Source of the DNA: Candidatus Campbellbacteria bacterium
GTDB lineage: Bacteria; Patescibacteriota; Minisyncoccia; Phycocordibacterales; UBA1006
Length of the DNA stretch: 64,000 bases
Direction of reading: 5' to 3'
Assembly: GCA_002698305.1 (NCBI GenBank)
Contig: NZWR01000003.1
Span: forward strand, 10,794 to 74,793
Shown here one piece after another: positions 1 to 64,000 of the stretch; within the stretch, counting starts at the first letter, position 1; each line of letters begins with the position of its first letter. Made by a program: the position numbers and the translations under genes. The notes beneath the pieces are model-generated. The model was not told the origin of the DNA and made no database searches. It saw only the letters and a list, made by a program, of their open reading frames with translations.

Positions 1-368
1 GCAATAGTTCCAAGAACATCATCAGCCTCATAGCCTTCAGCATCATAAGTTGGAATAGCCAATGCATCACAAATATCACGTGTTGGTGTAAATTGCAGTT
101 TCAAAGCGTCGTCAGTTTCAGAACGACCTCCCTTGTATGCCTCAAAGGCTTCATGGCGGAACGTTTTCCCTGGCAGGTCATAACATGCAACAATATGATC
201 AGGTTGAAACTCATCAATAATTTTCAATACCATTGTTCCAAATCCATAAATGGCACCTGTCGGTCTTCCGTCACTTGTCATAAAATCAGGCATAGCATGA
301 TAAGCGCGGTGAATAATAGCATGAGCATCAAGGAGCACGAGAAGTTCTTTCTTAGGAGTTTTTTTCAT
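1..368 (-). CDS. polA: DNA polymerase I / 5'-3' exonuclease domain, N-terminal part (CDS runs off left edge)
   Basis: Own minus-strand translation from ATG at 368: MKKTPKKELLVLLDAHAIIHRAYHAMPDFMTSDGRPTGAIYGFGTMVLKIIDEFQPDHIVACYDLPGKTFRHEAFEAYKGGR...GYEADDVLGTI. This is the classic FEN-type 5'-3' exonuclease signature. It is absent from the ORF track because the ORF is open-ended. Confidence 0.85.
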   Translation of the reverse strand, partial: MKKTPKKELLVLLDAHAIIHRAYHAMPDFMTSDGRPTGAIYGFGTMVLKIIDEFQPDHIVACYDLPGKTFRHEAFEAYKGGRSETDDALKLQFTPTRDICDALAIPTYDAEGYEADDVLGTI

Positions 369-420
369 ACGCTTATTATAGCACGCAGCATCTTCCCATA
401 TTAAAAGCCACATTACGTGA

Positions 421-864
421 CTATGTTATTTGTATGGCTCTCTCTTTTTGGTTTTCTGATAGCTGAAAAGACAGCGTTCTCGCTGCAGACCCCTGATCAA
501 CTCCCTCTACCATTTCGGGCCATTCGACAAGAATAAGAGTGTGCGGGTCTCTGAGATAGCTGTCCCATTTTAAATACTCAAGCTCGGATTTATTATTTAA
601 GCGATAGGCGTCAATATGCACGAGGCGCTGTATCCATGAATGATTGGTCTCCTGATATTCTTTCATAACAACAAAGGTAGGGCTTGTTACTGTTTCTTGA
701 ATACCTAAAACATGTGCAATTTTTTTTGCGAACGCTGTTTTACCTGAACCCAAGTCCCCCTTCAAAAAAAGCAGCTGTGCTGTAGGAGCCTTTTTCATCG
801 AACTCACACATTCTTTTGCCAATGCTTCTAGCTGATTAAGGTTTGAGATTTTTTTCTCTATCAT
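421..864 (-). CDS. tsaE: tRNA t6A37 biosynthesis ATPase TsaE (YjeE family)
   Basis: P-loop LKGDLGSGKTAFAKKIAHVLGI and the TSPTFVVMKEY motif. Start moved to M17 (ATG 864): the longer ORF overlaps the upstream terminator hairpin, and a TATAGT box (871-876) lies 6 nt upstream of ATG 864. Confidence 0.8.
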   Translation of the reverse strand: MIEKKISNLNQLEALAKECVSSMKKAPTAQLLFLKGDLGSGKTAFAKKIAHVLGIQETVTSPTFVVMKEYQETNHSWIQRLVHIDAYRLNNKSELEYLKWDSYLRDPHTLILVEWPEMVEGVDQGSAARTLSFQLSENQKERAIQIT

Positions 865-880
865 ATAAATACTATACACA

Positions 881-907
881 AAAAAACACCTTCGAGGTGT
901 TTTTTTG
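881..907 (-). terminator. rho-independent terminator of the 1009-aa surface protein gene
   Basis: Hairpin ACACCT-tcg-AGGTGT flanked by an A-run and a T-run, immediately after the stop at 920. Confidence 0.75.
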
Positions 908-919
908 TGCACTTATTTA

Positions 920-3900
920 TTAACGGTTAGGTCGGTATGGTTCATAGTAATTTCCATTTCCTCCACCGTTTTGAGGTGCTGAATTTCCATAATTTTGAGG
1001 TGCTGCGTACGGTTGCGCTGGTGCTGCCGGTTGACCTGGTTGCATCGGCATTCCTGGTGCTGCGTATGGATTATAATTATTTGCATATGCTTGTGCTCGT
1101 AATTCCTCACGCTCTAGGTACAGCCATCGCGCTACCAAGAAGATAATGAAGAGCCCGAGAATAATCACCAACCATCCAAGGAAGGTAATATTTGCTAGTC
1201 CGAATACAGAAGCTGTTTGCCCTGCAATTCGAACACCATATTCATCGGTATCAAAATCAAGAGCATTTTCTTGTGCATCATTAATTGGATTATCGTAGGC
1301 CATTACTGCTTCTGCAGTAAAGAGATCGCCAACGTTTCCACTAACAACAACTGCAGATACTGTCATTTCTCCATTTTCACCTGCATCAAGATCATCAATG
1401 GTATACAGAACCACATTTCGGTCTGCATCAATTCGTCCACGTGAACTTGAAATTACCTGCATGTCGCTTGGGATTGTAATCTTCAAATCAAGATCATCAA
1501 GGTCAATTTGTGAAATATTTTCCCATTCAATAAGATAGGTTACATTTTCTCCTTCGGTAACAACCTCGCGGTTATCATCAATTTCAAGACGTACCAAAGA
1601 AAGCCCAAGACCAAGTGATGCTAGATCAATATCGTCATCATCATCGTCAACAATAATAATTGGTGGCTGTGAGATAACCACCCCTCCACTATTTGTAGTG
1701 AAACATTTTGTTGAACCTCGGTCTGTTCCAAACTGCGTATTAATCACGGCTCGGATACAGTAGTTTTGTCCCGCCGCAAGACTCGTAAAGCTGTGCGTAC
1801 ATGAACCAACTCCTGTTACGCTATAGGCTCTAGTTTGACTTCCTAGACTTGATGTTCGTCCGTATTCAAAGTAACACGATCCTGAACCACCATTAGCAGT
1901 ATAGGTTCCGTTGAGCGTAGCTGAGCTTGTTGTAATATTTGTTGGATTATCTGTAAGAATAAATGGAGATTGTCCGGTAGGAATAGTGCTTCCTTGTGTT
2001 CGGAATGTCCGTGTATTTCCACATTCATCTTCAGCACAGCCGCGGTACACGTAGGTAGTGTTTGGTGTAAGACCGGTTACCCGCGTACAGAACTGTCCTT
2101 CACGTCTGTCACGTGATGGTGTCTGCGTATAGCTTCCACCGTTTGATCGCCTGAATTCAATATATGTTTCAACTGAATCTCCACCGTCCTCAATAAGGTC
2201 AGCACACATTTCAGCTGTTGTTTGTGTAACGTTTCGCGGAAGTAATGTTTCGATTTCTAAATCATCATTATTATTTCCCCCATCATCATCGTCATCGGTT
2301 GTAAATTCCTCTACATTACCACACTCAAGTGTCTCACCATTATCGTCATATTCTACACAAATTCGATAGTAATATGTTTCATCTTCATCAAGACCATAAA
2401 CGTCATACGGGAAGTCATCGTCTCCGTCAAAATTACTTTCAACAATTGCTGCTTGCAGATCTTGTCCGTCTTCTTCAATGTCGGTAAACTCATTTTCATC
2501 CTCAACGTCTTCTACCTTATCTTCATCTTGTCCCCATACATAGAAAACGATTCCGTTATCAAAGTCGTTCATGTCAACACGTCCATTTAATTCTGCAGAA
2601 TCTTCGTCTACATCATCTTCATTAAGTGTTTCTGCATTGGGTTCATCATCTGATGGATCAGGGTTTCCCCCATCATCATCAGTCTCAAAACTTTTTAGGC
2701 TCCCTGAAGCAATTTGTCCCGAGAATCCCATTTCCTGGGCACACGCACGATAATAATAGGTTTGCTCTGAGGCAAGTCCTGTCCGCAGGTTATCAAAACT
2801 ATATTGTGCATTAAACGGTGCTTGACCTCCTGTAAAGAAGATAGGGGCTCCGGTATTACAGTTAGCGTCTGAGGTTGATGTTCCAAACACAAAGAAAAGT
2901 GATTGGGCCGTTCCCTCAATAAGAGTTCCATTCAGTCGTGCTGAATCTTGGTCGATATTTGTTGGGTTATCAGTTCGAACAATAAAATCACCTGGGTCGA
3001 CAATGACAACATCATCATCGGTTGTGAAGGTTCGGACACTTCCGTTAATACCATTATTAAGACATGCTCGGTATCGGTAGGTTGTTTCAGATTGTAATCC
3101 TGTTTCAGTTACGCTGAAATTTTGACCAGCATCATATGAACCTGATACATCAACACGTTGTGATGATGAAGAACAATTTGGATTTGTTCCAGTAGTAAGT
3201 GCGAACCATACTTGCTCATTATTTCCTTCAATCACTTCACCATTCAGTCGTGCTGAATCTTCATCAACATTTGTTGCTCCATTCGTTTGAACTTCTGGGT
3301 CCGGATCTGGATCAATGACAACCTCCGTGTTGGTGATTTTATACTTCACTGCGATTGAACCTTGTGCACACCAGCTTCCTCCTAGGGTCGCAAGATCACC
3401 AAGATACTGCCCTCCACTTGTAAATAAATTGCTGTTGGTATTTACATTGTAGTCGTAGGCTGCGGGACAGGTTACTCCTTGCTGAACGGTTCCTCCATGT
3501 TCATTTTGGATTTCTCCGTCAACGAATTCAATATCATATGAACCCGGTAAACCATTTACTGTCACGGAGTCCGTAATAGGATTTGCATTTTGTGCATTCA
3601 GCTTTGTCGTAAAGGTATAACTTGGATCATTATCAGAATCATCCTCAGTAAAGTAGATTCCTCGCGCATTGATGACATCTTCATTTGAATTTCGAAGTGC
3701 CATAAAGTCAGTAAAGACCGTAACATATCCGACGTCTCCTGGCTGATCAATATCAAGTGATACAGAGGTGTATTGCCCTCCACAATCAACACAGGTTTGC
3801 CCTGCTCCAGACTCAATAATTGAGGTAATCCCGATGTTTGCAGGACTTGGATTAGGGTCAAAACTTGCCGCATCTGCAAAAGCCGCTGTACCAAAAAGTA

Positions 3901-3949
3901 CTGCGAATACCGCAAAAGTTTTAAGTAGTTGTGTAAAAAAGTTTTTCAT
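920..3949 (-). CDS. giant cell-surface protein: signal peptide, five tandem Fn3-like repeats, acidic linkers, DUF11/CARDB-like domain, C-terminal TM anchor and Pro/Gln/Asn-rich cytoplasmic tail
   Basis: N-terminal signal MKNFFTQLLKTFAVFAVLFGTAAFADA. Repeats recur as ..D(E/Q)DSARLNG..(60-80 aa)..TYYYRAC. Poly-D linkers are present. TM segment ITFLGWLVIILGLFIIFLVARWLYL is followed by a low-complexity tail. Confidence 0.8.
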   Translation of the reverse strand: MKNFFTQLLKTFAVFAVLFGTAAFADAASFDPNPSPANIGITSIIESGAGQTCVDCGGQYTSVSLDIDQPGDVGYVTVFTDFMALRNSNEDVINARGIYFTEDDSDNDPSYTFTTKLNAQNANPITDSVTVNGLPGSYDIEFVDGEIQNEHGGTVQQGVTCPAAYDYNVNTNSNLFTSGGQYLGDLATLGGSWCAQGSIAVKYKITNTEVVIDPDPDPEVQTNGATNVDEDSARLNGEVIEGNNEQVWFALTTGTNPNCSSSSQRVDVSGSYDAGQNFSVTETGLQSETTYRYRACLNNGINGSVRTFTTDDDVVIVDPGDFIVRTDNPTNIDQDSARLNGTLIEGTAQSLFFVFGTSTSDANCNTGAPIFFTGGQAPFNAQYSFDNLRTGLASEQTYYYRACAQEMGFSGQIASGSLKSFETDDDGGNPDPSDDEPNAETLNEDDVDEDSAELNGRVDMNDFDNGIVFYVWGQDEDKVEDVEDENEFTDIEEDGQDLQAAIVESNFDGDDDFPYDVYGLDEDETYYYRICVEYDDNGETLECGNVEEFTTDDDDDGGNNNDDLEIETLLPRNVTQTTAEMCADLIEDGGDSVETYIEFRRSNGGSYTQTPSRDRREGQFCTRVTGLTPNTTYVYRGCAEDECGNTRTFRTQGSTIPTGQSPFILTDNPTNITTSSATLNGTYTANGGSGSCYFEYGRTSSLGSQTRAYSVTGVGSCTHSFTSLAAGQNYCIRAVINTQFGTDRGSTKCFTTNSGGVVISQPPIIIVDDDDDDIDLASLGLGLSLVRLEIDDNREVVTEGENVTYLIEWENISQIDLDDLDLKITIPSDMQVISSSRGRIDADRNVVLYTIDDLDAGENGEMTVSAVVVSGNVGDLFTAEAVMAYDNPINDAQENALDFDTDEYGVRIAGQTASVFGLANITFLGWLVIILGLFIIFLVARWLYLEREELRAQAYANNYNPYAAPGMPMQPGQPAAPAQPYAAPQNYGNSAPQNGGGNGNYYEPYRPNR

Positions 3950-4006
3950 AATAATGTAAATGATTTGTGTGAAATAAAAAATAATAATGTTCGACGTTAT
4001 ATATAA

Positions 4007-4034
4007 ATAATATCATATTTAAATATATTGTCAA
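4007..4034 (-). promoter_or_regulatory. sigma70-type promoter of the 920-3949 gene
   Basis: Minus-strand TTGACA (4029-4034), 16 nt, TATTAT (4007-4012), about 50 nt upstream of the ATG. Confidence 0.55.
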
Positions 4035-4166
4035 GTATTTTCATACTTCAGGAATCAATGGTTCGCATTAATTTCTGAATCATAAAAATATGTAATTGTT
4101 GCCCAGAGAGAGTGCAGACCCTCGCTATACAAAGTATAGCGTAGAATCTGCTCTTCTAGGGCTTTT

Positions 4167-5261
4167 TTAGCCTCCGCCAAATAATGATATTCGTATCCCG
4201 CCCGGACTACTGTTGTAATGTAGATTACCAAAACTTGAGCCACCAAAATTCGATGAGTTTTGATTAAGGTTAAAAATTAACCCAACATCATCACCCGGGT
4301 TATAGTCACCTGGACCTGGATCCTCATCCTCTGGAGTATTTGGATCAAAAGGGTCATCTCCTCCATTAGCTAAGGCGTCAATGCCATAGTAGGCTCCTGT
4401 CGATAACGCAGCACCTCCTAAAATAAATGCTCCTACTCTAGCTACAGATGGGCCTTCAAAACATCTTCGTGCTTTTCTTCTGTCAGGCCCATACGGAATG
4501 GTTCTTTCGTTAAAGGCTGTTCTCGAATCAGTTTGCTGCCATAAGCGGTAGGCTTCTGGGTACTTTTGTGCCCACATTGTCTGACAACTGTTTAGAATGT
4601 ACTGAGTGCGGTACTTAGTCGTTTCTACGGGAATATTTTTAGCATCAACTGCCAAATTCCCTGTCATTACCACCGGTTGTGTTCTAGAAACAGTAGGTGT
4701 TCCAAGTTCTGCTGGAGTATAGCGAATACCATTATCAAAATCTTTGTTTCCAGATTCATAGAATAATTGATTATCCTGATTCTGATTGTTTGGATTTTGG
4801 TATTCATATCCTGTTATCAGCGTACCTTCGCAGTTGTCGGTTACCGTAAAAGGTACTTTTCTCTTTATTGGGTTACCACATCCTGCCGGAGCCTCAAATC
4901 CATCGCTTAGCCTGGTTACTATCCAATGACCAAAATTGGTCTCTACAAGGAATGTTCCTTTTTCTCCTAAATAGTCATAGGTTTGGTTTCTCCCTCGTGA
5001 CAGATCCATATCAACCCACATTGCTGCTCCTGGACTACGTACCTGATATCCAGGGACGTTTTTCCAATCACCAACAAATTTGGCATCATATACATCTTCC
5101 ATAAGCGCAACCATAACAGGGTCTGATTTTCTCAGCTCTATATAATTAGCTCGTGAGGTCAAGTTTGCAGTGTTTTGGATTAGCTCGCTGCGGCAAATTT
5201 CCTGCGCTACTGCAGTGCCTGAAAAGACAATAATAAGTAGCAAAAATAGCATTTTTTTCAT
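4167..5261 (-). CDS. secreted/membrane-anchored hypothetical protein (signal peptide, C-proximal TM, Gly/Asn/Asp/Pro-rich tail)
   Basis: Signal MKKMLFLLLIIVFSGTAVAQE, hydrophobic VGAFILGGAALSTGAYYGI, then a low-complexity tail. Has its own promoter. Confidence 0.65.
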   Translation of the reverse strand: MKKMLFLLLIIVFSGTAVAQEICRSELIQNTANLTSRANYIELRKSDPVMVALMEDVYDAKFVGDWKNVPGYQVRSPGAAMWVDMDLSRGRNQTYDYLGEKGTFLVETNFGHWIVTRLSDGFEAPAGCGNPIKRKVPFTVTDNCEGTLITGYEYQNPNNQNQDNQLFYESGNKDFDNGIRYTPAELGTPTVSRTQPVVMTGNLAVDAKNIPVETTKYRTQYILNSCQTMWAQKYPEAYRLWQQTDSRTAFNERTIPYGPDRRKARRCFEGPSVARVGAFILGGAALSTGAYYGIDALANGGDDPFDPNTPEDEDPGPGDYNPGDDVGLIFNLNQNSSNFGGSSFGNLHYNSSPGGIRISLFGGG

Positions 5262-5288
5262 TTTGTTTTGTTTATATGGTTTGTATAA

Positions 5289-5317
5289 AAAATATCAATA
5301 AATTATAGATTTGTCAA
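5289..5317 (-). promoter_or_regulatory. sigma70-type promoter of the 4167-5261 gene
   Basis: Minus-strand TTGACA (5312-5317), 17 nt, TATTTT (5289-5294). Two DnaA-box-like 9-mers (5331-5348) lie just upstream. Confidence 0.5.
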
Positions 5318-5351
5318 TTAATTAGGCTCTTTATCCACAATTTCCACAAGT

Positions 5352-5380
5352 AAAAAACCAGCTTATTTCTAAGCTGGTTT
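5352..5380 (-). terminator. rho-independent terminator of the 5409-6494 gene
   Basis: AACCAGCTT-atttct-AAGCTGGTT hairpin followed by a T-run on the minus strand. Confidence 0.75.
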
Positions 5381-5408
5381 AGGTGTTGCATCAAGCAATC
5401 ATTTAGTT

Positions 5409-6494
5409 TTACATACGACCACGAATTCGACTCGAGAGAATCCCCTGTCGTCGAGTGTTAATCGTTTGTCCACTGTAACTGCGCCCACTATTACCTACTC
5501 CTGGATCTGGACTAGCTGGGGTATTAATTCCTCCGCCAGTGTTACCACTATTGTTATTTCCAGAGCCACCAGTATTTGGATTACCATCCGTGTCTTCTCC
5601 AGCATCATACCCTCCGTCTTCTCCATCATATGGATCTTCATCCACTGGGGTGACAGGGTTATTTCTCGGATTTTCTACTGCATTTTTTACCGCCTGCCTT
5701 TTTGTTAAGAAGTATACACCTCCAACTAAAATAGCAGTTTTCAAGAAATCTTCAGCAAATTCAACACCACATCCGGCACGTTCTGATTTAGAAAGTTCAG
5801 GAATAAAAGCAATTGATTTATATTTTAGCTTGAGTTCTGCAAGGTCTCTATTGAAACCCTTCACTCCGCTAGAAATACCAAAAAGTTTGTTATCACAATT
5901 GTAATACTTTCGTTCAAGACGTCCATAAGCAATCATACCTGCCTCAAAATCCACATTAGGCTTTGATTCAATAATACGAACCTCGGTTTTTTCTATAATC
6001 CTTTCGTTGGTATAGCTTGGTCCACCTGTTCCAGTATTTGCTGGTCCAGGTTGGTAATAACCAGGATTATTGTTGTATGGTGTTGAATTATTGCCATTGT
6101 TTACGTGAGTAATTTGGGCAGTGTTTCCAACAAACTTGATATCAGCACCTCTGTTACCGCACTTAGCGATATACCAGATACTGCTACCTTTAAAGTTCCA
6201 TTTTTTGGCGCCGGGAAGATTAATCCAGTTTCGATTATGATTCGCATACTGACCTTCTGCAAATTTTACAAAAGCAGAAACATCAAGAATCTCTACGATA
6301 ACTGAGTGTGATTGGTTTCCAACAGTAATAGTATAGGTTCCAGCTTCGTGTATGTTTTTGTAAACATATTCAGAAATCTGACCTTCTACACCATTATTCC
6401 AATTTGCACCTTCGACAGGGCTTCCAATGCCATTTTGAGCATTTGAATGTAATGATAGTAACATTGCAGTTACAAAAATTATTAACGTTTTCAT
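5409..6494 (-). CDS. secreted/membrane-anchored hypothetical protein, same architecture as 4167-5261 (possible distant paralogue)
   Basis: Signal MKTLIIFVTAMLLSLHSNAQ, TM AILVGGVYFLT, Gly/Asn/Asp/Pro-rich tail. Shares short motifs with the neighbour (W.N.PG, CGN) by eye only. Confidence 0.65.
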   Translation of the reverse strand: MKTLIIFVTAMLLSLHSNAQNGIGSPVEGANWNNGVEGQISEYVYKNIHEAGTYTITVGNQSHSVIVEILDVSAFVKFAEGQYANHNRNWINLPGAKKWNFKGSSIWYIAKCGNRGADIKFVGNTAQITHVNNGNNSTPYNNNPGYYQPGPANTGTGGPSYTNERIIEKTEVRIIESKPNVDFEAGMIAYGRLERKYYNCDNKLFGISSGVKGFNRDLAELKLKYKSIAFIPELSKSERAGCGVEFAEDFLKTAILVGGVYFLTKRQAVKNAVENPRNNPVTPVDEDPYDGEDGGYDAGEDTDGNPNTGGSGNNNSGNTGGGINTPASPDPGVGNSGRSYSGQTINTRRQGILSSRIRGRM

Positions 6495-6644
6495 TGTGTA
6501 AGAGATTTAAATTTAAATGAGATAGGCTATCTAACTCCACTCATCTCACAATCAATAAATATATAAAATGAGTGGAGCCAGGTAGATTTACGCATTGTAA
6601 ACCTCTTACTGAAAACAAATTGTAAAGAACTTGACTCCATAGTT

Positions 6645-6673
6645 AATATATCATTTAATTAATAATTTGTCAA
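6645..6673 (-). promoter_or_regulatory. sigma70-type promoter of the 5409-6494 gene, with a ~140-nt hairpin-containing leader
   Basis: Minus-strand TTGACA (6668-6673), 17 nt, TATATT (6645-6650). The leader contains a 10-bp stem, 6535-6544 paired with 6568-6577. Confidence 0.6.
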
Positions 6674-6678
6674 GTCAA

Positions 6679-6709
6679 AAAGCCCTCTTCATTTCTGAAT
6701 AAGGGCTTT
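6679..6709 (-). terminator. terminator of the lipoprotein gene 6729-7622
   Basis: AAAGCCCT...AGGGCTTT hairpin just downstream of the stop. Confidence 0.65.
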
Positions 6710-6728
6710 GCTGGGTTTATAAGCATTT

Positions 6729-7622
6729 TTAATATTGATTTTTAGGATCTTTTTTGACCTCTCTGTCTTTCCCGTAGAATTCATCCTTGATCTCTGGGCA
6801 AAACTCAATCTTGTCCAATGCTATTTGTGCAGTTACTTCATCTATTTCACGATACCCATTAGGTGCAGGTGAAATATACGTACCACCAGGGCCTCGTAAT
6901 AATCCAGACTCGTCAGCCCCGTACGTTTGCGCAGCTTCCAGATTATTAACGGTTAATAACCTCATATAATATCGCCCAACGTCACGACCTAATGGGTCGT
7001 TAAATTGGATTTTTTTATATGGTACTATTTGACCATTTTGGTTTCGCATTAAATATCCTGACCCTAAGGGAGCAAAATTAATGCGGGCGTACCCTTCAGG
7101 GTCTGGCCTGATATCATATCCAGATGAAGCACGTTCATTAGGGGTTGTTTCATCAAACATCAGCTTAGTCGGTGAATTTGGGACAGTTACTACTTCCCAA
7201 TCAACCGGTAGCTCTTTGTTATCTCCTGCAATAATCTCCCCGTTACTTCCTCTTACGTATTTAAGTGGGTACGAAACAGTAATAACGCGGGGTACCCCTG
7301 GCGCAATCTCACCGCTCGTTGCGGTAATGCTTCCATCTTGATTAGGTTCAACTGTTTTACGGACAATATCGGGAACAATATCGCCGTTTTCAACGCGTAG
7401 ATTGTCCTTTTGTGTAAACGTAAAGCCGGTGCTGTTACTGACATCGCATTGGGTCAAAATCGGCGCAAGAAATTCTTGTTCGATAGTCGACGTTGTCAAA
7501 ATGTATTCAGTACAGTTATCTTCCTGTGGTAGCTCATTTGAAACAACTACTGATTTTGTAGGGTTACACGAGATACCAACAAGAAGTACTAGTAGGGCGA
7601 AAAAATTACCTATATTTTTCAT
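6729..7622 (-). CDS. putative lipoprotein, function unknown
   Basis: N-terminus MKNIGNFFALLVLLVGISC has a lipobox-like ..VGISC. No recognisable catalytic motif. Confidence 0.6.
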   Translation of the reverse strand: MKNIGNFFALLVLLVGISCNPTKSVVVSNELPQEDNCTEYILTTSTIEQEFLAPILTQCDVSNSTGFTFTQKDNLRVENGDIVPDIVRKTVEPNQDGSITATSGEIAPGVPRVITVSYPLKYVRGSNGEIIAGDNKELPVDWEVVTVPNSPTKLMFDETTPNERASSGYDIRPDPEGYARINFAPLGSGYLMRNQNGQIVPYKKIQFNDPLGRDVGRYYMRLLTVNNLEAAQTYGADESGLLRGPGGTYISPAPNGYREIDEVTAQIALDKIEFCPEIKDEFYGKDREVKKDPKNQY

Positions 7623-7656
7623 TATTTATTGTTTTAAAGTTAATTCTATTTTGTAT

Positions 7657-7686
7657 AGAATATACCAAAAATTATTAACTTGTCAA
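7657..7686 (-). promoter_or_regulatory. sigma70-type promoter of the lipoprotein gene
   Basis: Minus-strand TTGACA (7681-7686), 18 nt, TATTCT (7657-7662). Confidence 0.45.
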
Positions 7687-7755
7687 TATCTTTATTTGTA
7701 ATTTTTGTTCGTTGGGGATTACTAAAACATTCTTGTGAGAAAAGAAAAAACTGCT

Positions 7756-9924
7756 CTATGCAGTTTTTTCTTTACTTAAGATATCATGATACTCAACTCC
7801 CTCTCGAATTCTCCGTAAGCCTTTCTCGGCACTCGCGCTACTATCATCTGATTGTTGTTGGTGTAGTGTCTCTGCATGAGCATGTAAGTCTTTAAAATGT
7901 TTATGGGTTTGAGCGAAGTTGTTATCTTCTTCAAAAACTTCTGGAGCATTCTGGCTTTTTAATAAATGAAGGATAGTGTTCTGAACTTTCCTAATATCAT
8001 TTGTCACGTTATTTTCAGGATTGACTGCCTGGTCATGCTCGAGCCTCTTAAGGTAATCTACCAAGAGTGATATTTCAACGCTTTTAGGCGACATCAAGGC
8101 GTCAGGATTCATTTTTTGTGGCGCTATAATGCTCTCTGGTTGGTCCTGATGCTTGTCATTATTCTGAGTTTCTTTTGCAGAATTCTCCTCAGCAAGTGAG
8201 GCTTCTTTTTTTGCTTGAGTAGACGAAGCCTCTTTAATTTCAAGATCAACTACTTTGGCAACTTCTTCTAGGGTAGTAATTTGATTTACAATTTTAATCA
8301 CTCCATCTTCTGCCATGTTAAGCAGTCCCTGTTTTTCTGCGACGCGACGCACATCTTGTTCTGAAGGGTTTTTATTAAGCAGTTCCTCAATAGATTCATC
8401 GGTAATGATTGCTTCAAAAATTCCCATGCGGCCCTTATACCCTGTCTGATTACACACCTCACAACCAACAGGTTCCGCCAAGGTAATCTCTTGATCAGAA
8501 GAAACACCATATTCATGTAATGGTTTACTGTTGTTTTCAGCTCTTCGCAGAACAGAACGTAGGATCATTTGCTCTTCTTCAGTTGCTGGTCGTTTTTTAT
8601 GACAATTTTCACACACCTTTCGAACCAGTCGCTGCGCGAGGGATACAGTTAAGGCTGCTGCAAGAATTTGTGGTGAGACCCCAAGATCAATCAACCGTGG
8701 AATAACCCCAGCCGCTCCATTGGTATGGAGTGTTGAAAGCACAAGGTGACCAGTCAATGAAGCATTTACTGCAATTGAAGCTGTTTCAGCATCACGAATC
8801 TCTCCCACCATAACAATATCAGGATCCTGCCTGAGTGCGGCACGTAACCCAGAAAGAAAATCATATCCCCGGCTTCTATTTACTTGTGTTTGGCTGATAC
8901 CATCAAGATGGTATTCAATAGGATCTTCAATGGTTAGAATTTTTACTTCGGGGTTATACACCTTATTCATAAATGAATAGAGGGTTGTTGTTTTACCTGA
9001 ACCTGTCGGTCCTGTGGTCAAGATCATCCCGTTTGGTTTTTTAATTTCTTTAAGGAGAATTTCATAGAGCTTTGGCTCAATACCTAACTTTTCAAGACCT
9101 ACCTTGATTCCATCTGGATTCAAAATACGCATTACAAATGATTCACCATACGCGCTTGGAATCACTGATACACGCACCTCAATTTCCTTGCCGTCATAAT
9201 CAATGGTAAATCGTCCATCTTGGGCGTTACTGTTTTGCGTCAGTTTCATATTTGAAATCAGCTTAATTCGCGAAAGAAGTTTTTTATAGTCTTCGTGCGT
9301 CATTGTTGCAATATCTTGCAAAACTCCATCCTGCCGGAACCGTAGGCGCACAACTTCATCCTGAGCTTCAATATGAACGTCAGATGATCCAGTCGCAATT
9401 GCTCCAGCAAAAATAATCTCCATGATTTGCGTTGTTTTCTTCTGGCTATCATCAGCAAAAACCGCATTCATTTCATTTTGGATATCAGTATTTGAATTAA
9501 TATTTTCACTTAGTTTTTTGAGTTCAGCTTCTGAAATATCAAGCATTCCCCCTTCTGACTCAGTGGTTTTAGAAATATCTTGATATCGATCCCATGCTTT
9601 CTCTAAGCTCTTGGTTGATGCCATATGGACACCGAGGTTATATTTCTTTTCAAGCTTTTCAATGACTCGTTTTGTGTCTGGAAGATTAGGTGACTTAACT
9701 GCTACATACAAATCCTTTCCTACAATCTTAAAAGGAGCGATGAGTGCATGACGAGCATCACTTTCATCAATGACCGATAAGGCATCGGTTTCAACAGGGG
9801 TCCCTGACAAATCAATATACGGAAGCTTGAATTTTTCTGCGATTCGCTCAACAAACGATTCCTCTTCTTTGTGGCGAATTTCTGCGATTCTTTTATTTTG
9901 ACCTTTGTTATCAAAGTTTGGCAT
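7756..9924 (-). CDS. pilB: GspE/PilB-family secretion ATPase (type IV pilus assembly ATPase-like) with ~170-aa C-terminal extension
   Basis: N-terminal T2SSE_N-like region, Walker A TGPTGSGKTTTLYS, Asp/His boxes, tetra-Cys CENCHKK...CEVCNQTGYKGR. The conserved core ends near ..TTLEEVAKV and is followed by a low-complexity/helical tail. Confidence 0.85.
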   Translation of the reverse strand: MPNFDNKGQNKRIAEIRHKEEESFVERIAEKFKLPYIDLSGTPVETDALSVIDESDARHALIAPFKIVGKDLYVAVKSPNLPDTKRVIEKLEKKYNLGVHMASTKSLEKAWDRYQDISKTTESEGGMLDISEAELKKLSENINSNTDIQNEMNAVFADDSQKKTTQIMEIIFAGAIATGSSDVHIEAQDEVVRLRFRQDGVLQDIATMTHEDYKKLLSRIKLISNMKLTQNSNAQDGRFTIDYDGKEIEVRVSVIPSAYGESFVMRILNPDGIKVGLEKLGIEPKLYEILLKEIKKPNGMILTTGPTGSGKTTTLYSFMNKVYNPEVKILTIEDPIEYHLDGISQTQVNRSRGYDFLSGLRAALRQDPDIVMVGEIRDAETASIAVNASLTGHLVLSTLHTNGAAGVIPRLIDLGVSPQILAAALTVSLAQRLVRKVCENCHKKRPATEEEQMILRSVLRRAENNSKPLHEYGVSSDQEITLAEPVGCEVCNQTGYKGRMGIFEAIITDESIEELLNKNPSEQDVRRVAEKQGLLNMAEDGVIKIVNQITTLEEVAKVVDLEIKEASSTQAKKEASLAEENSAKETQNNDKHQDQPESIIAPQKMNPDALMSPKSVEISLLVDYLKRLEHDQAVNPENNVTNDIRKVQNTILHLLKSQNAPEVFEEDNNFAQTHKHFKDLHAHAETLHQQQSDDSSASAEKGLRRIREGVEYHDILSKEKTA

Positions 9925-9974
9925 AGATACCCTAGTATACCTTAGGAGGTGTTTAAAATCATCACCTTTATTTT

Positions 9975-10178
9975 TAAAAAAAAGAAACCACGTATTACGT
10001 GGTTTCTTTTACTTAAGTGCATTCACCTCTAAACAGGTCAGATAAAAACTTTAAAAAAGGATGACAAGACTTCAACGAGATCATCAGTATGACTGCTACT
10101 AAGGCAGGTACCAATGAATCCTATCCGCAGTGCCAAATTCGCGAGATCTGATTGTTTAGATGTGAATGAACTTAACCT
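9975..10178 (-). ncRNA. candidate ~200-nt structured sRNA (promoter-to-terminator unit; identity unknown, 6S-like size and closing stem)
   Basis: A consensus promoter lies upstream (next feature). The 5' segment GTTAAGTTCATTCACATCTAAACA..TCAGAT pairs with the 3' segment ATCTGA..TGTTTAGAGGTGAATGCACTTAAG, giving a ~30-bp interrupted closing stem. It ends in an 11-bp terminator hairpin (9983-10007) plus U8. No plausible ORF. Confidence 0.5.
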
Positions 10179-10184
10179 GATATA

Positions 10185-10213
10185 AATATATCACCTTTTT
10201 AATATTTTGTCAA
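10185..10213 (-). promoter_or_regulatory. near-consensus sigma70 promoter driving the sRNA candidate
   Basis: Minus-strand TTGACA (10208-10213), 17 nt, TATATT (10185-10190). Confidence 0.6.
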
Positions 10214-10346
10214 GTGCATTTCATGCACGCGATAAAACAAAGGTATTACGAATATACCAAAGGTATGGTAAATACCCAAGGCACAGCTGTGTATAATATG
10301 TGAATAAATAAATTCGTCAATACCTTAAGAAGAATTATACGCAAAA

Positions 10347-10355
10347 TGGTATACT
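10347..10355 (+). promoter_or_regulatory. extended -10 element (TGGTATACT) 6 nt upstream of the ruvB ATG, leaderless-type promoter
   Basis: TGgTATACT at 10347-10355, ATG at 10362. The same 18-mer, TGGTATACTCT(C/T)TGTATG, recurs at 39235-39252. Confidence 0.55.
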
Positions 10356-10361
10356 CTCTGT

Positions 10362-11348
10362 ATGTCACAGGACACACCAACAACACTTTCTCTTGATCCT
10401 CAGCTGCGCCCAAACTCGTGGGACGAGTATATTGGCCAAGAAAGTATTAAAAAAAATCTTCATATTCTACTTACTGCTGCTGAAGGGCGAGGACAGCAAC
10501 CCGAGCATATTCTCTTTTACGGCCCACCTGGCCTTGGAAAAACTACGCTCTCCCACCTTATCGCAAAAGAAATGAAACGTGATATTAAAATCACCTCTGG
10601 TCCAGCCATCGAAAAAGTTGGGGACCTTGCAAGTATTCTAACTAATCTTGGTAAGGGAGATATTTTGTTTATTGATGAAATTCATAGACTTAACAAAAGT
10701 ATTGAGGAGGTATTGTACCCTGCCATGGAATCAGGCGTGCTTGATATTATTATCGGAAAGGGTCCCTCTGCGAGAACGATTCAACTTGATTTACCTGAGT
10801 TCACCTTAATTGCAGCAACCACAAAAATAGCTATGCTTTCCGCCCCGCTACGTTCTCGTTTCTCCGGTGGTGTATTTAAGCTTGAATTTTATAGTGATCA
10901 AGAAATGGAGCAGATTATTTATCAGTCTGCGGGTAAACTTGGTATTGCTATTACTGACGGGGGTGTTCACACTATTGCGTCGCGCAGCCGGGCAACCCCT
11001 CGAACTGCAAATTATTTTTTAAAGCGCGTTCGTGATTATGCAGAAGTGCATAAAAAAAATATTGATGAGACCGCTGTTCTTGAGGCACTTGCCATGATTG
11101 GCGTTGATGAGCTTGGGCTTCGTCAAACTGACCGAGAAGTTCTTGTTGCCATTATTGATAAATTTGGTGGTGGTCCTGTTGGGGTCAAAACAATTGCAAC
11201 AGCCACCCACGATGAGGTTGACTCTATTGAGTCAGTCATCGAACCTTATCTTATTCAAAAAGGACTTATTGAATTAACACCGCGAGGACGGATTGCAACA
11301 GAACAAGCCTACCTCCATCTTGGAAAAGAAGGGTTTGTGCAAAAATAA
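10362..11348 (+). CDS. ruvB: Holliday junction branch migration helicase RuvB
   Basis: LRPNSWDEYIGQE, Walker A GPPGLGKTTLSHLIA, DEIHRL, sensor ATTKIAMLSAPLRSRF. Confidence 0.95.
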   Translation: MSQDTPTTLSLDPQLRPNSWDEYIGQESIKKNLHILLTAAEGRGQQPEHILFYGPPGLGKTTLSHLIAKEMKRDIKITSGPAIEKVGDLASILTNLGKGDILFIDEIHRLNKSIEEVLYPAMESGVLDIIIGKGPSARTIQLDLPEFTLIAATTKIAMLSAPLRSRFSGGVFKLEFYSDQEMEQIIYQSAGKLGIAITDGGVHTIASRSRATPRTANYFLKRVRDYAEVHKKNIDETAVLEALAMIGVDELGLRQTDREVLVAIIDKFGGGPVGVKTIATATHDEVDSIESVIEPYLIQKGLIELTPRGRIATEQAYLHLGKEGFVQK

Positions 11349-11437
11349 AATCACTTAGGTTTTTTTAATTTGGAGGTACTGTGTTATCCGCACGAAAGAA
11401 CTTGCTCAAAGAGATATCTCTGATTAAAATACATCGT

Positions 11438-11956
11438 ATGGGATCATCACACAAAAAACAAGGAAAAATCGCTGACAATAATGCAAAAAAAGCAAAAGTA
11501 TTTGGAAAGCTTGTTCGCCTTATCCAAGTAGAAGCAAAAAAATCAAACGGCGATGTTAACGCAGCGGGACTCTCTGCAGCCATCAAAAAAGCTTATAAAG
11601 AGAATATGCCCAAAGACACGGTTGAGCGTGCAATCAAAAAAGCCTCTGAAGCTGGTGATACTACCGAGGTTCTGTACGAAGCGTATGGACCAGGAGGTGT
11701 TGGGATTATTATTACCGGACTTACCGATAATACCAATCGCACCAATCAAGAAGTTAAAGCTATTTTGAGTAAAAATGGTGGTAATCTTGGTGCCGCTAAT
11801 TCTGTATCATGGAATTTTACTTTTAACGAAGACAGAGACTGGGTACCAAACACAACAATTGAAGTTTCAAAGGATCATCAAGAAGGATTGGAGACTCTTA
11901 TTGAATTTCTTGAAGAACATGATGATACGCAAAATATTTATCATAATGCACAATAA
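11438..11956 (+). CDS. yebC: YebC/PmpR-family regulator (short, 172 aa)
   Basis: MGSSHKKQGKIADNNAKKAKVFGKL.. matches the YebC N-terminus, plus LYEAYGPGGVGIII. Start moved to ATG 11438, with TAAAAT 7 nt upstream. Shorter than the typical ~240 aa. Confidence 0.75.
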   Translation: MGSSHKKQGKIADNNAKKAKVFGKLVRLIQVEAKKSNGDVNAAGLSAAIKKAYKENMPKDTVERAIKKASEAGDTTEVLYEAYGPGGVGIIITGLTDNTNRTNQEVKAILSKNGGNLGAANSVSWNFTFNEDRDWVPNTTIEVSKDHQEGLETLIEFLEEHDDTQNIYHNAQ

Positions 11957-11978
11957 AAACACCACGTAGGTGTTTTTA
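11955..11978. terminator. bidirectional terminator between yebC and PBP1A
   Basis: AACACC-acgta-GGTGTT with an A-run on the 5' side and a T-run on the 3' side. Confidence 0.75.
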
Positions 11979-14864
11979 TTCTATCTCAAGGAGAAACTCT
12001 ATTTCTTTAGCCACCACTCGATCATCTTCATCGGTAATAATAAACCGAGCAAGGTTTATTTCTTCAAAATAATTAAGATCTTCTGAAACAAACGAAAATA
12101 TAAACGGGGCGCTTCCGTCGTCTTCAACAAAAGCATTATTAATAAACAATTGAGCTTGCTTAATATCATCTTCGTCTATATCGTTAAATACTATTTCAAC
12201 TGTAATTTCTTCATCGCTCCCATATGATGTACCAGACTCAAGACCTTCTATTTCAAAAGTAAACGGTTCATTGAGAACCCCTCCTGAACCATCATCAGAT
12301 TCAGTTGGGATATCGAAATCAATATCAATAATTTCAGAAAGAAATTCCTCTGCATACTCCTGAACACCAAACTCCCAATTGTCATATTGTGGGTCATCTT
12401 GAGAAGTATCGAGTGTTGTTGGGTCATTTTTATCAATCCAGTGAAGAATGGTATGGGGCTCGGGTTGCGGCACCTCAAGAATAAGCTCTTCTGGGGTTGC
12501 ATCGGAAGCCAATAAACCTGACTCCTTATTAATTTTAACTGATGTTCCGCCATACCAATCTCCCTTAATCATATTTGGATAGTTTTCAAACTCTTCAGGT
12601 AAAGAATAGCTATCAAAATCATCAGCATCATATTTATCAAGCATGGCAGTCATATATGCCCGCCATGGTTTTCCAGAAATTGATGATCCTTTTTTCATTG
12701 GGCTATTGTCATTATTCCCAGTCCATACACCAACAGCAACCTCGTCACTGTATCCAATCAACCATGCATCACGGTTATCATTGGTGGTACCAGTCTTTCC
12801 AGCAATATCAGTATCACCAAAATAGAGAAATGATTGCGAACCAAAGAGTGGGGTACGTGCAGCATTATCAGAAAGAATACTATTTACCATGCGTGCTGCA
12901 TTCTTATCAAGTACCCGTTCTTCCTCAGGTTCATATTCATCAATAACACGCCCATCAAGGTCACGTACCTCCATAATAGCTGTAGGGGTGTTATACTCAC
13001 CTTCATTTGAAAGCACGCTGTAGGCACCTGTCATTTCTAGAAGAGAAACCTCTCCCCCTCCGAGTACCAAACCAAGTCCATAAAATTCAGGGGATTGGTT
13101 AAGTGACGTAATTCCCATGTCACGCGCCTTTTGAATAACGTTTCTTACTCCAGCTAAGTAGTTAACTTTAATCGCAGGAATGTTTCGTGACTCTGCTAAT
13201 GCTGCCCTGAAAGTAAGTGGACCTCTAAATTCAAAGTCATAGTTATTTGGAGAGTAACATCCATTTTCACTTGAGCGATCTGTTGGTGCACATCGTGCGT
13301 TAAATTGGGTTTCGGTATCAAAAATTGTGCTTTCTGGTAAATACCCTTTCTCAAAAGCAGTTGCGTACGCAATTGGTTTGAATGATGATCCTGGCTGTCG
13401 TGGTGCAATAGCAACATTAAAGTTTCCATCAAACCCCTCAGTATCAAAATAATCACGTGAACCAACCATAGTAATAATATGACCTGTTCCTGACTCTATT
13501 GCTACCAAGGCAGCATTTGATGCATCGAAATCTTCTTCAACCTCTTCAATATGCTCTTTAATAATTTCTTCTGCTTCTTGCTGCAGCTCATAATCAAGCG
13601 TTGTAATGACTTGAAGCCCACCATTTTGAACAACATCAGCTCCATAAGTTTCCTCAAGTTGCTCTCGCACATACTGAACGAAATGCAGTGATTTACCAAA
13701 ATTATCCTCTTCTGGTAAAAATTCCACAATTTCATTTGCCGCCTCCCTGTATTCTGCATCAGTAATAAATCCATAGCGCTTCATTTCAGTAAGTACTGTC
13801 TGTTGGCGCTGATCAAGTAAATCTTTGTTTTGCCGGTATGGAGAATAAAATGTTGGCCTGTTTGGTATTGCTGCAAGATATGCAGATTGTGCAATAGAAA
13901 GCTCTGAGGCTGGGATTCCAAAAAATCTTCGAGATGCCTCTTGAATTCCGTAGACTGTTCCCCCATATGGTGCTTCATTGAGATAGATCTCAAGAATTTC
14001 ATCTTTAGTTAATCTTCCTTCGATTTTATACGCAAGCACCCATTCTTTTACCTTTCGTGAAATAACTTGATCACGAGTAAGTAATGTATTTTTCACTACC
14101 TGTTGAGTAAGTGTTGACCCTCCAGCAGTACCAGCATCACTAAGACCTAATTTAGACATAAGGGTTTGAATAATAGCTCTAAACGTTGATTTCCACACAA
14201 CCCCATTATGTTCGTAAAATTCATGGTCTTCTATTGCAATAATGGCATCTTTCGCTGATTGAGTAATTTGATCAGTCCCAACTACTGTTCGCCTAATATC
14301 TTCATGAATATCATAGAGAAGTATTTCTCCAGTACGGTCAAAAATCTTTGTTGAATTAGCAATTTTTCTATTTTCAAAATTAGCAACACTTGGAATTTCC
14401 AAAGTAGCAAACCAAATAAAGAATGCAGCCAGACTAAAAACTATGAGCGCTAAAACTACGAGTGCTATTTTTTTGAAAAGTGAAAATCTTTTTTTATTCT
14501 TTTTTGGTGTTCTTTTATCCATAGTATTTTTTTGGTAGGTTTTAGAAACCTCTCTAATCTGGGTATACACCTTATTTTTCATCTGAAAAAAGTTGATATT
14601 TTTTACATATACCTTTTGTATATAATGTACCCCTCTTTCAAACACCTCCTGTGTTGCGCGTAGTAACTCTACACACACATCCCAAAAAAGAAAGAGTAGT
14701 GAGTGCACGGAGTTGTAAATTTTTTTTACCCCCGAAGGTTCTTTCTGAGAAAATTCTTGCGTTCTGCGTTTCTCCATGTACTGCCTATGTTTGCGGGCCA
14801 TTCGTGCCTGTCTTTTTAGGTGCTGCCGCGTGTGGTAGCTTTTCATATCATCACCAAAGTACAT
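11976..14864 (-). CDS. class A penicillin-binding protein (PBP1A-type glycosyltransferase/transpeptidase) with long N- and C-terminal extensions
   Basis: GT51 motifs EDHEFYEHNGV, GGSTLTQQ, RKVKEW. Transpeptidase motifs SSFKP, SRN, KTGTT. TM segment IALVVLALIVFSLAAFFIWF. Start placed at ATG 14864 (TATAAT 7 nt upstream); other in-frame starts are possible. Confidence 0.85.
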   Translation of the reverse strand: MYFGDDMKSYHTRQHLKRQARMARKHRQYMEKRRTQEFSQKEPSGVKKIYNSVHSLLFLFWDVCVELLRATQEVFERGVHYIQKVYVKNINFFQMKNKVYTQIREVSKTYQKNTMDKRTPKKNKKRFSLFKKIALVVLALIVFSLAAFFIWFATLEIPSVANFENRKIANSTKIFDRTGEILLYDIHEDIRRTVVGTDQITQSAKDAIIAIEDHEFYEHNGVVWKSTFRAIIQTLMSKLGLSDAGTAGGSTLTQQVVKNTLLTRDQVISRKVKEWVLAYKIEGRLTKDEILEIYLNEAPYGGTVYGIQEASRRFFGIPASELSIAQSAYLAAIPNRPTFYSPYRQNKDLLDQRQQTVLTEMKRYGFITDAEYREAANEIVEFLPEEDNFGKSLHFVQYVREQLEETYGADVVQNGGLQVITTLDYELQQEAEEIIKEHIEEVEEDFDASNAALVAIESGTGHIITMVGSRDYFDTEGFDGNFNVAIAPRQPGSSFKPIAYATAFEKGYLPESTIFDTETQFNARCAPTDRSSENGCYSPNNYDFEFRGPLTFRAALAESRNIPAIKVNYLAGVRNVIQKARDMGITSLNQSPEFYGLGLVLGGGEVSLLEMTGAYSVLSNEGEYNTPTAIMEVRDLDGRVIDEYEPEEERVLDKNAARMVNSILSDNAARTPLFGSQSFLYFGDTDIAGKTGTTNDNRDAWLIGYSDEVAVGVWTGNNDNSPMKKGSSISGKPWRAYMTAMLDKYDADDFDSYSLPEEFENYPNMIKGDWYGGTSVKINKESGLLASDATPEELILEVPQPEPHTILHWIDKNDPTTLDTSQDDPQYDNWEFGVQEYAEEFLSEIIDIDFDIPTESDDGSGGVLNEPFTFEIEGLESGTSYGSDEEITVEIVFNDIDEDDIKQAQLFINNAFVEDDGSAPFIFSFVSEDLNYFEEINLARFIITDEDDRVVAKEIEFLLEIE

Positions 14865-14892
14865 ACCTTGTATTATACATAGGAAAAAGTAA

Positions 14893-15375
14893 TTACAACG
14901 ATGATGTTCGCGATACAAGGTGAGTCAACGCAACAGCAATTGCATCAATTTCATCATCGAGATATTTCTTTTCAGGAAGTTTGATTAGCTTGGGAATCAT
15001 AGTGTTCATATCTTTTTTTGTGGCTCTTCCATAACTTGTTATTGCTACTTTTATCTGATTAGGTGTGTATTCATATATTTCACACCCAACATCTTGAGCT
15101 AGGTAATTACACACCCCCCGAATCTCTGAAACCTTAAGCGCTGTTGTTGTATTTTTTGCAAAATATAATGTCTCTTGGGCACACTCATCTGGTGAATACT
15201 TTTCTATCACATCTCTCACTTTTTTTCCTATTGTGTAGAGGCGTGTATTGAAATCATTTTTCTTTGAACTCATTAAACAATCAGAAAAAAGAATCGTTTT
15301 ACGATTCTTTTGTGTTTGCTCTACCACAGCAATACCAAGACGGTCATACCCAGGATCAAACGCTAGAACTCTCAT
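14893..15375 (-). CDS. ruvC: crossover junction endodeoxyribonuclease RuvC
   Basis: MRVLAFDPGYDRLGIAVVE... and C-terminal DEIDAIAVALTH. TGATATACT lies 6 nt upstream of the ATG. Confidence 0.9.
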   Translation of the reverse strand: MRVLAFDPGYDRLGIAVVEQTQKNRKTILFSDCLMSSKKNDFNTRLYTIGKKVRDVIEKYSPDECAQETLYFAKNTTTALKVSEIRGVCNYLAQDVGCEIYEYTPNQIKVAITSYGRATKKDMNTMIPKLIKLPEKKYLDDEIDAIAVALTHLVSRTSSL

Positions 15376-15377
15376 AT

Positions 15378-15617
15378 CTAGAGTATATCACGAATGATTA
15401 TATCTTTTTTCTGTGCTTGTTGAATAATGGTGGTTTTATTTTTTTTAAAATAGTGTTTTAAAGAGGGGTGACTTTTAATAATTAACCTTCCTTTTTGGAG
15501 TGTGTAGGTAAATTCTTCATCACCACCATACACCCTCTTTAAAATCACCATAAGCTCATCCTCTCTTTGAGGTGAAATCTTTTTGTTTTTAAGAAATTCT
15601 TTGATATTAAAATCCAT
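15378..15617 (-). CDS. small protein between dnaN and ruvC, possibly DUF721/DciA-like
   Basis: 79 aa. Both the position next to dnaN and the G.L.I...s pattern (QKGRLIIKSHPSLKHYF) are reminiscent of DUF721. Weak, by eye only. Confidence 0.35.
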   Translation of the reverse strand: MDFNIKEFLKNKKISPQREDELMVILKRVYGGDEEFTYTLQKGRLIIKSHPSLKHYFKKNKTTIIQQAQKKDIIIRDIL

Positions 15618-15627
15618 ACAACATGAA

Positions 15628-16728
15628 CTATCTATTCATTGGCATAATTAAATACAAGAAGCTTTCATCACCAACCGCAGATACCACGCAAGGTTTATTT
15701 TTTTCTGTAAATGAAAAGCTAACACTATCAGCTTGCACCACAGACAACACATCACTCACATATCGGTGATTCAAAAACATATCAATATCACCCCCGGTAA
15801 TCGCCGCATCAATAGTGGTTTTATTTTCTCCTACATCTGTATTTCGTGTGTGTAATGAAACTGATCCGCTATCTTTCTGTACCGAAAACGATATCTGATT
15901 GAAAGTATCAGAAAACACATTTACCAAACGTAGCGCATCTACTAAATCTGATTTTAATAAAATTGATTGTATATTTGATTCGGTAGGAATGATTTGTTTG
16001 TAGTCTGGATAATTTCCATCAACAATACGAGAGGTGAAGTAGATATCTTCAGATTGAATTGAGATTTGATTTTTTCCAATAACCACAGACACCCTATCTT
16101 CTATACCTTGGAAAATTTTTACGCACTCTGCAATATTCTTGATAGGTATAATAATACCCTCAAAATCAAGGTCAGTATCCGTAACTATTTTTTTCTCAGC
16201 CAACCTAAACGAATCTGTTGCAACAAAAATAAGGTTTTTACCATCAGGATAGATATATACACTTGCAATCTCAGGTTTAATATCTGACTGAGAAGCTGCA
16301 TAGTGTACTTTTTCAACCCCCTCAATAAACGTTTTCATTGGTAGCTCTATTTCTTGACCATCTTCAATTCGCGGAAGAGTTGGGAAATCTTGATCTGGAA
16401 ATAATTTAATGTCCATGTGTGATGTTTCTGTTTGGATAAGAAGTGTTTGTTCTTCTATCTTCAAAACAATTTTATCTTCACTAGAAAGACTTCCAATAAT
16501 TTTAGAAAAAATATCAAGGTTAACTAAAGCCGTTCCTGCAACCACCTCTTTTACTGCCACAGTCACCTCAACACCAACGTGGAGGTTGGTTGATCTCAAG
16601 GTAAGTGAATTTGACTCTGAGCTTAAAAGGATATTTTCAAGAACGGGAAGACTTAAGTTTTTTGAAGAAACTTTCTGAACACGATTCACAGCATTTTTTA
16701 ATTTTTCTACGGTTGTTTCTATGTGCAT
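15628..16728 (-). CDS. dnaN: DNA polymerase III beta sliding clamp
   Basis: 366 aa, directly downstream of dnaA, with typical three-domain length and N-terminus (MHIETTVEKLKNAVNRVQKVSS..LPVLENILL). Confidence 0.9.
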   Translation of the reverse strand: MHIETTVEKLKNAVNRVQKVSSKNLSLPVLENILLSSESNSLTLRSTNLHVGVEVTVAVKEVVAGTALVNLDIFSKIIGSLSSEDKIVLKIEEQTLLIQTETSHMDIKLFPDQDFPTLPRIEDGQEIELPMKTFIEGVEKVHYAASQSDIKPEIASVYIYPDGKNLIFVATDSFRLAEKKIVTDTDLDFEGIIIPIKNIAECVKIFQGIEDRVSVVIGKNQISIQSEDIYFTSRIVDGNYPDYKQIIPTESNIQSILLKSDLVDALRLVNVFSDTFNQISFSVQKDSGSVSLHTRNTDVGENKTTIDAAITGGDIDMFLNHRYVSDVLSVVQADSVSFSFTEKNKPCVVSAVGDESFLYLIMPMNR

Positions 16729-16955
16729 AGTATTTACTCTTTTATATATTTAAAATTTATTACTATTACTATTAGGGTTGTTGATACTGTGGAATAGTTT
16801 TAAGAGCTTTTAAATATAAGGTTATTTATAATAATTACCGGTGGTTTGTTGTATGGAAAACTTATGAATATGTTAAGGTTATACACCTTACTAAATATAC
16901 AGCTGTTAGTAACTTATATTTATAAACAGACTATACCTACATAATTCACAGGGTT
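16729..16955. other. AT-rich dnaA-dnaN intergenic region with degenerate DnaA boxes (possible oriC part)
   Basis: TGTGGAATA (16788-16796), TTATACACC and TAATTCACA each have 2 mismatches to TTATCCACA. Long A/T tracts at 16740-16775. Confidence 0.35.
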
Positions 16956-18314
16956 TTACACATCCAAAACAGCTTTAATTTGTTCTATTTCCTGAACAAG
17001 ATTAGGATCTTTTACTAAATTTTCTTTGACGCGTTCGTATGAATGAATAACGGTGGTGTGGTCTCTCCCACCTACCTCTCTCCCAATTGCTGGGTATGAG
17101 ATATTGAAATATTCACGAAGGATATACATGGCTATTTGCCGCACATATACAATTTCTTTTTTACGCGTTTTATCATAAATTTTTTCAGGTTCTATAGAGT
17201 AGAAGCCAGCAACAATTTTTATAATTTCATCCAAAGCGAGGTGTTTCTTGGGTTTAATATTGTTTTTAACAAGAGACTTAACCTCTGTGACTGTAAGTTT
17301 CCTGTCTCTGAGTTCTGATTGTATTCCTATTGCGTTGAGCACTCCTTCAAGCTCTCTAATATTTCCTTCCATACTGTGAGCTATAAACTCACACACATCG
17401 TCACTAAGATCAATATCTCCTTGTAATGCTTTGGTTTTAATAAGAGCAGAGCGCGATTCATAGTTTGGCTTGGTTATATCAACAATCATTCCAGCCGAGA
17501 ATCTCGACCTGAGCCTATCCTCTAGTCCAATTATATAATTAGGGTGCTTATCAGAAGAGAAGATAATTTGCTTACCGTTGTCATATAAAATATTAAACAA
17601 GTGAAATAATTCTTCTTGCAACTTCTCTTTCCCTGAAAAGAATTGAATATCGTCCATAATAAGGACATCATATGAACGGTATTTTTTCTTGAAAGAGTTA
17701 ATGGTGTTATTTTTCAGTGCGTTTACATAATCTTGAGAGAATTTCTCAGAGCTTGTGTAGAAAATATTAGTGTGAGGGTTCTCTTTTTGAATTTTGTTAC
17801 CTGTGGCTTGAATAAGGTGGGTCTTCCCGAGTCCTGTTGATCCGTAGATAAACAAAGGGTTATATACCCCAGGCTTCTTTATAATAGCCTGACTCGCTGA
17901 ATACGCTAATTCATTAAAGGGACCAACAACAAAAGAGTTAAATGAATACTTCTCGTTGAGGTGCGAGTTCCTATCAACAGATTTCTTGGCAAGAGGAAGC
18001 GCTTGCTCACTCCGCTCTTTTGCTGTGCTAGACTCCTCTGTTTTACTTTCTTGTTTGGGGGATTTATTTTTTGAAACAATGAATTCAACTGATTTTATCG
18101 AGGGGTCAAATGATCTTAGTTTTTCAAGAATCATGTCGCTGAACTTAGTGTAAAGCCATTCTTTGTTAAATTCATTAGGTACTCCTACTTTATACACCTC
18201 ATTTTCGTGTGAATATGGAAAGGTCTTTTTAAACCAGGTGTTGTAGTTTGGGCGTGATATTTCAAGCTCTATTTGAGCTAGTGTTTTTTTCCAGAGGGTT
18301 TCTTTGGTGTTCAT
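16956..18314 (-). CDS. dnaA: chromosomal replication initiator DnaA
   Basis: Walker A GSTGLGKTHL, DDIQFFSGKE, box VII RSRF, C-terminal DNA-binding HTTVIHSYERV. Start at ATG 18314 (MNTKETLW), 6 nt downstream of a -10-like ATAACT. Confidence 0.95.
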   Translation of the reverse strand: MNTKETLWKKTLAQIELEISRPNYNTWFKKTFPYSHENEVYKVGVPNEFNKEWLYTKFSDMILEKLRSFDPSIKSVEFIVSKNKSPKQESKTEESSTAKERSEQALPLAKKSVDRNSHLNEKYSFNSFVVGPFNELAYSASQAIIKKPGVYNPLFIYGSTGLGKTHLIQATGNKIQKENPHTNIFYTSSEKFSQDYVNALKNNTINSFKKKYRSYDVLIMDDIQFFSGKEKLQEELFHLFNILYDNGKQIIFSSDKHPNYIIGLEDRLRSRFSAGMIVDITKPNYESRSALIKTKALQGDIDLSDDVCEFIAHSMEGNIRELEGVLNAIGIQSELRDRKLTVTEVKSLVKNNIKPKKHLALDEIIKIVAGFYSIEPEKIYDKTRKKEIVYVRQIAMYILREYFNISYPAIGREVGGRDHTTVIHSYERVKENLVKDPNLVQEIEQIKAVLDV

Positions 18315-18496
18315 AGTAGCAGTTATATACAGCATTATAGTATGTTGTGGAAAAAAAGAAAATCTGTGAATAACTATGTTTTTCTGTTAATAAGTATCTC
18401 TAATAACTTTTTGTAAAATAAAAAAGTTCCTATTGAGTTTTTTTTAATAGTGTACTAATATGTGAGTCATTATCTTATTAATCTAATTAACATTGT
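18315..18496. other. dnaA-rpmH divergent intergenic region, candidate oriC / dnaA promoter region
   Basis: Two one-mismatch DnaA boxes in the same orientation, TGTGGAAAA (18346-18354) and TGTGAATAA (18365-18373), followed by very AT-rich sequence. Confidence 0.45.
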
Positions 18497-18643
18497 ATGG
18501 CAGCGAAATCACAAACACTTCGAAAGCGAAAAAATCGAAAAATGAAAAAGGTTCATGGATTTTTAGCACGAATGAAGACAGCTGGTGGACGAAAGACACT
18601 CTTGACAAGACGACGTAAGGGTCGATCAAAACTTTCTGTATAA
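18497..18643 (+). CDS. rpmH: 50S ribosomal protein L34
   Basis: Own translation, below the ORF-track cutoff: [54 protein letters not shown]....GR..L..RR.KGR..L is the L34 signature. Confidence 0.9.
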
Positions 18644-18686
18644 ATAAACACCTGTTACAGGTTTTTTTATTTGCTACACTTTGAGT

Positions 18687-19001
18687 ATGTTCCCTAAAAG
18701 ACATCGACTTAACTCAACTCAGTATGAACTAGTACGGAAAAAAGGAAAAAAGATTTATAACTCCTATTTTCGTGGCCATGTTGTTTATAATGCTGACGAT
18801 AGCAGGTTTGCGGTACTTGTTCCTAAGAAAATTGCTAAAAAAAGATGGAAACGCAACACATTGAAACGCCAGATAAGCCATATACTTAAAGAGCAAATAA
18901 AACATGAAAATATTCACCTGCTTGTGGTTGTGAACAAAGCTATTGATAGCAAAGATGATTTACCCTCCCATATTTCAGATTTCCTTAAAATAATAAACTA
19001 G
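18687..19001 (+). CDS. rnpA: RNase P protein component
   Basis: Follows rpmH. MFPKRHRLNSTQYELVRKKGKK.. is the basic RnpA pattern. TGcTACACT lies 6 nt upstream of ATG 18687. Confidence 0.8.
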   Translation: MFPKRHRLNSTQYELVRKKGKKIYNSYFRGHVVYNADDSRFAVLVPKKIAKKRWKRNTLKRQISHILKEQIKHENIHLLVVVNKAIDSKDDLPSHISDFLKIIN

Positions 19002-19032
19002 TATTGTTGGTTGTTTCTGTTACACTTTTTTT

Positions 19033-19797
19033 ATGATTTATTTATGGAATCTTATTTTTTATAAACCACTTTATAATGCTTTGTTTGGGCTTGTGGAAGT
19101 AGTACCAAATAACTCACTCTTTATTGCGGTTATTATGCTCACGTTGATTGTGCGTATTATTATTTCACCCTTGTCATATAAAGCACTGAAGACCCAGTTA
19201 AAAACAAAAGCTATTCAGCCAGAGTTACGGGCTGTTAAGAAAGAAACTGAGGATAAACAAGAGCAAGCAAAAAAAACCTTGGAAATTTACAAAAAACATG
19301 GGGTTAACCCATTTTCAAGCTTCTTGCTTCTCTTGGTCCAGTTTCCAATTATTATTGCTCTCTATTGGGTGTTTAGGGATGGCGGGCTTGAGGTTGATCC
19401 AGAGCTTCTCTATTATTTTGTTAAAATCCCAGGAGATATTATGCGGGAAAGCCTCGGTATCGATCTTGCAGGTAAAAGCTACATTCTCGCGCTCTTAGCA
19501 GGGTTGACCCAGTATATTCACCTATCTCGTTCTCAGAGTTTTAAAAATCAAACGGCGGATGATGAAAACGCAAGTGAACAGGAAAAGATGATGGCAAAAG
19601 TAGGCTCATCAATGAAATATTTTATGCCAATTATGATTACGGTGTTCGCGTATATTATTGGGGCTGCCGTTGCTTTGTACTGGGTAACATCAAATATTTT
19701 TATGATTATCCAAGAACACTTTATCTACAAGAAGATTAATTCTCAAAAAGATTCTGATGATGGGGTTATTGACGTTCCTTTTGAAAAAACAAGTTAA
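19033..19797 (+). CDS. yidC: membrane protein insertase YidC (short Oxa1-like form)
   Basis: PLSYKALKTQLKTKAIQPELRAVKKE...KHGVNPFSSFLLLLVQFPIIIALYWV. Sits in the conserved rnpA-yidC-jag order. Confidence 0.9.
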   Translation: MIYLWNLIFYKPLYNALFGLVEVVPNNSLFIAVIMLTLIVRIIISPLSYKALKTQLKTKAIQPELRAVKKETEDKQEQAKKTLEIYKKHGVNPFSSFLLLLVQFPIIIALYWVFRDGGLEVDPELLYYFVKIPGDIMRESLGIDLAGKSYILALLAGLTQYIHLSRSQSFKNQTADDENASEQEKMMAKVGSSMKYFMPIMITVFAYIIGAAVALYWVTSNIFMIIQEHFIYKKINSQKDSDDGVIDVPFEKTS

Positions 19798-19843
19798 TGC
19801 TTGTTTTTTATTTGTCACCAAACCCCTGTGCTATAATTGAGAT

Positions 19844-20305
19844 ATGAATCAGGCTGAGATAAACAAGACGATACATACTTTTTTCAGTGCTATGAATCTT
19901 GATACGAAAGAGATTTCATTAATACATGATAATGACTTTAACCATCTTGTTGTAAGTTTGAGAATATCAGGCTCGTTGGAAGAAAGCTTATATGAAATAT
20001 CAACCCTTATACATCGAGATATTGCCCGTATCTTGTCTGAGTTTTTAAAAAAACAACACCATTACCATAAAGATATCGTTGTTGATATTAATAATCAGCA
20101 AATCAAAGCAATTAACCACATAAAATCAATGGCTGAAATTGTAGTTGAACGTGTCCTTTTTTTTGATAAAACATACGAATTTGGATACCTTAATGCTTAT
20201 GAGCGAATGCTTATTCACTCATACTTAAAAAATACAAAAGGCATAGAAACTGAATCGACAGGTGAAGGGAGAGAGCGAAGGCTTTCAATAAAAAAACATT
20301 CTTAA
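19844..20305 (+). CDS. jag: Jag/KhpB-like R3H RNA-binding protein (reduced)
   Basis: C-terminal R3H-type YERMLIHSYLKN..ESTGEGRERRLSIK. Position after yidC. TGcTATAAT lies 6 nt upstream of the ATG. Confidence 0.75.
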   Translation: MNQAEINKTIHTFFSAMNLDTKEISLIHDNDFNHLVVSLRISGSLEESLYEISTLIHRDIARILSEFLKKQHHYHKDIVVDINNQQIKAINHIKSMAEIVVERVLFFDKTYEFGYLNAYERMLIHSYLKNTKGIETESTGEGRERRLSIKKHS

Positions 20306-20307
20306 TA

Positions 20308-21270
20308 TTAAGATTGTTTTTTTATAAAAGTATATACTTTTCCGCTCTGTTGTATATGAGCATGGTGGCAATTACTGTCGTAGATAAAGTGAAAATCATT
20401 ACTCATATCAAAACCTTCTTCTTTTGGGGTAAACAAACCAGAACAGTCCCGCTGCCCCTGCTCATTATATCTAGTAATGATATACGTATTTCCACTTTCT
20501 TTTTCAATATTAAACTGAGCACTGCTCCCGGTACCTCGAAGTAATTGAGTGTTTTTAACGCGAACAATTTCTTTTTCTGTCGTGTGTTTTTTTCTATGTA
20601 GGAACGTAAATAGGTTTTTTCTCCGAGATATTTTTTCTGTTATCTGGATCCCATTCTCGTCTATTGTGTAAATTTTTCCTGAACTTGTTCCTTTTCGGAT
20701 GATACCAAGAGGGCTTGGTGTGATGGTGAGTGTTTTTTCAATTCCTCTGCGTATCTTTTTATTTGTTGTTCCGTGTAGTAGGGTTTCTGCTACAAAGCGA
20801 GCACAGTTACTCCCATTTTTTACAAAGACACCATATTCAACACTTCCTTTGTTATGGAGATTTTCGATATATTGACGTGCTTTTTGGGAATTAATATTTT
20901 GTGAAACAGTTGCTACAAGCTTTCCGTCACCATGAGTTTTTTCTGGGTGATTATAGAGCCATTGAAGAATCTCTTTTATGTTGGTAATAACACCTTTTTC
21001 TATGTGTGCTCGTAGGGGCACGTGAAGTTCGGTATCCGTCTTTTTACTCCGCACTCTTCCTTTTCCTTGGGGAGTAATATAGCGACCAAAATCAAAGTAA
21101 TCAACATTACCGGTTGTATGATTAACAAGACACAGGGCTGCATGACCAGCCTTAATAGCATCTTTTGTTCCTACCCCTAGGTAGGGGAGAATTTTACAAA
21201 TATATTCCGTTGAGGGCCGCACAAAAACATCTGGGTAGGCCATAAGGATAAGTGACGCGTCGTTTTTCAT
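20308..21270 (-). CDS. hypothetical protein with LRAT/NlpC-P60-like His...NCxxF motif
   Basis: 320 aa. KAGHAALCLV and GSNCARFVAE resemble the His/Cys pair of papain-like LRAT/NlpC hydrolases. By eye only. Confidence 0.55.
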   Translation of the reverse strand: MKNDASLILMAYPDVFVRPSTEYICKILPYLGVGTKDAIKAGHAALCLVNHTTGNVDYFDFGRYITPQGKGRVRSKKTDTELHVPLRAHIEKGVITNIKEILQWLYNHPEKTHGDGKLVATVSQNINSQKARQYIENLHNKGSVEYGVFVKNGSNCARFVAETLLHGTTNKKIRRGIEKTLTITPSPLGIIRKGTSSGKIYTIDENGIQITEKISRRKNLFTFLHRKKHTTEKEIVRVKNTQLLRGTGSSAQFNIEKESGNTYIITRYNEQGQRDCSGLFTPKEEGFDMSNDFHFIYDSNCHHAHIQQSGKVYTFIKKQS

Positions 21271-21331
21271 GTTGATATTGTACGTGTTTTAAGTATTCCT
21301 TCAAACTAAAAAGCAGCAATAATGCTCCTTG

Positions 21332-23176
21332 TTAGTTTACAAACTGATTTGTGTCTTTGTTCTTTAGTTCCTCTTTTGCTTTTTTAATCGACAGAACTTG
21401 AGCAGGATCAGAGGTGATAATTTGGTCTTCGGTATATGAGGCGATAATTTTAATTGCAACATGTTTCAGTCCCGCAAAGAAGATTCCTTCTCCAACATTT
21501 GATTCAATTAATAAATACTTCTCTTCATCAGTAAGTCTGAAAATCTCCTGAAGGTTATCGATAGCACTTGGCGATTGTTTTAAGAGTAATTGCATCGATG
21601 AGTTGGTGATAATAGGAACACCGTAACGTGACTTGATAAAGTCACCGACGTCCTGAGTAATAGTTGCAAGCCCAAGGAAGTATTTACGTCCACGCTTAGC
21701 AATCATAAACAAGAATGATGCGGTATCATCTGATTTCATCATCCACCACGCCTCATCCACCACAAGGAGACGTTTCTTAATATCTTTACGGACAGCATTC
21801 CAAATAAACTGCGTGATGATATACATCGCTGCAGGCTTCAGCTCATCCTCCATATCTCGGATAGAGAATACAACAAGCTTTCTGTTAATATCCACGTTTG
21901 AAGGTTTGTTAATAAACCCAGACCAGGTTCCTCGCGTATATTTTGTTAGTCGTGTTAACAAAGATTCACTTCCTTCCATTGAAGAAAGCACCATTTCAAA
22001 GTCTGACATCAAGGGCGGCTCAATGTCTGAGTAATCGCTGTTAGGGGTGATATCTTTCAAGGCATAGGTTTCAGTAATAGCCCTATCAACCACTGAATCT
22101 TCTTCTGGTGTTAGACCTCCAAGCATGATCCTAAAGAGCCCTACGAGGTGAATAATATGGGTCCTAAGAACATCTGCTGGATCCTCGTCATCGAGCGGCT
22201 TTGGTACATCAAAAGGGTTGATGTGGTGCTCGGAAGAGAGGGAGATGTTAAAGTATCGTCCTCCTACGGCCTCGGCAAGGTATTCATATTCACGTTCAGG
22301 GTCAATAACGATAACTTCGGTATCAAACATCATTGTTCGCAGAATCTCAAGCTTTGTAGCATATGATTTTCCGGCTCCAGAAGTCGCAAAGATTACTGAG
22401 TTGTAGTTTGGTAGTGAATAGCGATCAAAAATAACGAGCCCTGAGTTGTGGCGGTTAATTCCGTACAAAATTCCTTTGTTGTCAGTGAGTTCTGATGAGA
22501 TAAAAGGGAAAAATGATGAAACGGGTCCGGTATTCAGTTTAGTGTGCACCTGTAACTGGTCGTTCCCAACAGGGGCAACTGACATAAACCCTTCAACTTG
22601 CTGGAAGAGTGCTGGTTTTAGATAGATAAGCTTTGATTCTAAGAGTGACCTAATTTCATTCTCAGTTTTAAAGAGCTCGTCTTCATCATCAGCATAAATA
22701 GTGATATAGAGACCAACAGAAAAGATTTTTTCCTGAGCTTGTTGCAGGGAGTCACGAAGTTGTTCAAGGTCACGATACGCAGTATCAAGGATTGGATCGC
22801 GAACGAGCCCTTTTGATTCTCGGGTGCTAATCTGTGACTGCACTTCGGCAACCTTTTTTTTGAATTGACTCAGAATTTTTTCAGTAGCAATAGGATGAAT
22901 ATGAATTCCAATATCAAAAACCTTATCAAGGTTAACGATTGGGGCGAGCCACCCGTCAGTAAGGTACCGAGGGTATGACATTACAAAAAAGGTTCGTGAT
23001 GTCTTGCCAGCGATACGGATAGATTTAGAGCTGACTTCAAGGGCTGCAGGAGCAAGAATATCTTGAAGCTGCAATTTCGCCGATTGATAAATTTCTCCTG
23101 GAAGCACAGGAACAGCAGTTGTTTTGATTTCTTCTTTTGGTTTAGAATTACCTAAAAGATCAGATAGTAGTGACAT
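21332..23176 (-). CDS. virB4: VirB4/TraC-type type IV secretion ATPase
   Basis: Walker A FATSGAGKSYATK, Walker B LLVVDEAWWMM, downstream GLATITQD. Start moved to ATG 23176 (MSLLSDLL), with TGGTATACT 6 nt upstream. Confidence 0.85.
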   Translation of the reverse strand: MSLLSDLLGNSKPKEEIKTTAVPVLPGEIYQSAKLQLQDILAPAALEVSSKSIRIAGKTSRTFFVMSYPRYLTDGWLAPIVNLDKVFDIGIHIHPIATEKILSQFKKKVAEVQSQISTRESKGLVRDPILDTAYRDLEQLRDSLQQAQEKIFSVGLYITIYADDEDELFKTENEIRSLLESKLIYLKPALFQQVEGFMSVAPVGNDQLQVHTKLNTGPVSSFFPFISSELTDNKGILYGINRHNSGLVIFDRYSLPNYNSVIFATSGAGKSYATKLEILRTMMFDTEVIVIDPEREYEYLAEAVGGRYFNISLSSEHHINPFDVPKPLDDEDPADVLRTHIIHLVGLFRIMLGGLTPEEDSVVDRAITETYALKDITPNSDYSDIEPPLMSDFEMVLSSMEGSESLLTRLTKYTRGTWSGFINKPSNVDINRKLVVFSIRDMEDELKPAAMYIITQFIWNAVRKDIKKRLLVVDEAWWMMKSDDTASFLFMIAKRGRKYFLGLATITQDVGDFIKSRYGVPIITNSSMQLLLKQSPSAIDNLQEIFRLTDEEKYLLIESNVGEGIFFAGLKHVAIKIIASYTEDQIITSDPAQVLSIKKAKEELKNKDTNQFVN

Positions 23177-23244
23177 GACACTAGTATACCAAGTACCTGC
23201 ATTAAAATAAAACACAAAATCAATGGTCTATAGTGTGGAATTAT

Positions 23245-23266
23245 AAAAAACACTCTAAAGAGTGTT
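23245..23266 (-). terminator. terminator after the 550-aa gene
   Basis: AACACTCT..AGAGTGTT hairpin followed by a T-run on the minus strand. Confidence 0.65.
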
Positions 23267-24919
23267 TTAAACGCTGCTTAGTCTAAGGCTCCAAAGATGT
23301 TCAGTTTCTTTGTCTAGGAAATAGAGGTAATCATCATCCTCATCGATCATAATTTTTTCAATATCTATTCCAGGCGCATAAACATCAGTGATATTGAATT
23401 CATATGTTTCTTCAAAGTTTGGAATACTTATTTTCCAAATACCATCGTTATAGAGTTCTTTTCCAAGATACCAGCTATCAGGATACTCCCCTTCAAAGGC
23501 AAGCGAATTTGGAACACCACAATAAACTTCATTACCGTCTTTAGACCATACGCATTTATCTGCAAAGGTTTGAAGTGTTAGTAGATGTTCGGTGTTATTG
23601 ATTCGATCTCGAATAAAGGTTTCGACCCCATCCCCTGTACTACGGCTTCCTATTGCATATTCTCCGCTTGGACTCACAAGCAGTGTTAACCCGACCGTTG
23701 CATCGGTCTTTTTAAAGTATCTTCCTGTGTCAGGTGTCAGCTCGTAACTATATCCTGAGGCTCCGTAACTTGGCTTGGTGACAAGTTCAATACTATTCTC
23801 ACTGGTGAATTGAGACAGCCATTCTGAGAATGGAGATTGAAAAATAATGGTTGGCTCGTCTGTTTCAAGATTGCGCAGTGTTCCTTGCGAACCATTTTCA
23901 TTTGATACCAAGTAAAACATTTGCTCTGGTAGATTTGGACTCATGCTGATGCTTGCAATATCCTGTGATAGGAATGAACCAGTCAAGGTATATTTTTCAT
24001 CAAGATTGTTATACACCTCAATAGCAGCTTGACGTTGCTGCTCGTCGCAGACCTCAAGCATTTGTTCTTTCGTTGCGTCGCCAATCTGCCCATCAATCTC
24101 TAGCTGATACAGTGATTGAAAGTTTTTAATAGCGGTACGTGTTTCTTCGGTAACCGCTGAGCCCTCATTTCCTGGTGAGTTGGTACCTTCTTGTGAGACA
24201 CGCGTTTGAGGTGATCGGTTCAGGAAGCTGTGAATACCAATAACATCAATATCATCTTCACCGTCTTCAAGAGCTCTAAATTCAAATGGGCATGGTTTAA
24301 TGTCTAGCTCAATAGGTCTGAGTTCTCCAAGATAGGTTTCTGCAGTATGGTCATCACTATTCCAGTACTGGAAGGCCGCATAGGTTCCTGTAGGGCTGAA
24401 ATAGACGTGTTCCGCGTTAGGTACATAGTTGTTAACCAATTTTGTTTCGGTCAGCTCAAAATCAGTTACTGCAGATTCATAGACCGTTCCATCTGAAATA
24501 GCGGTATAGCGAATATAATCATTCTCTACCGGAACTTTCTTTAGAACCTGAACACTTTCACCATCTTCGTCTATTTCAATATCAAGAATCTCTTGCTCCT
24601 CAACCTTGGTAAGTGGAACAAACCCTCCAGTTGGAAATGTAGAGACTTTTCGTAGGCGTGGGACGTTTTGATCCGGGTCAATACCGTCATCGATAATTTC
24701 ATCAGTCTCTATTGGCTCACCGTCATCACCAATAGTGAACTGACCTCCAGAGCTGCTTTGACCACTGTCAGATACTTCTCCAAACGGGAAGAGGTTTCGA
24801 GTATTCTGCCCAACATCATCTCTTCCTGAATCATCAAGAATGAAAAAATACCAAATTCCCCCAAGAACCAGAGCAAGAATTAGCAGCACAATAAAAATTT
24901 TTACTATTTTTTTGAGCAT
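23267..24919 (-). CDS. N-terminally anchored extracytoplasmic protein with a peptidoglycan-binding-like segment and probable beta-propeller region
   Basis: TM IVKIFIVLLILALVLGGIWYFFIL. TRTAIKNFQSLYQLEIDGQIGDATKEQML resembles the PG_binding_1 motif. The remainder is repetitive beta-rich (TolB-like impression). Confidence 0.6.
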   Translation of the reverse strand: MLKKIVKIFIVLLILALVLGGIWYFFILDDSGRDDVGQNTRNLFPFGEVSDSGQSSSGGQFTIGDDGEPIETDEIIDDGIDPDQNVPRLRKVSTFPTGGFVPLTKVEEQEILDIEIDEDGESVQVLKKVPVENDYIRYTAISDGTVYESAVTDFELTETKLVNNYVPNAEHVYFSPTGTYAAFQYWNSDDHTAETYLGELRPIELDIKPCPFEFRALEDGEDDIDVIGIHSFLNRSPQTRVSQEGTNSPGNEGSAVTEETRTAIKNFQSLYQLEIDGQIGDATKEQMLEVCDEQQRQAAIEVYNNLDEKYTLTGSFLSQDIASISMSPNLPEQMFYLVSNENGSQGTLRNLETDEPTIIFQSPFSEWLSQFTSENSIELVTKPSYGASGYSYELTPDTGRYFKKTDATVGLTLLVSPSGEYAIGSRSTGDGVETFIRDRINNTEHLLTLQTFADKCVWSKDGNEVYCGVPNSLAFEGEYPDSWYLGKELYNDGIWKISIPNFEETYEFNITDVYAPGIDIEKIMIDEDDDYLYFLDKETEHLWSLRLSSV

Positions 24920-24982
24920 AGTAGTACCTGTAGTATATCACGATGGAATTTTTGAGGAAAAAGAAAAACCGCATTCGCGATC

Positions 24983-27766
24983 TTATCTTCCTGTGGTTGA
25001 CCAATGCCAGTTTTCGATTGACCTTCCTCCTCTTTTAAGATTAAACAACCCATAGCTATTTGCGTTGTCTACCATCCAGTTGTAGCAATCACGTGTCCAC
25101 TCTTTTTTTGTTCCGTTTGTGTTTCCGTCGTGAACATTAATAGTTCCTGTTTGACCTCCTACTGTACAAGTAAAGTCTATTGCAAGTCCTGAGTTATGTT
25201 CTGATTTTCCAGGGGGGGCTGTTGGAATAGTACATGAGGATGATGGAGCATTATGTATGTCTGGACATCCATTTTTTATTCTAAGATATGCTTGTTGTTC
25301 CATTGTTCTAAAACCTCCACCTCCAAGGGATATTGAGTCGGTGGCTGCATTGGTAAGTAGATTTTGGTACTCCTCTGAAATACTTGAACACAGATATGTG
25401 CTTCCAACCTGCGTGATTCCCTGAGGGCATTTTGGGGTAGTGTATGAACCATCACCAAGATTGGGTGGATACGGCGGATACTGGGAATCATTAGCAATAA
25501 CTTCTTTAATCGCCGCTTCGTCTTCTTGATTAACTCTAACCTCTTCAATATTTGAGCCAAAATTCACTTGTAGAAGCTGTGGGTTAATCGTGTTTAGAAT
25601 GATATAGATGCTGAGGCCAAGGACTAATCCCATTAATGCTTGGGTGATGCGTGTTCGAGCATTACTTTTCCCAGTAAGGCTTTCCTCGGTCATGTACTGC
25701 ACTCCAGCAACGACAATCATAATGACTGACAATACCATCAAGAGACCAAGAGCTACTTGGAACAATGAGTTCACATAGTCTTCAAATTTGAAGGTGGTAA
25801 CATCTACCGCGACCCTTCGTGGATCGTTAGGGTCGGTAATATTACCAAGACCTGGAATAGGTGATAAGAATTCATAACAATTATCTTTGTACCCAGTTAA
25901 ATCCTCATTCGCACACGGTCCACTTGGTATAATACTCGAACCTGGGAAAACTGACTCAGGGAGGCCCGAGTTTGGATCAATTCCTGAGACTGACTCGATG
26001 GTCCAATTGGTACCACCACATAAACCTTCTGCACAATTTGCAAGTACTAACCCTCTCTCATGCGGCTCACCTGACCCTGTGTTGTTAATGGTATTAACAG
26101 TATCCCCAGCAACGTTTTCAATCTCAACACTAAAATTACAATCAGGATCATAATCAGTGTTGCAGTCATCATTGTGGGCCCTAAATGTCATTGTTAGTAG
26201 TTCACCATTTGGGGTTACTTCGAGTGTATCAGTGGTCTCTCCTCCAATATCAAAAGTTACGCCCCCGCTTGTGTTGTTGTCAGGAAATTCAATACTTATG
26301 GGGCTATTAACACAATTTGTTGTGTTCACCTTAAGAACGATAAGTGCATCATCAATTATTTCATTGTGTTGATTAAAGCTAATATCTGAACTTTCAAGAT
26401 TACAAACAGTGTTAGTACCATCTATACCTAAAATAATCTCTTCAAAATCCCAGTTATCTGAATCCCATCCCAGTAAGTTTCCTTCTCCGCAACTACCAGC
26501 ACAATTTGCAAGCCCAACTCCGCGCTCTGCCATAATCTCTTCAATATCTTCAATCATTTCAGCCCCCTGGTCAAAAATAAGGCTTGCTGATAGTTCAGGG
26601 TGCTCTCCCCACGTACTACTTGAATTAAATATTAATTCATCATTTGAGGCATCATAGATTTGAAAGTAATAAACACAATCCCATCCCCATTTCGTTGATC
26701 CCCCTTCACCATCTCTATTTTCCTCGTGACATTCAGCCTCATCTGATTCTACTTCAACAACAATCTGCCCACTATTTGTTGGTTTAATTAGTGGTGGCAT
26801 CTCTTCAATCCTTACAAAGCGAGGAGTAAGATTTTCAAGTCCTGCTGCTTTTATTACGACTCCGTCATTACAACCAGATACACTGATTTCGATATCTGTA
26901 TTTGAATCTACAACATTGCCTAGTGTGTTAATAGTATCTATGGATAAGCTGTTTACAGAACACCCTTCAATCACAGTATTATCTGGTACCTGACTTGTTG
27001 TAAAAGAAACAATTTCTCCTCGAACCTCTGTTCCTCCACCAAGGCTTTTTGCACAGGCTTGATAAAAGTAGTTTGTACTTGGTAACAAGTCTTCTATATT
27101 AGAATTCCTAAAAGAATCTGGATAGTGCTGCTCGTTTCGGTCGTATACACATTCACCCGCAACATTATTTCCATTTTGGTTGGTATTAATGATATATCCA
27201 GATTCACGAATATACGGAGTCACTATTTTTCTCCTCAATGTTGCGGATTGATAGGTAATGTTATTTTGCTGAACAGCAAGCGTCTCTACTTCGATATTTT
27301 CAAGTTGCTGTGTTGTAGGCATGGCAAAAGAAACAATCTCTCCATCTACATTAATTCCAGAATCCAATATCCCACAGGCTTTATAGTAATAGGTCGTTCC
27401 TGGTTGCAATCCAGTAAATTGCTTTTTAAAAGGAGAAGTCTGTCCATGCATAATATATCCTCCATATGCACCAGTACCTGGAATTAACCAAGAACTTTGG
27501 TTGGTGATAATACCACAGCTACTTAGTTCGACATTAGATTGATTTGTACCAACAGCAAAACCAATTTGCTTCATTTTTGAGTTATATTTTTGCTCTAGCG
27601 TTCCTTGGTCAAGGATAAGGTACCCTGATACCTCAACGCTTGTTTGAGAAAGAAACTCGGCTGGGAGAGTTTGAATATCATACTCAAGGTTAACGTTCCC
27701 TCCTTGGGCTTGTGATACTAGAAATCCAGCAAAAAATAAAAGAAAAGTGAAGAAAATTTTTTTCAT
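24983..27766 (-). CDS. composite T4SS-locus protein: secreted Fn3-like/Cys-rich ectodomain + VirB2/TrbC-like two-TM hairpin + C-terminal M15 (VanY-type) peptidoglycan peptidase
   Basis: Signal MKKIFFTFLLFFAGFLVSQAQG. Repeats end in TTYYYKACG / TNYFYQACA. TM pair ALGLLMVLSVIMIVVAGVQYM and ALMGLVLGLSIYIILNTINP. C-terminus has GGGGFRTMEQQ...PGKSEHNSGLAIDF...ENWHW, the M15 His/Asp zinc-site pattern. Confidence 0.75.
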   Translation of the reverse strand: MKKIFFTFLLFFAGFLVSQAQGGNVNLEYDIQTLPAEFLSQTSVEVSGYLILDQGTLEQKYNSKMKQIGFAVGTNQSNVELSSCGIITNQSSWLIPGTGAYGGYIMHGQTSPFKKQFTGLQPGTTYYYKACGILDSGINVDGEIVSFAMPTTQQLENIEVETLAVQQNNITYQSATLRRKIVTPYIRESGYIINTNQNGNNVAGECVYDRNEQHYPDSFRNSNIEDLLPSTNYFYQACAKSLGGGTEVRGEIVSFTTSQVPDNTVIEGCSVNSLSIDTINTLGNVVDSNTDIEISVSGCNDGVVIKAAGLENLTPRFVRIEEMPPLIKPTNSGQIVVEVESDEAECHEENRDGEGGSTKWGWDCVYYFQIYDASNDELIFNSSSTWGEHPELSASLIFDQGAEMIEDIEEIMAERGVGLANCAGSCGEGNLLGWDSDNWDFEEIILGIDGTNTVCNLESSDISFNQHNEIIDDALIVLKVNTTNCVNSPISIEFPDNNTSGGVTFDIGGETTDTLEVTPNGELLTMTFRAHNDDCNTDYDPDCNFSVEIENVAGDTVNTINNTGSGEPHERGLVLANCAEGLCGGTNWTIESVSGIDPNSGLPESVFPGSSIIPSGPCANEDLTGYKDNCYEFLSPIPGLGNITDPNDPRRVAVDVTTFKFEDYVNSLFQVALGLLMVLSVIMIVVAGVQYMTEESLTGKSNARTRITQALMGLVLGLSIYIILNTINPQLLQVNFGSNIEEVRVNQEDEAAIKEVIANDSQYPPYPPNLGDGSYTTPKCPQGITQVGSTYLCSSISEEYQNLLTNAATDSISLGGGGFRTMEQQAYLRIKNGCPDIHNAPSSSCTIPTAPPGKSEHNSGLAIDFTCTVGGQTGTINVHDGNTNGTKKEWTRDCYNWMVDNANSYGLFNLKRGGRSIENWHWSTTGR

Positions 27767-27814
27767 GTTCTGATTATACTATCCTCGCGCTGTTTTGCTA
27801 AGTAAAAACCTTGG

Positions 27815-28834
27815 TTAGGAACCAAGGTTAATATTAAGCGTTGCTCTCCCGACTCCTTTTTGGAGAATTTTTTTAATACCTTCTACAGCTGTTTCTATTT
27901 GCAGGGAGCCAGATTCTCCATTGGTGGTAAGGAAAATTTGATTTTGTTTGGCAAAGTCTTGAGGGGCTTGGTCGCGTCCGTTTACATTCCATCTAACAAA
28001 TACATCAGTAAAATTTCGAGCTGTCGTTGAGAAATATACAGGGTGAAAGGCTAATCTGATGGTGTCTTTAAGAAGATTAGGGAAATTACGCAGCGATTTT
28101 TGAGTCAAGAGCCGTCCGTCAGTGTTCATCTCATAAAAAAGAATTTCCGGGTCGATTGCGGCTGTATCAATATTAATAACATTTTCAGCAAAGGAATTCT
28201 CGCGTCGGTCGTTAGAAGTTACACTAATACGTTCATTGGTAATAATCGGGTCTGCTGTAAATTCAAATGATTGGCGTCCAAACCCCGAAGACCGAACCTG
28301 GCGGTCATAATTTCGGTCCCAATAGTAAATAAGGTTTGGGGCATCGTTTGGTTCAATGAGGAGTGTTTCAGGGATTCCTGTTACGCGGATTTCAGACTGG
28401 CGAATAGGCAATGCTTTTCCTTTATAAAAAGGTGGGGTATAGCTATCAACCGTCTCCCACAACAAATCAATGTTTGATGGAGCAAAACCCAGTTCTTTAC
28501 GTAAAGAACGTCCCTGGTAATCAACGACAATAGTGATGTTGGTCGGTTCACCCGTGTTTCCGTTGGTAAAGCTGTAGTCACGTTCACCAAATCCAGAGAG
28601 GACACGCTGGCCATTTTTAAACCAAGAAATAAATTCATTATTAAGATTAAAACTGTAACTCGTCACCCGAAGATCAACCTGTTCGTTGGGTCCTGGAATT
28701 TCAGGTTTGATATCGACAGAAATATCATCAGCGCTATACAAATCAAATTGCTGAGCTCCCGTATGTTCAGCAAAGGTAAAAAAACAGGCACTGAACAAGA
28801 ACGCAAATATAAAAATGTGAGAAAGCTGTTTCAC
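27815..28834 (-). CDS. secreted hypothetical protein of the T4SS-like locus
   Basis: GTG start. Signal MKQLSHIFIFAFLFSACFFTFA. TATACT lies 6 nt upstream of the start. Confidence 0.6.
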   Translation of the reverse strand: MKQLSHIFIFAFLFSACFFTFAEHTGAQQFDLYSADDISVDIKPEIPGPNEQVDLRVTSYSFNLNNEFISWFKNGQRVLSGFGERDYSFTNGNTGEPTNITIVVDYQGRSLRKELGFAPSNIDLLWETVDSYTPPFYKGKALPIRQSEIRVTGIPETLLIEPNDAPNLIYYWDRNYDRQVRSSGFGRQSFEFTADPIITNERISVTSNDRRENSFAENVINIDTAAIDPEILFYEMNTDGRLLTQKSLRNFPNLLKDTIRLAFHPVYFSTTARNFTDVFVRWNVNGRDQAPQDFAKQNQIFLTTNGESGSLQIETAVEGIKKILQKGVGRATLNINLGS

Positions 28835-28890
28835 GTCATCAGTATACTATTTTTTCTGATTGTTTATAAGCCATATAAAAAGAACAGCTG

Positions 28891-29550
28891 CTACTGTCCT
28901 AGTTGTGGAATATTTCGGTGACTCTCTCCTGGGTTGAACATGTTATAGAACACCTCAATAGCTTGTTCAGTGTTTAATTGTTCTGATCGCACCCCAAAAC
29001 GAGAAAGCCCTCCTTTTACAATAGCAACACGCTGTTCAAGCTGGCTTCGTTGCTCTTCAAATTTCGCAGATTCTTCTTGGAAATTCTTCTTTTTACTACC
29101 CAAGAATAACTGTTGGAAAATATTTTGATCTGGAGCTTTGCTAAAGGCACTTCCAGTATATGGAACAACAACGTAGAATTTCTTAGACATTACATTGACT
29201 GAGTCGTTAAACCATTTAATGAATTCAATGTACTCACGCGTTTGAAGACGAAGCAATTCTTCTTCCTGCTGTTCAATCCGCCTTTCAAGAGTAAGAAGAT
29301 AGGGCTTGATATCATAACGTCGTGATTGCACAGCAATTTCAACTGGGAATTCAATAGAGTTTAAAAAGCCTTGGAACTGCATAATAACCGCCTGCTGCTC
29401 GTCAGGTGATTTTAACGCAATATTAATTGCTGAAGCTAGAAGAATAGCTCGCAAGCTCCCGTCTTCAAGAACGACAATACCATCCCGAATTTCTTTTACT
29501 GGAATAAAATCTTGCGTTCGTGATCCCGAATATTTTTTAGTCTCCGCCAT
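28891..29550 (-). CDS. cytoplasmic hypothetical protein of the T4SS-like locus
   Basis: 219 aa, no TM. DFIPVKEIRDGIVVLEDGSLRAILLASAINIALKSPDEQQAVI resembles N-terminal regions of Gram-positive conjugation ATPase-associated proteins. Weak, by eye. Confidence 0.55.
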   Translation of the reverse strand: MAETKKYSGSRTQDFIPVKEIRDGIVVLEDGSLRAILLASAINIALKSPDEQQAVIMQFQGFLNSIEFPVEIAVQSRRYDIKPYLLTLERRIEQQEEELLRLQTREYIEFIKWFNDSVNVMSKKFYVVVPYTGSAFSKAPDQNIFQQLFLGSKKKNFQEESAKFEEQRSQLEQRVAIVKGGLSRFGVRSEQLNTEQAIEVFYNMFNPGESHRNIPQLGQ

Positions 29551-29990
29551 AAGTATCCCTAGTATACCTTATTTTCAATAAGGTATACTAGGGATACTTC
29601 CCTGAACTTGTTTCAGGGTCCCCCATCATGAAAAAGTATTTTGTCTATATTCTTACTAATAAAAATCACACTGTTTTATATATTGGTATGACGGGTAATT
29701 TAAGGGAAAGAATTCTTAAACACAGAGTTGGAAACGCTGCTCCATTTATGACACAATATAATTACAAAAAACTAGTTTACTTTTGTAGGTGTTTAGACAA
29801 AGTAGAAGCACTGAAAAAAGAAAAACAAATAAAAAACTGGAGACGTGAATGGAAAATTACGCTTATAGAAAAACAAAATCCTCTGTGGGAGGATTTTTTT
29901 GATTACCTTGTTTAAGTTGTGGGTTCAGGCCCTGAAACAAGTTCAGGGCTTGGACTTTGACGAGTAACTAGTTACTCGTCAAAGTCCAAG
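29551..29990. mobile_element. GIY-YIG mini-cassette bracketed by perfect palindromes and inverted 19-nt hairpins
   Basis: Left: a 23-bp perfect inverted repeat, 29551-29573 with 29577-29599. Hairpin CCCTGAACTTGTTTCAGGG at 29600-29618 has its exact reverse complement at 29930-29948. Right: a 42-bp perfect palindrome at 29949-29990. Confidence 0.5.
29628..29915 (+). CDS. GIY-YIG nuclease family protein (YhbQ/UPF0213-like, 95 aa)
   Basis: KYFVYILTNKNHTVLYIGMTGNLRERILKHR...KEKQIKNWRREWK carries the GIY..YIG, Arg and Glu motifs. It is the only plus-strand gene inside the minus-strand T4SS-like block between 21.3 and 34 kb. Confidence 0.85.
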   Translation: MKKYFVYILTNKNHTVLYIGMTGNLRERILKHRVGNAAPFMTQYNYKKLVYFCRCLDKVEALKKEKQIKNWRREWKITLIEKQNPLWEDFFDYLV

Positions 29991-30391
29991 ATATCGAGGC
30001 TCCACGCAAGATCTGAAATTTTTTGATCGTTAGTTTCTTCAGGTAAATCGCCTTCTTTTGGAAAAGGTTTGTGGATTTGCTGTACATTTCGAGCCCCAGG
30101 TTCCGGATCTTTTTGTCGCCACAGATAGAATTTATTTGAAAAGCTGTATAGGATAAATGACTCTACCATTTCAATAAAAGGACGTCCATTTGGTTTGTAA
30201 AAAACCAAGGCAAGCGCAAAGCCCCCAATAGGTGCCCCAAGCAAGATGGCTGCAAATGTCGGCAGTGATTTGTAGAGAATAAAAATAATTCCTGCCCCAC
30301 CGACAAGGTATAAAGTTTCTCTAAACGTAAATGGACCAAATAGTTTGTCGGGTACATTGATAAATTGTGGCACTTCAAACCTCATTAACAT
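29972..30391 (-). CDS. PrgI/TcpE-type (VirB3-like) small membrane protein
   Basis: FEVPQFINVPDKLFGPFTFRETLYLVGGAGIIFILY followed by a second TM PIGGFALALVFY. This pattern is typical of the VirB3 analogues of Gram-positive T4SS. Confidence 0.65.
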   Translation of the reverse strand: MLMRFEVPQFINVPDKLFGPFTFRETLYLVGGAGIIFILYKSLPTFAAILLGAPIGGFALALVFYKPNGRPFIEMVESFILYSFSNKFYLWRQKDPEPGARNVQQIHKPFPKEGDLPEETNDQKISDLAWSLDILDFDE

Positions 30392-30438
30392 AAGTATAGC
30401 AAGTGCAAACTAAAAAGAAACATCGATGCTGATGTTTC

Positions 30439-31281
30439 TTAGTCTTTACTAATATCTTGCAAGCTTGGCTCAGATGATTGCTCTTTTTGGTATATGTGAG
30501 ATTCAACAGCTGGGGCAAACCCTTGTAGATGAATTTTTTTATCATGAGAATGATCAGGGGTATAGTTGCCTTGCCCAAAATCACGCCCTGTCGCTGCGCG
30601 AGTTTCTTCAGGAACAAACGCTGACAATGGATCGCCTTGTTTTAATATTTTCGTATCAGTTCGGTGCCCGCTAATTCCCTCAAGGTCTTTGTGAGTAATT
30701 TCTTCATTATAGCTGGTGGTGCTTTTCTCTAGCGTTGTTTGCGGTTCTTCGATGGTTTCATTATTTGCGACTTCTTTGTGTTCGGTAGCTCCTCCTAGAA
30801 TTGCAGCGACTTCTTTGTGAAGATGCGTATCAACAGAATCACGGGATTCATCTTCATCAACAAGGTGTACGCCAGAACCAGAAAGGTCACCTCGGAAATC
30901 ATCATGATCAATTGGTTCAAGGTATGGGTCAAATTGGACCGTTGTATCTTTTTGTGTGAGATGAGGCTGAACGTTTGTAGAAGTAAAGGATGCTTTTTGT
31001 ATGGGGGAGAGCACAGTGCTGTTAATATCGTTCACCAATGATTTAACTTTTTCTGGAAGGACACCTAAATGTTTCTGAATATGATTTGAGAGTTCATCTG
31101 GCTTACTCATTCCCACAATGACAAGCATAATTTCTCGATAGAGCTCGTCCTCTTGGTCAATACTGAGTTTGTGTGCGCGAGCAATCTCAGTAAGTTTTTT
31201 TGGCCATGGAAAATTTTTGACAGCTGATTTAATATTATCTGGAAGTTCTTCGATTTTCCGTTGAATAATGTCGTGTATCAT
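30439..31281 (-). CDS. hypothetical protein of the T4SS-like locus
   Basis: Start moved to ATG 31281 (MIHDIIQRK), with GGTATACT 6 nt upstream. No recognisable domain. Confidence 0.55.
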   Translation of the reverse strand: MIHDIIQRKIEELPDNIKSAVKNFPWPKKLTEIARAHKLSIDQEDELYREIMLVIVGMSKPDELSNHIQKHLGVLPEKVKSLVNDINSTVLSPIQKASFTSTNVQPHLTQKDTTVQFDPYLEPIDHDDFRGDLSGSGVHLVDEDESRDSVDTHLHKEVAAILGGATEHKEVANNETIEEPQTTLEKSTTSYNEEITHKDLEGISGHRTDTKILKQGDPLSAFVPEETRAATGRDFGQGNYTPDHSHDKKIHLQGFAPAVESHIYQKEQSSEPSLQDISKD

Positions 31282-31315
31282 GACCATAGTATACCTTAGT
31301 ACCTCCAAGGGATAA

Positions 31316-31340
31316 AATAAAAACACCATTAATGGTGTTT
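31316..31340 (-). terminator. hairpin terminator after the 104-aa gene
   Basis: Perfect palindrome AAACACCATTAATGGTGTTT with flanking A/T runs. Confidence 0.7.
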
Positions 31341-31655
31341 TTATTTGTGTTTATATATTTCTGTGTGAATCAGTTTTAGGATTTTTTGTATATCTTCAGT
31401 TTCTCGAGCTCGCAGAGCAATACTTATATTGTCATCGGCAGATTTTAAAGAAATCATATCAAGTAGGTAGCCAATAGCATTTTCTTGCACCTCTCGTGAT
31501 TCATCATTTCCTAGTGCAAATGATGTTTCAATTTTTTGTATATCTTTCGCCATATCTCCTGATTCTAGATATTCCTGAGTTTGGGTTGAACTATTAACAA
31601 AATACTCTGCTAGAAGCTCTGCCTGTTTAGACGTGTTGTTTGGTTCTGTTGTCAT
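31341..31655 (-). CDS. small acidic hypothetical protein of the T4SS-like locus
   Basis: 104-aa ORF 8 nt downstream of the VirB6-like gene, same strand. Confidence 0.5.
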   Translation of the reverse strand: MTTEPNNTSKQAELLAEYFVNSSTQTQEYLESGDMAKDIQKIETSFALGNDESREVQENAIGYLLDMISLKSADDNISIALRARETEDIQKILKLIHTEIYKHK

Positions 31656-31663
31656 AATAATTG

Positions 31664-33973
31664 TTAGTTACCTTTTTTCTCGTTTTTATATCGGGCCTTG
31701 CTGAGATCTCTGTCAAAATCCTTGCCATCGTTGGCAAACATTCCTCCTACTTTAGTTTTACGTTCTTTTCTTAATTCTTGAATACGAGGATTTTTCCCAA
31801 TCCAGCTGGCGAGATATCCAGCAGCAGCTCCACCTAAGGCTGCTCCAACATATGCACCTGCCCCAGGAAGAACGATTGATGTAATTGTTCCTCCTAATAC
31901 TGCACCAACGGTAGAAGCTTTTTTGGTATCACCATATCCACCTTGTTGTTCTCGCGCGTCTAGATACTGTTCTGTTCTTCTTCGACCATCCTGTGCAAAT
32001 GGAGTATTTGTATCCAAGATCTTTTGATCCTTGTCAGTTAGGTCATCTTTCCTGCCTTTAATTTCAACCTTCAGTTGGCCAATTTCAGCCTTGAGGCCAT
32101 CAGCTTTTCCAATCTTCTCATTGTCAATTGGCCTCCCAGCATCTTTATCATCTTGTATAAGTCTTCGTACATCCTTGAGGTCTTCTTGTTTTTTAGTAAC
32201 ATCCTCCTCTTTTTTTAGAATTTCATTTTCAATCTCTTTAACTCGTTTAACCTCAAAGCTAGGTTTTCCATTCTCATCAAGAAGAATATCCCCTGCCTTA
32301 GCTTCGTCATAGTTTCCTGGGCCAGCAAGCATTTCTCTTGTAGCATTTTCACTCTGAGCTTGAGCTTCGGTCATTCGCGTGTATGAACGAACCCCGTATG
32401 CACCATCTCGGTAGTTGTCTTCTTTGGTCGACATCCAGTCATTGAATTTAGTTGCTTTCTCTTCTTTTTCTTTTGCAATTCTTTCTTGTCGCGGCTTGAA
32501 TCCTTCTTTAACATTTAAGGCGTTCGTAGCTGTAATACCTGTTTGTTTTCCTAGGTATTGTGCTGCTTTTGTTTGCCTAAAATCAAAGGTTGATGATTGG
32601 GCGCGATCAGCAAGGTTGTATGCTGAACGACCAAGGCTTCCGCTTTTTGCAGCCAGGTTTTTAAATCGTTCTGATTTCATCGCCCGGCCTGCTACTGCCC
32701 CAACTGTTCCTCGTGCTGCTAATGCCGCTCCTCCAGTTGCAACACCAAGCCCAACAGCAGCTGCACCTCCAACGGCCTTGTTTACGACATGGCTGATAGT
32801 TCCGGCGATTTCTCCTGACATTTTTTGCGCCACTCTTTTTGAAAGCATGATAATGGCAACAATTCCAAGCATCGGAATAATGACGTAGAATATTTGTTTA
32901 ATAAAATCATTCGTTGCTCCTGATTCAGAAACAATATTGATATTCATGAATTTAATAGCAAGGAAGAGGAAAAAGAGAAAGGCTGCCGGCATAAAGGCCA
33001 TCTTAATAAGATCGTTCAGCCATTTTTTAAATCCTACATAAGGCAAGCTCTCCATTCCGGGGACCGTAATAGAGGCGAAAGCAAGGGGGGCAAGCACCAC
33101 GGTGATATATAAACCAATAGTTCTCCCAAGCATGAGTAAGGCTACCGACATAAAGGTGAAAATTATAACAGCGTTTATAATTCCGATAATAAAGACGAGC
33201 ACGAGCCTCACTCCTGTACTTGCATTACTTCCTCCTTCAGCACCAACTTCGTTGAGGATTTTTTGCGGATTGAATTTTGCTGCAATCGCCAATGAGACGG
33301 ACTCTTCTCCAGACAAATCATTAACCAAATCCCCATCATTGATGGCCTGCCCTTCTCCGTCAATAATTGTGGTGTTTTGAGCAGTACCACCAATATTGTT
33401 ATAGAACACAAACCCTAATACATTACCAAGATCAACCAAAAGAAATGAGAAAAATAAACTAAAGTTAATAGTTAGAGCCACCAGTATTGTTTTAACGAGT
33501 CGCTGCTTATCATCTCGTCCCGCCATACCGAGCACCATTTTGAACGCCATTACAAGTAGTGCAAATATAAACAATACATTCGTAAGATCACGTAATATTT
33601 CCCATCCTTCTACAATAAAACCAGCATCACGATAGGAGGAGCTTTGCAGGGTAAATTCCATGAAAAAGTCCAGCACCATTCCTGCAACCAAAACCAAGAA
33701 ACCTCCAACCGTAATAAGAAGCATTTGGAAAAAGTTTACAATTCCACACCCAAAGTCGTACCATGTACAGTCAAGATATCCGACATCCTGCGATCCAGCG
33801 GGTGTTGGTGGGTTGTTCGCGTCAAAACCGCCTCCTTCTACACCGCCGTCACCAGCACTGCCTTGTGCGTACACAACCGCGGGACTTATCCCTGACTCGT
33901 TCTGCGTAACAGGCGGAGTAACAATAGCAGTAAAAAAGACAAAAACTAGTAAAATCTTAATAAAGGTTTTCAT
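31664..33973 (-). CDS. polytopic VirB6/TrbL-like membrane protein with long Lys/Glu-rich coiled-coil region and C-terminal Gly-zipper TM
   Basis: Signal/TM at the N-terminus, at least 6 hydrophobic helices between residues ~70 and 420, then KEEDVTKKQEDLKDVRRLIQDDKD..., then GAVLGGTITSIVLPGAGAYVGAALGGAAAGYL. Confidence 0.6.
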   Translation of the reverse strand: MKTFIKILLVFVFFTAIVTPPVTQNESGISPAVVYAQGSAGDGGVEGGGFDANNPPTPAGSQDVGYLDCTWYDFGCGIVNFFQMLLITVGGFLVLVAGMVLDFFMEFTLQSSSYRDAGFIVEGWEILRDLTNVLFIFALLVMAFKMVLGMAGRDDKQRLVKTILVALTINFSLFFSFLLVDLGNVLGFVFYNNIGGTAQNTTIIDGEGQAINDGDLVNDLSGEESVSLAIAAKFNPQKILNEVGAEGGSNASTGVRLVLVFIIGIINAVIIFTFMSVALLMLGRTIGLYITVVLAPLAFASITVPGMESLPYVGFKKWLNDLIKMAFMPAAFLFFLFLAIKFMNINIVSESGATNDFIKQIFYVIIPMLGIVAIIMLSKRVAQKMSGEIAGTISHVVNKAVGGAAAVGLGVATGGAALAARGTVGAVAGRAMKSERFKNLAAKSGSLGRSAYNLADRAQSSTFDFRQTKAAQYLGKQTGITATNALNVKEGFKPRQERIAKEKEEKATKFNDWMSTKEDNYRDGAYGVRSYTRMTEAQAQSENATREMLAGPGNYDEAKAGDILLDENGKPSFEVKRVKEIENEILKKEEDVTKKQEDLKDVRRLIQDDKDAGRPIDNEKIGKADGLKAEIGQLKVEIKGRKDDLTDKDQKILDTNTPFAQDGRRRTEQYLDAREQQGGYGDTKKASTVGAVLGGTITSIVLPGAGAYVGAALGGAAAGYLASWIGKNPRIQELRKERKTKVGGMFANDGKDFDRDLSKARYKNEKKGN

Positions 33974-34112
33974 AAATATCTTTATTATATGTTATATGTG
34001 CTGGTTAGCATACTCTTTGTTTTCCTTTATTTATCCACAGTTGATAGCAAAAGCATTTACAGAGGTTGAAATTATATGTCATAATAAAGAAAATAATAAA
34101 AATCCATATACT

Positions 34113-34577
34113 ATGAAAAAGCTCATTTTTATTTTAGCTCTATTTGTGACTTTCTTCTCTCAAAATACTTTTGCCCAAAGCAACGCCCCTGAATTACAAC
34201 AAAGAGGTGGAGATATTATGCGTGAGTATTATGATGACTATAGAGAAGCAACACGAACTATTCTCAAGCAATCCTATCCGAATGCCTACGCAGACGGACT
34301 GTGGATTGAGGGAAAGAACTGGCTCGTGCTTAACAACTTTTATAACTGCAAAGATTCCGAGTTTTACTACTGGAGTGTGCTAATACAGCAATACAATTCT
34401 ACAACGGGTAAATATCAAAAAGGTGTGATTTACTATGCCTGCCCTACAAAGTGGCTAAAAAACGGTAAGTTTACCCCAAAGAGCCTTGCTAATACAACTA
34501 TTGTAGGAAAAAAGAAAGCATACACCGGAATGGAAGAGTATCTTACAGACAGCGAAGTAGCTTCAAACACACCGTAA
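34113..34577 (+). CDS. small secreted hypothetical protein
   Basis: Real start at ATG 34113 (MKKLIFILALFVTFFSQNTFAQS). The upstream part of ORF 33660-34577 is antisense to the VirB6-like gene. Confidence 0.6.
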   Translation: MKKLIFILALFVTFFSQNTFAQSNAPELQQRGGDIMREYYDDYREATRTILKQSYPNAYADGLWIEGKNWLVLNNFYNCKDSEFYYWSVLIQQYNSTTGKYQKGVIYYACPTKWLKNGKFTPKSLANTTIVGKKKAYTGMEEYLTDSEVASNTP

Positions 34578-34655
34578 ATATACGGTACAAGTTAAGACCA
34601 AAAGACCTTGTTATATGTTATATACAGGGTCTTTTTTATGTATAAATTTTCTCAA

Positions 34656-34686
34656 AACAAAAACCCTCAGTGCATGAGGGTTTTTT
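34656..34686 (-). terminator. terminator of the 880-aa gene
   Basis: ACCCTCA-gtgca-TGAGGGT with A/T runs. Confidence 0.75.
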
Positions 34687-34705
34687 AATTCAGAGCCAAG
34701 ATACC

Positions 34706-37348
34706 CTAATTATTGATTCCAGAAACAATTAATTGATAATCAAGTTTGCTGGCTGAATAGAAGTCTTTCCAACAATTAGTTCCGTCGGTATCGTTATCTC
34801 CTGCTCGGTTAATAACTTCAAATGATCCGGCATTACGACAGAAAAGATGACCTCGAGAACCTGCTGAGCCTGCTCGATTTGTTTTTGCATAGGCCCTGTC
34901 TACTCGGTACATATCTTTTATGGTAAGTTTGTTTCTATTTTCAGAATAAGGAAAATCATCATCAGGATAAAAGTCGTTAAAATATTGTTCTTTTTCTTGC
35001 GGCGAATTAAAACCAAGGATACTGTTTTCAATAGCTGAAGGTGCTGTCATGGTTCCTGTCTTTAGAACCGTAATAGTATTAGGTTGGTTCTGTAGGGCAG
35101 CTTCTGATTCAAGGAACGTTTTAAGCTGTGCATCATTTCTGACTGAATTATTGTTGTAGAATGCTAGAACATTACCTATTGGTGGAATAGTTGCATATGC
35201 AGGGTCGTATTCATCAATAAACTCAGCAAGCTCAAATATTTTATCATCTTGATCAATACCCTCGTTGTTGACAATACCTGAAATAGTTGCTCGGTCTGTT
35301 CCAACGGCATATGCCTTAAATACCATACAATCTAGAGCAGATCCGTATGATTGCTCGATACTGCTACTTACTTGTTTAAGTCTTGTTTGAGCAATAACAA
35401 TAAATTGTTGGTTTGATAGATTTGGTGTCAGTGCGTGGAAAATTTGACGAAGCTCAAGTTTTCTTGCTGGGTCTGTTTGATTACGCCATAACCACCACCC
35501 AATACTAAACACAGCTTGTTTAACAGCCTCTTCGTCATTTTCCAGTGCAGATGTAAAGAGAATATTTTCACCTTGAATGTATTCAGGGTTATTGTAGTAT
35601 CCGCTATCTATTGCTAGACCTAATAACTCTTGTTTTTGTGTAGCGCTTAATGCATCCCAATCCTCACTAAAGAGTACAAGATTTTCATTAACAGGAATCT
35701 TTTGTACATTAAAGTCTGCTAGAATTTCTGTTTTAAGTAGTCCAAGAGACAAGATGACTCGTTGTAAGTCGTTGTACCTGAACTGGTTTTCATTTGAGAT
35801 AGTCTCAAGGGTATCAAAGATATTATCAAGTTGTCCTTGCATTATTGAACCACCAGGAATAGTAACACTTGGATCTTGAACCATCGTCTTTGTTTCGTTT
35901 AGACCAATTTCGTTTATTTGGTTACCCTCATCATCACCAAATATTGGTAAGACGTCTTGATACCGCTCTTCCCATCCTGTGTCAGGTCCAGGGATACATT
36001 TATCGAATTCAAATAATACATTAGCCGCCGTCGCTACCTCGCTTCGTATTTCTTCGTAAGCTTCACGTTCTTCAACTGCCATTTGAATATTATTTTCGAG
36101 TACTTCTTGGAAGTTAATAATAATTTGAGGTCCATCATTTATTCCATTTCCTATATCTTCTGGTCCACCAATATAGAGATCCTGATTGATTCCCCCACCT
36201 GGAGCACCAGGAGGATTCCCACCTGAAGTTCCAGATCCATTTATATCTATATTTCCAGGATTGATACCAAGTACATCATATTCGGATTGGTATTGGATGT
36301 TTCCGTCAGGGTTAAAAGTACTTACTGCATCAGAGCGACTAAAAAATGCTTTTGTCGCTTCATTTGAAATTTCCCCTAATCCATTTTGTATAAGCCCATC
36401 AGCTACTCGACCCACGCTTTGTATTAAGGCAGAGACAAGCCCGTCGGAAAGGTTGGCAGCAGATGTGGTGTCTACTTTAAGTGCTTCATTTAACTGACTT
36501 GCGATTTGGTCCCCTGGTGTTTCTACGACCTCACGTTTACAGACTTTTTTTCCGTCTGCATTTGTTACCTCTTCCTCACAGGTTTTTTTAGAAAGAACTC
36601 CAGTCGTAACAGAAAGTTCTTTATTTTGAAGGTCAATTGAACTTACTACCCCTTGGCTTAACTCAGAATTAATAACTGAACGGAGACCTGTGGGTGAATT
36701 TGGTAATTCACCCAAAAGAGCGTACGCAGCTAATCCTCCGCTAGCAAGATCATTATTAAAATCATTTCGTGACGATCCTGATTGCGCTAAGTAACTATCA
36801 AGAGTTTGAGCGTTTCCTGAGACAATATTATTAAAATCATTAATCAGAAGGTTCTGACCAGCGTACTGTGCAACGTATTCTGCAGACTGTCGCTGGTTAA
36901 GAAATTGTGCGTTTTGGAAAAGTTCCCAATTGCTTTGTGCCTGACCGCCTGGGTCGTTAGGATCACCCTGATTATTATTTGCTTGGGAGATGGCAAGGCT
37001 GTTGGCATAACTAAATGAGTCAGATAAAAACTCATACTCAGTACCGCGAAGAAGTTCACCATAATTATTGATAAACCCTGCTTCACCATCAAAACCACCA
37101 GTTGCCCAGTTGATTGTGTCCTCCGAGAGTTTTCTAAGCATGCGATCTGCAATTTCAAGAACAAGTGGTTCCAAAACTTGCTTGGACAAACCTTCCCAAA
37201 CTTCTTCACCGGTTGTTAAGAAGTTAATAATAGAGTTGAATATGTTCGCTGCGGCATCGACTTGAGCTTCAGCTTTCTGTGGCTGAGCCATAAAAAGAGA
37301 GAAACTTAATATTGAAGCAGTCAAGAAGGTAGTAAGAAACTTTTTCAT
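34706..37348 (-). CDS. large secreted hypothetical protein (880 aa), first gene of the T4SS-like block
   Basis: Signal MKKFLTTFLTASILSFSLFMAQPQKAEA. No TM afterwards and no recognisable catalytic motif. TGGTATACT lies 9 nt upstream of the ATG. Confidence 0.65.
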   Translation of the reverse strand: MKKFLTTFLTASILSFSLFMAQPQKAEAQVDAAANIFNSIINFLTTGEEVWEGLSKQVLEPLVLEIADRMLRKLSEDTINWATGGFDGEAGFINNYGELLRGTEYEFLSDSFSYANSLAISQANNNQGDPNDPGGQAQSNWELFQNAQFLNQRQSAEYVAQYAGQNLLINDFNNIVSGNAQTLDSYLAQSGSSRNDFNNDLASGGLAAYALLGELPNSPTGLRSVINSELSQGVVSSIDLQNKELSVTTGVLSKKTCEEEVTNADGKKVCKREVVETPGDQIASQLNEALKVDTTSAANLSDGLVSALIQSVGRVADGLIQNGLGEISNEATKAFFSRSDAVSTFNPDGNIQYQSEYDVLGINPGNIDINGSGTSGGNPPGAPGGGINQDLYIGGPEDIGNGINDGPQIIINFQEVLENNIQMAVEEREAYEEIRSEVATAANVLFEFDKCIPGPDTGWEERYQDVLPIFGDDEGNQINEIGLNETKTMVQDPSVTIPGGSIMQGQLDNIFDTLETISNENQFRYNDLQRVILSLGLLKTEILADFNVQKIPVNENLVLFSEDWDALSATQKQELLGLAIDSGYYNNPEYIQGENILFTSALENDEEAVKQAVFSIGWWLWRNQTDPARKLELRQIFHALTPNLSNQQFIVIAQTRLKQVSSSIEQSYGSALDCMVFKAYAVGTDRATISGIVNNEGIDQDDKIFELAEFIDEYDPAYATIPPIGNVLAFYNNNSVRNDAQLKTFLESEAALQNQPNTITVLKTGTMTAPSAIENSILGFNSPQEKEQYFNDFYPDDDFPYSENRNKLTIKDMYRVDRAYAKTNRAGSAGSRGHLFCRNAGSFEVINRAGDNDTDGTNCWKDFYSASKLDYQLIVSGINN

Positions 37349-37465
37349 ATGCCTTAAAGTATACCACCCATTATTCAGGGATAAAACACGCAGGACTCTA
37401 TTGATAGCTTTTGTGATTTGATTATACTTGGAGGTACTTACTTATTTTTAATCTACACTTATATT

Positions 37466-37999
37466 ATGAATCTATGGCATGACGTAACACGTGGGGATAA
37501 CACACCCGAAGAATTAAACTGTATTATAGAAATCCCAAAAGGGTCACCAAATAAATACGAAATTGATAAGGAAACAGGGCTTATTGCTCTTGATCGTGCT
37601 AACTATAGCTCAGCACCCTACCCGTTTGATTACGGGTTTGTACCACAAACTCTGTGGGATGATGGAGACGCGCTGGATATTATTGTTCCATCTACTTTTC
37701 CGTTAGCGACGGGAATCTTGGTGCGTGTGCGGCCAGTGGCTGTAATGGAGATGATTGATGATGGAGAATCTGATTACAAGGTTATTGCGGTTCCTGTTGA
37801 TGATAAACGCTGGGATGATGTAAAAAACCTTGAAGACCTTAACCAACATAATGTTAAGGAGTGGAAGCATTTCTTTGAAACCTATAAAGAATTAAAAGGA
37901 AAAGAAAACATCGTCGAGATTCGCGGTATCAAAGGGCGTGATGCAGCAATTGAAGCAGTAAAAAAATCTATTGCACTCTATGACGAGAAACACGCATAA
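37466..37999 (+). CDS. ppa: inorganic pyrophosphatase (family I)
   Basis: EIPKGSPNKYEIDKETG, YPFDYGFVPQTLWDDGDALD, DYKVIAV. Start at ATG 37466 (MNLWHDV). Confidence 0.92.
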   Translation: MNLWHDVTRGDNTPEELNCIIEIPKGSPNKYEIDKETGLIALDRANYSSAPYPFDYGFVPQTLWDDGDALDIIVPSTFPLATGILVRVRPVAVMEMIDDGESDYKVIAVPVDDKRWDDVKNLEDLNQHNVKEWKHFFETYKELKGKENIVEIRGIKGRDAAIEAVKKSIALYDEKHA

Positions 38000-38000
38000 A

Positions 38001-38026
38001 AAAACAGCAGCTTGATGCTGTTTTTC
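38001..38026 (+). terminator. ppa terminator
   Basis: AAACAGC-agcttgat-GCTGTTT followed by a T-run. Confidence 0.7.
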
Positions 38027-38070
38027 TTATTATCCATAGTCAAAAACAATCTTTTTGTTATAGTGATGCC

Positions 38071-39129
38071 ATGAAAACAGAAGTAACAAAAAAAGAAAAT
38101 GCAGAGGTTGTTATCAGCGTGGTGTTACCCAACAAAGATATCCAGGTATATAGGGATGATGTTGAGGCAGCACTTATCAAGAAAGTAAAAGTTGATGGAT
38201 TCCGAGAAGGCAATGTTCCAAAAGATGTTGCTATGAAGCAAATCAGTGAGATGCAAATTTTAGAAGAAATGGCTCAGCGCGCAATCAGCGCTAAATATGT
38301 CGAGATTCTTGAAAAAGAAGATATTAAGGCGATTGGACATCCACAAATTTCTATTACTAAAATTGCTCCCGACCAAGACCTAGAATTTACGATTACGACT
38401 GCTATTATGCCAGAGGTAACATTGGGTGATTATACAAAGATTGCTAAAGAAGCAATGAATGAGGAATACTCTGAAGATGTTGAGGAAAAAGAGCTTGAAG
38501 AAGCAATTAATAACCTACGGCGAATGCGAGCACAGCAAGAGCTATCTAAAGATCAAAAAGAAGGAGAAGAGCCGGTTTCATGGAGCGATATTAAAGATGA
38601 AGAGCTACCAGAGCTCACTGATGAATGGGTTAAAGAATTGGGGAGCTTTGAAAATGTTGAAGACTTTAAATCAAAGATGAAAGAAAATCTTCAAAAAGAA
38701 AAAGCAGCTAAAAACACAGAAAAACGACGAATTGCTATTCTTGACGGTATTTTGAAAGACTCAACGATTGAGGTGCCGGCAATTATGGTTGACTATGAAA
38801 CTGATAAGATGATGCATGAATTTGAAGGAAATATTGCAATGACCGGTATGAGTTTTGACGATTATCTAAAATCAATCGGAAAAACTCGTGAAGATTATAA
38901 AAAAGAATGGCGAGAACAAGCAGTGAAACGAGCAAAAACGCAGGTTATGCTGAACGAAATAGCCGCTCAAGAAAAGATTGAAGCTGATGACAAGGAGGTA
39001 GATGAAGAAGTAACAAAGATTATGGAACAATATAAAGGACAACAAGGTGTTGATGAAAATAATGCCCGCGCGTATGTTGCAACCGTACTGACACATCAAA
39101 AAGTATTTGAATTTTTAGAGAAACAATAA
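38071..39129 (+). CDS. tig: trigger factor lacking the FKBP/PPIase domain (352 aa)
   Basis: The N-terminal ribosome-binding domain (GFREGNVP..) and the C-terminal arm domain are recognisable. The central GD.V.IDF.G...G..F segment is absent. Followed by clpP, as in many bacteria. Confidence 0.8.
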   Translation: MKTEVTKKENAEVVISVVLPNKDIQVYRDDVEAALIKKVKVDGFREGNVPKDVAMKQISEMQILEEMAQRAISAKYVEILEKEDIKAIGHPQISITKIAPDQDLEFTITTAIMPEVTLGDYTKIAKEAMNEEYSEDVEEKELEEAINNLRRMRAQQELSKDQKEGEEPVSWSDIKDEELPELTDEWVKELGSFENVEDFKSKMKENLQKEKAAKNTEKRRIAILDGILKDSTIEVPAIMVDYETDKMMHEFEGNIAMTGMSFDDYLKSIGKTREDYKKEWREQAVKRAKTQVMLNEIAAQEKIEADDKEVDEEVTKIMEQYKGQQGVDENNARAYVATVLTHQKVFEFLEKQ

Positions 39130-39249
39130 ATCTTTGATTTATATGTTCTCCTTGTGTAAAGACCTTGAATCACAAAAATAAAAAACCGCATAGGTTTTTA
39201 TTTTTTAAATAGCGCCAAAATTTCTCTGTTCAGGTGGTATACTCTTTGT

Positions 39250-39519
39250 ATGAAAAATAAACGAGGACAACGATTTCATGTTCATATTAACAACGAGTTA
39301 AAAGAGATTTTTGTAGGACACCACACACTTTTTTCAGTTATTGGTTTTACTGTTGGTGGTATTTTGGTTGGTGAAACGGTTAAAGAATGGGCCCATGTCC
39401 ACATTGGTCTTCCGGCAACCTTGCTGGCAGGTTTGCTCTTGATTCTGTTAACAGGAATTACTTTGCATAAATTCAGTGACAGGAAATTAGAAAAAGAGCT
39501 TGATGATGAAATAGAATAA
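39250..39519 (+). CDS. small two-TM membrane protein
   Basis: 89 aa with hydrophobic helices FSVIGFTVGGILVG and ATLLAGLLLILLTGITL. TGGTATACT lies 6 nt upstream of the ATG. Confidence 0.55.
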   Translation: MKNKRGQRFHVHINNELKEIFVGHHTLFSVIGFTVGGILVGETVKEWAHVHIGLPATLLAGLLLILLTGITLHKFSDRKLEKELDDEIE

Positions 39520-39549
39520 GGTGAGATATTTGTGATATTCTAGGTATAG

Positions 39550-39864
39550 ATGGAAAGTTACGAATTTTACAAAAAAGTAGACCCAGACAAGCTCATCTTG
39601 CGAGATTATCTTGCCTTTGATAGAACCGTTCTGGCAAATTATAGGACGGCATTGTCTTTCTATCGAACAGCACTCGGTTCTCTGGCGGCTGGTCTTGCTC
39701 TGATACAAATTTATCAAGGAGATGTATTGCTGGTAAGTATTGGCTTTATTGCTCTTGGTCTATCGGTTATGTTCCTGGCGACAGGGGTCTTTAGTTTCTT
39801 TACCACTAAAAAGAGAATGAAGGAGATTTACAACAAGCGCGAGCTCCATAAAAATTATGAGTAA
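39550..39864 (+). CDS. DUF202 (YidH-like) membrane protein
   Basis: [26 protein letters not shown] motif followed by TM helices. Confidence 0.7.
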
Positions 39865-39865
39865 T

Positions 39866-39898
39866 AACGAAAAGACTTGTTAAACAGGTCTTTTCGTT
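39866..39898 (+). terminator. terminator
   Basis: AACGAAAAGAC(T)TG-ttaaa-CAGGTCTTTTCGTT long hairpin. Confidence 0.75.
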
Positions 39899-39911
39899 TA
39901 ATATTTTATAT

Positions 39912-40496
39912 ATGTTAATTCCAACGGTTATAGAAAAAACTCAGGCAGGTGAACGAGCCTATGATATTTATTCACGACTTTTAAAAGAGCGGATTGTTTT
40001 TATTGGTGGTCCAATTAGCGCTGATCTTGCAAATAGCGTGGTGGCGCAGCTTCTGCATCTTGAACAAGAAGATGCGACTAAAGATATTACTTTGTATATC
40101 AATTCACCAGGAGGGTCAGTTGATGCAGGAATGGCAATGATTGATACGATGCATTTTATTAAACCAGACGTTTCAACGGTATGTATTGGAATGGCGGCCT
40201 CGATGGGAGCTATGCTGCTATCTCAGGGAGCAAAAGGAAAGCGCTATGTATTGCCCAACAGTCGCATTATGATTCACCAACCAATGACTGGGGCAGAAGG
40301 TCAGGCATCAGACATCGCAATTACCGCCGAGCAAATTCTTAAAATTAAAAATATTTTGATTGATATGCTTGCCGACGCAACAGGAAATAAAAGAGCAGAA
40401 GTTGAAAAAGATATGGATCGCGACTACTGGCTTGATGCTAAAATGGCAAAAAAATATGGAATCGTCGACGGTATTATTACCAAACGAAAGAAATAA
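39912..40496 (+). CDS. clpP: ATP-dependent Clp protease proteolytic subunit
   Basis: [19 protein letters not shown], catalytic [17 protein letters not shown]. Confidence 0.95.
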
Positions 40497-40655
40497 CCTC
40501 TATGGAGGTTATTTTTTATAATACATATAAAATTATATTTCAAGCCCTAAATACTGCACATTCTTGTAAAAGCGTTATATAATAGGCTCACACATCAAAC
40601 ACATGCTACATGGGTACGATTGTAAAATTACACGTTTTAATTTGAAATAAAAAAT

Positions 40656-40931
40656 ATGAAAAAAACTGATCTTGTAGAAATGGTTCACGACATGGTAGGA
40701 GGAACTAAAACTCAGGCTGAAGCAGTTATCAAAGGTATCTTCGATGCTATGGCAGAAGAAATGGCAAAAGGAGGAACCGTTGATATTGCTGGGTTTGGGA
40801 AATTTGAAGGTAAAATGCGAAATGCTCGAACAGCACGAAACCCACGAACAGGGGAACCAGTTGAAGTTCCAGCACAACGTGTACCAAAATTCAAAGCTGC
40901 TAAAGGTTTGAAAGATACTGTAAAAGGATAA
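40656..40931 (+). CDS. hup: HU-family DNA-binding protein
   Basis: MKKTDLVEMVHDM...GFGKFEGKMRNARTARNPRTGEPVEVPAQRVPKFKAAKGLKD. Confidence 0.93.
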   Translation: MKKTDLVEMVHDMVGGTKTQAEAVIKGIFDAMAEEMAKGGTVDIAGFGKFEGKMRNARTARNPRTGEPVEVPAQRVPKFKAAKGLKDTVKG

Positions 40932-40970
40932 TCGATAAAAAGCGCGCAAGCGTTTTTTGTTTTGCCTATC

Positions 40971-40998
40971 TTGCATTTTGAAATGACTTTGCTAGTAT
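40971..40998 (+). promoter_or_regulatory. promoter upstream of the tRNA-like element / tRNA-Gly
   Basis: TTGCAT (40971-40976), 16 nt, TAGTAT (40993-40998). Confidence 0.45.
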
Positions 40999-41031
40999 TA
41001 TTGATGTTCTTGAAAAAGAATTAAATAATTT

Positions 41032-41147
41032 GCGGGCGTAGTTTATAAAGCTAGAATATTGGTACTCCAACTAGCTGAGGGGTGACTAGATGTCACACCG
41101 AAGAAGAGTTCGATTCGAATTCTCGTATCACTAAACTACGTCTACCA
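41032..41147 (+). ncRNA. tRNA-Gly-derived tRNA-like RNA: 12-bp terminal helix ending in an encoded ACCA, not a canonical cloverleaf
   Basis: The first 14 nt are identical to the adjacent tRNA-Gly. 41034-41045 pairs with 41132-41143 (12 bp, with G:U at helix positions 1 and 3), followed by ACCA. Internal hairpins: GCTAG/CTAGC and GGTGAC/GTCAC. A T-loop-like GAGTTCGATTC is present, but there is no acceptor/T-arm arrangement. Confidence 0.45.
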
Positions 41148-41153
41148 AAATAT

Positions 41154-41224
41154 GCGGGCGTAGTTTAGTGGTAGAATATCTGGCTTCCAACCAGAGGACG
41201 AGAGTTCGATTCTCTCCGCCCGCA
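41154..41224 (+). tRNA. tRNA-Gly (anticodon UCC), no encoded CCA
   Basis: Manual cloverleaf: acceptor GCGGGCG/CGCCCGC, anticodon arm TCTGG-CTTCCAA-CCAGA, T-arm GAGAG-TTCGATT-CTCTC, discriminator A. Confidence 0.9.
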
Positions 41225-41296
41225 CATCAGAAAAAACCCTTATTTTTACGGGTTTTTTCTTGTACACGTGGAGGGAAGTATAGTACAAATCGAAAC
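41225..41296 (+). repeat. junction element copy A (abuts the tRNA-Gly 3' end)
   Basis: CAGAAAAAACCC-hairpin-GGGTTTTTTCTT, then the right arm GTACACGTGGAGGGAAGTATAGTACAAATCGAAAC. Homologous to copies B and C. Confidence 0.6.
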
Positions 41297-41420
41297 ATAT
41301 ATATCTGTAGATGGATAACTTGACAATAGATATTATATATGATATATTTAAATTGAACTACTTTTAGTGAGTTAAAGCAGTAGATAATGTCTTTTGCTTT
41401 AACTCACTAAAAAAAGAAAA

Positions 41421-41624
41421 ATGAGAACAATTCAATTTATGTTTATCGATAAAGTTTCTGGTAAGGTTTATACTAACAAAATAGAAACTGACAAAAAAAT
41501 GACAGAGGATAATATACATCATCCCGAAGAAAGTTACGCTCTAAAAGCAGAACTAACTAAAGACTATGATGAAATAACATTTGCTCGTCAAATAATAATT
41601 ACGTCTTGGAGTATTTTTGAGTAA
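41421..41624 (+). CDS. module 1: 67-aa hypothetical protein
   Basis: Preceded by TTGACA-17-TATATT (41320-41348) and an 18-bp leader hairpin (41362-41412). Followed by terminator AACCCTTTC..GAAAGGGTT. Confidence 0.45.
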   Translation: MRTIQFMFIDKVSGKVYTNKIETDKKMTEDNIHHPEESYALKAELTKDYDEITFARQIIITSWSIFE

Positions 41625-41693
41625 AATATTTGAAATACTACTAACCCTTTCTTCATAGAAAGGGTTTTTTACTTATCATCTACAATTATATCC

Positions 41694-41836
41694 GTTCGAA
41701 CACTGTCCCACATCGTGCACACCAGAAAAAACCCTTACAAAATAAGGGTTTTTTCTTATACGCCAGTAAAATAACGAACTGTATTTTACAAGTACTCTTG
41801 GGGTGCACGTGGAGGGGAATATGGAGTAAATCGAAC
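41694..41836 (+). repeat. junction element copy B (~143-bp imperfect inverted repeat)
   Basis: Left arm GTTCGAACACTGTCCCACATCGTGCAC (41694-41720), central terminator-like hairpin AAAAAACCCTTA..TAAGGGTTTTTT, right arm GTGCACGTGGAGGGGAATATGGAGTAAATCGAAC (41803-41836). Confidence 0.7.
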
Positions 41837-41899
41837 TATAATAAAAAAGTACCTCGAACAGAATGTGTTCGAGGTGTTTTTTGTTTACTTTTTAACTCT

Positions 41900-42229
41900 T
41901 TAAATCTTCGCCACCTGCTTTGATTTATAAAGAATTGTTATTCCTAAAATCAAGAATGATAAGCAATACATAATCAAAACTTTATTTCCTACCAGGCTTC
42001 CGTATTGTGTATATGAGCCAATAATAAAAACTGGCATTATCACAAATATGAAGAGCATAACGAAACCCTTAAAAGTCTTAAATTGATTATATGATTCTAG
42101 AACCTTATCGGTTTGTGTAAGTTTGTTCTTTTCCATCCAAGAAATTTGAATATTAAACATACTTGCAACAAAGGAAGAAAAGATAATAGTACCGACCGCA
42201 GTAACGATGTATAAAATTGTGTAAATCAT
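41900..42229 (-). CDS. module 2: 109-aa three-TM membrane protein
   Basis: Hydrophobic helices throughout. Divergent TTGACA/TTGACT promoters at ~42265-42300. Confidence 0.5.
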   Translation of the reverse strand: MIYTILYIVTAVGTIIFSSFVASMFNIQISWMEKNKLTQTDKVLESYNQFKTFKGFVMLFIFVIMPVFIIGSYTQYGSLVGNKVLIMYCLSFLILGITILYKSKQVAKI

Positions 42230-42352
42230 GATAAATTGAATTTGTTTACTTAAATATTGTCATTTTATATTGACTTTGTCAAATAAATATACTATATTTA
42301 TTTACAAACAAGCCATGAACTAACGATTGGCACGACAAAAAAATAAGAGAAG

Positions 42353-43006
42353 ATGAAAACTTTTAAAATTATTTTATCTTGGACAACCGTCCTGTTACTT
42401 ATTGGTAGTGCCATATGGTACTCCTGGTTAACAATAATTGGAGAGATACGTCCTGTTACAACAACTTTTATTCTTGCTTTTATATACTTCACAATTTCTG
42501 AAGCTGCCTATTGGTCAAAAGCAAAGAAAGACGAGATAAGAACAGGTAACAAAACAAGTATTTGGAATAACATGGCTATGCATGCAGGTTATGTAAATGT
42601 AATCATGGCCATGCTAACTGTGATAGGTGTTAAAATCTATAATGGAAATTTCATTGACGATTTTAATATTTTTCAATACATATGTCTCATTTTAAGCGCA
42701 ATAGTACTTATCATCTGGAAGCTAACTAAAAACGCTCAATTGGGATTTGTACTGGTTCAGCTTGTTGCTGTTATTGCCTACATTCCAATGTTCCAGAGAG
42801 TTCTTGTAACAGAGGTTCAAACAGAATCGAACGTTATGTGGGTAGCAATATTATTTGCCTCATTAACAGCAATTCCAAAAGTATGGGAAGGCTACAAAAA
42901 GAACAAAGACTGGTTAAGTATTGTTTATATAGCGAGGGTAATACCTTCAAATATTGCATTAGTTTGTCTAGTATTCGCAAAAGATATAGGAATATACCCA
43001 TTTTAA
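42353..43006 (+). CDS. module 2: 217-aa polytopic membrane protein
   Basis: 6-7 predicted TM helices. Promoter TTGACT-17-TATATT upstream. Confidence 0.55.
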   Translation: MKTFKIILSWTTVLLLIGSAIWYSWLTIIGEIRPVTTTFILAFIYFTISEAAYWSKAKKDEIRTGNKTSIWNNMAMHAGYVNVIMAMLTVIGVKIYNGNFIDDFNIFQYICLILSAIVLIIWKLTKNAQLGFVLVQLVAVIAYIPMFQRVLVTEVQTESNVMWVAILFASLTAIPKVWEGYKKNKDWLSIVYIARVIPSNIALVCLVFAKDIGIYPF

Positions 43007-43016
43007 AATTAGATCT

Positions 43017-43208
43017 ATGAAAAAATTAAAAATTATTTCAAGTTACTCAGCGGAAATTGCCGAGCAAGATTACAATAGCTGGCGTAGCGAAAAAGGCAAA
43101 AAAATTGAAATCGTAGAAAAAGAACATCACGTAACCTCAGCATATCACGCAGAGAGAAAGAGAATGGTTCAAGAGTATACTGTTTTTATTTACTATACGT
43201 CCAAATAA
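43017..43208 (+). CDS. module 2: 63-aa hypothetical protein
   Basis: ORF 10 nt after the previous stop. Followed by terminator AGCCCA..TGGGCT. Confidence 0.45.
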   Translation: MKKLKIISSYSAEIAEQDYNSWRSEKGKKIEIVEKEHHVTSAYHAERKRMVQEYTVFIYYTSK

Positions 43209-43279
43209 ACCCAAAAGTAAAAACTGGTTTAGCCCACTGCATTATGCATGGGCTTTTTTATTCCATATTTAATATATTT

Positions 43280-43578
43280 GTTCGAACACTGTCCCACATC
43301 GTGCACAAATTTTTAAGAAATAACGCGAAAGCGTTTTTCTTTTTAAATTTTGTATGATTCTAGTCGTCATCCATCGTGGTGACCGATTCTCCGCCCGCAG
43401 GACTTATTTCTAAAGAGCGATAGCGACTATAGAAATAGAACTACCCCTGTGGTGCAACAGAAAAACCCTTTATTTGTAAGGGTTTTTTCTTATACGCCAG
43501 TGAGGTAGAGAGTGATAACGACTATATTCCACAAGTACTCCTGGGGTGCAGGCGGAGGAAATGTATATCAAATGGAAC
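43280..43578 (+). repeat. junction element copy C (expanded, contains a tRNA-Gly 3' remnant)
   Basis: Identical left arm GTTCGAACACTGTCCCACATCGTGCACA (43280-43307). A ~150-bp insert includes 43384-43399. Conserved centre CAGAAAAACCC..GGGTTTTTTCTTATACGCCAGT. Right arm GTGCAGGCGGAGGAAATGTATATCAAATGGAAC (43546-43578). Confidence 0.7.
43384..43399 (+). pseudogene. partial copy of the tRNA-Gly 3' end (att-like remnant)
   Basis: CGATTCTCCGCCCGCA versus tRNA-Gly CGATTCTCTCCGCCCGCA (2-nt deletion). No 5' half is present. Confidence 0.6.
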
Positions 43579-43610
43579 TTTTTATTGACATATAATAATT
43601 TTAATACAAA

Positions 43611-44027
43611 ATGAAGTTAAATCTTAAAAACTCATTTATTATGATAAGTAAAATTTCATCTTACGGTTGGTTCAAATGGACGCTTTTCATCTTGGCTATC
43701 ACTATATTAGTTAATGTTACTAGTGTCTTTGCACAAGTAAATATAAAAATTGCTTCTTTAGCTTGGTTTGCAGTATTAACTGTTCCACATTTATTTCATA
43801 TTTTTTCTTTAATTATTAATAAAAAAAGAAGAGAAGTGTTTATGTATGTTTCAGGAATAGTGATAATTTTTCAAGCTATCACATACATATTTTTCCCTTT
43901 TGAGACTCTTGGATTTTATCCTGTCTTCATAATCTTTTTTATAGGGGCGAGTAATATTGCTGTATACGAAATATTGAAAACGAAACCAGAAGTTAAAGGA
44001 ATTTCCTTTGAAAATAATAATCCTTAA
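43611..44027 (+). CDS. module 3: 138-aa four-TM membrane protein
   Basis: Hydrophobic helices. TTGACA at 43586-43591 upstream. Confidence 0.5.
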   Translation: MKLNLKNSFIMISKISSYGWFKWTLFILAITILVNVTSVFAQVNIKIASLAWFAVLTVPHLFHIFSLIINKKRREVFMYVSGIVIIFQAITYIFFPFETLGFYPVFIIFFIGASNIAVYEILKTKPEVKGISFENNNP

Positions 44028-44037
44028 AATCAAAATA

Positions 44038-44340
44038 ATGACAAAAATAGTTTCATTCATAGACAAAGAAGAACAATTACTCCTTACTTTGAGATGTAGT
44101 TGTTCTGGAACCCAAGGATGTGACACACATACAGAACTGAGCTTTGCTTATCCTCCTCTTCTTGAACCTAATAATTTTGAGAAAGTTGTTGGTCAATTTA
44201 GTACAAGTAAAAGATCCAAAGATGGTGCCCCAACAGGTGGATTAGTACACGGTACTCTCGAAGATTTATCAGAATTTGCTGATAAATTGAAAGAGATGTG
44301 TGATATAGCAAAAGAAAGAAAATCTAATCTTAAAACCTAA
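44038..44340 (+). CDS. module 3: 100-aa hypothetical protein
   Basis: ATG 44038 (MTKIVSFIDKEEQ) lies 10 nt after the previous stop. Terminator AGCCCAT..ATGGGCT downstream. Confidence 0.45.
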   Translation: MTKIVSFIDKEEQLLLTLRCSCSGTQGCDTHTELSFAYPPLLEPNNFEKVVGQFSTSKRSKDGAPTGGLVHGTLEDLSEFADKLKEMCDIAKERKSNLKT

Positions 44341-44399
44341 AATATTACTGAGCCCATTGCAAATATGCATGGGCTTTTTACTAATCTTTTACTATATCT

Positions 44400-44565
44400 G
44401 TTCGAACACTGTCCCACATCGTGACCCCAAGGGCACTACCATTTGTATATTCACTTCGTTCATTATAAATTAGGGCACACAGGCGAAAAAATCTTTACGT
44501 GGGCGACTGAAGGTTTAGCCTAAGGGTTTTTTCTCTGACACAATGCGGGATTGATGCAATCGAAT
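44400..44565 (+). repeat. junction element copy D (left arm intact, remainder diverged)
   Basis: GTTCGAACACTGTCCCACATCGTG (44400-44423), then a diverged centre with ..CCTAAGGGTTTTTTCT.., and a right end ..GCGGGATTGATGCAATCGAAT. Confidence 0.6.
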
Positions 44566-44594
44566 TTTTATTTGTATATTGATATAATGAAGTT

Positions 44595-45314
44595 ATGAAA
44601 CATAGCTATAAAATTATGGGAATGACGTGCGATAGTTGCAAAGAAAAGATTACTCAAGCGTTACAGTCAATTCCAGAAATATCTGATGTGAAAATAAACA
44701 GAGAACAGGAAACAGCAGAGGTTTTTATGAATGAGCATGTTCAAACACCTACTATGCAGAAATCATTAGATAAAATAGGTAATTATCGAATTTCAATGAA
44801 CGCAGAAATATCTATATCTTCTATGAAAAAGAGTAGCAGTCATATAAAAGATTTAATTCCTTTGTTTGTGATTGTTGGAGCTGTTCTCCTTTTCTCTATT
44901 ATTACTACCCTAACTACTGATCAAGATTTTAGTTTTGGAATGAGAATGTTTATGGGAGGATTTTTTGTGGTCTTTGGAACATTGAAAGCTATTAAACTCA
45001 AAGACTTTGCCATTGCCTACAAGGAGTACGACCTTCTTGCAATGCGAAGTACGTCATATGCCTATTCATATCCATTTATTGAACTTTGTTTAGGTATCTT
45101 ATATTTCACAAATCTTGCACCTTTTGTAACAAATATTATAACTATTTTTATTATGGGAATAGGAGCTGTTGGTGTATATAGAAAATTGCGTAAAAAAGAA
45201 GAAATACCTTGTGCCTGTCTTGGAACCGTATTCAAGGTGCCAATGACGTGGGTAACACTAGTAGAAAATTTACTCATGGTTGCTATGGCAATTATTATGA
45301 TAGTATTGATGTAA
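44595..45314 (+). CDS. module 4: heavy-metal-associated (HMA) domain fused to a MauE/DoxX-like membrane domain
   Basis: YKIMGMTCDSCKEKITQAL (GMTCxxC). Four TM helices with a C-terminal IPCACLG motif. TGaTATAAT lies 6 nt upstream of the ATG. Confidence 0.75.
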   Translation: MKHSYKIMGMTCDSCKEKITQALQSIPEISDVKINREQETAEVFMNEHVQTPTMQKSLDKIGNYRISMNAEISISSMKKSSSHIKDLIPLFVIVGAVLLFSIITTLTTDQDFSFGMRMFMGGFFVVFGTLKAIKLKDFAIAYKEYDLLAMRSTSYAYSYPFIELCLGILYFTNLAPFVTNIITIFIMGIGAVGVYRKLRKKEEIPCACLGTVFKVPMTWVTLVENLLMVAMAIIMIVLM

Positions 45315-45318
45315 TTAT

Positions 45319-45660
45319 ATGTTTCAGAAGACATACAAATTCATAGGAATATTTATAATACTACTGGTACTTGTTGGGCACCATTCTTTTCAAGCAGAGG
45401 CGATGGAAGCTCCAAGTCACCATAATCAAGAAATTTCTTGCATAGGCCACGATTGCCATCATCAAGCAGAAATGGAGATTTGTGAGAAACTACAAGGCGA
45501 TGAAATACAGATAGTTACTGAATTTGTAGTCCTTCTTGAAAATTCTCATTGTGATTTTATTCACACAAGCGAAACAAATACTGTTCCAAATGAGGTATAT
45601 GAAAAATACCGACAGCGGATACCCTTATCCCAAAAACAACTCGCACGTCCCCACTTGTAA
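45319..45660 (+). CDS. module 4: small His/Cys-rich exported protein (putative metal binding)
   Basis: N-terminal TM/signal FIGIFIILLVLVG, then HHSFQAEAMEAPSHHNQEISCIGHDCHHQAEMEICE. Confidence 0.5.
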   Translation: MFQKTYKFIGIFIILLVLVGHHSFQAEAMEAPSHHNQEISCIGHDCHHQAEMEICEKLQGDEIQIVTEFVVLLENSHCDFIHTSETNTVPNEVYEKYRQRIPLSQKQLARPHL

Positions 45661-45709
45661 AATCACAATATCTTTTTATTCGTTTATTTATATAAAAACT
45701 AAAAATACT

Positions 45710-46114
45710 ATGAAAACAAATACACTAATTGCAGTAATTATCTCACTTCTTATTGGAGGAGGGATTGGTTATGCAATGAATAACAATAATGCCCCTATAG
45801 CAGAAGCACCAATGATGATGGATCACTCTATGATGAACCACTCAATGAATATGAATGATATAGGTATGGAAGCAATGATGATGGATATGACAGCCCGCAT
45901 GGAAGGAAAAACAGGAGACGAGCTTGATAGAATTTTCCTTGAAGATATGATCGTTCACCACCAAGGAGCTGTTGATATGGCAATTATCATCAAAGAGAAC
46001 ACCGAGCGACCAGAACTCAAAGCATTTGCACAAGAAATCATTGATGTGCAAGATCAAGAAATCAATATGATGAAGTCTTGGTTGACCGAATGGTTTCTAA
46101 TTGAAGAAAACTAA
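45710..46114 (+). CDS. module 4: DUF305-family protein (metal-related four-helix protein)
   Basis: Start at ATG 45710 (MKTNTLIAVIISLL). Met/His-rich MMMDHSMMNHSMNMN. DUF305 motif FLEDMIVHHQGAVDMA. Confidence 0.7.
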   Translation: MKTNTLIAVIISLLIGGGIGYAMNNNNAPIAEAPMMMDHSMMNHSMNMNDIGMEAMMMDMTARMEGKTGDELDRIFLEDMIVHHQGAVDMAIIIKENTERPELKAFAQEIIDVQDQEINMMKSWLTEWFLIEEN

Positions 46115-46144
46115 ACTTAATCGAGGTGTGAAGATAGGATACTT

Positions 46145-46168
46145 GTTCTAATAGTGCCCCGCATCGTG
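46145..46168 (+). repeat. degenerate fourth copy of the 24-nt left-arm motif
   Basis: GTTCTAATAGTGCCCCGCATCGTG matches GTTCGAACACTGTCCCACATCGTG at 18 of 24 positions. Followed by a bidirectional terminator. Confidence 0.45.
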
Positions 46169-46201
46169 AAAACAAAAAACAGCGCACGCTGTTTTTTGTT
46201 T

Positions 46202-47095
46202 TCAATGACGATGATTGCTGTGTTCCTCGTGTTCTTCTTCGGCTTCTTCAGGATGGTCTTGTTCTTCATATTCATCTCCGTGCTCTTCCTCGTGATTAGA
46301 TTCCTCATCTATAACTGTCATACCTTCTTCATGTTCGTGACTATGTCCTAGTGCTGACGCAATTCCCGTCATAACTAATACCCCTAAAACAAGCGCAGCA
46401 AGCATTTGGCCAACATTCTTTCTATCTTTGAGGATTGTTTTTAATGGAAATAGATCAGTAAATACAATTCCTAAGAAAAAGGTTGCAGTGGCCCCAAGAA
46501 GATAGGCTTGGAGAATTGCACTTTGACCGAGTAACAGCCCGATAGCAATACCAATAAAAATTGATAAGGCGGTCCCAAAATTACGATAGCTTGCTTCGGT
46601 GGTGGTGTATCCTGATTTTCTCAGTACCAGAAATTCTGAAATTTCTTGAGGCGTCTCATGCAAAATAATTGAAAGAGCTGTTGAGCTACCCACTAATGGA
46701 CTGACACCAAATGATGCAACCAAGAGCATTCCATCGGCAATATTATGTACCGCATCACCTATGAGTAATTTCCATGCTGATTTTTTTGAACCTTTGCTGT
46801 GGTCATGGTCCACACCTGCATGTCGGTGCGGCGAAAGGATGTTGTGCAGTATAATATATGCAACAAGACCAATCGCAAATGAAATAATTGCGTTACCCGG
46901 GCTTAGTATTTCAAGGGTTTCTCTTCCTAAAAGAAAGCTTGTTACAAGAAATACTCCAGCACTGACAGCAGTGAGCACGGTAAGATTGCTATTAATAAAT
47001 TCTGCAATGCGGCGGTTTGATCTAACCAACGCTACCCCTAAAATTGATACAAAGGAAATAACTAATCCATATAATAAAACAAGTTCTATATTCAT
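46202..47095 (-). CDS. ZIP-family zinc/metal transporter with His/Glu-rich C-terminal tail
   Basis: HNIADGMLLVASF and HETPQEISEFLVL (ZIP signature helices). Tail HSHEHEEG...EEEHEEHSNHRH. Confidence 0.8.
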   Translation of the reverse strand: MNIELVLLYGLVISFVSILGVALVRSNRRIAEFINSNLTVLTAVSAGVFLVTSFLLGRETLEILSPGNAIISFAIGLVAYIILHNILSPHRHAGVDHDHSKGSKKSAWKLLIGDAVHNIADGMLLVASFGVSPLVGSSTALSIILHETPQEISEFLVLRKSGYTTTEASYRNFGTALSIFIGIAIGLLLGQSAILQAYLLGATATFFLGIVFTDLFPLKTILKDRKNVGQMLAALVLGVLVMTGIASALGHSHEHEEGMTVIDEESNHEEEHGDEYEEQDHPEEAEEEHEEHSNHRH

Positions 47096-47105
47096 ATGTC
47101 GTTAT

Positions 47106-47145
47106 CATATATAAATGCAAATTATTTGCAAATTAATTATTGCAA
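47106..47145. promoter_or_regulatory. two Fur/Zur-box-like palindromes in the divergent ZIP/fur promoter region
   Basis: TGCAAAT-T-ATTTGCA (47106-47120, perfect 7-1-7) and TTGCAATTATTTGCAA (47130-47145), between the starts at 47095 and 47174. Confidence 0.65.
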
Positions 47146-47173
47146 TTATTTGCAAAAATGAAATGATTATTAT

Positions 47174-47569
47174 ATGTACCGAGATATTATAAAAAAAAGT
47201 GGTTTGTCGATAACAACTAAAAGAATAGCACTCTTGTCTGCGCTGGATAAAGCACAGAGGCCTGTTACCATTGATGAATTGCGAAATCAAATGACTGATA
47301 CCATGGATACATCAACTATGTATCGGTCACTCAAGAAGCTTGTCGATGCGGGCATTGTCTATCAGACTGATTTTCGTGACGGGGTTTCGTATTTTGAGCT
47401 TCAAGGTGATAACCATCATCACCATGTGGTGTGTACTGAGTGTAAGTCACGCAAAAGTATCGACATGTGTGTTAACAAGAATTTCAACAAGGTCGAAAAA
47501 GACACGGGATACACTATTACCAATCATATTTTTGAACTCTTTGGATTATGCGAAAACTGCTCATCATAA
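47174..47569 (+). CDS. Fur-family metalloregulator (probably Zur)
   Basis: Winged-helix N-terminus (TTKRIALLSALDKAQRPVTIDEL), HHHHVVCTECKS and C-terminal CENC metal sites. Confidence 0.85.
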   Translation: MYRDIIKKSGLSITTKRIALLSALDKAQRPVTIDELRNQMTDTMDTSTMYRSLKKLVDAGIVYQTDFRDGVSYFELQGDNHHHHVVCTECKSRKSIDMCVNKNFNKVEKDTGYTITNHIFELFGLCENCSS

Positions 47570-48636
47570 TATGCCTTCTCTTTTCTTCTATTGGTGTCTA
47601 TGCGCAAGAAGCTGCTAACTCTCAACCAGAAGAAATATATACAACGAGCTATGTATCAGGAACGGTTATTGAAAAAGAAATAAATGAAAACGGTTTTGTT
47701 AATTACCGAACGCGTCTTCGTGATGGAAGAATAATAGACGTTGATACGTATGGAGAAGTTATAGAGGAAGGTGACTCTATTTATTTAGAACACTTAGAAG
47801 ACTTGGGTGAATACAATTTCATCACTGTTAATCGGAGCACCAGTGTTATCCTACTCCTCATTCTTTTTGTGGGAAGTATTATTGTGCTTGCTAAAAAGAA
47901 AGGCCTACGCTCACTTGGAAGTTTGATAATAAGTATGGCGCTCTTATTCTTTGGTTTGGTTCCTTTGCTGCTTTCTGGTGTTGATCCAGTACTGGTTACC
48001 ATATTGTTTGGGCTTGGGGTGTTGTTTGTCAGCATCTTTGTCACCCATGGATTTAATTACCAAAGTTTGGTCTCCTTTTTGGGTTCATTTGGGTCGGTGC
48101 TCTTGGCCATCGTGTTAATTGCGTTGGTAAGCGAGTATTCATCTTTAACGGGACTGATTAATGACGAGATTCAGTTCCTCTCTTTTGAATCGGAAAAAGT
48201 GCTGAATCTTACGAGAATTATCTCAGCATCAATTATTATCGGAGTGCTTGGAGTTCTGGATGATATTACGATAACGCAGGTTGCGGTAGTGCGTGAATTA
48301 TCATCTGATACGACACTGACCCGGTCACATATTTTTACCAAGGCTTTGCGTGTTGGAAGAGATCATATTTCATCACTGGTTAATACCCTCGTTTTTGCGT
48401 ACGTCGGGGCTACACTGCCAATGATTATGTTTATTACCTTGTTAGATATCCCTTTCTATATACTAATCAGCCAGGAATTTATTTTTATTGAAATTATTCG
48501 CTCGCTGATTGGGGCTATTGCATTGACGCTTGCTGTTCCTTTGACGACATGGCTTGCTACTCACGTCTTCTTGGGGCATATCCACCGAGATGCGTGTACT
48601 TTGGATTCAGCATGTGCTCATCATCACCATCATTAA
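47548..48636 (+). CDS. YibE/F-like polytopic membrane protein with C-terminal His tag-like tail
   Basis: Signal plus extracytoplasmic N-domain, about 7 TM helices, GVLGVLDDITITQVAVV motif, ends CAHHHHH. Overlaps the fur stop by 22 nt. Confidence 0.6.
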   Translation: MRKLLIIICLLFSSIGVYAQEAANSQPEEIYTTSYVSGTVIEKEINENGFVNYRTRLRDGRIIDVDTYGEVIEEGDSIYLEHLEDLGEYNFITVNRSTSVILLLILFVGSIIVLAKKKGLRSLGSLIISMALLFFGLVPLLLSGVDPVLVTILFGLGVLFVSIFVTHGFNYQSLVSFLGSFGSVLLAIVLIALVSEYSSLTGLINDEIQFLSFESEKVLNLTRIISASIIIGVLGVLDDITITQVAVVRELSSDTTLTRSHIFTKALRVGRDHISSLVNTLVFAYVGATLPMIMFITLLDIPFYILISQEFIFIEIIRSLIGAIALTLAVPLTTWLATHVFLGHIHRDACTLDSACAHHHHH

Positions 48637-48661
48637 TAAAAACACCGCAGAGGTGTTTTTA
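48637..48661. terminator. bidirectional terminator
   Basis: AACACC-gcaga-GGTGTT with A/T runs. Confidence 0.75.
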
Positions 48662-49081
48662 TTAATTCAGCAAGCTTGATTTAAATATTTCAGGCATATG
48701 AGATGGTATCTCAATAACTTTAAAACCATATTTTTCTTGAACGCTACCAAGAGCTTCTTGCAGTGCCTTTTGGTCATAGCCAACAAAAACAACATCTGGG
48801 CGCTGTTCTTCTAGGGCATTCCATTGACCTAATATCTTATCGCCAGTAACCACGTTTACACTTTTGAAAGTACGGCGAATATCAGTCATCCGCTCTTTTT
48901 GATTTTTTCTAGGTGCTCTTTCTTTAATTTTTTTGATGACACTGTCATCTGCTACTGATACGTATAATGTATCTACTTTTAAAAGCGCTTGAGCAATTAA
49001 AAATCTATGCCCCTCATGAATACCGTCAAATGTTCCAAATAAAAGCCCTACCAATTTTTCTCGCCTCTTTTTTGTGTGCAT
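48662..49081 (-). CDS. cytidylyl/adenylyltransferase-family protein (CTP_transf_like)
   Basis: GLLFGTFDGIHEGHRFLI (the (T/H)xGH nucleotidyltransferase motif). Start at ATG 49081, with TATACT 6 nt upstream. Confidence 0.7.
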   Translation of the reverse strand: MHTKKRREKLVGLLFGTFDGIHEGHRFLIAQALLKVDTLYVSVADDSVIKKIKERAPRKNQKERMTDIRRTFKSVNVVTGDKILGQWNALEEQRPDVVFVGYDQKALQEALGSVQEKYGFKVIEIPSHMPEIFKSSLLN

Positions 49082-49087
49082 GGTGAC

Positions 49088-49126
49088 AGTATAGCGTATT
49101 GGATTCCCGGTGTATTCTCGTATACT
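49088..49126. promoter_or_regulatory. back-to-back divergent TATACT -10 boxes, each 6 nt from its ATG
   Basis: Minus-strand TATACT at 49088-49093 serves ATG 49081. Plus-strand TATACT at 49121-49126 serves ATG 49133. Confidence 0.55.
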
Positions 49127-49132
49127 AATGAT

Positions 49133-50458
49133 ATGGAACATATTTCAAACCAAGAGTCACAACAAGAAAGCAGAGCAGAGTTTTCTCCTGAGCTTAACAA
49201 AAGAATCGTGGATAACATTATTGAAAAAACATCTGAATCAGATTTGAGCCAAGAGCATTTAGATGAGATTCAAAGAGAGCTAGAGAGACCTAATAGTCCT
49301 GTATTCAAAGCTACTCTTGAGGCAGAGTCTCAAAAGATAAATTTAAGAAAATTTGTTGCGCTGGCAATGGTGACCTTGTCGCCATTTTTGGCAAAAGCCA
49401 ACACATCAGAAAGTCCTGAAACCCTTACATCATCTGCTGCTAAAGAGGTTACTCTAGATACTGATGCTAGGGCAGAAGATGGAGAGATCATTTCATACGA
49501 AAAAGCGAGTAGATTATCGTCAGAAACCGAGCCTGAAGAAATTAACCCAACCAGTGAAGAAAAATCTATCAAACGAATGGAATCAAAAATTGATTTTGAA
49601 ATAGCAAAGACAGATATCAACCAAGCTGACCTTGAAGCCCTTAATTACGAGGTGGCGCAATTTATTGAAAGCTTTGATAGTGAAGATCTAGAGAAAATCA
49701 AAAATGGATCAATGATTGTTGTTGTTTCTGCCGGATCAAGCCCGGAGATAATCAAGGCTCCCATCGAAACAAGCATGGGAAGTGTAACAAACAATTATGA
49801 GCTCTCCCAAATGCGTGCAGAAGTGTATGTAGAAAAAGTATTAGCTGCCTTACAAGAAAAGGGTATCAATAACCCTATTACTATTACGGATATTGCAGAG
49901 GTGCCAGGGTTAGAGCCAGGCGTTTCAGAAAATGGTGAGCGTTTTGCCTCAGTGACAGCATTAGAGCTCACTAATGAAAATCTTGTTCAGATGGCTGATA
50001 CCATTATTTTGGATAGATCTGGGTCAATGAAAGATGATGTTGCTGAATTAGAATCAGCAAATCAGCTAGCTGAACAAGGCGCACAACTTGTCACCCTCGA
50101 AACACATAAAGGAAAAAACGGTGAAATTCTCGAGATGTATTTCTCTTCAATGCAAGATCAGGTACATAAGGCCAAACCTGGCGATGTGATTGTGATGATT
50201 GGCGATGAAAAATCTGATGATGGCCACCAATTTAAAACCGCAGAAGAAAGAAGTGAAAATTATCGAAAAATGTTTCTTGATATAAAACAGCAAGCAGAAG
50301 AAAAAGGGCTAACACTACTCGTGAAACGTAATAATCCAGATAACCCTGATGACTCAATTATTGGAGATTTTACAACATCTGGAATGATGATGACCCTAGG
50401 TTCAGATGACCAAGAATCATATAAAAGACACAAGCACTATCTTGATACCAAAGCATAA
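49133..50458 (+). CDS. acidic protein with one TM and a C-terminal von Willebrand A-like domain
   Basis: MIDAS-like IILDRSGSMKDD, later VIVMIGDEKSDDG. Hydrophobic FVALAMVTLSPFLA near residue 70. Confidence 0.6.
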   Translation: MEHISNQESQQESRAEFSPELNKRIVDNIIEKTSESDLSQEHLDEIQRELERPNSPVFKATLEAESQKINLRKFVALAMVTLSPFLAKANTSESPETLTSSAAKEVTLDTDARAEDGEIISYEKASRLSSETEPEEINPTSEEKSIKRMESKIDFEIAKTDINQADLEALNYEVAQFIESFDSEDLEKIKNGSMIVVVSAGSSPEIIKAPIETSMGSVTNNYELSQMRAEVYVEKVLAALQEKGINNPITITDIAEVPGLEPGVSENGERFASVTALELTNENLVQMADTIILDRSGSMKDDVAELESANQLAEQGAQLVTLETHKGKNGEILEMYFSSMQDQVHKAKPGDVIVMIGDEKSDDGHQFKTAEERSENYRKMFLDIKQQAEEKGLTLLVKRNNPDNPDDSIIGDFTTSGMMMTLGSDDQESYKRHKHYLDTKA

Positions 50459-50481
50459 AACCACCCAAAAGGTGGTTTTTT
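50457..50481 (+). terminator. terminator
   Basis: AACCACC-caaaa-GGTGGTT followed by T6. Confidence 0.8.
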
Positions 50482-50485
50482 AAAA

Positions 50486-50568
50486 CAAAAAAGCCCCAGC
50501 GGAACTGGTGCTTGATTGCAGGATGTTAATGGCTATAAAAAATGACCTGTGTCACTCGCCACTCACAT
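50486..50568 (-). ncRNA. candidate ~80-nt sRNA (promoter-to-terminator unit)
   Basis: Minus-strand TTGACA (50596-50601), 16 nt, TATCTT (50574-50579). The transcript ends in GCACCAG-ttccg-CTGGGGC plus T6 (50486-50516). No ORF. Confidence 0.35.
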
Positions 50569-50647
50569 ATACTAAGATACACGATATTTAAACTTTGTCA
50601 AGTGTCTATGGAAAATAACTTGTTATAGTGATAAAAAATTATTACCA

Positions 50648-51184
50648 ATGAAAAATGAATATCCAGACACGCTAGGCGATCTCATATCTAAGGTAAAAGA
50701 GATTGAAGAAATTAGGAACCCGACGCAATATAGTTTGTATGCGGTAAAGAATAATCTTCCAGCCATGCCCCATCTAACATATGCTCAGGAAAAAAAGAGT
50801 CGTGATGATATATGGAAGCTTATGTTTCCATATATTAAAAAAGACAACACATCTCGTCCGTTTACTGGGGTTAATACTCAGGTACATGAACCTTCTAAAC
50901 AAAAAAATCAGCATGAAGACAGTGTACCCAAGAAGCCAGTAACCATTGCCACGCAAAAAACTGATGATTTAGGATATTTAACCCAGTACTGGCTTGTCAC
51001 TAAAATTCGTAATGAGAAGTTTACCAAAAACAGATTGACCTATCTCAAGTTTGCTCCGATGTTTAGTGATTGGCCTAATAACCCAGAACAATACTATGAA
51101 TATTGGATTGGTTGGGACAGTTTTTTCAACTCACCGATAAAAGAACTGAAAAGACTGCTTCTTAATGGTGAATTGGTAGACTAA
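50648..51184 (+). CDS. hypothetical protein
   Basis: 178 aa. C-terminal WPNNPEQYYEYWIGWDSFF resembles a short Trp-rich repeat seen in some DNA-associated proteins. Very tentative. Confidence 0.5.
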   Translation: MKNEYPDTLGDLISKVKEIEEIRNPTQYSLYAVKNNLPAMPHLTYAQEKKSRDDIWKLMFPYIKKDNTSRPFTGVNTQVHEPSKQKNQHEDSVPKKPVTIATQKTDDLGYLTQYWLVTKIRNEKFTKNRLTYLKFAPMFSDWPNNPEQYYEYWIGWDSFFNSPIKELKRLLLNGELVD

Positions 51185-51306
51185 AATAAGTAGGAGTGCT
51201 CTATAGTACACAAATACCCAGACAATAGTTTGGGTATTTTATTGTGTGTTCAGGGAGCGTATAGATTATTGCAAAGATAAACTTAACGCAAAGTTTCTAT
51301 TGTAGA

Positions 51307-51346
51307 AATGTAAAAGATCTAGGCTTTTGCCTAGATCTTTTACATT
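51307..51346 (-). terminator. 18-bp hairpin immediately downstream of tRNA-Pro
   Basis: AATGTAAAAGATCTAGGC-tttt-GCCTAGATCTTTTACATT. Confidence 0.65.
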
Positions 51347-51348
51347 TG

Positions 51349-51421
51349 TCGGGGAGCCGGGATTCGAACCCGGAGTCACTCGTACCCAAAACGAGCATGT
51401 TAGCCGTTACACCACACCCCG
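51349..51421 (-). tRNA. tRNA-Pro (anticodon UGG), no encoded CCA
   Basis: Manual cloverleaf on the minus strand: CGGGGTG acceptor with C1:G72, anticodon arm CTCGT-TTTGGGT-ACGAG, T-arm CCGGG-TTCGAAT-CCCGG. One U:U mismatch in the acceptor stem. Confidence 0.85.
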
Positions 51422-51497
51422 ATAACACAGCTATAGTAGCATAATATTGCTTTTGGGCAATAAATACCGGTCATGTGGTGTGTGCTATGATATCTGT

Positions 51498-51965
51498 ATG
51501 AATGTAAGCCCTCCTTATAAATATACTCCAGGATACATTATGCTTCCGCTAGAGCAGGACATACAAGGCCTTAATGATCAAATTACTCTTTTTGGTGATA
51601 CTTACACTCTGAAAAAAGAGTTTCACGTTACCTTGATCTATGCTGGTTATTTGTGCTCTCAATACTCTAGCATTAATGAGGAGAAGATTCTTCGGGTATT
51701 TAACAAATTTGTGGTACATAATGGGGTAGAAGAAGTGACCTATTTCCCAGAGTATCGTCTCGTAACTCACCCAGATGGAAGGAAAAGTATTATTCAAAAG
51801 GTTGAGATTGAAAACTTTAATGAATTATATGAAATACTTTCAGACAAGCTAGGGATGGTTATTCCAAAGCCCGTGACGCATATAACTATTTACGTCAATA
51901 CAGGCCAGGGGATTGCGGTTGAGACGGAGGATAAGTTCAAAAAAAGCTTTGAACTACGTGTATAA
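51498..51965 (+). CDS. 2H phosphoesterase superfamily protein (LigT / 2'-5' RNA ligase-like)
   Basis: Two H-x-T-x motifs, FHVTLIY and THITIY. Start at ATG 51498, with TGcTATGAT 6 nt upstream. Confidence 0.65.
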   Translation: MNVSPPYKYTPGYIMLPLEQDIQGLNDQITLFGDTYTLKKEFHVTLIYAGYLCSQYSSINEEKILRVFNKFVVHNGVEEVTYFPEYRLVTHPDGRKSIIQKVEIENFNELYEILSDKLGMVIPKPVTHITIYVNTGQGIAVETEDKFKKSFELRV

Positions 51966-52004
51966 TACGTTTCACAGTTTCATGAATATATGCTTAACAG
52001 GCGA

Positions 52005-52579
52005 TGTTTCATATGAAACATCATTTACTGGTTGCATGAATTAAAAAAACAACATTCTTTATCTAGGTTTAGAAATTAGGTAATATTCTCTATTCTTCTG
52101 ATTCTATGTTTTTTGTTTTGCCTGTCGATATATACAACATAAAGATCAATTTGTGTTTCATATGAAACTCCATGCTTTTTGATATAAGCTAGCATAGTTT
52201 TTTTGAATTTCTGGATTTTCTTTGCATTAAAGTTTTCTGCTGGGTTATACAATGTTTCATATGAAACATTCGCATTGGTGCACTGGATGCTTTTAACTTC
52301 TATAAAATGTATACGATCATCTTTTTGAGCAACGATATCGATTTCACCTATTGGAATGGTAAAGTTTCTCTCTATAAGGTAAAATCCTGATTTAGAGAGG
52401 TATTCACAGCAAATTTCCTCACCTTTTTCTCCTATTTTTTGAGTGCGCGACGTGAAAACCTTCATAGTAGTAGTATAACAGAGTATGAGCAGTTTTTAGT
52501 TATATATGTTTCATATGAAACATATATAATTTTATAATAGTGTTTCATAAGTTTTGGTATGTGTATTTCACGTGAAACC
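52005..52579. repeat. cluster of five parS-like 16-bp palindromes
   Basis: TGTTTCATATGAAACA at 52005-52020, 52253-52268 and 52507-52522. TGTTTCATATGAAACT at 52154-52169. TATTTCACGTGAAACC at 52564-52579. Canonical parS is TGTTNCACGTGAAACA. Confidence 0.55.
52076..52465 (-). CDS. yraN: YraN-family (UPF0102) endonuclease-like protein
   Basis: GEKGEEICCEYLSKSGFYLIERNFTIPIGEIDIVAQKDDRIHFIEVKS. TATACT lies 6 nt upstream of the ATG. Confidence 0.8.
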   Translation of the reverse strand: MKVFTSRTQKIGEKGEEICCEYLSKSGFYLIERNFTIPIGEIDIVAQKDDRIHFIEVKSIQCTNANVSYETLYNPAENFNAKKIQKFKKTMLAYIKKHGVSYETQIDLYVVYIDRQNKKHRIRRIENIT

Positions 52580-52854
52580 ATATCGTATATAGCTATTAGG
52601 GACTTTTCTTTAAAAAAGTCTTTTTTAAATTACTTTTTACTGTCCTTTATAAAAAGCCATCTTTTTTGTCTTTTTCCCCGTTATGCCCAAAGTTATCCAC
52701 AGCTTGACTCACTTTAAAGAGTTGTTTCCTGAGACAGCTTATCTTTGTTAGATATTTGATCTGCTACTCTACTGGCCGTAAGACATATATCTTAAAATAA
52801 ATTGCGTCTTTTTTTATTATGTTGTGTGTTTCGTTTCCTGAGTTCAAAAAGTGC

Positions 52855-52882
52855 TTGATATTTGTGTAATTGTGCATATACT
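52855..52882 (+). promoter_or_regulatory. promoter of tRNA-Arg
   Basis: TTGATA (52855-52860), 16 nt, TATACT (52877-52882), about 27 nt before the tRNA 5' end. Confidence 0.5.
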
Positions 52883-52908
52883 TTAGTCAGCTTATATAAA
52901 AAAGCATC

Positions 52909-52980
52909 TCCACCTGTGGTGAAATGGATATCACAACGGTCTTCGGAACCGTTATTCCAGGTTCGAGTCCTGGCGGGTGG
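52909..52980 (+). tRNA. tRNA-Arg (anticodon UCG), no encoded CCA
   Basis: Manual cloverleaf: acceptor CCACCTG/CGGGTGG (one G:U), D-arm GTGA-AATGGATA-TCAC, anticodon arm ACGGT-CTTCGGA-ACCGT, 4-nt variable loop, T-arm CCAGG-TTCGAGT-CCTGG. Confidence 0.8.
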
Positions 52981-53127
52981 ACATATTCGAAAAAGTAACA
53001 AATACAATGTATTTGTTACTTTTTTAGAGCCTAAGACTCTTTACAGAAAAGGCGTTTGAATTAATACCTCGGGCTAGTTATTTTGTTTTTCTCAAAAAAA
53101 GCTATATTAAATAAAAACAAAGACATA

Positions 53128-53688
53128 ATGAATAAAGATGTTATACATTACCAAGAGTTTCAAGCCATCGTTGATGTTTTGAAAAAGGGATATCATTATT
53201 ATGGCATGACCGATGAATTGGTGTCTTTTCTGGAAAAGAATATTCAAGCTCCTCTTTCAGGTATTAATGTGAGCAATCACAACCTGCCGCTACCAAAAGC
53301 GGATAAAAAAAGAACACGAAATGTTGTTGCCAAGGTGCCGCTGGGTCCATATATGTTTCACGTTGTAGTAACTGTTTGGAACGAAACAAGTAGCGGGTCT
53401 CCTATTCATTGCCATCCTAAATTTACGGCATATATTGCGCTTAAAGGTGAAGCTGAAGTTTATCCATGTACCATTGTAGATGGTGCGAGAGGCGTTGCAC
53501 AAAGCAATTCCGAACCAATAAAGATGTGCAAAGGGAAGACCTTTTTCGGAATAGGCACTGCATTAGCAAAGGGTAATTTCCCACATAAAATCGGGAAAGT
53601 TAGTAAAGGTACGATACTCCTACATATATACTCAGCAAATGCAGAGTTGTGTGATCATTATAAAGAGATTAGCCATGCTAAACCATAG
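53128..53688 (+). CDS. cupin-fold protein, cysteine-dioxygenase-type motif
   Basis: GSPIHCHPKFTAYIALKGEAEV resembles the SPIHDH cupin motif of CDO-type proteins. Start at ATG 53128. Confidence 0.45.
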   Translation: MNKDVIHYQEFQAIVDVLKKGYHYYGMTDELVSFLEKNIQAPLSGINVSNHNLPLPKADKKRTRNVVAKVPLGPYMFHVVVTVWNETSSGSPIHCHPKFTAYIALKGEAEVYPCTIVDGARGVAQSNSEPIKMCKGKTFFGIGTALAKGNFPHKIGKVSKGTILLHIYSANAELCDHYKEISHAKP

Positions 53689-53775
53689 AACACAAAGACT
53701 TGTTTAAAAACAGGTCTTTTCTCTTGAGATTAGTACATTTTATTTTATACTAGTAAAAATTCAAAAAACATAATT

Positions 53776-54453
53776 ATGCCTACACTAGTCATGCCCACTC
53801 AGGGTGATATCGATTTTATGCATGCCGAACTCCTTTTTAATGGTTTTCGGCAGCTATCAGACCAGGAACTTGATCGTACACGTGAACGCCTTGGTATTGT
53901 TATTCCATCTGTCCAGCTTCTGCACGAGAGGGTGTATTCTTTTTCTGCCAATAAGCGAGAAGCTTTGGTTATTCTCAAAACCATGACAGATGACGTTCCT
54001 GAGATACAGCGTTATTCATCATGGGTGATGATCCTCGAAGGAGATAGAAGAGTATTTGAACGAGCAAAATTCATACGCACATCTCGCTTTGTTCCCAGGT
54101 TTATGGCGTGGGCTCGCATTGTTAAGTTGATGGTTGAATATTGGCCTTTGTGCCCAGAAGACCGTGACTTTATGTTACTTGCTGAAAAAATGGATGCTGA
54201 TGGTGATAAAACCCAAAAACACTTTTTCATTTGTCCTAAAATTGAAAGACATCCAGAGAACCGTGCTTTGGTGATGGATATGGAGCAAGTGCTCAAAGAG
54301 CATTGGTCAAGAGACGAAGAATGGTTTTATAAAGAGTACTGGAATAAAAGGAAGCACTATCAAAAGAGTCTTGAAAATCAAGGCAGAAAAATAGGGGCTG
54401 CACGCGAATCACGCAAGGTGATAAACGTATTACGACCTGAAAATGTAAAATAA
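53776..54453 (+). CDS. hypothetical protein
   Basis: 225-aa ORF with its own terminator. No recognisable motif. Confidence 0.5.
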   Translation: MPTLVMPTQGDIDFMHAELLFNGFRQLSDQELDRTRERLGIVIPSVQLLHERVYSFSANKREALVILKTMTDDVPEIQRYSSWVMILEGDRRVFERAKFIRTSRFVPRFMAWARIVKLMVEYWPLCPEDRDFMLLAEKMDADGDKTQKHFFICPKIERHPENRALVMDMEQVLKEHWSRDEEWFYKEYWNKRKHYQKSLENQGRKIGAARESRKVINVLRPENVK

Positions 54454-54454
54454 C

Positions 54455-54488
54455 AAAACCCCGACATGATTAATCATGTCGGGGTTTT
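54455..54488 (+). terminator. terminator
   Basis: AAAACCCCGACATGATT/AATCATGTCGGGGTTTT 17-bp hairpin. Confidence 0.8.
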
Positions 54489-54544
54489 CAAATTACTCTT
54501 CGATATTATCTTGCTGAAAAGAAACAAGCTCATATACTACAACT

Positions 54545-56044
54545 ATGAAAAGGATTACTCCAAAAAATATACCAAAGGGGGTGCGCTGGGTTATTGACCA
54601 ACTCCAGAGTGCAGGACATGAGGCTTTTATCGTTGGGGGTTGCGTTCGAGATATGATTATCGGCCGTGAGCCAAACGATTGGGATGTTACAACAAATGCT
54701 GTTCCTGATGAAATTATTAAGGTATTTGAAAAAACTGATAGGCGAGTAGTCTACGAAAATAATTTCGGTACGGTGGGTATCGTAAATAAAGAATTAGAAA
54801 AAGAAGATCCAGCTTATGAAATTGAGATAACCCCGTACCGAACAGAGGGTGACTACTCGGATAACCGTAGGCCTGATCAGGTTTCCTTTAGTACAGAAAT
54901 TACAGAAGACCTGATGAGGCGTGACTTTACCATTAACGCGATGGCCTATGATCCTACTCGTGAGCTCTTGGTTGATGAATACGGAGGAGAGCGTGATATT
55001 GAAAAAGGTGTCATTAGGACAGTTGGAAATCCTGACGAGCGATTTTCCGAGGACGCGCTTCGCATTATGCGTGCTGTCCGCTTTTCAGCGCAGCTTGGTT
55101 TTGTTTGCGGAGAAGAGACAATGCAAGCAATACGAAATCACGCTAAACGATTACAAAATATCTCGGCCGAACGGATTCGTGATGAGTTTATTAAAATTGT
55201 TGATGCTCCGTATGCGATGGATGGCATTACGAGCCTTCATACACTTGGCATGTTAAAGTATATTGTTCCTGAACTTGAAGAGGGTATCGATTGCGAGCAA
55301 GGAGGCATTCACTCATTTGACGTGTGGACCCATAATCTAAAATCACTTGAACATGGAACCCATAAAAACTATCCATTCTATGTGAAACTTGCCGCATTGT
55401 TTCATGATATTGGGAAACCTGCGACTCGCCGCAAGGCAAATGGGCGTGGAAGCAAGGAGTGGACCTTTTATGGTCACGAGGTTGTTGGGGCACGTATGGC
55501 ACGTGACATTATGCAGCGCCTAAAATTTCCGAAAGACACTATTGAAAAAGTATATAAACTTGTCCGGTACCATATGTTTTTTTCTGACCCTGATGCGATT
55601 ACCTTATCAGCAGTACGGCGAATGGTAAAAAATGTCGGTAAGGATATGATTTGGGATTTGATGGATCTTCGTACCTGTGACCGTATTGGAACAGGGAGAC
55701 CTAAAGAAAAACCATATCGCCTGCGTAAATATCATGCCATGATTGAAGAGGTGATACGTGATCCCATTTCCGTTGGTATGCTGAAGATTAATGGTGACAT
55801 TATGATTGGTGAAATGGGGTTACACCCTGGACCAAAAATGGGCTGGGTACTACATGCGTTATTAGAGGAAGTGCTTGATGATCCAACTAGAAATACAAGA
55901 GAGTATCTTGAACAACGTACGCGTGAGCTCTATGAATTACCAGACCAAGAAATAAGGAAGCTTGGCGAAGCAGGGAAGGACAAAAAAGAAGAAGAAGAGT
56001 TTCAGGCAGTGAAAAAGCTGCACCGCAAACACAAGGTAGGTTAA
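54545..56044 (+). CDS. cca: CCA-adding tRNA nucleotidyltransferase with HD domain
   Basis: GGCVRD...DWDVTT head domain, RRDFTINAMA, and HD region LFHDIGKP. TATACT lies 6 nt upstream of the ATG. Confidence 0.88.
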   Translation: MKRITPKNIPKGVRWVIDQLQSAGHEAFIVGGCVRDMIIGREPNDWDVTTNAVPDEIIKVFEKTDRRVVYENNFGTVGIVNKELEKEDPAYEIEITPYRTEGDYSDNRRPDQVSFSTEITEDLMRRDFTINAMAYDPTRELLVDEYGGERDIEKGVIRTVGNPDERFSEDALRIMRAVRFSAQLGFVCGEETMQAIRNHAKRLQNISAERIRDEFIKIVDAPYAMDGITSLHTLGMLKYIVPELEEGIDCEQGGIHSFDVWTHNLKSLEHGTHKNYPFYVKLAALFHDIGKPATRRKANGRGSKEWTFYGHEVVGARMARDIMQRLKFPKDTIEKVYKLVRYHMFFSDPDAITLSAVRRMVKNVGKDMIWDLMDLRTCDRIGTGRPKEKPYRLRKYHAMIEEVIRDPISVGMLKINGDIMIGEMGLHPGPKMGWVLHALLEEVLDDPTRNTREYLEQRTRELYELPDQEIRKLGEAGKDKKEEEEFQAVKKLHRKHKVG

Positions 56045-56068
56045 AGGCAGGATATATATCCTGCCTTT
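56043..56068. terminator. bidirectional terminator
   Basis: AAAGGCAGGATAT/ATATCCTGCCTTT palindrome. Confidence 0.75.
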
Positions 56069-56076
56069 GTGTGTAT

Positions 56077-56361
56077 TTAATTGAGATGTTTTTTATCTTT
56101 TTCTTGAATAAGGTTATTCATTTTATCCAAAAATGGACCCATCATGCTAGAAAATTTTCGTAGCTGTGAATTTTTAATTTTTTGCTGATCGATACTTTTA
56201 TAAATGAGAGTTTCGCCAAATACATCCAGTTTTTGAAAGATTGTTTCAAATTCTGCGAAGCTTACTTTTGATTCATCCATAAGAACTTTTTGTAGCTCGG
56301 AATCAAAGATGGTAATAGATTTCCGCTTCTTGAGCATTATCTTCTTTATCTCATGATGCAT
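56077..56361 (-). CDS. hypothetical protein (94 aa)
   Basis: ORF only. Confidence 0.4.
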   Translation of the reverse strand: MHHEIKKIMLKKRKSITIFDSELQKVLMDESKVSFAEFETIFQKLDVFGETLIYKSIDQQKIKNSQLRKFSSMMGPFLDKMNNLIQEKDKKHLN

Positions 56362-56396
56362 CTTTGTGAAATCAGAAATCGCATTAAATTGATTTT

Positions 56397-56612
56397 TTAA
56401 ATGCTCACGTGGGTGTTCTGCTCGCCATATTTTTTCTTAATATTTTCAAGTATTTCGGGCCAAATATCATCTAATTTTATCTGGGCATGGGTGTAGCCTT
56501 CAGAGATAGGAATAGCCTCTAGTCCAGAAACGATATCAAGTAAAGCATGGTATTCTGCTTCGCTAGCCTCATAGCCTTTTTGATACCATTGGTAAATTTC
56601 ATTATCGTCCAT
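56397..56612 (-). CDS. hypothetical protein (71 aa)
   Basis: ORF only. Confidence 0.4.
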   Translation of the reverse strand: MDDNEIYQWYQKGYEASEAEYHALLDIVSGLEAIPISEGYTHAQIKLDDIWPEILENIKKKYGEQNTHVSI

Positions 56613-56678
56613 GACTGTATGTGTTTTTCTTATTAAACCATAAAATAAATAAAAAGCAGAACAATGTTCCGCTGGTCT

Positions 56679-56864
56679 TTATTTCATTAATTTATGTAGC
56701 CACGCAATAATAAGGAATCCAACCCCAGTTAATGCCGGAGCAGGGAGGCTCATATGGATACCGATTACAATCATACCAATTGCAATCAATATAAGAACGA
56801 CCGTAAGAAGGTTAAAGAGAGTGTGTTTTTTCATAGGATGTTTGTTAGCTGCTAATACTGCCAT
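56679..56864 (-). CDS. small two-TM membrane protein (61 aa)
   Basis: Two hydrophobic helices, LFNLLTVVLILIAIGMIVIGI and ALTGVGFLIIAWL. Confidence 0.45.
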   Translation of the reverse strand: MAVLAANKHPMKKHTLFNLLTVVLILIAIGMIVIGIHMSLPAPALTGVGFLIIAWLHKLMK

Positions 56865-56936
56865 TATACCATTACTAAAAATAAGGTATTAAAAAAGTCC
56901 GAGAAATTCCCGGACTAGTTATAAAAATTTTTAGTG

Positions 56937-57365
56937 TTAACGATCTTCATCGATACCTTTCTCTGTTTTTCGTGAGCAAAGTAAAATTCCACTTATGGCG
57001 ATGAGGCATAGAGATATAAATAAACCAGCAAGACTTAATCCATTTGGGAGCTTATCACCACTAGGGATTCTTATATATGATGGCTCTTTTATGTCAGCAC
57101 CTACGTCGCCACCTTGAAAATTGAAAGTAGAGAATTCATGAAAATTTAATTCCGGTATTTCCACAACCTCTTCCGTATCCACAACACCATCGCCGTCATT
57201 GTTGATATCGTAATAGACAAGTTCACCGTGATGTAGTTTTGGGTTTCCGTTCCCATCAAGTCCGCGTTGATAATGTAAAAGGTTGTCACACTCTTTGCTT
57301 TGAATTTCTTGGGCAAATGTAAAAACTGTAAAAAGACAGCTTAAAAAGAAAAGTAATGTTTTCAT
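56937..57365 (-). CDS. secreted protein with Ca-binding-like DxDxDG motif and C-terminal anchor resembling a sorting signal
   Basis: Signal MKTLLFFLSCLFTVFTFAQE, DINNDGDGVVD, C-terminus KLPNGLSLAGLFISLCLIAISGILLCSRK. Confidence 0.55.
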   Translation of the reverse strand: MKTLLFFLSCLFTVFTFAQEIQSKECDNLLHYQRGLDGNGNPKLHHGELVYYDINNDGDGVVDTEEVVEIPELNFHEFSTFNFQGGDVGADIKEPSYIRIPSGDKLPNGLSLAGLFISLCLIAISGILLCSRKTEKGIDEDR

Positions 57366-57463
57366 GGTATGAAGTTTTTAATAGTGAGTATTATATTTAA
57401 ATAAAATTTAACATATTTAAATATTTTGTCAAACCAAAACACAGCTTACTTTGACTGTGTTTT

Positions 57464-58246
57464 TTACGATAATGTGATTCCGACCGGGCAATGATCTGAT
57501 CCGGTAATGTGATCATAGATTGTCGCATCCTGTATCTTCTTCTTTAGTTTTTGAGATGTAAATACATAATCGATTCTCCATCCAACATTACGTGCTCGGG
57601 CTGCGGCACGGTATGACCACCAGGTGTATCGTATTGTTTTGGGAAAGAGTACTCTAAAGGTGTCAATAAAACCAGCGTTAATAATGTTGGTAATACCTTC
57701 TCGCTCCTGATCGGTAAACCCGGCCGTCCCTGGTTTTTTCTCGGTCGTTCGGTTTGCATCAGGACGTGCGATATCAATATCGTAGTGTGCAGCGTTAAAG
57801 TCTCCACATACTACTATAGGTTTTTTCTTTTCAAGTTTTTTAAGGTGTTTGAGAAAAGCAGTGTCCCATTGTGTATGTCGCAACTCAAGTCGCGCCAAAT
57901 CAGGTTTTGAATTAGGGGTATAGACATTTACAACAATAAGGTCATCAAATTCAGCATTAATGATGCGCCCTTCGTTTTCTATGGGTGAGTCCTTCATTCC
58001 GTACCATACCTTCACTGGCTCTTTTCTTGAAAAAAGAGCGGTAGATGAATATCCTTTTTTTTCTGCACTGTGAAAATATTGATGCGGATAATCTGGAAAC
58101 AATGAACCATCTATTTGTTCAGGTTGAGCTTTTGTTTCCTGCAGACAAAAAACATCTGGTTGCTCTGTTTTATTGATAAATTCAAGTGCGCCTGGTTTTT
58201 TAACCCATGCGCGAAATCCGTTAACGTTCCATGAGATGATTTTCAT
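57464..58246 (-). CDS. xth: exodeoxyribonuclease III (AP endonuclease)
   Basis: MKIISWNVNGFRA, LQETK, GDFN, SDHCP. Confidence 0.93.
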   Translation of the reverse strand: MKIISWNVNGFRAWVKKPGALEFINKTEQPDVFCLQETKAQPEQIDGSLFPDYPHQYFHSAEKKGYSSTALFSRKEPVKVWYGMKDSPIENEGRIINAEFDDLIVVNVYTPNSKPDLARLELRHTQWDTAFLKHLKKLEKKKPIVVCGDFNAAHYDIDIARPDANRTTEKKPGTAGFTDQEREGITNIINAGFIDTFRVLFPKTIRYTWWSYRAAARARNVGWRIDYVFTSQKLKKKIQDATIYDHITGSDHCPVGITLS

Positions 58247-58326
58247 ATGAACTAGTGTAGCAGATTTCTATTCGGTAATGGTGTAAATGTGATAGGATTG
58301 AGTCAAACAAACGTAAAAAAAGAATT

Positions 58327-59409
58327 ATGAAAAATACAAAATCTCCTCCAGAAAGAGGTAAAAGACTACTGCCGATCTTAAGAAAAAGGGTTAATAAGCA
58401 TCTTAAACAGCCTCATATCAAGAAGAATGAATGGCTAGAAAAAACCGAGCTGTACTCAAAAGCGGTTATTATGTTTAGTGTATGGCTCGCTCCATTTATT
58501 TTATTATTTGTATATCAATTCTCAACATTTCAAGAGATAGCTCTTGGGGTAATTTCAGGAATTGGTATGGCGGGTGTTGGAATGAATGTTATGCATGATG
58601 CCAGTCACGGCGCATTTTCAAAAAAACCTTGGGTAAATAAACTGATGTCGTGGAGCATGTACCTGCTTGCAGGAAATGTCTATAACTGGAAAAAGCAGCA
58701 CGTAGAAATACATCATACTCATACTAATATTGATGGTATGGATGATGATATTGATACGAAAGGCTTGTTCCGTTTCAGTAAAAAACAGAAGTGGCGACCG
58801 CACCATAGGTTACAATGGCTCTATGCTGTCCCTGCTTATTGCTGCATGACATTATTATGGGTATTTGCCAAAGACAGAAATCAAATGAAACGCTATTTTA
58901 AACACGACAAGAGCATTCCAAAAAAAGAGCAAAGTAAACAGTTATGGATACTAAGAATAACCAAAGCAATGTATATATCTTTATGGCTCGTATTACCTTT
59001 GTTACTTTGGGAAAATTGGTTAAGCGTTGTTATTTTTTTTCTCAGCATGCATTTTATCTGTGGTTTAATATTGACAGTAGTTTTCCAGTTGGCACATGTG
59101 GTACCAAAGGCGCAGATGTATGATGATGACCACCTAATTGAAGATCAACTCAAACATCAACTGTTAACCAGTGTTAATTTTGGAACACAAAGTCGTCTTT
59201 TAAATTGGTATTTAGGTGGTTTAAATTTACAGAAAGAGCACCATGTATTTCCAAACAAGAATCACATACAATATCGAAAGATAAAATCTGTGGTTGCTGA
59301 TTTTTGCGACGAGATTAAAATTGAGTATACAGAGTATCGAACAATGTTCGCAGCTATCGTTGCTCATTTTAAACTTTTAATTCAGTTAGGGAATAAAAAC
59401 GTTGTTTAG
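58327..59409 (+). CDS. membrane fatty-acid/acyl-lipid desaturase
   Basis: Three His boxes: HDASHG, HVEIHHTH, QKEHHVFP (Q-type third box). Four TM helices. Confidence 0.8.
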   Translation: MKNTKSPPERGKRLLPILRKRVNKHLKQPHIKKNEWLEKTELYSKAVIMFSVWLAPFILLFVYQFSTFQEIALGVISGIGMAGVGMNVMHDASHGAFSKKPWVNKLMSWSMYLLAGNVYNWKKQHVEIHHTHTNIDGMDDDIDTKGLFRFSKKQKWRPHHRLQWLYAVPAYCCMTLLWVFAKDRNQMKRYFKHDKSIPKKEQSKQLWILRITKAMYISLWLVLPLLLWENWLSVVIFFLSMHFICGLILTVVFQLAHVVPKAQMYDDDHLIEDQLKHQLLTSVNFGTQSRLLNWYLGGLNLQKEHHVFPNKNHIQYRKIKSVVADFCDEIKIEYTEYRTMFAAIVAHFKLLIQLGNKNVV

Positions 59410-59532
59410 TATAAGTGAATATTTTAATTAAAACACTATCTTCTTTGAAGACGGTGTTTTTTTTGACAAAGAAAAATCGCAGGTTATGATAAGCATCAAA
59501 CACTATTAATTTAACACTAAAACTTTTTGCAC

Positions 59533-60051
59533 ATGCATAAGAATGAAATTAAAAAGACCATCAACTCACTTTTTCGTAACCCTCAATTTAATGACGAAGA
59601 GCGTATTCAATTTCTAGAAAATATGGAAGAGTCACTGCTTGCCAAGAATCTTCTGAAAAAAGATCTCAAAGAGCTACTTCAACTTACAATTGATAAGATT
59701 CATATACGCACTATCGAGCCAGTAATTGAACGACTAAAGAAAAATATTTCTCTAAGCGAAAGTCAGCGTATAGAAAAGCTAGAAAAAATTTTCTTGAAAC
59801 ATTCAGATATATCCCATGTTTCAGATAAAAAGAAAAAATTTATCGCTAACTTTGAGCATACGATATTAAATTTAAAAATAATATCAATCATTGAAAATGA
59901 AACGTATGATCCGTTTGAGAAAATTGAATACCTTGAAGAAATTCAAGATGAACAGGAGTATGGTGGCAAATTATGGAATGTAATTCAAAAGAAGATAGAT
60001 GCTATCGGTGTTCAATCTGATGCGCTTGATACTGTTGTCTTATTTTCCTGA
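59533..60051 (+). CDS. hypothetical helical protein
   Basis: ORF with a terminator. No motif recognised. Confidence 0.45.
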   Translation: MHKNEIKKTINSLFRNPQFNDEERIQFLENMEESLLAKNLLKKDLKELLQLTIDKIHIRTIEPVIERLKKNISLSESQRIEKLEKIFLKHSDISHVSDKKKKFIANFEHTILNLKIISIIENETYDPFEKIEYLEEIQDEQEYGGKLWNVIQKKIDAIGVQSDALDTVVLFS

Positions 60052-60063
60052 AAAATTGAAATT

Positions 60064-60100
60064 AAAAAAAACGACCGCTCACGCGGTCGTTATTTTTTTT
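60064..60100. terminator. bidirectional terminator
   Basis: ACGACCGC-tcac-GCGGTCGT flanked by A8 and T8. Confidence 0.8.
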
Positions 60101-60755
60101 GCATTAATGTGAAGACGAGGGTTACTTTGTCTTTTGGGTCAGACTGCGATCCGTAGGTTTCAAATCGCTGATCAACAATATCAAAATGATTCGTAAATGT
60201 TCTTTCAATTTCTTCCTCTGTGAAGAAATGATAGTGAACACCAAATTTTACAAAATTACCGTCAGGTGAACGTGCAACATCAAGCCCCATAAAATTTTGT
60301 GTTTTCCGAGAAAGAGAAATTTTTAAAAAATATGATCCAGATTTCAGAACTCGATATACCTCATCAACATAGGCTGACCATTCATTTTGCTTTAGGTGTT
60401 GAAAGGTTCCAATATCAGTAATAAGATCAAATCCATTATCAACGAATGGAATATCTAAAACATTTCCAACCATGAACCGCGCTCGGTCGGCGTAGCCCTC
60501 ATCTTTGATTTGGGTGTTAACTTTCTGAACAATACTTTCCACGTAATCAATTCCTAAAACCCGGTACCCAAGTCCGACAAGTTTTGCTGCCCATAATCCG
60601 CGGCCAGCACCAATATCAAGAACCAATGAATCCCGTTCCATCCGTGGAATCATTTGCTCTGCCGTGTAGCGATACGGAATATGACTCCAGATATCGCTTC
60701 CGGTTTGGTAGGCGAATTGGAAATATTGTTTTTGAATTTCAGGAGTGTGTTCCAT
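60090..60755 (-). CDS. class I SAM-dependent methyltransferase
   Basis: Motif I VLDIGAGRGLWA, then acidic GIDYV. Confidence 0.8.
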   Translation of the reverse strand: MEHTPEIQKQYFQFAYQTGSDIWSHIPYRYTAEQMIPRMERDSLVLDIGAGRGLWAAKLVGLGYRVLGIDYVESIVQKVNTQIKDEGYADRARFMVGNVLDIPFVDNGFDLITDIGTFQHLKQNEWSAYVDEVYRVLKSGSYFLKISLSRKTQNFMGLDVARSPDGNFVKFGVHYHFFTEEEIERTFTNHFDIVDQRFETYGSQSDPKDKVTLVFTLMQKK

Positions 60756-60843
60756 GTAGTGAAAGTATATCCAAAAAAGATGCAGCTGTCAGGATTTTGG
60801 TTATGAGGTTTTAGAGGTATAGTAAAGAAAATATATAATCACA

Positions 60844-61188
60844 ATGAAAAATATAATCGCATATCTGATTGGATTAATTTGGACATTTGGAGTAGCTGTA
60901 TATGTTTTTATAGAAACTCAAGATATTTCACGAAGTCTTATTCAAGGACTGTCTATATCTACTTTTATTATTGTCTTACTCGTTACCCTAGTGACAAGTT
61001 CATTTTCTTTGAAAGCTGAACGAGAGAAAAATAAAATGAGGGCAATGACTTTAGATCAACTATCTTCTTATTTTCAAGATATTCAACATACAGCTGATTC
61101 AAAAATAGTAGATTACGCAGAACAGTTACTGTATCAAAAAATGGAGATAAATTATGATAATGATTCGGACAAAGAAACAAATGCATAA
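60844..61188 (+). CDS. small membrane protein
   Basis: Two TM helices at the N-terminus. Confidence 0.45.
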   Translation: MKNIIAYLIGLIWTFGVAVYVFIETQDISRSLIQGLSISTFIIVLLVTLVTSSFSLKAEREKNKMRAMTLDQLSSYFQDIQHTADSKIVDYAEQLLYQKMEINYDNDSDKETNA

Positions 61189-61283
61189 TTTTAAAAGGAC
61201 GGCTAAATAGCTGTCCTTTTATCTTGTCTTTTATGCCCTAGAACTTCTTAATATTTTTTATGTGTTACCGTGTTTCACTGTTA

Positions 61284-62195
61284 TTATTTATTATGAAACT
61301 TCTTGTGTACTTCACGCAGTTGTTTGTCGGTTATATGTGTATAGATCTGAGTTGTTGCGATATTGCTATGCCCTAGCATCATTTGGACACTGCGTATGTC
61401 AGCACCGTTTCGCAGTAAATCAGTTGCAAATGAATGTCTAATGGTGTGCGGGGTAACCTTTTTAGCGATACCCGCTTCAATTGCAATTCGTTTCACCAGG
61501 CGTTCCACACTTCGCGGTGTAAGGCGGAGTGAAACATTTTGCTCTTCAAGTTTCACGACTCTAGGGCCTTCCTGGATAAACAGGGCTTCGTCCATGTCGG
61601 TGCGGTTATTCAGATACTCACGGACACTTTCTCGTGCTTTTGGACTTAAAAAGACAATTCTTAATTTGTCTCCTTTTCCACGAATCGTCATCTCGTCCTT
61701 TGAAAGATCTATGTCTCTGTTTAACGAGGTAAGTTCAGAAACACGCAGTCCCGTAGAAAAGAGCATGTGCATGATGGCATAGTTTCGTTGATGCTTTTGC
61801 GCGACATCGAGCATGCGCTGTAATTCAGTAACATCAAGATGATCTATGTGACGAGCTTCTGTTTTAGCCAGTTCAATATTTTCTGGTGAGTACACCTTGT
61901 GACCCTGCTTCATTAAATATTTAAGAAACATACGAAGAGCTATCAGGTAATAATTCTGAGTTCTTTTTTTCATGGTTCCTGACTGCTGGCCTTTTGTCTT
62001 TGCTCCAGGCTGTCGGTTAAGGTGGAGGCGGAATTGGCGGATGCTCTCTGCATCAATAACATCTATTTTTTTGATGCCAGAAAATTCAATATATTTTGAA
62101 ATATATTGTTTATAGTTTCGGACGGTTTTGAGTGACCGCCCTTTTTCAATCTCGAGGTATTCAAGGAATCGTTGTAGTGCTTCATTAATATTCAC
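61284..62195 (-). CDS. tyrosine recombinase, XerC/XerD-like
   Basis: SAM-like N-domain. Catalytic RVSE..., HTIRHSFATDLL, LGHSNIATTQIYTHI. Confidence 0.85.
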   Translation of the reverse strand: MNINEALQRFLEYLEIEKGRSLKTVRNYKQYISKYIEFSGIKKIDVIDAESIRQFRLHLNRQPGAKTKGQQSGTMKKRTQNYYLIALRMFLKYLMKQGHKVYSPENIELAKTEARHIDHLDVTELQRMLDVAQKHQRNYAIMHMLFSTGLRVSELTSLNRDIDLSKDEMTIRGKGDKLRIVFLSPKARESVREYLNNRTDMDEALFIQEGPRVVKLEEQNVSLRLTPRSVERLVKRIAIEAGIAKKVTPHTIRHSFATDLLRNGADIRSVQMMLGHSNIATTQIYTHITDKQLREVHKKFHNK

Positions 62196-62245
62196 AGATT
62201 AATTATATCAAAAATAATGTCGGAAAATTTTGGTATGATATTTTT

Positions 62246-62833
62246 ATGCAAAATAATCCCTCCTCAATTTCACTCACACCACCGAAAATACTTTTGGATG
62301 ATATTGTTTCTCTTGATGTGAAATTTTTCGATTTTAATAAAAAAGAGCAGACAGGAATAATAGAAGTTCACAAAAGTATTGAGCAAGACATCCGCGGGCT
62401 TTTTGATTTGATTCATACGATCAAATTTCCTCTAGAATCAGTACAGCTGATGTCAGATTTTCATTTTGACGATGACGCATCAATGGCGATGAATAATACC
62501 AGCGCATTTAATTTTAGAACGGTGACCCTGAAACCTCATTTAGTATCAAATCATGGCTATGGTGTTGCGATTGATATTAATCCAATGCAAAATCCGTATA
62601 TTAAAAAAGAAAATATTTTTCCGCCTGATGCTGCCTATGATACACATCAATCAGGAACACTCGTTGCAGATGATGAGATTGTTAAATTCATGAAAAGCCG
62701 TGGCTACACCTGGGGCGGTGATTGGGAAAAACCGTATCTTGATTACATGCATTTCCATAAGGAATTACCAGAAGAGTATTTGGAAAAATATCAAGCAGAA
62801 ATTTCTAAAGTTTTACTGAAAAGACAGCAGTAA
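62246..62833 (+). CDS. M15-family (DD-/LD-) metallopeptidase
   Basis: SNHGYGVAIDINP and WGGDW..DYMHF. TGgTATGAT lies 6 nt upstream of the ATG. Confidence 0.65.
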   Translation: MQNNPSSISLTPPKILLDDIVSLDVKFFDFNKKEQTGIIEVHKSIEQDIRGLFDLIHTIKFPLESVQLMSDFHFDDDASMAMNNTSAFNFRTVTLKPHLVSNHGYGVAIDINPMQNPYIKKENIFPPDAAYDTHQSGTLVADDEIVKFMKSRGYTWGGDWEKPYLDYMHFHKELPEEYLEKYQAEISKVLLKRQQ

Positions 62834-62881
62834 CACACTGCAAATTAAAAGCCGTGAACTTTTAGTTCACAGCTTTGGTTT

Positions 62882-63529
62882 TTAATAGGTTTTTATTCCA
62901 TACTTATGCAATTTTTCTTCAATCCATTTCCAGGGTTTTGGTAAGAGTAGTCCCAAAAGTGGAACGGGTGAATCCGGAAAAAAATTAAACCATCGAGAAC
63001 CAGTTTTTCTTCGAACTATTTTGTAAAGAAGCTTACCTTTTTTTGGATTTAGAAGTAAGGCACTTCTCAAGAAAACCTGCCGTGAGCATTTTGAGTTCAA
63101 ATATTTTTTATGAAGCCTTTCATCAAAAAACCATTTGATGTCTCTCTGCTTTCTTATGGTTCTGTATTTTTTCAACATCTTTCTGAAATCATGTCCAAAA
63201 AAATACATACCACCTAATCCTATAGATACGAGCATGCCATGGTGGATCCACCATCCTGGTGCAAGATAGGCAATCAAGAGAATAAAACCGACTGACATGG
63301 TTAAAAGTTTTCTAAAAATAGAAATAGGCTTCCTGCTTGTGAATGGCGTGCCAAACAAGAGTATAAGAGCAAAGATAGTTACTATATGGGTATATGTGGA
63401 TGTGCCGACAATTCCAGCTACAACCATTAAGGCTCCAACTGAAACTAGAAAAACTGGTAAATGGTTTATCCAAAAGATAAACAAAAGCCATTCCTGTATG
63501 TCCATAGGTGGAATATTTTCTTTTTTCAT
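62882..63529 (-). CDS. polytopic membrane protein, unknown function
   Basis: 4-5 TM helices followed by a basic C-terminal region. Confidence 0.5.
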   Translation of the reverse strand: MKKENIPPMDIQEWLLFIFWINHLPVFLVSVGALMVVAGIVGTSTYTHIVTIFALILLFGTPFTSRKPISIFRKLLTMSVGFILLIAYLAPGWWIHHGMLVSIGLGGMYFFGHDFRKMLKKYRTIRKQRDIKWFFDERLHKKYLNSKCSRQVFLRSALLLNPKKGKLLYKIVRRKTGSRWFNFFPDSPVPLLGLLLPKPWKWIEEKLHKYGIKTY

Positions 63530-63637
63530 ATTAATTATTTGTTTTTATTTACATTAAAAGAAATAAGTAATTAGTCAATATTATCTATTAATAATCTTGT
63601 AATAAATGTACATTTTATGTAGCATTACTATAAAGAC

Positions 63638-63689
63638 CTCGATGTGAGTTTACAGCCTATTGCTTTATAGTTTGTAAACTCACATCGAG
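63638..63689 (+). promoter_or_regulatory. 17-bp stem hairpin in the leader of the last gene
   Basis: CTCGATGTGAGTTTACA - 18 nt - TGTAAACTCACATCGAG, about 60 nt upstream of ATG 63751. Confidence 0.45.
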
Positions 63690-63750
63690 AACCTTTGTGG
63701 GTTGGAACGAGCCCCCAAGGTGGCTTACAATTTAATTTAAATTTTTTATT

Positions 63751-64000
63751 ATGAAAAATTATTTTTTTTCTTTTGTAATGGTTGCACTATTCATTGGCGT
63801 AACCTCATTTGTTTCATCTGATAGTGTAGATAAAACAACCGCAACAGTACTAACGTTCAATGTAGAAGCAGGCACTGTTGATTGTGAAACTCACGAACAT
63901 ACCGGTAGGTGTATTCATAATGGGGGTGGCGGAATTTGTGCATATGGTTGTGAATATGGACACATAGAGTACGTAAAATATGCCATACTTGATTTTTTAG
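63751..64000 (+). CDS. exported Cys/His/Gly-rich protein, 5' part (runs off right edge)
   Basis: Own translation: MKNYFFSFVMVALFIGVTSFVSSDSVDKTTATVLTFNVEAGTVDCETHEHTGRCIHNGGGGICAYGCEYGHIEY... No stop before the window end. Confidence 0.55.
   Translation, partial: MKNYFFSFVMVALFIGVTSFVSSDSVDKTTATVLTFNVEAGTVDCETHEHTGRCIHNGGGGICAYGCEYGHIEYVKYAILDFL

Follow-up and report, generated by a model that had tools for sequence, protein, structure and literature searches.

A -10 box placed directly before the start codon suggests leaderless gene starts in a Candidatus Campbellbacteria genome

How does an ultrasmall bacterium mark the beginning of its genes when the sequence just upstream of the start codon looks like a promoter? 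The window considered here is a stretch of 64,000 nucleotides (38% G+C) from a marine metagenome-assembled genome of Candidatus Campbellbacteria (Parcubacteria/Paceibacteria, candidate phyla radiation). It had been proposed, from the letters alone, that a -10 hexamer ends 6-7 nt before the initiation codon at 23 starts, with no Shine-Dalgarno (SD) sequence in between, implying many leaderless mRNAs. Are these boxes promoters, are they specific to gene starts, and would their transcripts begin on the start codon itself?

Position and specificity of the -10 box

A TAnnnT hexamer ends 6-7 nt before ATG or GTG at 22 of the 23 proposed starts, the exception being dnaA (18314). The spacing is 6 nt at 18 of these and 7 nt at four (11438, 14864, 39912 and 58246), and two hexamers are weak, those of yebC (TAAAAT) and clpP (TAATAT). 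Six further sites of the same architecture (368, 19033, 21270, 30385, 37466 and 62195) had been overlooked (Table 1), and approximately 45% of the genes in the window (29/65) carry a -10 box 6-7 nt before their start codon. When the distance from the closest strong -10 to the start is computed for all 65 starts, the mode lies at 6 nt (20 genes), followed by 7 nt (six genes). The gene names that it had assigned (ruvB, yebC, rnpA, jag, tig, clpP, HMA, cca, tsaE, PBP1A, ruvC, dnaA, virB4, yraN and xth) all agree with Pfam.

Because about 10 of 28 starts were picked with the help of the motif, counts over these sites are partly circular; this does not apply to the first-ATG cases, nor to a choice-free spacing profile, which counts TA[TC]ANT-N(k)-ATG at the head of ORFs of 80 aa or more. 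The window has 19 such cases at k=6, versus 0-4 (typically about one) at any other k from 1 to 40, a 15- to 20-fold peak. Of 359 in-frame ATGs internal to genes, none has a strict box at spacing 6-7, compared with 24/65 curated starts (Fisher p=4e-22); the loose TAnnnT is present at 21/359 and 32/65, respectively (p=1e-16). On both strands of the window, TGnTA[TC]ANT is found at 31 sites, 14 of them with a gene start exactly 6-7 nt downstream. A 50-kb control from E. coli has no -10 peak at these spacings, and peaks instead for SD motifs at k=5-8.

The shortened starts proposed together with the motif are borne out by Pfam profile coordinates and ortholog N-termini. For example, residue 24 of the long tsaE ORF matches position 3 of the TsaE profile, Trigger_N positions 1-143 align to residues 1-144 of tig, and the N-terminus MGSSHKK of yebC is conserved among orthologs. 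The NCBI annotation independently adopts the short TsaE and PBP1A starts (the latter as a 962-aa form), the 441-aa form of the protein starting at 49133 is present in public data, and the ATG of the longer dnaA ORF (18335) overlaps the -10 box.

The -10-N6-ATG peak recurs in 80 related Paceibacteria loci, and survives the removal of dnaA and yidC (107 versus ~18). Aligned orthologs keep the box and its distance from the start codon, while the letters of the spacer drift: a box at spacing 6-7 is present in 66/74 orthologs of yidC, 43/79 of dnaA and 19/30 of the gene at 28834, many of which start with GTG, versus 13/73 for the control gene dnaN, which has no such box in the window. It is likewise conserved at ruvB, and close orthologs carry ATGTATAAT-N6/7-ATG at PBP1A (5/5) and GTAGTATACT-N6/7-ATG at virB4/TraC (8/8 of the closest). 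In 10 kb of held-out sequence from the same genome outside the window, TAnnnT-N6-ATG precedes 6/9 genes, five of them with a TGn extension.

Table 1. Promoter-like elements of the window. Lower case, three bases preceding the hexamer; the number gives the spacer (nt); "additional", absent from the original prediction.
Feature	Positions	Strand	Element	Start	Remarks
polA (5'-3' exo domain)	366..383	-	tgcTATAAT-6-ATG (TGCTATAAT-6)	368	additional; site also in L084
tsaE	862..879	-	gtgTATAGT-6-ATG	864	
ruvB	10347..10364	+	tggTATACT-6-ATG	10362	
yebC	11422..11440	+	gatTAAAAT-7-ATG	11438	weak box; TTGCTC 17 nt upstream
PBP1A	14862..14880	-	atgTATAAT-7-ATG	14864	
ruvC	15373..15390	-	tgaTATACT-6-ATG	15375	Pfam, ortholog alignment
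rnpA	18672..18689	+	tgcTACACT-6-ATG	18687	2 nt behind rpmH terminator U-tract
yidC	19018..19035	+	tgtTACACT-6-ATG (TGTTACACT-6)	19033	additional
jag	19829..19846	+	tgcTATAAT-6-ATG	19844	
TseH-like gene	21268..21285	-	acgTACAAT-6-ATG	21270	additional
virB4/TraC	23174..23191	-	tggTATACT-6-ATG	23176	
927-aa VanY/T4SS-pilin protein	27764..27781	-	tagTATAAT-6-ATG	27766	
339-aa protein	28832..28849	-	tagTATACT-6-GTG	28834	
PrgI	30383..30401	-	tgcTATACT-7-ATG (TGCTATACT-7)	30385	additional
280-aa protein	31279..31296	-	aggTATACT-6-ATG	31281	
ppa	37451..37468	+	atcTACACT-6-ATG	37466	additional; Pyrophosphatase profile begins at residue 19
tig	38056..38073	+	tgtTATAGT-6-ATG	38071	
89-aa protein	39235..39252	+	tggTATACT-6-ATG	39250	
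clpP	39896..39914	+	gttTAATAT-7-ATG	39912	weak box, overlapping U-tract of upstream terminator
HMA-MauE	44580..44597	+	tgaTATAAT-6-ATG	44595	Pfam
Divergent pair	49079..49135	.	cgcTATACT-6-ATG; tcgTATACT-6-ATG	49081 (-); 49133 (+)	cytidylyltransferase gene; 441-aa protein
155-aa protein	51483..51500	+	tgcTATGAT-6-ATG	51498	
yraN	52463..52480	-	tgtTATACT-6-ATG	52465	Pfam
cca	54530..54547	+	tcaTATACT-6-ATG	54545	Pfam
xth	58244..58262	-	tgcTACACT-7-ATG	58246	Pfam
Divergent pair	62193..62248	.	tgaTATAAT-6-GTG (TGATATAAT-6-GTG); tggTATGAT-6-ATG	62195 (-); 62246 (+)	xerC/D (additional); M15 peptidase
dnaA	18312..18342	-	TATAAT at 18334-18339, 19 nt upstream	18314	start correct
pilB-like ATPase	9922..9942	-	aggTATACT-9-ATG	9924	near-leaderless variant; predicted leader ~3 nt
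880-aa secreted protein	37346..37366	-	tggTATACT-9-ATG	37348	near-leaderless variant
Short-leader variant	29548..29569	-	aggTATACT-10-ATG	29550	
Short-leader variant	24917..24940	-	tgaTATACT-12-ATG	24919	
Class-2 promoter	4007..4034	-	TTGACA-16-TATTAT	3949	57 nt from -10 end to start; 1009-aa signal-peptide protein
Class-2 promoter	5289..5317	-	TTGACA-17-TATTTT	5261	27 nt; signal peptide; A-rich leader without SD
Class-2 promoter	6645..6673	-	TTGACA-17-(TGA)TATATT	6494	150 nt; signal peptide
Class-2 promoter	7659..7686	-	TTGACA-16-TATATT	7622	36 nt; lipoprotein-like
Class-2 promoter	41320..41348	+	TTGACA-17-(TGA)TATATT	41421	72 nt
Class-2 promoter	57405..57432	-	TTGACA-16-TAAATT	57365	39 nt; signal peptide
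Class-2 promoter	59463..59490	+	TTGACA-16-TATGAT	59533	42 nt

Promoter anatomy, start-site element and gene-start context

In the logo built from 28 sites, T-12, A-11 and T-7 are invariant and the middle positions variable, and a TGn extension lies one base upstream of the hexamer at 16/28 sites, versus ~6% expected. There is no conserved -35 (information content below 0.35 bit over that region), and composite -35/-10 sites are not enriched between 14 and 34 kb (45 found, 58.7 expected). Judged by its sequence, this anatomy is of the type recognized by RNA polymerase, and not that of a base-pairing signal.

In 49 bacteria, the seventh base after the -10 is where transcription start sites centre, within a Y-R-Y start element (PMC12641261). 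With the last T of the box 6 nt before ATG, the A of the start codon is precisely this seventh base, and as a pyrimidine precedes the A at all 19 strict sites, the resulting Y-A-T corresponds exactly to the Y-R-Y element. Relatives at greater distance do not follow this pyrimidine rule (62% at k=6 versus 61% background). Some transcripts would bear one or two additional 5' nucleotides wherever the spacer is 7 nt long or the start site wobbles.

Many of these sites lie directly behind a terminator. At 13/28 of them the preceding gene has a terminator hairpin that ends 14-50 nt before the start (17 nt for tsaE), and between 14 and 34 kb terminators are enriched (29 found versus 13.8 expected), with hairpins twice as frequent as in shuffled sequence and located at gene ends. 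In the two divergent pairs, start codons are merely 51 bp (49081/49133) and 50 bp (62195/62246) apart, leaving no space for a leader.

The absence of SD sequences that had been claimed upstream of these starts extends well beyond them: neither the window nor the 80 related Paceibacteria loci show an SD signal, and the SD spacing profile stays flat both across the window and over 1.33 Mb of sequence from relatives, while the E. coli control gives an SD peak. The anti-SD motif CCUCCU is missing from the 16S rRNA of about half of Parcubacteria, and bS21 is often absent (PMC9297842). The 3' end of this genome's 16S rRNA falls in neither the window nor the loci compared; motif statistics and this literature together suggest that the Campbellbacteria genome may have lost its anti-SD, and SD appears to be dispensed with throughout the genome and in its relatives.

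Short leaders and a second promoter class

The dnaA start is correct, and was rejected as leaderless: just TATAAC/ATAACT is found at 6-7 nt, the real TATAAT lying 19 nt upstream, which predicts an SD-less leader of ~13 nt. This arrangement recurs in the closest relatives; distant ones have GTATAAT-N6/7-ATG. At about seven further genes the same box lies 8-12 nt upstream, with predicted leaders of 2-6 nt; orthologs of the pilB-like ATPase, which belongs to these variants, carry TATAAT-N8/9.

The original prediction also distinguished a second class with longer leaders, and exact or near-exact TTGACA-N16/17-TAnnnT promoters are indeed located upstream of 3949, 5261, 6494, 7622, 41421, 42353, 53776, 57365 and 59533, the first four all encoding signal-peptide proteins. 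These promoters, typically TTGACA-N16/17-TATATT, would produce A-rich, SD-less leaders of ~20-145 nt, chiefly for secreted proteins.

Leaderless initiation and its alternatives

The best explanation appears to be a leaderless sigma-70-type promoter, to which we assign a probability of roughly 0.8. Approximately 45% of the genes would be under a housekeeping sigma-70-type promoter consisting of an extended -10 (consensus TGnTAtAcT) with no recognizable -35; the last T of this -10 precedes the start codon by 6 nt and in some cases by 7 nt. Initiation by RNA polymerase would fall on a Y(-1)R(+1)Y(+2) element 7 bp past the -10, supplied by the Y-A-T of 'YATG', so that the transcript would open with AUG (or GUG) and have no 5' UTR, and the ribosome with initiator tRNA would bind this 5'-terminal start codon directly, without SD pairing. 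Genes would mostly form single-gene units, split by compact terminator-plus-promoter modules of 45-60 nt. The leaderless reading first proposed is thus supported by motif anatomy, the 6-nt spacing, the Y-R-Y element, terminators, conservation, the lack of SD and the start-codon checks, and every indirect test agrees with transcription starting on the A of the start codon.

Could the pattern be produced by chance in an A+T-rich genome, helped by a reader free to choose among in-frame start codons? TAnnnT is frequent in such DNA, as its occurrence at internal ATGs illustrates, and about 10 starts had been repositioned via the motif itself, but chance is hardly conceivable and already refuted by the choice-free k=6 peak, the lack of any strict motif at internal ATGs, the co-enrichment of TGn, and the same peak in relatives and held-out sequence, with none in E. 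coli. Does the box instead act in translation, as a non-SD signal in leadered mRNAs (a bS1-bound A/U-rich element, or pairing with an altered 16S tail) transcribed from promoters farther upstream? A genome devoid of SD motifs needs another initiation signal, and GeneMarkS-2 reports genomes with non-SD ribosome-binding motifs near starts (PMC6028130); such a role is nevertheless very improbable, given the sigma-70 pattern of invariant and variable positions with TGn exactly one base upstream, a spacing fixed at 6 nt, unlike the spread of ribosome-binding sites, and the lack of the motif at dnaN and the operon-internal genes 31655 and 47548. A terminator moreover separates the motif from any upstream promoter in 13 cases, and the divergent pairs offer too little room.

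A further alternative accepts the boxes as genuine promoters, with leaderless RNA as just one product beside read-through, upstream leadered or polycistronic transcripts, or with a start 1-3 nt off the A, giving nearly leaderless mRNAs that use another SD-independent route. The continuum of spacings (7, 8, 9, 10 and 12 nt) is in line with this, as are the short gaps between same-strand genes, where terminator read-through may occur, and the class-2 genes, on whose SD-less leaders the ribosome would also initiate. We regard it as unlikely, since the sharp 6-nt mode and the Y-A-T element argue for selection placing the start on the A, and terminator-like hairpins are in excess and sit at gene ends.

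Taken together, leaderless transcription at the -10-N6/7-start genes is strongly supported, short of demonstration. The -10-N6-ATG layout of this Campbellbacteria genome is of the type familiar from actinobacteria and Deinococcus, a known way of starting genes that has apparently not yet been described for its group.

Spacing between -10 boxes and start codons

About 65 protein genes and three tRNAs, but no rRNA, are encoded in the window (G+C about 38%), and its DnaA is 72-76% identical to proteins from Paceibacteria/Parcubacteria metagenome-assembled genomes. For each of the 23 starts listed in the original prediction, the 45 nt upstream were inspected and every candidate start of the ORF was scored. 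A TAnnnT hexamer (the -10 box) was found as proposed at 22 of them, 6 nt before the initiation codon at 18 and 7 nt before it at yebC, PBP1A, clpP and xth, the boxes of yebC (TAAAAT) and clpP (TAATAT, overlapping a terminator U-tract) being present but weak. The exception is dnaA, whose start at 18314 has only TATAAC/ATAACT at that distance, its TATAAT (18334-18339) lying 19 nt away on the upstream side; a leader some 13 nt long is predicted instead. The shortened dnaA start is nevertheless right, since the ATG of the longer ORF (18335) overlaps the -10 box. The same layout occurs at genes missing from the initial list, namely polA (368), yidC (19033), a TseH-like gene (21270), PrgI (30385), ppa (37466) and xerC/D (62195), giving 28 predicted leaderless sites (26 ATG, 2 GTG) with this arrangement, hereafter leaderless sites. 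At about seven more genes (9924, 37348, 29550, 24919, 60755, 39550, 33973; numbers denote start codons), a TATACT-type box lies 8-12 nt upstream, from which leaders of 2-6 nt are predicted.

To what extent could such an arrangement arise by chance? A spacing profile and strict-box counts were chosen as tests independent of the preferred start codon. In the profile, ATGs opening ORFs of at least 80 aa were counted at each distance k of 1-40 nt from every TA[TC]ANT (the strict box) on both strands: 19 such ATGs occur at k=6 in the window, against 0-4 at each other distance. Strict boxes stand 6-7 nt before 24 of 65 curated starts and none of 359 internal in-frame ATGs (p=4e-22), and loose TAnnnT boxes before 32/65 and 21/359, respectively. 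Taken from the starts, the distance to the nearest strong -10 is most often 6 (20 genes) or 7 (6 genes); taken from the promoters, 14 of the 31 TGnTA[TC]ANT sites of the window are exactly 6-7 nt ahead of a gene start. The enrichment takes the form of a sharp peak at 6, which 50 kb of E. coli run through the same script do not show. Overall, 29 of 65 genes are affected, and chance is excluded as the source of the pattern. Thirteen TAYANT-N6/7-ATG/GTG sites without a long ORF were also considered as leaderless small ORFs, and rejected: they look random and none has a TGn.

The layout appears genome-wide rather than local, as seen in the window, in 10 kb of held-out sequence and in 80 related loci. 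The held-out sequence, taken from outside the window in the same genome (contig DBAQ01000004.1, GCA_002291735.1), has TAnnnT-N6-ATG at 6 of 9 genes, five of them TGn-extended. Among the relatives (80 dnaA-flanking loci of related genomes), 157 cases fall at k=6 and 70 at k=7, compared with about 22 elsewhere, and k=6 still holds 107 against about 18 once dnaA and yidC orthologs are removed. Before aligned starts, TAnnnT at a spacing of 6-7 is found in 66/74 orthologs of yidC, 43/79 of dnaA, 19/30 of the gene at 28834 and 5/5 of PBP1A, and in 13/73 orthologs of dnaN, a comparison gene that is box-less in the window. The closest relatives preserve both the box and its distance at virB4, ruvB, ruvC, jag and PBP1A but differ in the 6-nt spacer and in the flanking sequence, as expected under selection on promoter-to-start geometry.

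Promoter anatomy and the predicted transcription start

When the 28 sites are aligned, T, A and T are invariant at hexamer positions 1, 2 and 6, and the middle reads T/C-A-A/C, with C at position 5 in 15 sites (hence TATACT). A TG precedes the hexamer by one base in 16 of them against about 6% expected, and at 35% of the k=6 boxes in relatives against 6%. No position in the -35 region of this alignment exceeds 0.35 bit, and a composite -35/-10 scan of 14-34 kb returned fewer sites (45) than expected from shuffles (58.7). By their sequence, the leaderless boxes match the pattern of extended -10 sigma-70 promoters, with no -35 signal. Such promoters are familiar from E. coli and Gram-positive bacteria, where the TG one base upstream of the hexamer likewise offsets a missing -35; the difference is that in this Campbellbacteria window they appear as the default housekeeping architecture, register-locked to the start codon.

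Terminator-like hairpins are twice as frequent as expected in 14-34 kb (29 vs 13.8), and at 13 of the 28 genes a hairpin with its U-tract ends 14-50 nt before the start (for example 17 nt before tsaE, or 24 nt before rnpA, directly behind rpmH). The start codons of the divergent pairs 49081/49133 and 62195/62246 stand just 51 and 50 bp apart, each with a box of its own, which leaves no space for a leader.

A study of 49 bacteria published in 2025 places start sites in a distribution centred 7 bp downstream of the -10, and describes a 'start' element, Y(-1)R(+1)Y(+2), which is conserved and, if its centre falls at +7, sets the start site in 93% of cases (PMC12641261). When the spacer measures 6 nt, Y-A-T-G coincides with this element centred on the A of ATG, and in the window the base before that A is a pyrimidine at 19 of 19 strict k=6 sites. 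From the 7-bp rule and the start element we infer that transcription would begin on the A of the ATG, the Y-A-T-G match being the best available argument. As a general rule the pyrimidine at -1 fails in distant relatives, and it is applied to this genome only.

A second class of promoters (class 2) combines an exact TTGACA, a 16-17-nt A/T-rich spacer and a TATATT-like hexamer, preceded by TGA in three cases, and lies 24-150 nt before nine other genes: four consecutive signal-peptide proteins (920-7622) and the genes at 41421, 42353, 53776, 57365 and 59533. The expectation that surface proteins would use TTGACA promoters with long leaders is borne out, although the two secreted proteins at 27766 and 28834 fall in the leaderless class. 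This type is also present ahead of a tRNA-Arg and of a non-coding RNA; from its position at the tRNA, the -35-containing class therefore also serves stable RNA genes. A stretch of low G+C (34%), beginning at the tRNA-Gly (41154), carries many small orphan ORFs, followed by a metal-homeostasis set (HMA-MauE, DUF305, ZIP transporter, Fur, YibE/F). Its genes are mostly of the leadered class, and it may be a genomic island.

Start codons, annotation and neighbouring features

The proposed starts agree with protein families. Pfam profiles begin within a few residues of them for TsaE, DnaA_N, the RNase P protein, the YebC N-domain, cytidylyltransferase, trigger factor, RuvC, Xth, Ppa and XerC/D, and Pfam starts together with ortholog N-termini fit the starts of tsaE, rnpA, yebC, tig, ruvC, xth, PBP1A and virB4. 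For yebC, a GTG at 11381 with GGAGGT 3 nt upstream was considered and discarded: the Pfam N-domain and the ortholog N-termini begin at 11438, and the N-terminus MGSSHKK is conserved from residue 1. When public records of the same Tara Oceans genome were compared (NCBI proteins MAQ76952-MAQ77000, a 111-kb contig, and the identical 51-kb contig DBAQ01000004.1 of GCA_002291735.1), N-termini were found to conflict for TsaE (163/147 aa, 421-912), DnaA (459/452, 16956-18335), VirB4 (627/614/598, 21332-23215) and a hypothetical protein (441/416, 49076-50458). The NCBI pipeline already has the short TsaE and PBP1A. Such disagreements are a practical consequence of the leaderless architecture. Gene callers that take the longest ORF or are trained on Shine-Dalgarno (SD) motifs will over-extend proteins from candidate phyla radiation (CPR) bacteria systematically, and the -10-N6-ATG rule corrects their starts. 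The consensus TGnTATACT-N6-ATG is also a ready expression signal for the genetic tools under development in Patescibacteria.

Coordinates of further features (window positions)
Feature	Position	Strand	Remark
Structured RNA, whole element	9972-10213	-	
Structured RNA, body	10011-10178	-	
Structured RNA, promoter	10185-10213	-	
Structured RNA, terminator	about 9975-10010	-	
14-mer AAGGTATACTAGGG	9930-9943	-	
14-mer AAGGTATACTAGGG	29557-29570	-	
14-mer AAGGTATACTAGGG	29580-29593	+	
14-mer AAGGTATACTAGGG	31284-31297	-	1 mismatch
11-mer TTGGAGGTACT	11370-11380	+	
11-mer TTGGAGGTACT	31298-31308	-	
11-mer TTGGAGGTACT	37428-37438	+	
DnaA-box-like TTTTCCACA	18346-18354	dnaA strand	just upstream of dnaA -10
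Class-2 promoter TTGATA-16-TATACT	52855-52882	+	ends 27 nt before tRNA-Arg (52910)
rpmH (L34, 48 aa)	18497-18643	+	between dnaA and rnpA
73-aa ORF	18483-18704	-	overlaps rpmH
79-aa ORF	15378-15617	-	
Bidirectional terminator	15287-15311		in the 252-nt dnaN-ruvC spacer
Type IV secretion/conjugation-like cluster	7756-9924 and 20308-33973		adjoins dnaA
Low-G+C stretch	40500-48700		

Several corrections to the gene list accompany these starts. The gene rpmH was missing from the ORF list; it is leadered (TAATAT 36 nt upstream) and followed by a terminator, so that rnpA stands apart with its own leaderless promoter rather than in the usual rpmH-rnpA operon. The 73-aa ORF on the opposite strand is probably spurious. 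Similarly, the 79-aa ORF that contains the ruvC -10 box inside its 3' end is probably not a gene, with no Pfam match and no homolog in the related loci.

Behind a gene-less class-2 promoter, between ruvB and the gene of a PilB-like ATPase, lies a conserved, structured non-coding RNA some 168 nt long that is apparently unannotated. It combines a TTGACA-17-TGATATATT promoter of its own with a strong intrinsic terminator, and has a folding z-score of -6.6, no ORF longer than 33 aa and no family match in a search of Rfam 15. A covariance model recovers it at full length in about 50 of the 80 loci from relatives, in every case on the upstream side of ruvB and in divergent orientation, and the alignment shows double (compensatory) changes at 45 of 58 pairs, with 86% of cells paired compared with 38-47% in slid controls. 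It forms a rod in which a long closing stem and an apical stem flank a large conserved internal loop, a shape resembling that of 6S RNA, which makes 6S a candidate identity only.

Short repeated motifs are also found at promoters. The 14-mer AAGGTATACTAGGG, made of a -10 box and its discriminator, recurs at promoters of the PilB-like ATPase and type IV secretion cluster genes (4 copies vs 0.3 expected), two of which face each other as a perfect inverted repeat in the gap separating the divergent genes 29550 and 29628; its role may be that of a shared regulated promoter or of an operator. Another motif, TTGGAGGTACT, occurs in three exact and two one-mismatch copies against 0.8 expected, 17-58 nt upstream of the leaderless starts of yebC, ppa and the gene at 31281, a position unlike that of an SD. 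The DnaA-box-like sequence before dnaA has a counterpart, TTATCCACA, at the same place in relatives, and this putative box suggests that dnaA is autoregulated. The secretion cluster itself encodes a VirB4/TraC ATPase, PrgI, a 927-aa protein with T4SS-pilin and VanY domains, the PilB-like ATPase, a protein with a TseH-like effector domain and a peptidoglycan-binding protein. Its gene order is kept in most of the 80 related loci, and it agrees with the Patescibacteria T4SS of a preprint (bioRxiv 10.1101/2025.01.22.634366).

Initiation of translation and known leaderless systems

The predicted lack of SD sequences before leaderless starts holds well beyond those sites. In the window, as in 1.33 Mb of relatives, GGAG, GAGG, AGGA and the 5-mers occur at no preferred distance before the ATGs that open ORFs, while the E. 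coli control shows a clear peak at 5-8 nt, so that the method is able to detect an SD. In the relatives, a bump of GGAGG-like motifs roughly 20 nt before ATGs, which resembled a distant element, comes from conserved coding regions ahead of internal Met codons in PBP, DnaA and a tRNA synthetase-like gene, and was rejected. Genes outside the leaderless class have A-rich leaders, for example ataaacaaaacaaaATG. No 16S rRNA gene was found in the window or in 81 loci when the anti-SD was sought, and the absence of SD was read from the mRNA side. It agrees with a survey (Tsurumaki 2022) in which the CCUCCU anti-SD was found in only 48% of Parcubacteria 16S genes and bS21 was often absent, and whose authors regard the formation of SD helices in such lineages as improbable, leaving the substitute unstated (PMC9297842).

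Taken together, these data argue for an SD-free genome of single-gene units in which transcription and translation are leaderless by default, a reading to which we assign a probability of roughly 0.8. Almost all genes would be their own transcription unit, with terminator-promoter modules in between, and each terminator plus extended -10 module would set the transcription start on the AUG. The same motif could conceivably act as a non-SD ribosome binding site within leadered mRNAs, but its conservation is of the sigma type, its spacing is fixed, terminators lie immediately upstream in 13 cases, and it is missing at the operon-internal genes 31655 and 47548 as well as at dnaN, all of which makes this alternative very improbable. 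Less far-fetched, though still unlikely, is that the promoters are real while leadered or read-through transcripts are equally important, or that starts are shifted by 1-3 nt.

The architecture itself is known from leaderless-rich Actinobacteria, Deinococcus and 'group C' genomes. Leaderless transcriptomes have been described in M. tuberculosis (Cortes 2013, PMC3898074) and D. deserti (de Groot 2014, PMC4007540), 'group C' was defined by GeneMarkS-2 (PMC6028130), and a 'TA-like signal' about 10 bp upstream of starts was reported earlier (Zheng 2011, PMC3160421). The window shares with such genomes a -10 box 6-8 nt before AUG/GUG at 25-60% of transcription units, a weak or absent -35, and over-extended N-termini when gene finders are blind to the feature. 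The defining difference is that in group C leadered and internal genes use SD, while the remaining window genes, tested for it, carry no SD signal. The lineage (Patescibacteria/Paceibacteria) is also another one, the genome is low in G+C, its -10 consensus is TATACT with frequent TGn, and the window genes appear nearly all monocistronic, separated by terminator-promoter modules.

Group B of GeneMarkS-2 (Bacteroidetes, Cyanobacteria) likewise lacks SD enrichment, and the class-2 leaders here are A-rich and unstructured. Most mRNAs of that group are leadered, though, and their anti-SD is present but sequestered, whereas the dominant window class would have no leader, and published data suggest that about half of Parcubacteria lack the anti-SD motif itself (PMC9297842). 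A motif inside the leader of all genes, operon-internal ones included, as is typical of group B, is not what the window contains. A further comparison is with the leaderless genomes of group D archaea (Haloferax, Sulfolobus) and with mammalian mitochondrial mRNAs. Shared features are first genes that mostly lack leaders, an SD of little or no importance and reduced ribosomes; mitochondria-like losses of ribosomal proteins have been noted for CPR ribosomes (PMC9297842). Archaea rely on TATA/BRE at about -26, in contrast to the bacterial -10 at -12 to -7, of sigma-70-type recognition, in the window.

A literature search of incomplete coverage turned up no account of leaderless mRNAs in CPR, Patescibacteria, Parcubacteria, Saccharibacteria or Minisyncoccota, and a 2024 perspective on Patescibacteria leaves promoters and translation initiation unmentioned; pipelines based on GeneMarkS-2 may already model the feature silently. 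How, then, do Parcubacteria ribosomes without an anti-SD find their starts? Leaderless mRNAs together with A-rich, SD-less leaders offer a concrete, testable answer. A bolder reading, which we hold tentatively and at somewhat less than even odds, is that Campbellbacteria, Nomurabacteria and their relatives have abandoned SD initiation outright and reorganised their genomes to match, with single-gene units, terminator plus extended -10 modules, and a minority -35/-10 class with A-rich leaders for secreted proteins. If true, this would be the first group of bacteria to combine leaderless initiation by default with a lack of SD pairing, and would provide a mechanistic answer to the question raised by the missing anti-SD in about half of Parcubacteria. 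Such a leaderless genome would tie the reduced ribosomes of Parcubacteria to archaeal and mitochondrial leaderless systems.

Follow-up and report, generated by a model that had tools for sequence, protein, structure and literature searches.

We propose that the 927-aa protein encoded in the window, the 64-kb stretch of DNA analysed here, is a VirB1-like wall enzyme that is docked by a VirB2-like hairpin and carries a variable, adhesin-like ectodomain, a reading that we consider rather probable. The gene product would then be a dedicated structural and enzymatic part of the chromosomal Gram-positive-type (MPF-FATA-like) T4SS of a Patescibacterium of the class Paceibacteria. The combination of a pilin hairpin with a wall enzyme is the standard design of a T4SS component in hundreds of Patescibacteria species, and it has apparently gone undescribed. 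The protein is thus no singular oddity, given the regularity of this design. Its architecture is nevertheless unusual in relation to characterised T4SSs, where three different proteins serve as pilin, adhesin and hydrolase, as the initial annotation had rightly pointed out.

Integrity and layout of the protein

The open reading frame, checked in the window sequence and opening with an ATG, is a genuine single gene. Because the identical protein is recorded on six contigs (the longest of 111 kb), and because an independently assembled 936-aa relative with 87% identity agrees in layout and gene order, a frameshift or an assembly fusion, which the initial annotation had wished to see checked, is excluded. 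Hairpin and VanY domain are also matched as one continuous stretch in over 150 clusters (50% identity). In databases, the identical protein is named hypothetical protein, Candidatus Campbellbacteria.

The translation contains TTYYYKACG, TNYFYQACA, ALGLLMVLSVIMIVVAGVQYM, ALMGLVLGLSIYIILNTINP, GGGGFRTMEQQ, PGKSEHNSGLAIDF and ENWHW, and three segments are hydrophobic by hydropathy: aa 1-22, TM1 (~aa 670-692) and TM2 (~aa 709-729). Pfam and hydropathy agree with the proposed order of signal peptide, Fn3-like/Cys-rich ectodomain, pilin-like hairpin with two TM helices and M15/VanY domain (Table 1).

Table 1. Features of the 927-aa protein and of neighbouring genes, in positions of the window.
Feature	Position	Strand	Basis or remark
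927-aa ORF	24983..27766	(-)	ATG start
Signal peptide, aa 1-22, MKKIFFTFLLFFAGFLVSQAQG	27701..27766	(-)	Hydropathy peak; K-K / hydrophobic / AQA-like pattern; predicted
Two Fn3-like modules, aa 23-152 and 153-262	26981..27700	(-)	Pfam Pur_ac_phosph_N, sequence reading
Two six-Cys 'B' modules, aa 263-450 and 451-600	25967..26980	(-)	AF2, Foldseek, iterative search; predicted Ig-like
Pre-hairpin segment, aa 601-660	25787..25966	(-)	Cys pair C618/C630; family motif
VirB2/T4SS_pilin-like two-helix TM hairpin, aa 661-735	25562..25786	(-)	Pfam, NCBIfam, AF2, hydropathy
Linker, aa 736-778	25433..25561	(-)	Low AF2 pLDDT; junction seen in relatives
M15B (VanY/LdcB-like) zinc peptidase domain, aa 779-927	24986..25432	(-)	Pfam, alignment, AF2 and Foldseek; predicted
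T4SS gene cluster around the 927-aa gene	20308..37348	(-)	Pfam and NCBIfam scans, synteny
880-aa secreted protein	within 20308..37348	(-)	T4SS cluster member
769-aa polytopic VirB6-like protein	within 20308..37348	(-)	T4SS cluster member
104-aa and 296-aa proteins	within 20308..37348	(-)	T4SS cluster members
PrgI/VirB3	29972-30391	(-)	T4SS cluster
TrsD-like VirB4 N-domain	28891-29550	(-)	T4SS cluster
339-aa secreted protein	27815-28834	(-)	T4SS cluster
550-aa TM protein with PG_binding_1	23267-24919	(-)	T4SS cluster
VirB4, CD1110 family	21332-23215	(-)	T4SS cluster
TseH-like hydrolase	20308-21270	(-)	T4SS cluster
PBP1-type protein	11976-14918		Same region, wall synthesis

An M15B peptidase domain

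On the basis of alignment and modelled structure, the C-terminal domain is assigned to the M15B (VanY/LdcB-like) zinc peptidases of the LAS fold, with all catalytic residues present. Pfam VanY (PF02557) covers aa 791-924 (E 8e-11; 42.3 bits against a cut-off of 25). The M15B residues, namely R820, S855-x-H857-x2-G860-x-A862-x-D864 and E918-x2-H921, are invariant in 33 of 33 sequences of the family alignment A1, in which the six cysteines of the domain are invariant as well. The AF2 model of this part reaches a pLDDT above 90, and its top Foldseek matches are VanYB (5zhf), VanY (5hnm), BaLdcB (4jid/4mph), VanXYc (4oak) and LdcB (4ox3), with E-values of 5e-7 to 8e-5 and a probability of 1.0 against VanY/LdcB/VanXY.

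A pilin-like hairpin with both passengers probably outside

The T4SS_pilin profile (PF18895) matches the full-length protein at aa 665-726 with 22.4 bits, and the isolated 110-aa hairpin region with 26.9 bits, against a cut-off of 26.6. It matches 70 of the 71 family hairpins (best E 2.6e-11), 34 of which also match TrbC/VirB2 (TrbC, PF04956); the pilin match is robust across the family and borderline for the 927-aa sequence. A weak NCBIfam match is to the Mbov_0395 pilin-like conjugal transfer protein. AF2 places the two helices, which hydropathy also detects, at aa 661-693 and 697-727 (pLDDT 85-90), and the loop between TM1 and TM2, TEESLTGKSNARTRITQ, contains K, R and R, with one Lys nearly invariant in alignment A3. 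The pilin-like character attributed to this segment is thereby upheld.

Signal peptide, two long hydrophobic helices and a short positive loop, with VirB4 and other T4SS genes alongside, are features that the protein shares with T4SS pilins. Canonical T4SS pilins, however, have a mature size of ~70-130 aa and consist of the hairpin only, whereas ~640 aa precede and ~190 aa follow it here; size and flanking domains rule out the 927-aa protein as a canonical pilin.

From the signal peptide, the marked hydrophobicity of both helices and the K/R-rich loop, we infer that the loop is cytoplasmic and that the ectodomain and the peptidase domain both lie outside the cell. This placing fits the pattern of cysteines: all 24 (18 in the ectodomain, six C-terminal to the hairpin, including the invariant ones of the peptidase, and none within the hairpin) fall in predicted extracytoplasmic parts and are paired module by module. 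Both termini outside the cell is the standard topology of VirB2/TraA pilins, and the arrangement that had been called puzzling would simply conform to it.

Just before the hairpin, the family motif C-Y-E-F-L-S-P-I-P-G occupies aa 630-639. It is nearly invariant, with Y, L and P at least 90% conserved in alignments A1 and A4, and in short family members it follows the signal peptide and a short spacer, approximately where a mature pilin would begin. Taken with the conserved junction and disordered linker behind the hairpin, this could indicate a precursor that is cleaved, for instance near YEFLSPIPG and/or in the linker after QVNFGSNIEEV, into a free ectodomain, a pilin of normal size and a free hydrolase, the fusion serving co-translation and co-export only. 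Terminal processing does occur in canonical VirB2 and TrbC pilins. We consider such processing, which is deduced from sequence features, improbable: no site of a known protease could be recognised, the motif differs from the sortase motif LPxTG, and Pfam and NCBIfam scans of the cluster identified no dedicated peptidase gene. It could in any case hold alongside either of the two leading explanations, the wall enzyme docked at the T4SS and the pilus-displayed enzyme considered below.

Exchangeable enzyme tails

A C-terminal tail of at least 100 aa is present in all 84 complete hairpin ORFs of related loci. The Pfam families among these tails are VanY, Peptidase_M15_4, VanX-type M15, NlpC/P60, SLT, SLT_2, SLT_3, Amidase_2, YkuD and Extensin-like_C; every tail with a Pfam match belongs to a family of cell-wall enzymes, and for at least four tails the Pfam scan gave no match. 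As all 84 tails reach this length and the matched ones are all wall enzymes, the enzyme slot can be regarded as functional and not accidental. The linker starts with a conserved junction, ...LLQVNFGSNIEEV, with low AF2 pLDDT over aa 735-749, and beyond this junction relatives switch their enzyme domain. The proteins P0140 and P0145 are identical over the 522 aa up to the junction and then continue as NlpC/P60 and SLT, respectively. Paralogue pairs of the same genome (compared in loci L067, L028, L011 and L027) have unrelated tails and hairpins that are 90-100% identical, so the hairpin is under special constraint. We conclude from these sequence comparisons that the enzyme domain is an exchangeable cassette. 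The M15 enzyme of the initial annotation is correct for the 927-aa protein, as M15B, but the slot as such is not M15-specific and is filled by other enzyme classes in relatives.

The gene 3' of the hairpin gene is a PG_binding_1 homologue whether the tail is VanY, NlpC/P60, SLT, YkuD, Amidase_2 or M15_4, and comparison of related loci across tail types found no enzyme-specific immunity gene directly downstream. No stand-alone small pilin of the hairpin family is present in 80 related loci or in the window. In Paceibacteria, the largest class, all VirB2-like hairpins detected across the related T4SS loci under study are fused to a C-terminal tail, a wall enzyme where Pfam-matched, and often to a hypervariable ectodomain as well. 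The annotations that such proteins now bear are limited to 'M15 family metallopeptidase', 'D-Ala-D-Ala carboxypeptidase', 'VirB2 component' or 'hypothetical'.

A recombining ectodomain

The Fn3-like modules are matched by Pur_ac_phosph_N in two stretches (Pfam, E 1.9e-7). On reading the sequence, each has a single Cys pair together with the motif L.P.T.Y(Y/F)Y.AC...V.GEIVSF, and the modules are 98% identical between the protein and its strain relative. A weak paralogue of them is found in the ORF at 920-3949. The six-Cys 'B' modules have an all-beta AF2 model (pLDDT 78.9) and are predicted to be tandem Ig-like beta-sandwiches, for which Foldseek returned generic Ig-like matches only; iterative search detected one to three copies in many family members. 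Relative to the near-identical strain of locus L083, the 'B' modules are 58% and 78% identical in amino acids (dS ~1.6), with flanks that are 98-100% identical. Only this ~1 kb has diverged between the two strains (57-81% nucleotide identity), which are otherwise 97-100% identical. The Ig-like modules are a strain-hypervariable cassette, and their variability is recombinational. Because of the Ig/Fn3-like folds and this strain-level hypervariability, the ectodomain may act as an adhesin. Of the earlier proposal of an adhesin, the Fn3-like/Cys-rich modules are confirmed; membership of an adhesin family did not emerge from Pfam and Foldseek, which gave Fn3-like or generic Ig-like matches.

A constant N-terminus and hairpin with swapped enzymes, as in P0140 and P0145, and a 1-kb ectodomain cassette replaced by recombination could also belong to a host-directed weapon. 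The hairpin would polymerise as a VirB2-like pilin, or cap a stalk as a tip or minor subunit, and the filament would bring both the enzyme and the hypervariable Ig-like modules up to the host wall, with breach or remodelling at epibiont contact. Cassette swaps would follow host wall chemistry, in the manner of polymorphic toxins and phage tail lysins. Shared hairpins of same-genome paralogues are what co-assembling subunits would be expected to have, no small pilin stands alone in the loci searched, and in F-type pili both pilin termini face outward. It has also been described that T4SS and VirB2-like pilins are essential for epibiotic growth in one tested system, Southlakia (PMC10633639), and that Patescibacteria T4SSs, for which a pilus-like conduit is proposed, stand out from all other monoderm T4SSs in that they may build a pilus (PMC12857230). 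However, passengers of 640 aa and 190 aa per subunit are hard to fit into tight helical pilin packing, the gene downstream is constant whatever the enzyme, with no varying immunity gene, and the nearest structures of the M15B domain are carboxypeptidases and not lytic endopeptidases. A pilus in Paceibacteria is not reported in the papers on Patescibacteria T4SSs considered here. We therefore hold a displayed weapon to be possible but doubtful. A more far-reaching proposition, which we advance tentatively and regard as unlikely, is that the 'pilin' of the Paceibacteria-type T4SS is a carrier and no bare structural subunit, in which identical VirB2-like hairpins, co-assembled into a short stalk or pilus or capping one, show interchangeable wall enzymes and recombining Ig-like modules as a host-specific wall-breaching device. 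If true, VirB2, VirB1 and VirB5/adhesin functions would be fused, with a cassette exchange resembling that of polymorphic toxins, in the service of the epibiotic lifestyle.

A chromosomal T4SS next to dnaA

The gene lies in a chromosomal Gram-positive-type (MPF-FATA-like) T4SS cluster next to dnaA, adjoined by jag, yidC, dnaA and dnaN. The VirB4 of the cluster belongs to the CD1110 family (372 bits against a cut-off of 325). Of the 43 related loci that span 18 kb or more, 42 have homologues of VirB4, PrgI, the TrsD-like, 339-aa, PG_binding and VirB6-like proteins and DnaA, and three gene tables of related loci confirm the synteny. The T4SS context assumed in the initial annotation is thus well founded and agrees with the published description of Patescibacteria T4SSs (PMC12102498).

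It could be argued that the protein is a housekeeping enzyme, a membrane-anchored LdcB/VanY-like carboxypeptidase for the cell's own wall, the hairpin being a generic two-TM anchor and the proximity to T4SS and origin a matter of chance. LdcB and VanY carboxypeptidases are indeed the nearest structures, ordinary LdcB-like proteins from other phyla appear among its more remote relatives in sequence, and genes for wall synthesis and housekeeping (the PBP1-type protein, yidC, dnaA) are found in the region. We judge this very improbable: the anchor is specifically T4SS_pilin/TrbC-like in 70 of 71 relatives, 42 of 43 loci have the gene within the T4SS cluster, and M15 is replaced by unrelated enzyme classes while hairpin and gene position stay. 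A hypervariable ectodomain of 600 aa would also be unexpected in a housekeeping carboxypeptidase.

Discussion

In the reading that we favour, a wall enzyme docked at the T4SS by a VirB2-like hairpin, the protein would be exported by Sec and its signal peptide removed, and the hairpin would seat it in the cytoplasmic membrane with the K/R-rich loop toward the cytoplasm and both passenger regions outward. The hairpin may dock on, or co-assemble with, the T4SS platform (VirB6-like, VirB3, VirB4) and so hold the passengers at the secretion site. There, the disulfide-stabilised M15B domain would cut or trim peptidoglycan stem peptides beside the T4SS, a VirB1-like job done by a peptidase, which in relatives would fall to whichever wall enzyme fills the C-terminal slot. 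The ectodomain, with its two Fn3-like and two Ig-like modules, could extend through and past the wall as a variable module for surface adhesion or recognition.

Several points weigh against this proposal. VanY and LdcB, the nearest structures, are carboxypeptidases that trim stem peptides and open no holes in the wall, and a 'hole-punching' VirB1 role is therefore not guaranteed. The YkuD domain (L,D-transpeptidase fold) in the slot of some relatives suits remodelling more than lysis. Docking of the hairpin onto the VirB6-like protein is conjectural, the TseH-like hydrolase and the PG_binding_1 protein already give the cluster other members related to the wall, and the pilin score of the 927-aa sequence is borderline.

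It can now be tested whether the enzyme cuts the cell's own wall or that of the host, whether the hairpin polymerises or docks, and whether enzyme type and Ig-like cassette track host range. The counts of 'pilins' and of 'missing VirB1' published for these genomes may have to be revisited, as one gene may supply both functions.

Comparison with known systems

The VirB2-like pilins of Patescibacteria (PF18895) share with the 927-aa protein the signal peptide, the two-helix hairpin, the short charged loop and the location in a chromosomal MPF-FATA-like T4SS cluster, theirs often near dnaA. The described pilins are small and stand-alone, often in tandem arrays of 2-11 genes (PMC10633639; PMC12102498), whereas here the hairpin is embedded in 927 aa, with ~640 aa inserted after the signal peptide and an enzyme of ~190 aa behind. 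The papers on Patescibacteria T4SSs considered here do not mention pilin-enzyme fusions (Wang et al. 2023, PMC10633639; Quinonero-Coronel et al. 2025, PMC12102498; PMC12857230).

As in the VirB1-type hydrolases of Gram-positive systems (PrgK of pCF10, TcpG of pCW3, TraG of pIP501, CD419 and TrsG), a membrane-tethered wall enzyme is encoded in the T4SS operon, here through an M15B domain assigned by sequence as peptidoglycan-degrading. The modularity is also shared, SLT and NlpC/CHAP-type domains filling the slot in close relatives. The hydrolases, however, have a single N-terminal TM anchor and SLT, LytM or CHAP domains, whereas the 927-aa protein has a pilin-like hairpin, an M15B peptidase and a large variable ectodomain; Pfam and NCBIfam scans found no SLT, CHAP or NlpC in it. 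It may at best be VirB1-like in function, and its sequence argues against membership of VirB1. The peptidase domain shares with VanY/LdcB/VanXY enzymes (5zhf, 5hnm, 4jid, 4mph, 4oak, 4ox3) the LAS fold, SxHxxGxAxD, ExxH and the upstream Arg; it differs from them in an identity of only 19-23%, three extra invariant disulfide pairs and its fusion behind a pilin hairpin, and it may act as a D,D-carboxypeptidase, an L,D-carboxypeptidase or an endopeptidase.

A constant anchor with unrelated C-terminal cassettes at a conserved junction, and a hypervariable recognition region, recall polymorphic toxins (CdiA-CT of CDI, LXG, Rhs) and phage tail-associated lysins. Unlike polymorphic toxin systems, the family has a conserved downstream gene and no cassette-dependent immunity gene, its Pfam-matched cassettes are all wall-metabolism enzymes (some have no Pfam match), and the protein is predicted to remain membrane-embedded. 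Minor type IV pilins of the CofB/TcpB type (tip or initiator) likewise fuse a pilin module to bulky beta-rich domains. They have an N-terminal T4P helix in place of a T4SS VirB2 hairpin and no enzyme domain, so the likeness is one of analogy, not homology, and would accord with a place at the tip or as initiator, rather than as a bulk subunit.

Integrity of the gene

The 927-aa protein of Candidatus Campbellbacteria is encoded by an ORF with an ATG start, whose coordinates agree exactly with those of the initial annotation and whose translation contains every sequence string cited there. Three hydrophobic segments are delimited by hydropathy (signal peptide, TM1 and TM2; Table). None of the 24 cysteines lies in the hairpin: 18 belong to the ectodomain, where successive modules hold 2+2+6+6+2, and the C-terminal domain has the remaining 6. 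The initial annotation had called for a check that a frameshift had not merged separate genes. Such an assembly or frameshift fusion is ruled out, and the single gene upheld, by three results: the protein is recorded identically as a Candidatus Campbellbacteria hypothetical protein, one protein sequence on six contigs (longest 111 kb); the relative in L083, an independently assembled near-identical strain, has 936 aa, is 87% identical and shares the architecture and neighbouring genes; and hairpin and VanY domain were aligned in one unbroken stretch in 148 of the 151 best cluster representatives found by HMMER. That HMMER search was exhaustive, took aa 640-927 (hairpin, linker, VanY) as its query and, at E<1e-30, recovered 152 cluster representatives (clustering at 50% identity). 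A word-indexed homologue search with the full-length protein returned nothing beyond itself and one relative, and with the ectodomain (aa 263-640) it gave zero matches, the query itself also being missed; this type of search is insufficient here, and the relatives described below were found by exhaustive HMMER and a genome scan.

Table. Positions of the target, its modules, its neighbours and compared genes (nucleotides of the window unless marked aa or assigned to another locus)
Feature	Position	Strand	Remarks
Target	24983-27766	-	927 aa
Signal peptide	aa 1-22		hydropathy
Two Fn3-like modules (A1/A2)	aa 23-262		
Pur_ac_phosph_N (Fn3-like)	two stretches		Pfam, E 1.9e-7
Six-Cys module, two copies (B1/B2)	aa 263-600		
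T4SS_pilin PF18895, full protein	aa 665-726		Pfam, 22.4 bits, cut-off 26.6
T4SS_pilin PF18895, 110-aa hairpin region scanned alone			Pfam, 26.9 bits, cut-off 26.6
TM1	~aa 670-692		hydropathy
TM2	~aa 709-729		hydropathy
VanY PF02557	aa 791-924		Pfam, 42.3 bits, cut-off 25, E 8e-11
880-aa secreted protein	34706-37348	-	
769-aa polytopic VirB6-like protein	31664-33973	-	
104-aa protein	31341-31655	-	
296-aa protein	30439-31329	-	
PrgI/VirB3	29972-30391	-	
GIY-YIG nuclease ORF, 95 aa	29628-29915	+	Pfam GIY-YIG, E 2.5e-13
TrsD-like VirB4 N-domain protein, 219 aa	28891-29550	-	
339-aa secreted protein	27815-28834	-	no family match
550-aa membrane protein	23267-24919	-	PG_binding_1 domain
VirB4, CD1110 family	21332-23215	-	372 bits, cut-off 325
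TseH-like hydrolase	20308-21270	-	C-terminal DUF6695
T2SS/T4P-type ATPase (T2SSE)	7756-9924		
1009-aa protein	920-3949	-	Fn3-like (Pur_ac_phosph_N) modules, DUF11 repeat
L067 paralogue pair	9095-10843 and 12248-14095		positions in L067
L028 paralogue pair	9071-10714 and 10755-12569		positions in L028

A pilin-like hairpin between two passengers predicted to be extracytoplasmic

The T4SS_pilin score of the protein lies close to the Pfam cut-off, and in NCBIfam the protein weakly matches Mbov_0395, a family of pilin-like conjugal transfer proteins from mycoplasma ICEs. Among the hairpins of the family, 70/71 match T4SS_pilin (best E 2.6e-11) and 34/71 match TrbC/VirB2 in Pfam. Judged by these profiles, the family as a whole has pilin-like hairpins and, with TM1 and TM2 delimited by hydropathy, the pilin-like two-TM hairpin of the initial annotation stands. 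A hairpin profile run against PDB sequences gave no pilin match, the sole match being spurious (a MacB TM segment), and the model of the hairpin and VanY region was matched in Foldseek through the VanY domain only, helical-hairpin matches being non-specific; the pilin identity is thus drawn from sequence profiles and not from a solved structure. The signal peptide, the two strong TM helices and the K/R-rich loop between them (TEESLTGKSNARTRITQ) predict that ectodomain and peptidase both lie outside the cell, which is consistent with the invariant disulfide-type cysteines of both passengers. VirB2/TraA pilins have both termini outside. The orientation predicted here is the same, and the topology that had at first been called puzzling is therefore no longer so.

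The M15 domain and its T4SS context

The C-terminal VanY/M15 domain is confirmed by the PF02557 match and by an AF2 model of the hairpin and VanY region, in which pLDDT exceeds 90 in the M15 domain (78 overall). The best PDB matches of the domain model in Foldseek are VanYB, VanY, BaLdcB, VanXYc and LdcB (E 5e-7 to 8e-5, probability 1.0), all carboxypeptidases, and pairwise sequence alignment with these structures also brings the catalytic motifs into register. The M15 catalytic residues, which the initial annotation had singled out for verification, are complete: R820, the SxHxxGxAxD motif (S855, H857, G860, A862, D864) and the ExxH motif (E918, H921) are invariant in an alignment of 33 sequences, as are six cysteines.

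The gene lies within an operon-like minus-strand cluster adjoined by jag, yidC, dnaA and dnaN. Homologues of VirB4, PrgI, the TrsD-like, 339-aa, PG_binding and VirB6-like proteins and DnaA occur together in 42 of the 43 related loci that reach 18 kb or more, a synteny borne out by three gene tables; together with the VirB4, PrgI and TrsD-like neighbours it bears out the T4SS context initially claimed. The cluster is the Patescibacteria T4SS described in a study that places Campbellbacteria in the class Paceibacteria (Quinonero-Coronel et al, 2025; PMC12102498): chromosomal, MPF-FATA-like and close to the replication origin. The domain could nevertheless belong to a housekeeping carboxypeptidase, a reading that we regard as very unlikely because of the T4SS synteny and the pilin-type anchor.

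On either side of the target lie the genes for the 550-aa PG_binding_1 TM protein and the 339-aa secreted protein. Both are conserved like VirB4 (42/43 loci), and their products probably partner the hairpin-enzyme protein. Three genes (339-aa, target, PG_binding) separate the TrsD-like and VirB4 genes in the window; on L001, L002 and the P0062 contig, gene tables place these two side by side with the trio after VirB4, and the order in the window reflects local rearrangement within the cluster. The GIY-YIG ORF lies antisense in the gap from the PrgI gene to the TrsD-like gene; L083 lacks the insert (~360 bp) and has these two genes 64 nt apart. The ORF resembles a mobile or homing-type gene that was inserted recently. 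Directly downstream of VirB4, the TseH-like protein (T6SS-effector-type, NlpC/P60-like) has a detected homologue in none of the 43 related loci with 18 kb or more and, among all loci, in L034 alone; it gives the cluster of this lineage an additional wall hydrolase of its own.

Exchange of the enzyme behind a conserved hairpin

When a single genome was scanned for each species, relatives of the hairpin region turned up in at least 534 genomes, from which 80 loci were kept. The records of these loci are titled Paceibacterota/Paceibacteria, Nomurabacteria, Wolfebacteria, Minisyncoccia, Parcubacteria or 'Patescibacteria group', and many carry the deposited title 'uncultured Candidatus Saccharibacteria'. 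Two Bacteroidota-binned contigs, L034 (Crocinitomicaceae MAG, with a surrounding T4SS/dnaA cluster) and L035 (Flavobacteriales MAG, 2.9 kb, only the hairpin gene and a 339-aa homologue), encode hairpin-enzyme proteins close to the target, with hairpins 53-54% identical, and are most likely mis-binned. At least 100 aa follow the hairpin in 84/86 hairpin ORFs of the related loci, the other two running off the contig end. The related loci yielded no small pilin of this hairpin family standing alone, and in the window the family HMM and a two-TM scan of small ORFs likewise detected no stand-alone small pilin gene. The short members consist of nothing more than signal peptide, short spacer, the motif Y-x-L-L-A-P-I-x-G, hairpin, linker and VanY, so that, at its smallest, the protein of this family is a pilin bearing an enzyme at its C terminus. 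The target is among the longest members, its Fn3-like and Ig-like modules being inserted between signal peptide and motif.

The enzyme itself varies. Among ORFs of 82 loci, assigned by similarity to the target or by Pfam per member, the tail is VanY in 34 by similarity plus 2 by Pfam, NlpC/P60 in 11, SLT, SLT_2 or SLT_3 in 3 by similarity and 8 more by Pfam, Peptidase_M15_4 in 3, VanX-type Peptidase_M15 in 1, YkuD in 3, Amidase_2 in 2 and Extensin-like_C in 2, while at least four tails (L037, L038, L045, L052) have no Pfam match; these proportions are biased to VanY, since the loci were picked by similarity to a hairpin and VanY query. Single-linkage clustering of tails was dropped in favour of Pfam per member, as it merged VanY and NlpC types, probably via the shared linker. 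The closest hairpin relatives of the target (50-63% identical) carry VanY, NlpC/P60, SLT, YkuD or SLT_2 tails, and cassette type thus does not track hairpin relatedness. The relatives P0140 and P0145 are identical over 522 residues up to ...LLQVNFGSNIEEV, a junction also present in the target (aa 733-743), and then continue as NlpC/P60 and SLT, respectively. In each of L067, L028, L011 and L027, two cluster paralogues have hairpin regions 90-100% identical and unrelated tails, such as NlpC/P60 in one and SLT in the other, or VanY and SLT. Such pairs suggest either that gene conversion has acted on the hairpin or that a recent duplication preceded replacement of the cassette; the near-identity of their hairpins points to concerted evolution, from which we infer that all hairpin copies must fit the same partner, or each other.

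A hypervariable ectodomain

Self-BLAST of the ectodomain found no internal repeats; reading of the sequence by eye and iterative profile search revealed A1/A2 and B1/B2 as repeats. Many family members have 1-3 copies of the six-Cys module. In the predicted structure these modules are tandem Ig-like beta-sandwiches (pLDDT 78.9), for which Foldseek returned only generic matches, all at E >1e-3 (Fab chains, Bifidobacterium beta-galactosidase Ig-like domains, NPC2). Compared with L083, amino acid identity is 97-100% in six neighbouring proteins, about 98% over aa 1-262 and 100% over aa 601-927; it is 58% over aa 263-450 and 78% over aa 451-600, with dS about 1.6 in both. At the nucleotide level, identity is 57-81% across window positions ~26030-26900 and 94-100% outside. 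The comparison of the two strains identifies this stretch as an allele of a variable cassette exchanged by recombination, rather than a product of local point mutation, and dN/dS within it (0.08-0.21) indicates purifying selection on both alleles. No silent donor copy was found in the window by tblastn with both alleles. A DGR-type mechanism was rejected: the divergence extends over ~1 kb, includes indels and is saturated at synonymous sites, and is not adenine-specific over a short repeat. Elsewhere in the window, a few genes away from the T2SSE ATPase, the 1009-aa protein has Fn3-like modules weakly similar to A1/A2 (tblastn E 1.5e-5) and may be another surface protein with modules common to the target.

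Proposed function and comparison with known systems

We propose, as the probable reading, that the protein is dedicated to the T4SS. The VirB2-like hairpin would anchor or dock it at the machine, its extracytoplasmic wall enzyme, here an M15B peptidase, would supply a VirB1-like function, and the variable ectodomain would be adhesin-like. The main rival, which is also the most interesting reading, is that the hairpins polymerise or cap a stalk and so present enzymes and recognition modules to the wall of a host bacterium. Enzyme cassette swapping, the hypervariable module, paralogues with identical hairpins and the absence of small pilins nearby speak for it; it is nevertheless rather unlikely in our view, given bulky passengers, no variable immunity gene and nearest structures that are carboxypeptidase-like. 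It is improbable, though compatible with either docking at the machine or host-wall presentation, that the protein is a processed precursor; no sortase-type or other known processing motif was recognised at YEFLSPIPG, upstream of the hairpin.

The family, whose function is putative, is clearly relevant to specialists in T4SSs and the CPR. Its proteins are already recorded in databases with both Pfam domains under generic names, and no description of pilin-hairpin-hydrolase fusions, cassette exchange or the hypervariable ectodomain was found in the literature and supplements searched, whose coverage is incomplete. The T4SS of Patescibacteria, its dnaA-proximal location and VirB2-like pilins are already known (PMC12102498, PMC10633639, PMC12857230), and in the literature searched VirB1 homologues are reported as separate proteins with SLT, CHAP or M23 domains.

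Follow-up and report, generated by a model that had tools for sequence, protein, structure and literature searches.

The GIY-YIG nuclease SsnA consists of a single domain; its target is a hairpin repeat in single-stranded DNA (ssDNA), which it binds and beside which it cuts, a few nucleotides to the 5' side (Chenal et al. 2025, Nat Commun, PMC11893778). It controls ssDNA in Neisseria transformation and needs a GTC located 5' of the hairpin for cleavage, and the characterised members of the Ssn family do not cut double-stranded DNA, the cut position and the sequence requirements having been measured on the Neisseria and Wolbachia enzymes (PMC11893778). Cleavage alone has been demonstrated for these enzymes, for which no strand-transfer activity is known (PMC11893778). 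The family, described only in 2025, has a published architecture, NTS-ssnA-NTS, and its layout has been compared with that of mobile elements (PMC11893778); it occurs widely, and some genomes contain multiple copies of its hairpins. I describe here a unit of this kind from a patescibacterium, in which each of the two hairpins adjoins a long palindrome that copies the end of the adjacent host gene.

Results

A preliminary description of this DNA had placed in the window (the whole stretch of 64 kb that was analysed) a nuclease cassette bounded by a 19-nt hairpin and its reverse complement and, outside these, by perfect palindromes. The cassette and all the repeats were found again at the positions given there. 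The hairpin CCCTGAACTTGTTTCAGGG occupies 29600-29618 and its exact reverse complement 29930-29948, an inverted match that none of 100 shuffles produced. The left palindrome (29551-29573 / 29577-29599) has 23-nt arms that are 100% complementary and a 3-nt loop (29574-29576), and the right one (29949-29969 / 29970-29990) has 21-nt arms and no loop. They are the two longest perfect palindromes of the window, in which 15 palindromes with arms of at least 12 nt were observed, against at most one in twenty Markov shuffles. The only coordinates to be corrected are those of the right hairpin (minus strand, read inward), which with 8-bp stems, GCCCTGAA / TTCAGGGC, spans 29929-29949.

The host gene to the left (28891-29550, minus strand, 219 aa) belongs to a T4SS-like block. 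Its product is TraC-like, or VirB4 N-terminal-like (Pfam PF26593, TraC-like; NCBIfam matches to VirB4-type proteins and TrsD), with orthologues of 74-86% identity in 11 related genomes. The gene-proximal arm of the left palindrome (29551-29573, minus strand) corresponds to the near-leaderless promoter of this gene: it contains a -10 box, TATACT, at 29561-29566 (minus strand), and its last base directly precedes the ATG. The distal arm (29577-29599, plus strand) is a perfect inverted copy of this promoter, with a -10 box at 29584-29589 that points at the nuclease gene, and it sits where members of the Ssn family have the 5' GTC and the cut-site flank. The left hairpin (29600-29620, plus strand, read inward) is Ssn-related and resembles the family motif, SRM (PMC11893778): a 7-bp stem (29600-29606 / 29612-29618) closed by the loop CTTGT is followed by T and then by C29620, the counterpart of the C that directly follows the stem in family hairpins. 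The ATG of the ssn-like gene (29628-29915, plus strand) comes only 9 nt after the hairpin, and the 3' end of the coding sequence includes a terminator-like hairpin with an A-run and a T-run (29875-29897). This terminator-like hairpin could halt transcription from either direction, and a similar palindrome occupies the same codons (NPxWxD) of a homologue (L032/L034). On the right, the distal arm of the palindrome (29949-29969) adjoins the hairpin and repeats, inverted and without a mismatch, the 3' end of the next host gene. The proximal arm (29970-29990, minus strand) comprises the last five codons plus 1 nt of that gene (LDFDE), with the stop codon at 29972-29974, and 2 nt more. The gene itself (29972-30391, minus strand, 139 aa) encodes a PrgI-family (VirB3-like) membrane protein (Pfam PF12666, E 5e-8).

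The nuclease gene had been labelled YhbQ-type. Judged by sequence comparison, however, the 95-aa protein is an SsnA homologue, better classed as Ssn-type than as a generic YhbQ protein, its similarity to SsnA being far stronger than that to the UPF0213 structure 1ZG2. The open reading frame gives a Pfam GIY-YIG match over residues 3-76 (E 2.5e-13). Pairwise comparison with the 94-aa SsnA orthologue of N. gonorrhoeae yielded 39% identity (E 1e-20), and tblastn against the N. gonorrhoeae chromosome gave an E value of 1e-11, the homology criterion of the Ssn paper being tblastn E < 1e-10 (PMC11893778). Residues Y7, Y18 and E65 align with Y6, Y17 and E64 of SsnA, all three of which are present in the gonococcal orthologue, itself encoded amid 17 arrayed dRS3 hairpins; in the alignment of homologues (A1) the catalytic Tyr, Tyr and Glu do not vary. 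The AF2 model consists of one compact GIY-YIG domain (pLDDT 89), with no extra DNA-binding domain, as in the single-domain Ssn family (cd10448). The best fold matches were, in order, UPF0213, Slx1 and UvrC-N, while the sole PDB sequence match was a weak one to 1ZG2 (BH0048; E 0.002, 29% identity), which was also the best fold match (E 1.7e-4). The hairpin could be matched to the neisserial dRS3 repeat. The GIY-YIG literature searched for links to YhbQ, REP, RAYT, hairpins or COG2827 yielded nothing relevant.

The hairpin-nuclease-hairpin unit, which had been taken for an unfamiliar arrangement, equals the published NTS-ssnA-NTS (PMC11893778). About 80 unrelated loci reproduce this layout. The density of perfect hairpins is 11-fold higher less than 130 nt from the homologues than more than 400 nt away, they lie on both sides of the gene in 30 of 70 metagenomic loci, and the same two-hairpin layout is present in L029, L031 and L032. 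Read inward, family hairpins have GTC at positions -3 to -1 in 69 of 127 cases and C at +1 in 82 of 127; read outward, GTC occurs in 17. Stems are either perfect or absent (63 with 8/8 Watson-Crick pairs, 10 with 7/8), which favours a structure at the DNA level. Those 10 contain no G-T pair; the use of G-T wobble to discriminate between RNA-level and DNA-level structure was dropped, imperfect stems being nearly absent. No match to the degenerate pattern published for the SRM (HGTCWY on the 5' side of the stem, C directly on its 3' side) occurs in the window, L029 or L031, and as implemented here the pattern misses most family hairpins, matching upstream in 6 of 65 loci and downstream in 7 of 65. 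Among the six SRMs of the window, L029 and L031, the 3' C is always kept and the 5' GTC always missing, the host-derived arm beginning at the stem; these SRMs are 5'-truncated. In L024, the sites of the second, different ssn cassette, a nested one, are complete (GTC...C) and adjoin no palindrome. Elsewhere hairpins occur in multicopy, in at least 40 places in the N. gonorrhoeae and Photobacterium records and in 29 in Shinella. No further copy was found in the 64-kb window beyond the two flanking ones; a candidate with three mismatches at 22731-22749 lies inside a TraG-like coding sequence, does not fold and was taken as a chance match.

In six related Patescibacteria genomes (L015, L016, L018, L020, L021, L022) the PrgI-TraC spacer is empty, PrgI, a terminator, a promoter and TraC following one another within about 65 nt, and more distant relatives are likewise empty (L027). 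Since the orthologous site is empty in the six relatives, the cassette is an insertion, and the preliminary description was right to see in it a discrete, hairpin-bounded unit. As judged by its distribution, the insertion is old: three further species hold the cassette at the same site. Three or four species, with proteins 47-65% identical, agree in the site and orientation of the cassette. This fixity across species, together with the lack of any other hairpin in 64 kb, gives no sign of recent mobility. The species tree is star-like, and by it one ancestral insertion followed by losses is indistinguishable from spread by recombination.

The nested anatomy recurs with a different sequence in L029 (identical in the independent assembly L030) and in L031, and its left junction is also present in L024, where the second ssn cassette adjoins the relic hairpin. 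L017 keeps the left palindrome without the nuclease gene and shows no cassette relic beyond it; this palindrome differs from that of L029 by one compensated pair, while the flanking gene is just 73% identical. The preliminary description had held that palindromes lacking the nuclease gene in related genomes, or vertical conservation of the gene at this position with no other hairpin copies, would count against it. Both were found in part, the former in L017 and on the left side only, the latter in that the gene is conserved at its position. The PrgI-TraC spacer of L028 contains an unrelated small gene (encoding a 23S rRNA IVS protein), which marks the spacer as an insertion hotspot. In L019, where PrgI and TraC are divergent, a 9-nt palindrome carries two facing TATAAT boxes. 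Occurrence of an identical protein in several contexts was considered as evidence of mobility and rejected: the homologue P0024 (identical protein) has one context in 23 contigs, and P0100, which is probably part of a larger element, varies on its upstream side only. Contigs often break at ssn-family genes.

The gene-proximal arms of the palindromes are native host sequence and the distal arms inverted copies of it, because the proximal arms are conserved at the empty sites: the same -10 box lies at the same distance from the ATG in the empty-site orthologues of the 219-aa gene, and the PrgI C-terminus, LDILDFD(E/N), is likewise conserved. This bears out the earlier view of the outer arms. The empty sites have no sequence equivalent to the left distal arm, which replaces their native -35 (ATGACA, with an 18-nt spacer, in L016 and L020). 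Distal arms begin exactly at the hairpin stems, in place of the 5' GTC (there is none 5' of the left stem), and all seven palindrome/hairpin junctions have zero spacer. In none of the five loci does the left arm stop short of the ATG or run beyond its start. The native A-tract/T-tract terminator forms the centre of the right palindrome in L029 and L031, and the terminator stem is copied in the distal arm too.

Across loci, the arms are 21-29 nt long, perfect and co-varying. Eight palindromes, with 197 arm positions, contain 2 mismatches and no G-T pair. Between species, 4-10 of 21 arm positions are different, and the opposite arm mirrors nearly all these changes; P stays under 1e-4 even with 5% divergence per arm. 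The pattern is one of concerted evolution of the arms. The centre is asymmetric, 1-7 nt long, in seven of the eight palindromes, and direct hairpin formation by transesterification (P-nucleotide type) was rejected on this ground as a general origin. No host-end palindrome lies beside the gene in the 80 other family loci, and the idea that such nested palindromes are a general signature of insertion has to be abandoned.

Promoters were judged by the position of the -10 box relative to the start codon. Within the window of this genome, -10 hexamers end 6-10 nt before the ATG in 17 of 54 genes; a sigma-70 promoter scan found nothing, promoters here having no canonical -35. No T-tract accompanies the right palindrome of the window. 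A-tract/T-tract terminators account for the other long perfect palindromes there; the one at 31315-31346, considered as a further gene-end palindrome, is an ordinary AAAAACACC/GGTGTTTTT terminator of a type that recurs three times in the window. The open reading frame start at this palindrome is probably over-extended. An Rfam scan of 29300-30200 at a permissive threshold returned chance microRNA hairpin matches only, so no known RNA family accounts for the structures.

Discussion

The reading that I favour, with a confidence that stops somewhat short of even, is fold-back repair after self-cleavage; this origin is deduced from the anatomy, no intermediate having been seen. The core, 29600-29949, is an SRM-ssn-SRM unit, to which on this reading the palindromes are secondary. 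Such a unit would have entered the PrgI-TraC spacer of one Paceibacteria-like Patescibacteria clade long ago. Cutting by the nuclease would then have exposed single strands just outside its own hairpins, and the host 3' ends would have folded back and been extended on their own template by about 20 nt, the native terminator hairpin serving as the fold on the PrgI side, before the extended ends were rejoined to the hairpin stems. In the process the 5' GTC cleavage determinant would have been lost and the former cut-site flank buried in perfect duplex; I propose that both sites should, for that reason, still be bound but no longer be cut. Differences arising later between the arms would be erased by intrastrand templating (quasipalindrome correction). 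Short inverted copies are known to arise, or to be made perfect, by template switching, a well-documented source of mutation (PMC7202029, PMC6357072, PMC9435742). There would be two side effects: the inverted promoter copy would provide the only promoter available to the nuclease gene, with an mRNA starting at the 5' hairpin, and the right palindrome would lengthen or replace the PrgI terminator.

Several points tell against fold-back repair. The 80 other loci have no host-end palindromes, which implies that the process is rare or was a single historical event, and not a regular outcome of Ssn activity. The published requirements come from other Ssn enzymes, 39% identical to this protein, and loss of the GTC may not abolish its cleavage. 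A random stop of synthesis does not predict that the left arm ends at the ATG in 5 of 5 loci, whereas shared ancestry or selection on the promoter would, and the L017 palindrome without a cassette needs an extra loss event. As to the perfection of the arms, templated correction is not separable from selection as the cause. A bolder version, in which the palindromes are self-cleavage scars that double as self-immunity, the perfect duplexes barring further cutting, is doubtful.

That the palindromes are purely regulatory, preserved through selection on expression, is unlikely. The left palindrome would then be a bidirectional promoter of the TraC-like and nuclease genes, which diverge from it, and the right one a shared terminator or an RNA-stabilising hairpin of the converging PrgI and nuclease transcripts, the link to Ssn biochemistry being incidental. 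Indeed, the inverted -10 box faces a nuclease gene that has no other promoter-like sequence, and leaderless-type -10 boxes are common in the window; the right palindromes of L029 and L031 are built around the native terminator, the other long perfect palindromes of the window are terminators with A- and T-tracts, L017 retains its left palindrome without a nuclease gene, and L019 has its two facing boxes. Selection on expression, however, needs no 21-29 perfect Watson-Crick positions, and it accounts neither for the lack of G-T pairs in the arms and the mirroring of nearly all species differences, nor for the exact start of the arms at the stems, in place of the GTC. Moreover, the left arm supplants the native -35 region of the empty sites, and the right palindrome lacks a T-tract, the nuclease coding sequence already having its terminator-like hairpin. 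The promoter/terminator alternative of the preliminary description is plausible as a consequence, but it does not explain perfect, co-varying arms of this length.

It is quite improbable that the palindromes pre-existed as a target, the SRM-ssn-SRM unit inserting beside hairpin or cruciform DNA as some IS target REPs or terminators. The six empty sites have no such palindromes, and with zero-spacer junctions the two palindromes would have had to be immediate neighbours beforehand; the distal arms now stand where the native terminator-promoter spacer would be, and the 80 other loci show no association with long palindromes. A target of this kind would fit the L017 palindrome, so close to that of L029 beside a diverged flanking gene, as well as the second ssn cassette next to the relic hairpin in L024 and the hotspot character that the unrelated gene in L028 gives to the spacer.

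The main reading of the preliminary description, an active REP/RAYT- or IS200/IS605-like ssDNA transposon with the nested layout as its regular insertion product, is very unlikely. The comparison with REP/RAYT was in itself apt, since the same analogy is in print for the Ssn family, whose members bind hairpins on ssDNA (PMC11893778), and the IS-like layout, the multicopy hairpins of some genomes and the frequent breaking of contigs at these genes agree with it. Against this stand the 80 loci without host-end palindromes, the mere two hairpins in the 64-kb window, the conserved site and orientation in four species with proteins as divergent as noted above, the single context of P0024, and an enzyme family known for cleavage and not for strand transfer. 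Tested for membership of the REP/RAYT group, the locus has no HUH/Y1 tyrosine transposase, GIY-YIG being the only domain, and as to dispersed cognate hairpins the window holds the two flanking copies.

Finally, the chance that assembler or amplification chimeras produced the palindromes is negligible: several contigs do terminate inside or beside them, but segment 29501-30020 is identical in 13 independently assembled contigs from differing samples, assemblers and sources (NCBI, ENA, JGI and Logan assemblies), which excludes an assembly artefact, and the same architecture with another sequence is found in L029/L030, L031, L024 and L017, from unrelated studies.

If fold-back repair is right, the locus illustrates the coexistence of a genome with a nuclease whose gene lies between its own target sites, and it offers a natural case of long inverted duplications made and homogenised at the DNA level in very small genomes. 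Should the palindromes in addition be scars that confer immunity, they would be the first evidence of Ssn acting on chromosomal ssDNA in vivo, would suggest that Patescibacteria have a route of fold-back repair and palindrome homogenisation, and would link a unit within a T4SS-like DNA-transfer cluster to the control of incoming or outgoing ssDNA, as in Neisseria transformation. Under the regulatory reading, the locus would represent ordinary capture of a promoter and a terminator by an inserted gene. The locus and its relatives form a clean set of empty, occupied, re-occupied and palindrome-only alleles at one site, with recognition hairpins that lack the part needed for cleavage and host-derived palindromes that stay perfect while their sequence drifts.

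Like the Ssn family, the locus encodes a protein about 94 aa long with a single GIY-YIG domain and those catalytic residues; the gene is likewise placed between inverted hairpins that face inward and have a C directly after the stem, and the stems are perfect, as expected of a DNA-level structure. The locus differs in that its hairpins are without the conserved 5' GTC and fail to fit the published degenerate SRM, that only two hairpin copies are present within 64 kb, that each of them adjoins a long palindrome copied from a host gene end, a feature absent from PMC11893778, and that the host is a patescibacterium, a group not mentioned in that paper. With UPF0213, YhbQ and the prokaryotic Slx1-like proteins (PMC1564403) the protein shares a minimal GIY-YIG domain; by contrast, its similarity to 1ZG2 is weak and that to SsnA much stronger, and the flanking hairpins are a hallmark of Ssn. 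REP/REPIN-RAYT systems (PMC3116915, PMC3337134) similarly consist of a single-copy ssDNA nuclease gene flanked by inverted cognate hairpins that are able to multiply, and are mostly inherited vertically. However, GIY-YIG hydrolysis differs from the covalent intermediate of the HUH tyrosine, the folds are unrelated, no strand transfer is known for Ssn, and REP/RAYT insertions have no flanking inverted host copies.

A small nuclease gene that is present or absent, depending on the relative, at one intergenic site between two conserved genes also recalls the free-standing GIY-YIG homing genes of the Seg and MobE type. These phage homing enzymes, unlike the 95-aa protein, carry separate DNA-binding domains, and they cleave double-stranded DNA. 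Neither was a co-conversion gradient seen in the flanks, whose identity among occupied loci is no higher than that with empty loci except marginally over the last 60 nt of PrgI (0.79 versus 0.75), nor was there any match in the phage collection.

Hairpin-opened ends and snap-back templated insertions at repaired breaks yield short inverted copies. The distal arms resemble P nucleotides, snap-back insertions and the products of quasipalindrome switching (PMC7202029, PMC9435742) in being short inverted copies beside a break or hairpin, but they differ from these in their length (21-29 nt), in flanking an inserted gene on either side and in their persistence from one species to another. The asymmetric centres of 1-7 nt that most of the palindromes have fit fold-back priming and not direct hairpin transesterification.

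Results

Anatomy of the locus

Between two minus-strand genes of the window, one for a TraC/VirB4-N-like protein (28891-29550) and one for PrgI (29972-30391), lies the 95-aa open reading frame ssn, which carries a GIY-YIG domain (29628-29915; Pfam E 2.5e-13). It is preceded by a 19-nt hairpin, CCCTGAA cttgt TTCAGGG (29600-29618), whose exact reverse complement follows the gene (29930-29948), and the hairpins are themselves enclosed by perfect palindromes: the left one has 23-nt arms and a 3-nt centre (29551-29573 and 29577-29599), the right one 21-nt arms and no spacer (29949-29990). In each palindrome the proximal arm belongs to a host gene end and the distal arm adjoins the hairpin. The last base of the left proximal arm directly precedes the ATG of the TraC-like gene, while the right proximal arm consists of the final PrgI codons and stop. 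These are the two longest perfect palindromes of the window, the remaining long ones being A-tract/T-tract terminators. All repeats, hairpins and the reading frame were found as the preliminary description had them, and an assembly artefact is ruled out because 29501-30020 is the same in 13 contigs from four data sources.

The unit sits in a T4SS-like block (21332-34000) that comprises a TraG-like ATPase, a giant protein with VanY/pilin domains, the VirB4-N-like protein, PrgI and a 769-aa product (31664-33973) with no family match.

The nuclease and its family

The best solved relatives of the window protein, UPF0213 BH0048 and then Slx1, are weak matches by sequence and fold. A metagenome scan with the alignment of homologues yielded 80 further loci in unrelated contexts. 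In these, perfect hairpins with stems of at least 7 bp are 11 times denser less than 130 nt from the gene than more than 400 nt away, and in 30 of 70 loci they flank the gene on either side. The consensus of the stems reads AT[CTG]C[CT]G[GA]N and the loops, read inward, are CTTGT, CTTGA or GAAA; stems tend to be either perfect or missing (8/8 Watson-Crick pairs in 63, 7/8 in 10). The hairpin-gene-hairpin layout is also present in cultured bacteria. An Aeromonas hairpin has at least 40 matching places in chromosomes of N. gonorrhoeae, whose single ssn homologue is embedded among 17 arrayed copies of the ATTCCC-N8-GGGAAT hairpin known as dRS3, and this match led to the work of Chenal et al. (2025, PMC11893778) on SsnA.

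SsnA is a single-domain GIY-YIG protein of 94 aa that binds an oriented NTS/SRM repeat (CGTC-stem-GMAV-stem-C) only as single-stranded DNA, acts on neither dsDNA nor RNA, and cuts a few nucleotides 5' of the repeat, in the variable flank; cleavage depends most on the three nucleotides 5' of the stem and binding on the C directly 3' of it (PMC11893778). SRMs lie near 71% of SsnA homologues, on both sides in 42%, and in N. meningitidis SsnA reduces transformation by NTS-bearing DNA (PMC11893778). The window protein is 39% identical to the 94-aa N. gonorrhoeae orthologue (E 1e-20), and the catalytic residues (Y6, Y17, E64) align. Judged by this homology and by the published NTS-ssnA-NTS architecture, the cassette core is a member of the known Ssn family. 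Since Neisseria Ssn modulates ssDNA uptake, the location of ssn inside a T4SS-like block may be more than coincidence.

In these nucleases, the codons for a conserved C-terminal motif, NPxW(x)D(L/F), double as a terminator-like palindrome that lies within the coding sequence and contains runs of A and of T (window 29875-29897; 1925-1959 of locus L032). In some homologues the reading frame runs on across the hairpin downstream, so that the protein acquires a tail such as DAE(T/S)SSA. One 95-aa homologue, P0100, is identical in loci L118-L127, where the genes downstream stay the same (93 aa, 78 aa, at times also an HTH gene) and those upstream vary (RuvX/DUF1292 or TrkA); it probably marks the border of a larger mobile element. 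The plasmid collection contains whole chromosomes mislabelled as plasmids (N. gonorrhoeae NZ_CP119140.1, in which locus L130 spans 1880787-1884056; NZ_AP026896.1; CP090106.1; NZ_CP069303.1), records of 2.2-4.9 Mb that are non-mobilizable and almost unannotated.

Empty and occupied sites

With the TraC-like protein as query, 15 orthologous loci were found among species-representative genomes, six of them empty (L015, L016, L018, L020, L021 and L022), with neither nuclease gene nor long palindrome. There the ATG comes within ~65 nt of PrgI, after an intrinsic terminator and a TATACT -10 box. Conservation of the PrgI C-terminus (LDILDFDE/N) and of the ATG-adjoining promoter in these sites marks the proximal arms of the window as native host sequence and the distal arms as added, inverted copies of the native host ends; the empty sites show that the cassette is an insertion. 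The inverted arm takes the place of the native -35 region, which in L016 and L020 reads ATGACA and has an 18-nt spacer. Flanking genes share ~72-78% nucleotide identity in all pairs. The gene trees have a star-like shape in which occupied loci are mixed with empty ones, and no co-conversion gradient was found in the flanks across the orthologous loci, a pattern that fits either one old insertion followed by losses or spread by recombination.

In a distant orthologous locus (L028, CAZHDO010000002.1, 3579-3953) the PrgI/TraC spacer houses a small accessory gene of another kind, which encodes a member of PF05635 (23S rRNA intervening-sequence proteins; E 5e-38) and has AGTAT-rich direct repeats on its flanks; the spacer seems to be a hotspot of small gene insertions. 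In L019, L023 and L025, PrgI is inverted relative to the TraC-like gene, giving a divergent pair, and the L019 spacer holds a palindrome with 9-nt arms and two facing TATAAT boxes (3922-3943).

Nested palindromes in other species

The two nearest ssn homologues (65% and 63% identity) occupy the same junction with the same orientation and part order, in different sequences. In L029, a palindrome with 22-nt arms adjoins the ATG and is followed by the hairpin CCTCCAA ctcga TTGGAGG; past the gene come the hairpin CCTCCAG tcaag CTGGAGG and a palindrome with 28-nt arms. An independent assembly, L030, equals L029 over 540 nt. L031 is laid out likewise, its arms measuring 31 nt (2 mismatches) and 29 nt. 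In both L029 and L031 the right palindrome is centred and seeded on the native A-tract/T-tract terminator of PrgI and reaches outwards into the last PrgI codons, where it begins at the codon at which the right palindrome of the window begins; the latter looks like a version of this structure that has lost the terminator core.

L024 has the left junction in common with these loci: ATG, palindrome with 21-nt arms, relic hairpin with a 20-nt loop insert. Inside it lies another nuclease gene (47% identity), whose hairpins are likewise different. L017 has a left palindrome one compensated pair apart from that of L029 and no nuclease gene, which the origin proposed in the Discussion would have to explain by later loss of the cassette. 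There is no spacer at any of the seven palindrome/hairpin junctions, and in 5/5 loci the left arm reaches precisely to the ATG, for which shared ancestry or promoter selection is a better fit than a random stop of fold-back synthesis. As to the interior of L024, the loop insert of the older, relic hairpin is itself hairpin-forming and the second cassette (3440-3951), which adjoins the relic, contains GTC-ATCCTCGC...GCGGGGAT-C hairpins and, as half-sites, TTGTCATCCTC in four direct repeats; the nesting suggests replacement or re-invasion of an existing site.

The arms evolve in concert. Between species, proximal arms differ at 4-10 of 21 positions and the distal arm mirrors nearly all differences. 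Of the 197 arm positions in eight palindromes, two are mismatched and none is a G-T pair, where arms drifting independently would have accumulated tens of mismatches (P < 1e-4 even at 5% divergence per arm). The comparison shows that the arms co-evolve perfectly, and so large a deficit of mismatches points to a DNA-level templating process that would uphold complementarity, or to repeated regeneration of the arms. Selection on RNA folding or promoter function would not yield this mirrored pattern.

Hairpins truncated on the cleavage side

Read inward, family hairpins have GTC at -3 to -1 in 69 of 127 cases and C at +1 in 82 of 127; read outward, GTC occurs in 17. Both sites thus face inward, and on either strand the cut site lies immediately beyond the cassette. 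Of the six hairpins in the window, L029 and L031, all keep the 3' C and none the 5' GTC, and the stem edge is the exact start of the host-derived arm: the truncation falls on the side that controls cleavage, by binding and cleavage rules that come from enzymes 39% identical to the window protein. The second cassette of L024 has complete GTC...C sites and no adjoining palindrome. The published degenerate SRM pattern, in an implementation that also misses most family hairpins, did not match those of the window, L029 or L031, and the window holds no SRM-like hairpins beyond the cassette pair.

Promoter and terminator effects

Upstream of ssn, the inverted promoter copy alone resembles a promoter. 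For 11 of 54 window genes, the distance from the end of a -10-like hexamer (TATACT or TATAAT) to the start codon is exactly 6 nt, and for six more it is 7-10 nt (17/54 at 6-10 nt), which implies that leaderless or near-leaderless mRNAs would be common in this genome. Given how common such boxes are, the promoter copy should place the 5' end of ssn mRNA 3-4 nt upstream of the hairpin. Convergent transcripts are likely separated by the terminator-like hairpin at the 3' end of ssn (29875-29897) together with the right palindrome. Elsewhere in the window, three identical 18-nt palindromes, ATGTTTCATATGAAACAT, ~250 nt apart (52004-52021, 52252-52269 and 52506-52523) around the gene at 52076-52465, look like operator sites.

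Discussion

On the anatomy of these loci, the palindromes are best read as DNA-templated inverted duplications tied to cutting by the nuclease itself, from which promoter and terminator effects would follow. A unit entering the spacer would have its exposed single strands cut by its own nuclease just 5' of each hairpin, in flanking host DNA. The host 3' ends would then fold back, on the terminator hairpin at the PrgI side and on a 3-7-nt turn at the promoter side, be self-templated for ~20 nt and be rejoined to the stems. No further cutting would follow, GTC being lost and the former cut-site flank locked in a duplex stacked on the hairpin; in the computed fold of the single-stranded locus (z = -11.3) all three helices are contiguous. 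Intrastrand template switching, which is well documented at quasipalindromes (PMC7202029, PMC6357072, PMC9435742), would remove later mismatches between the arms. The palindrome-forming event would be rare, perhaps having occurred once.

The preliminary description had likened the arrangement to REP/RAYT-type or hairpin-mediated insertion, an interpretation that finds partial support. The hairpin-bounded nuclease cassette is real and the analogy matches the literature, where NTS-ssnA-NTS is compared to insertion sequences and REP/RAYT (PMC11893778); the architecture was, however, already known as Ssn/SRM. Chenal et al. (2025, PMC11893778) make no mention of the phylum of the window organism, and a long perfect palindrome beside the cassette occurs in 0/80 other loci. 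Absent from the Ssn literature, the nested host-end palindromes are what is specific to the lineage of the window.
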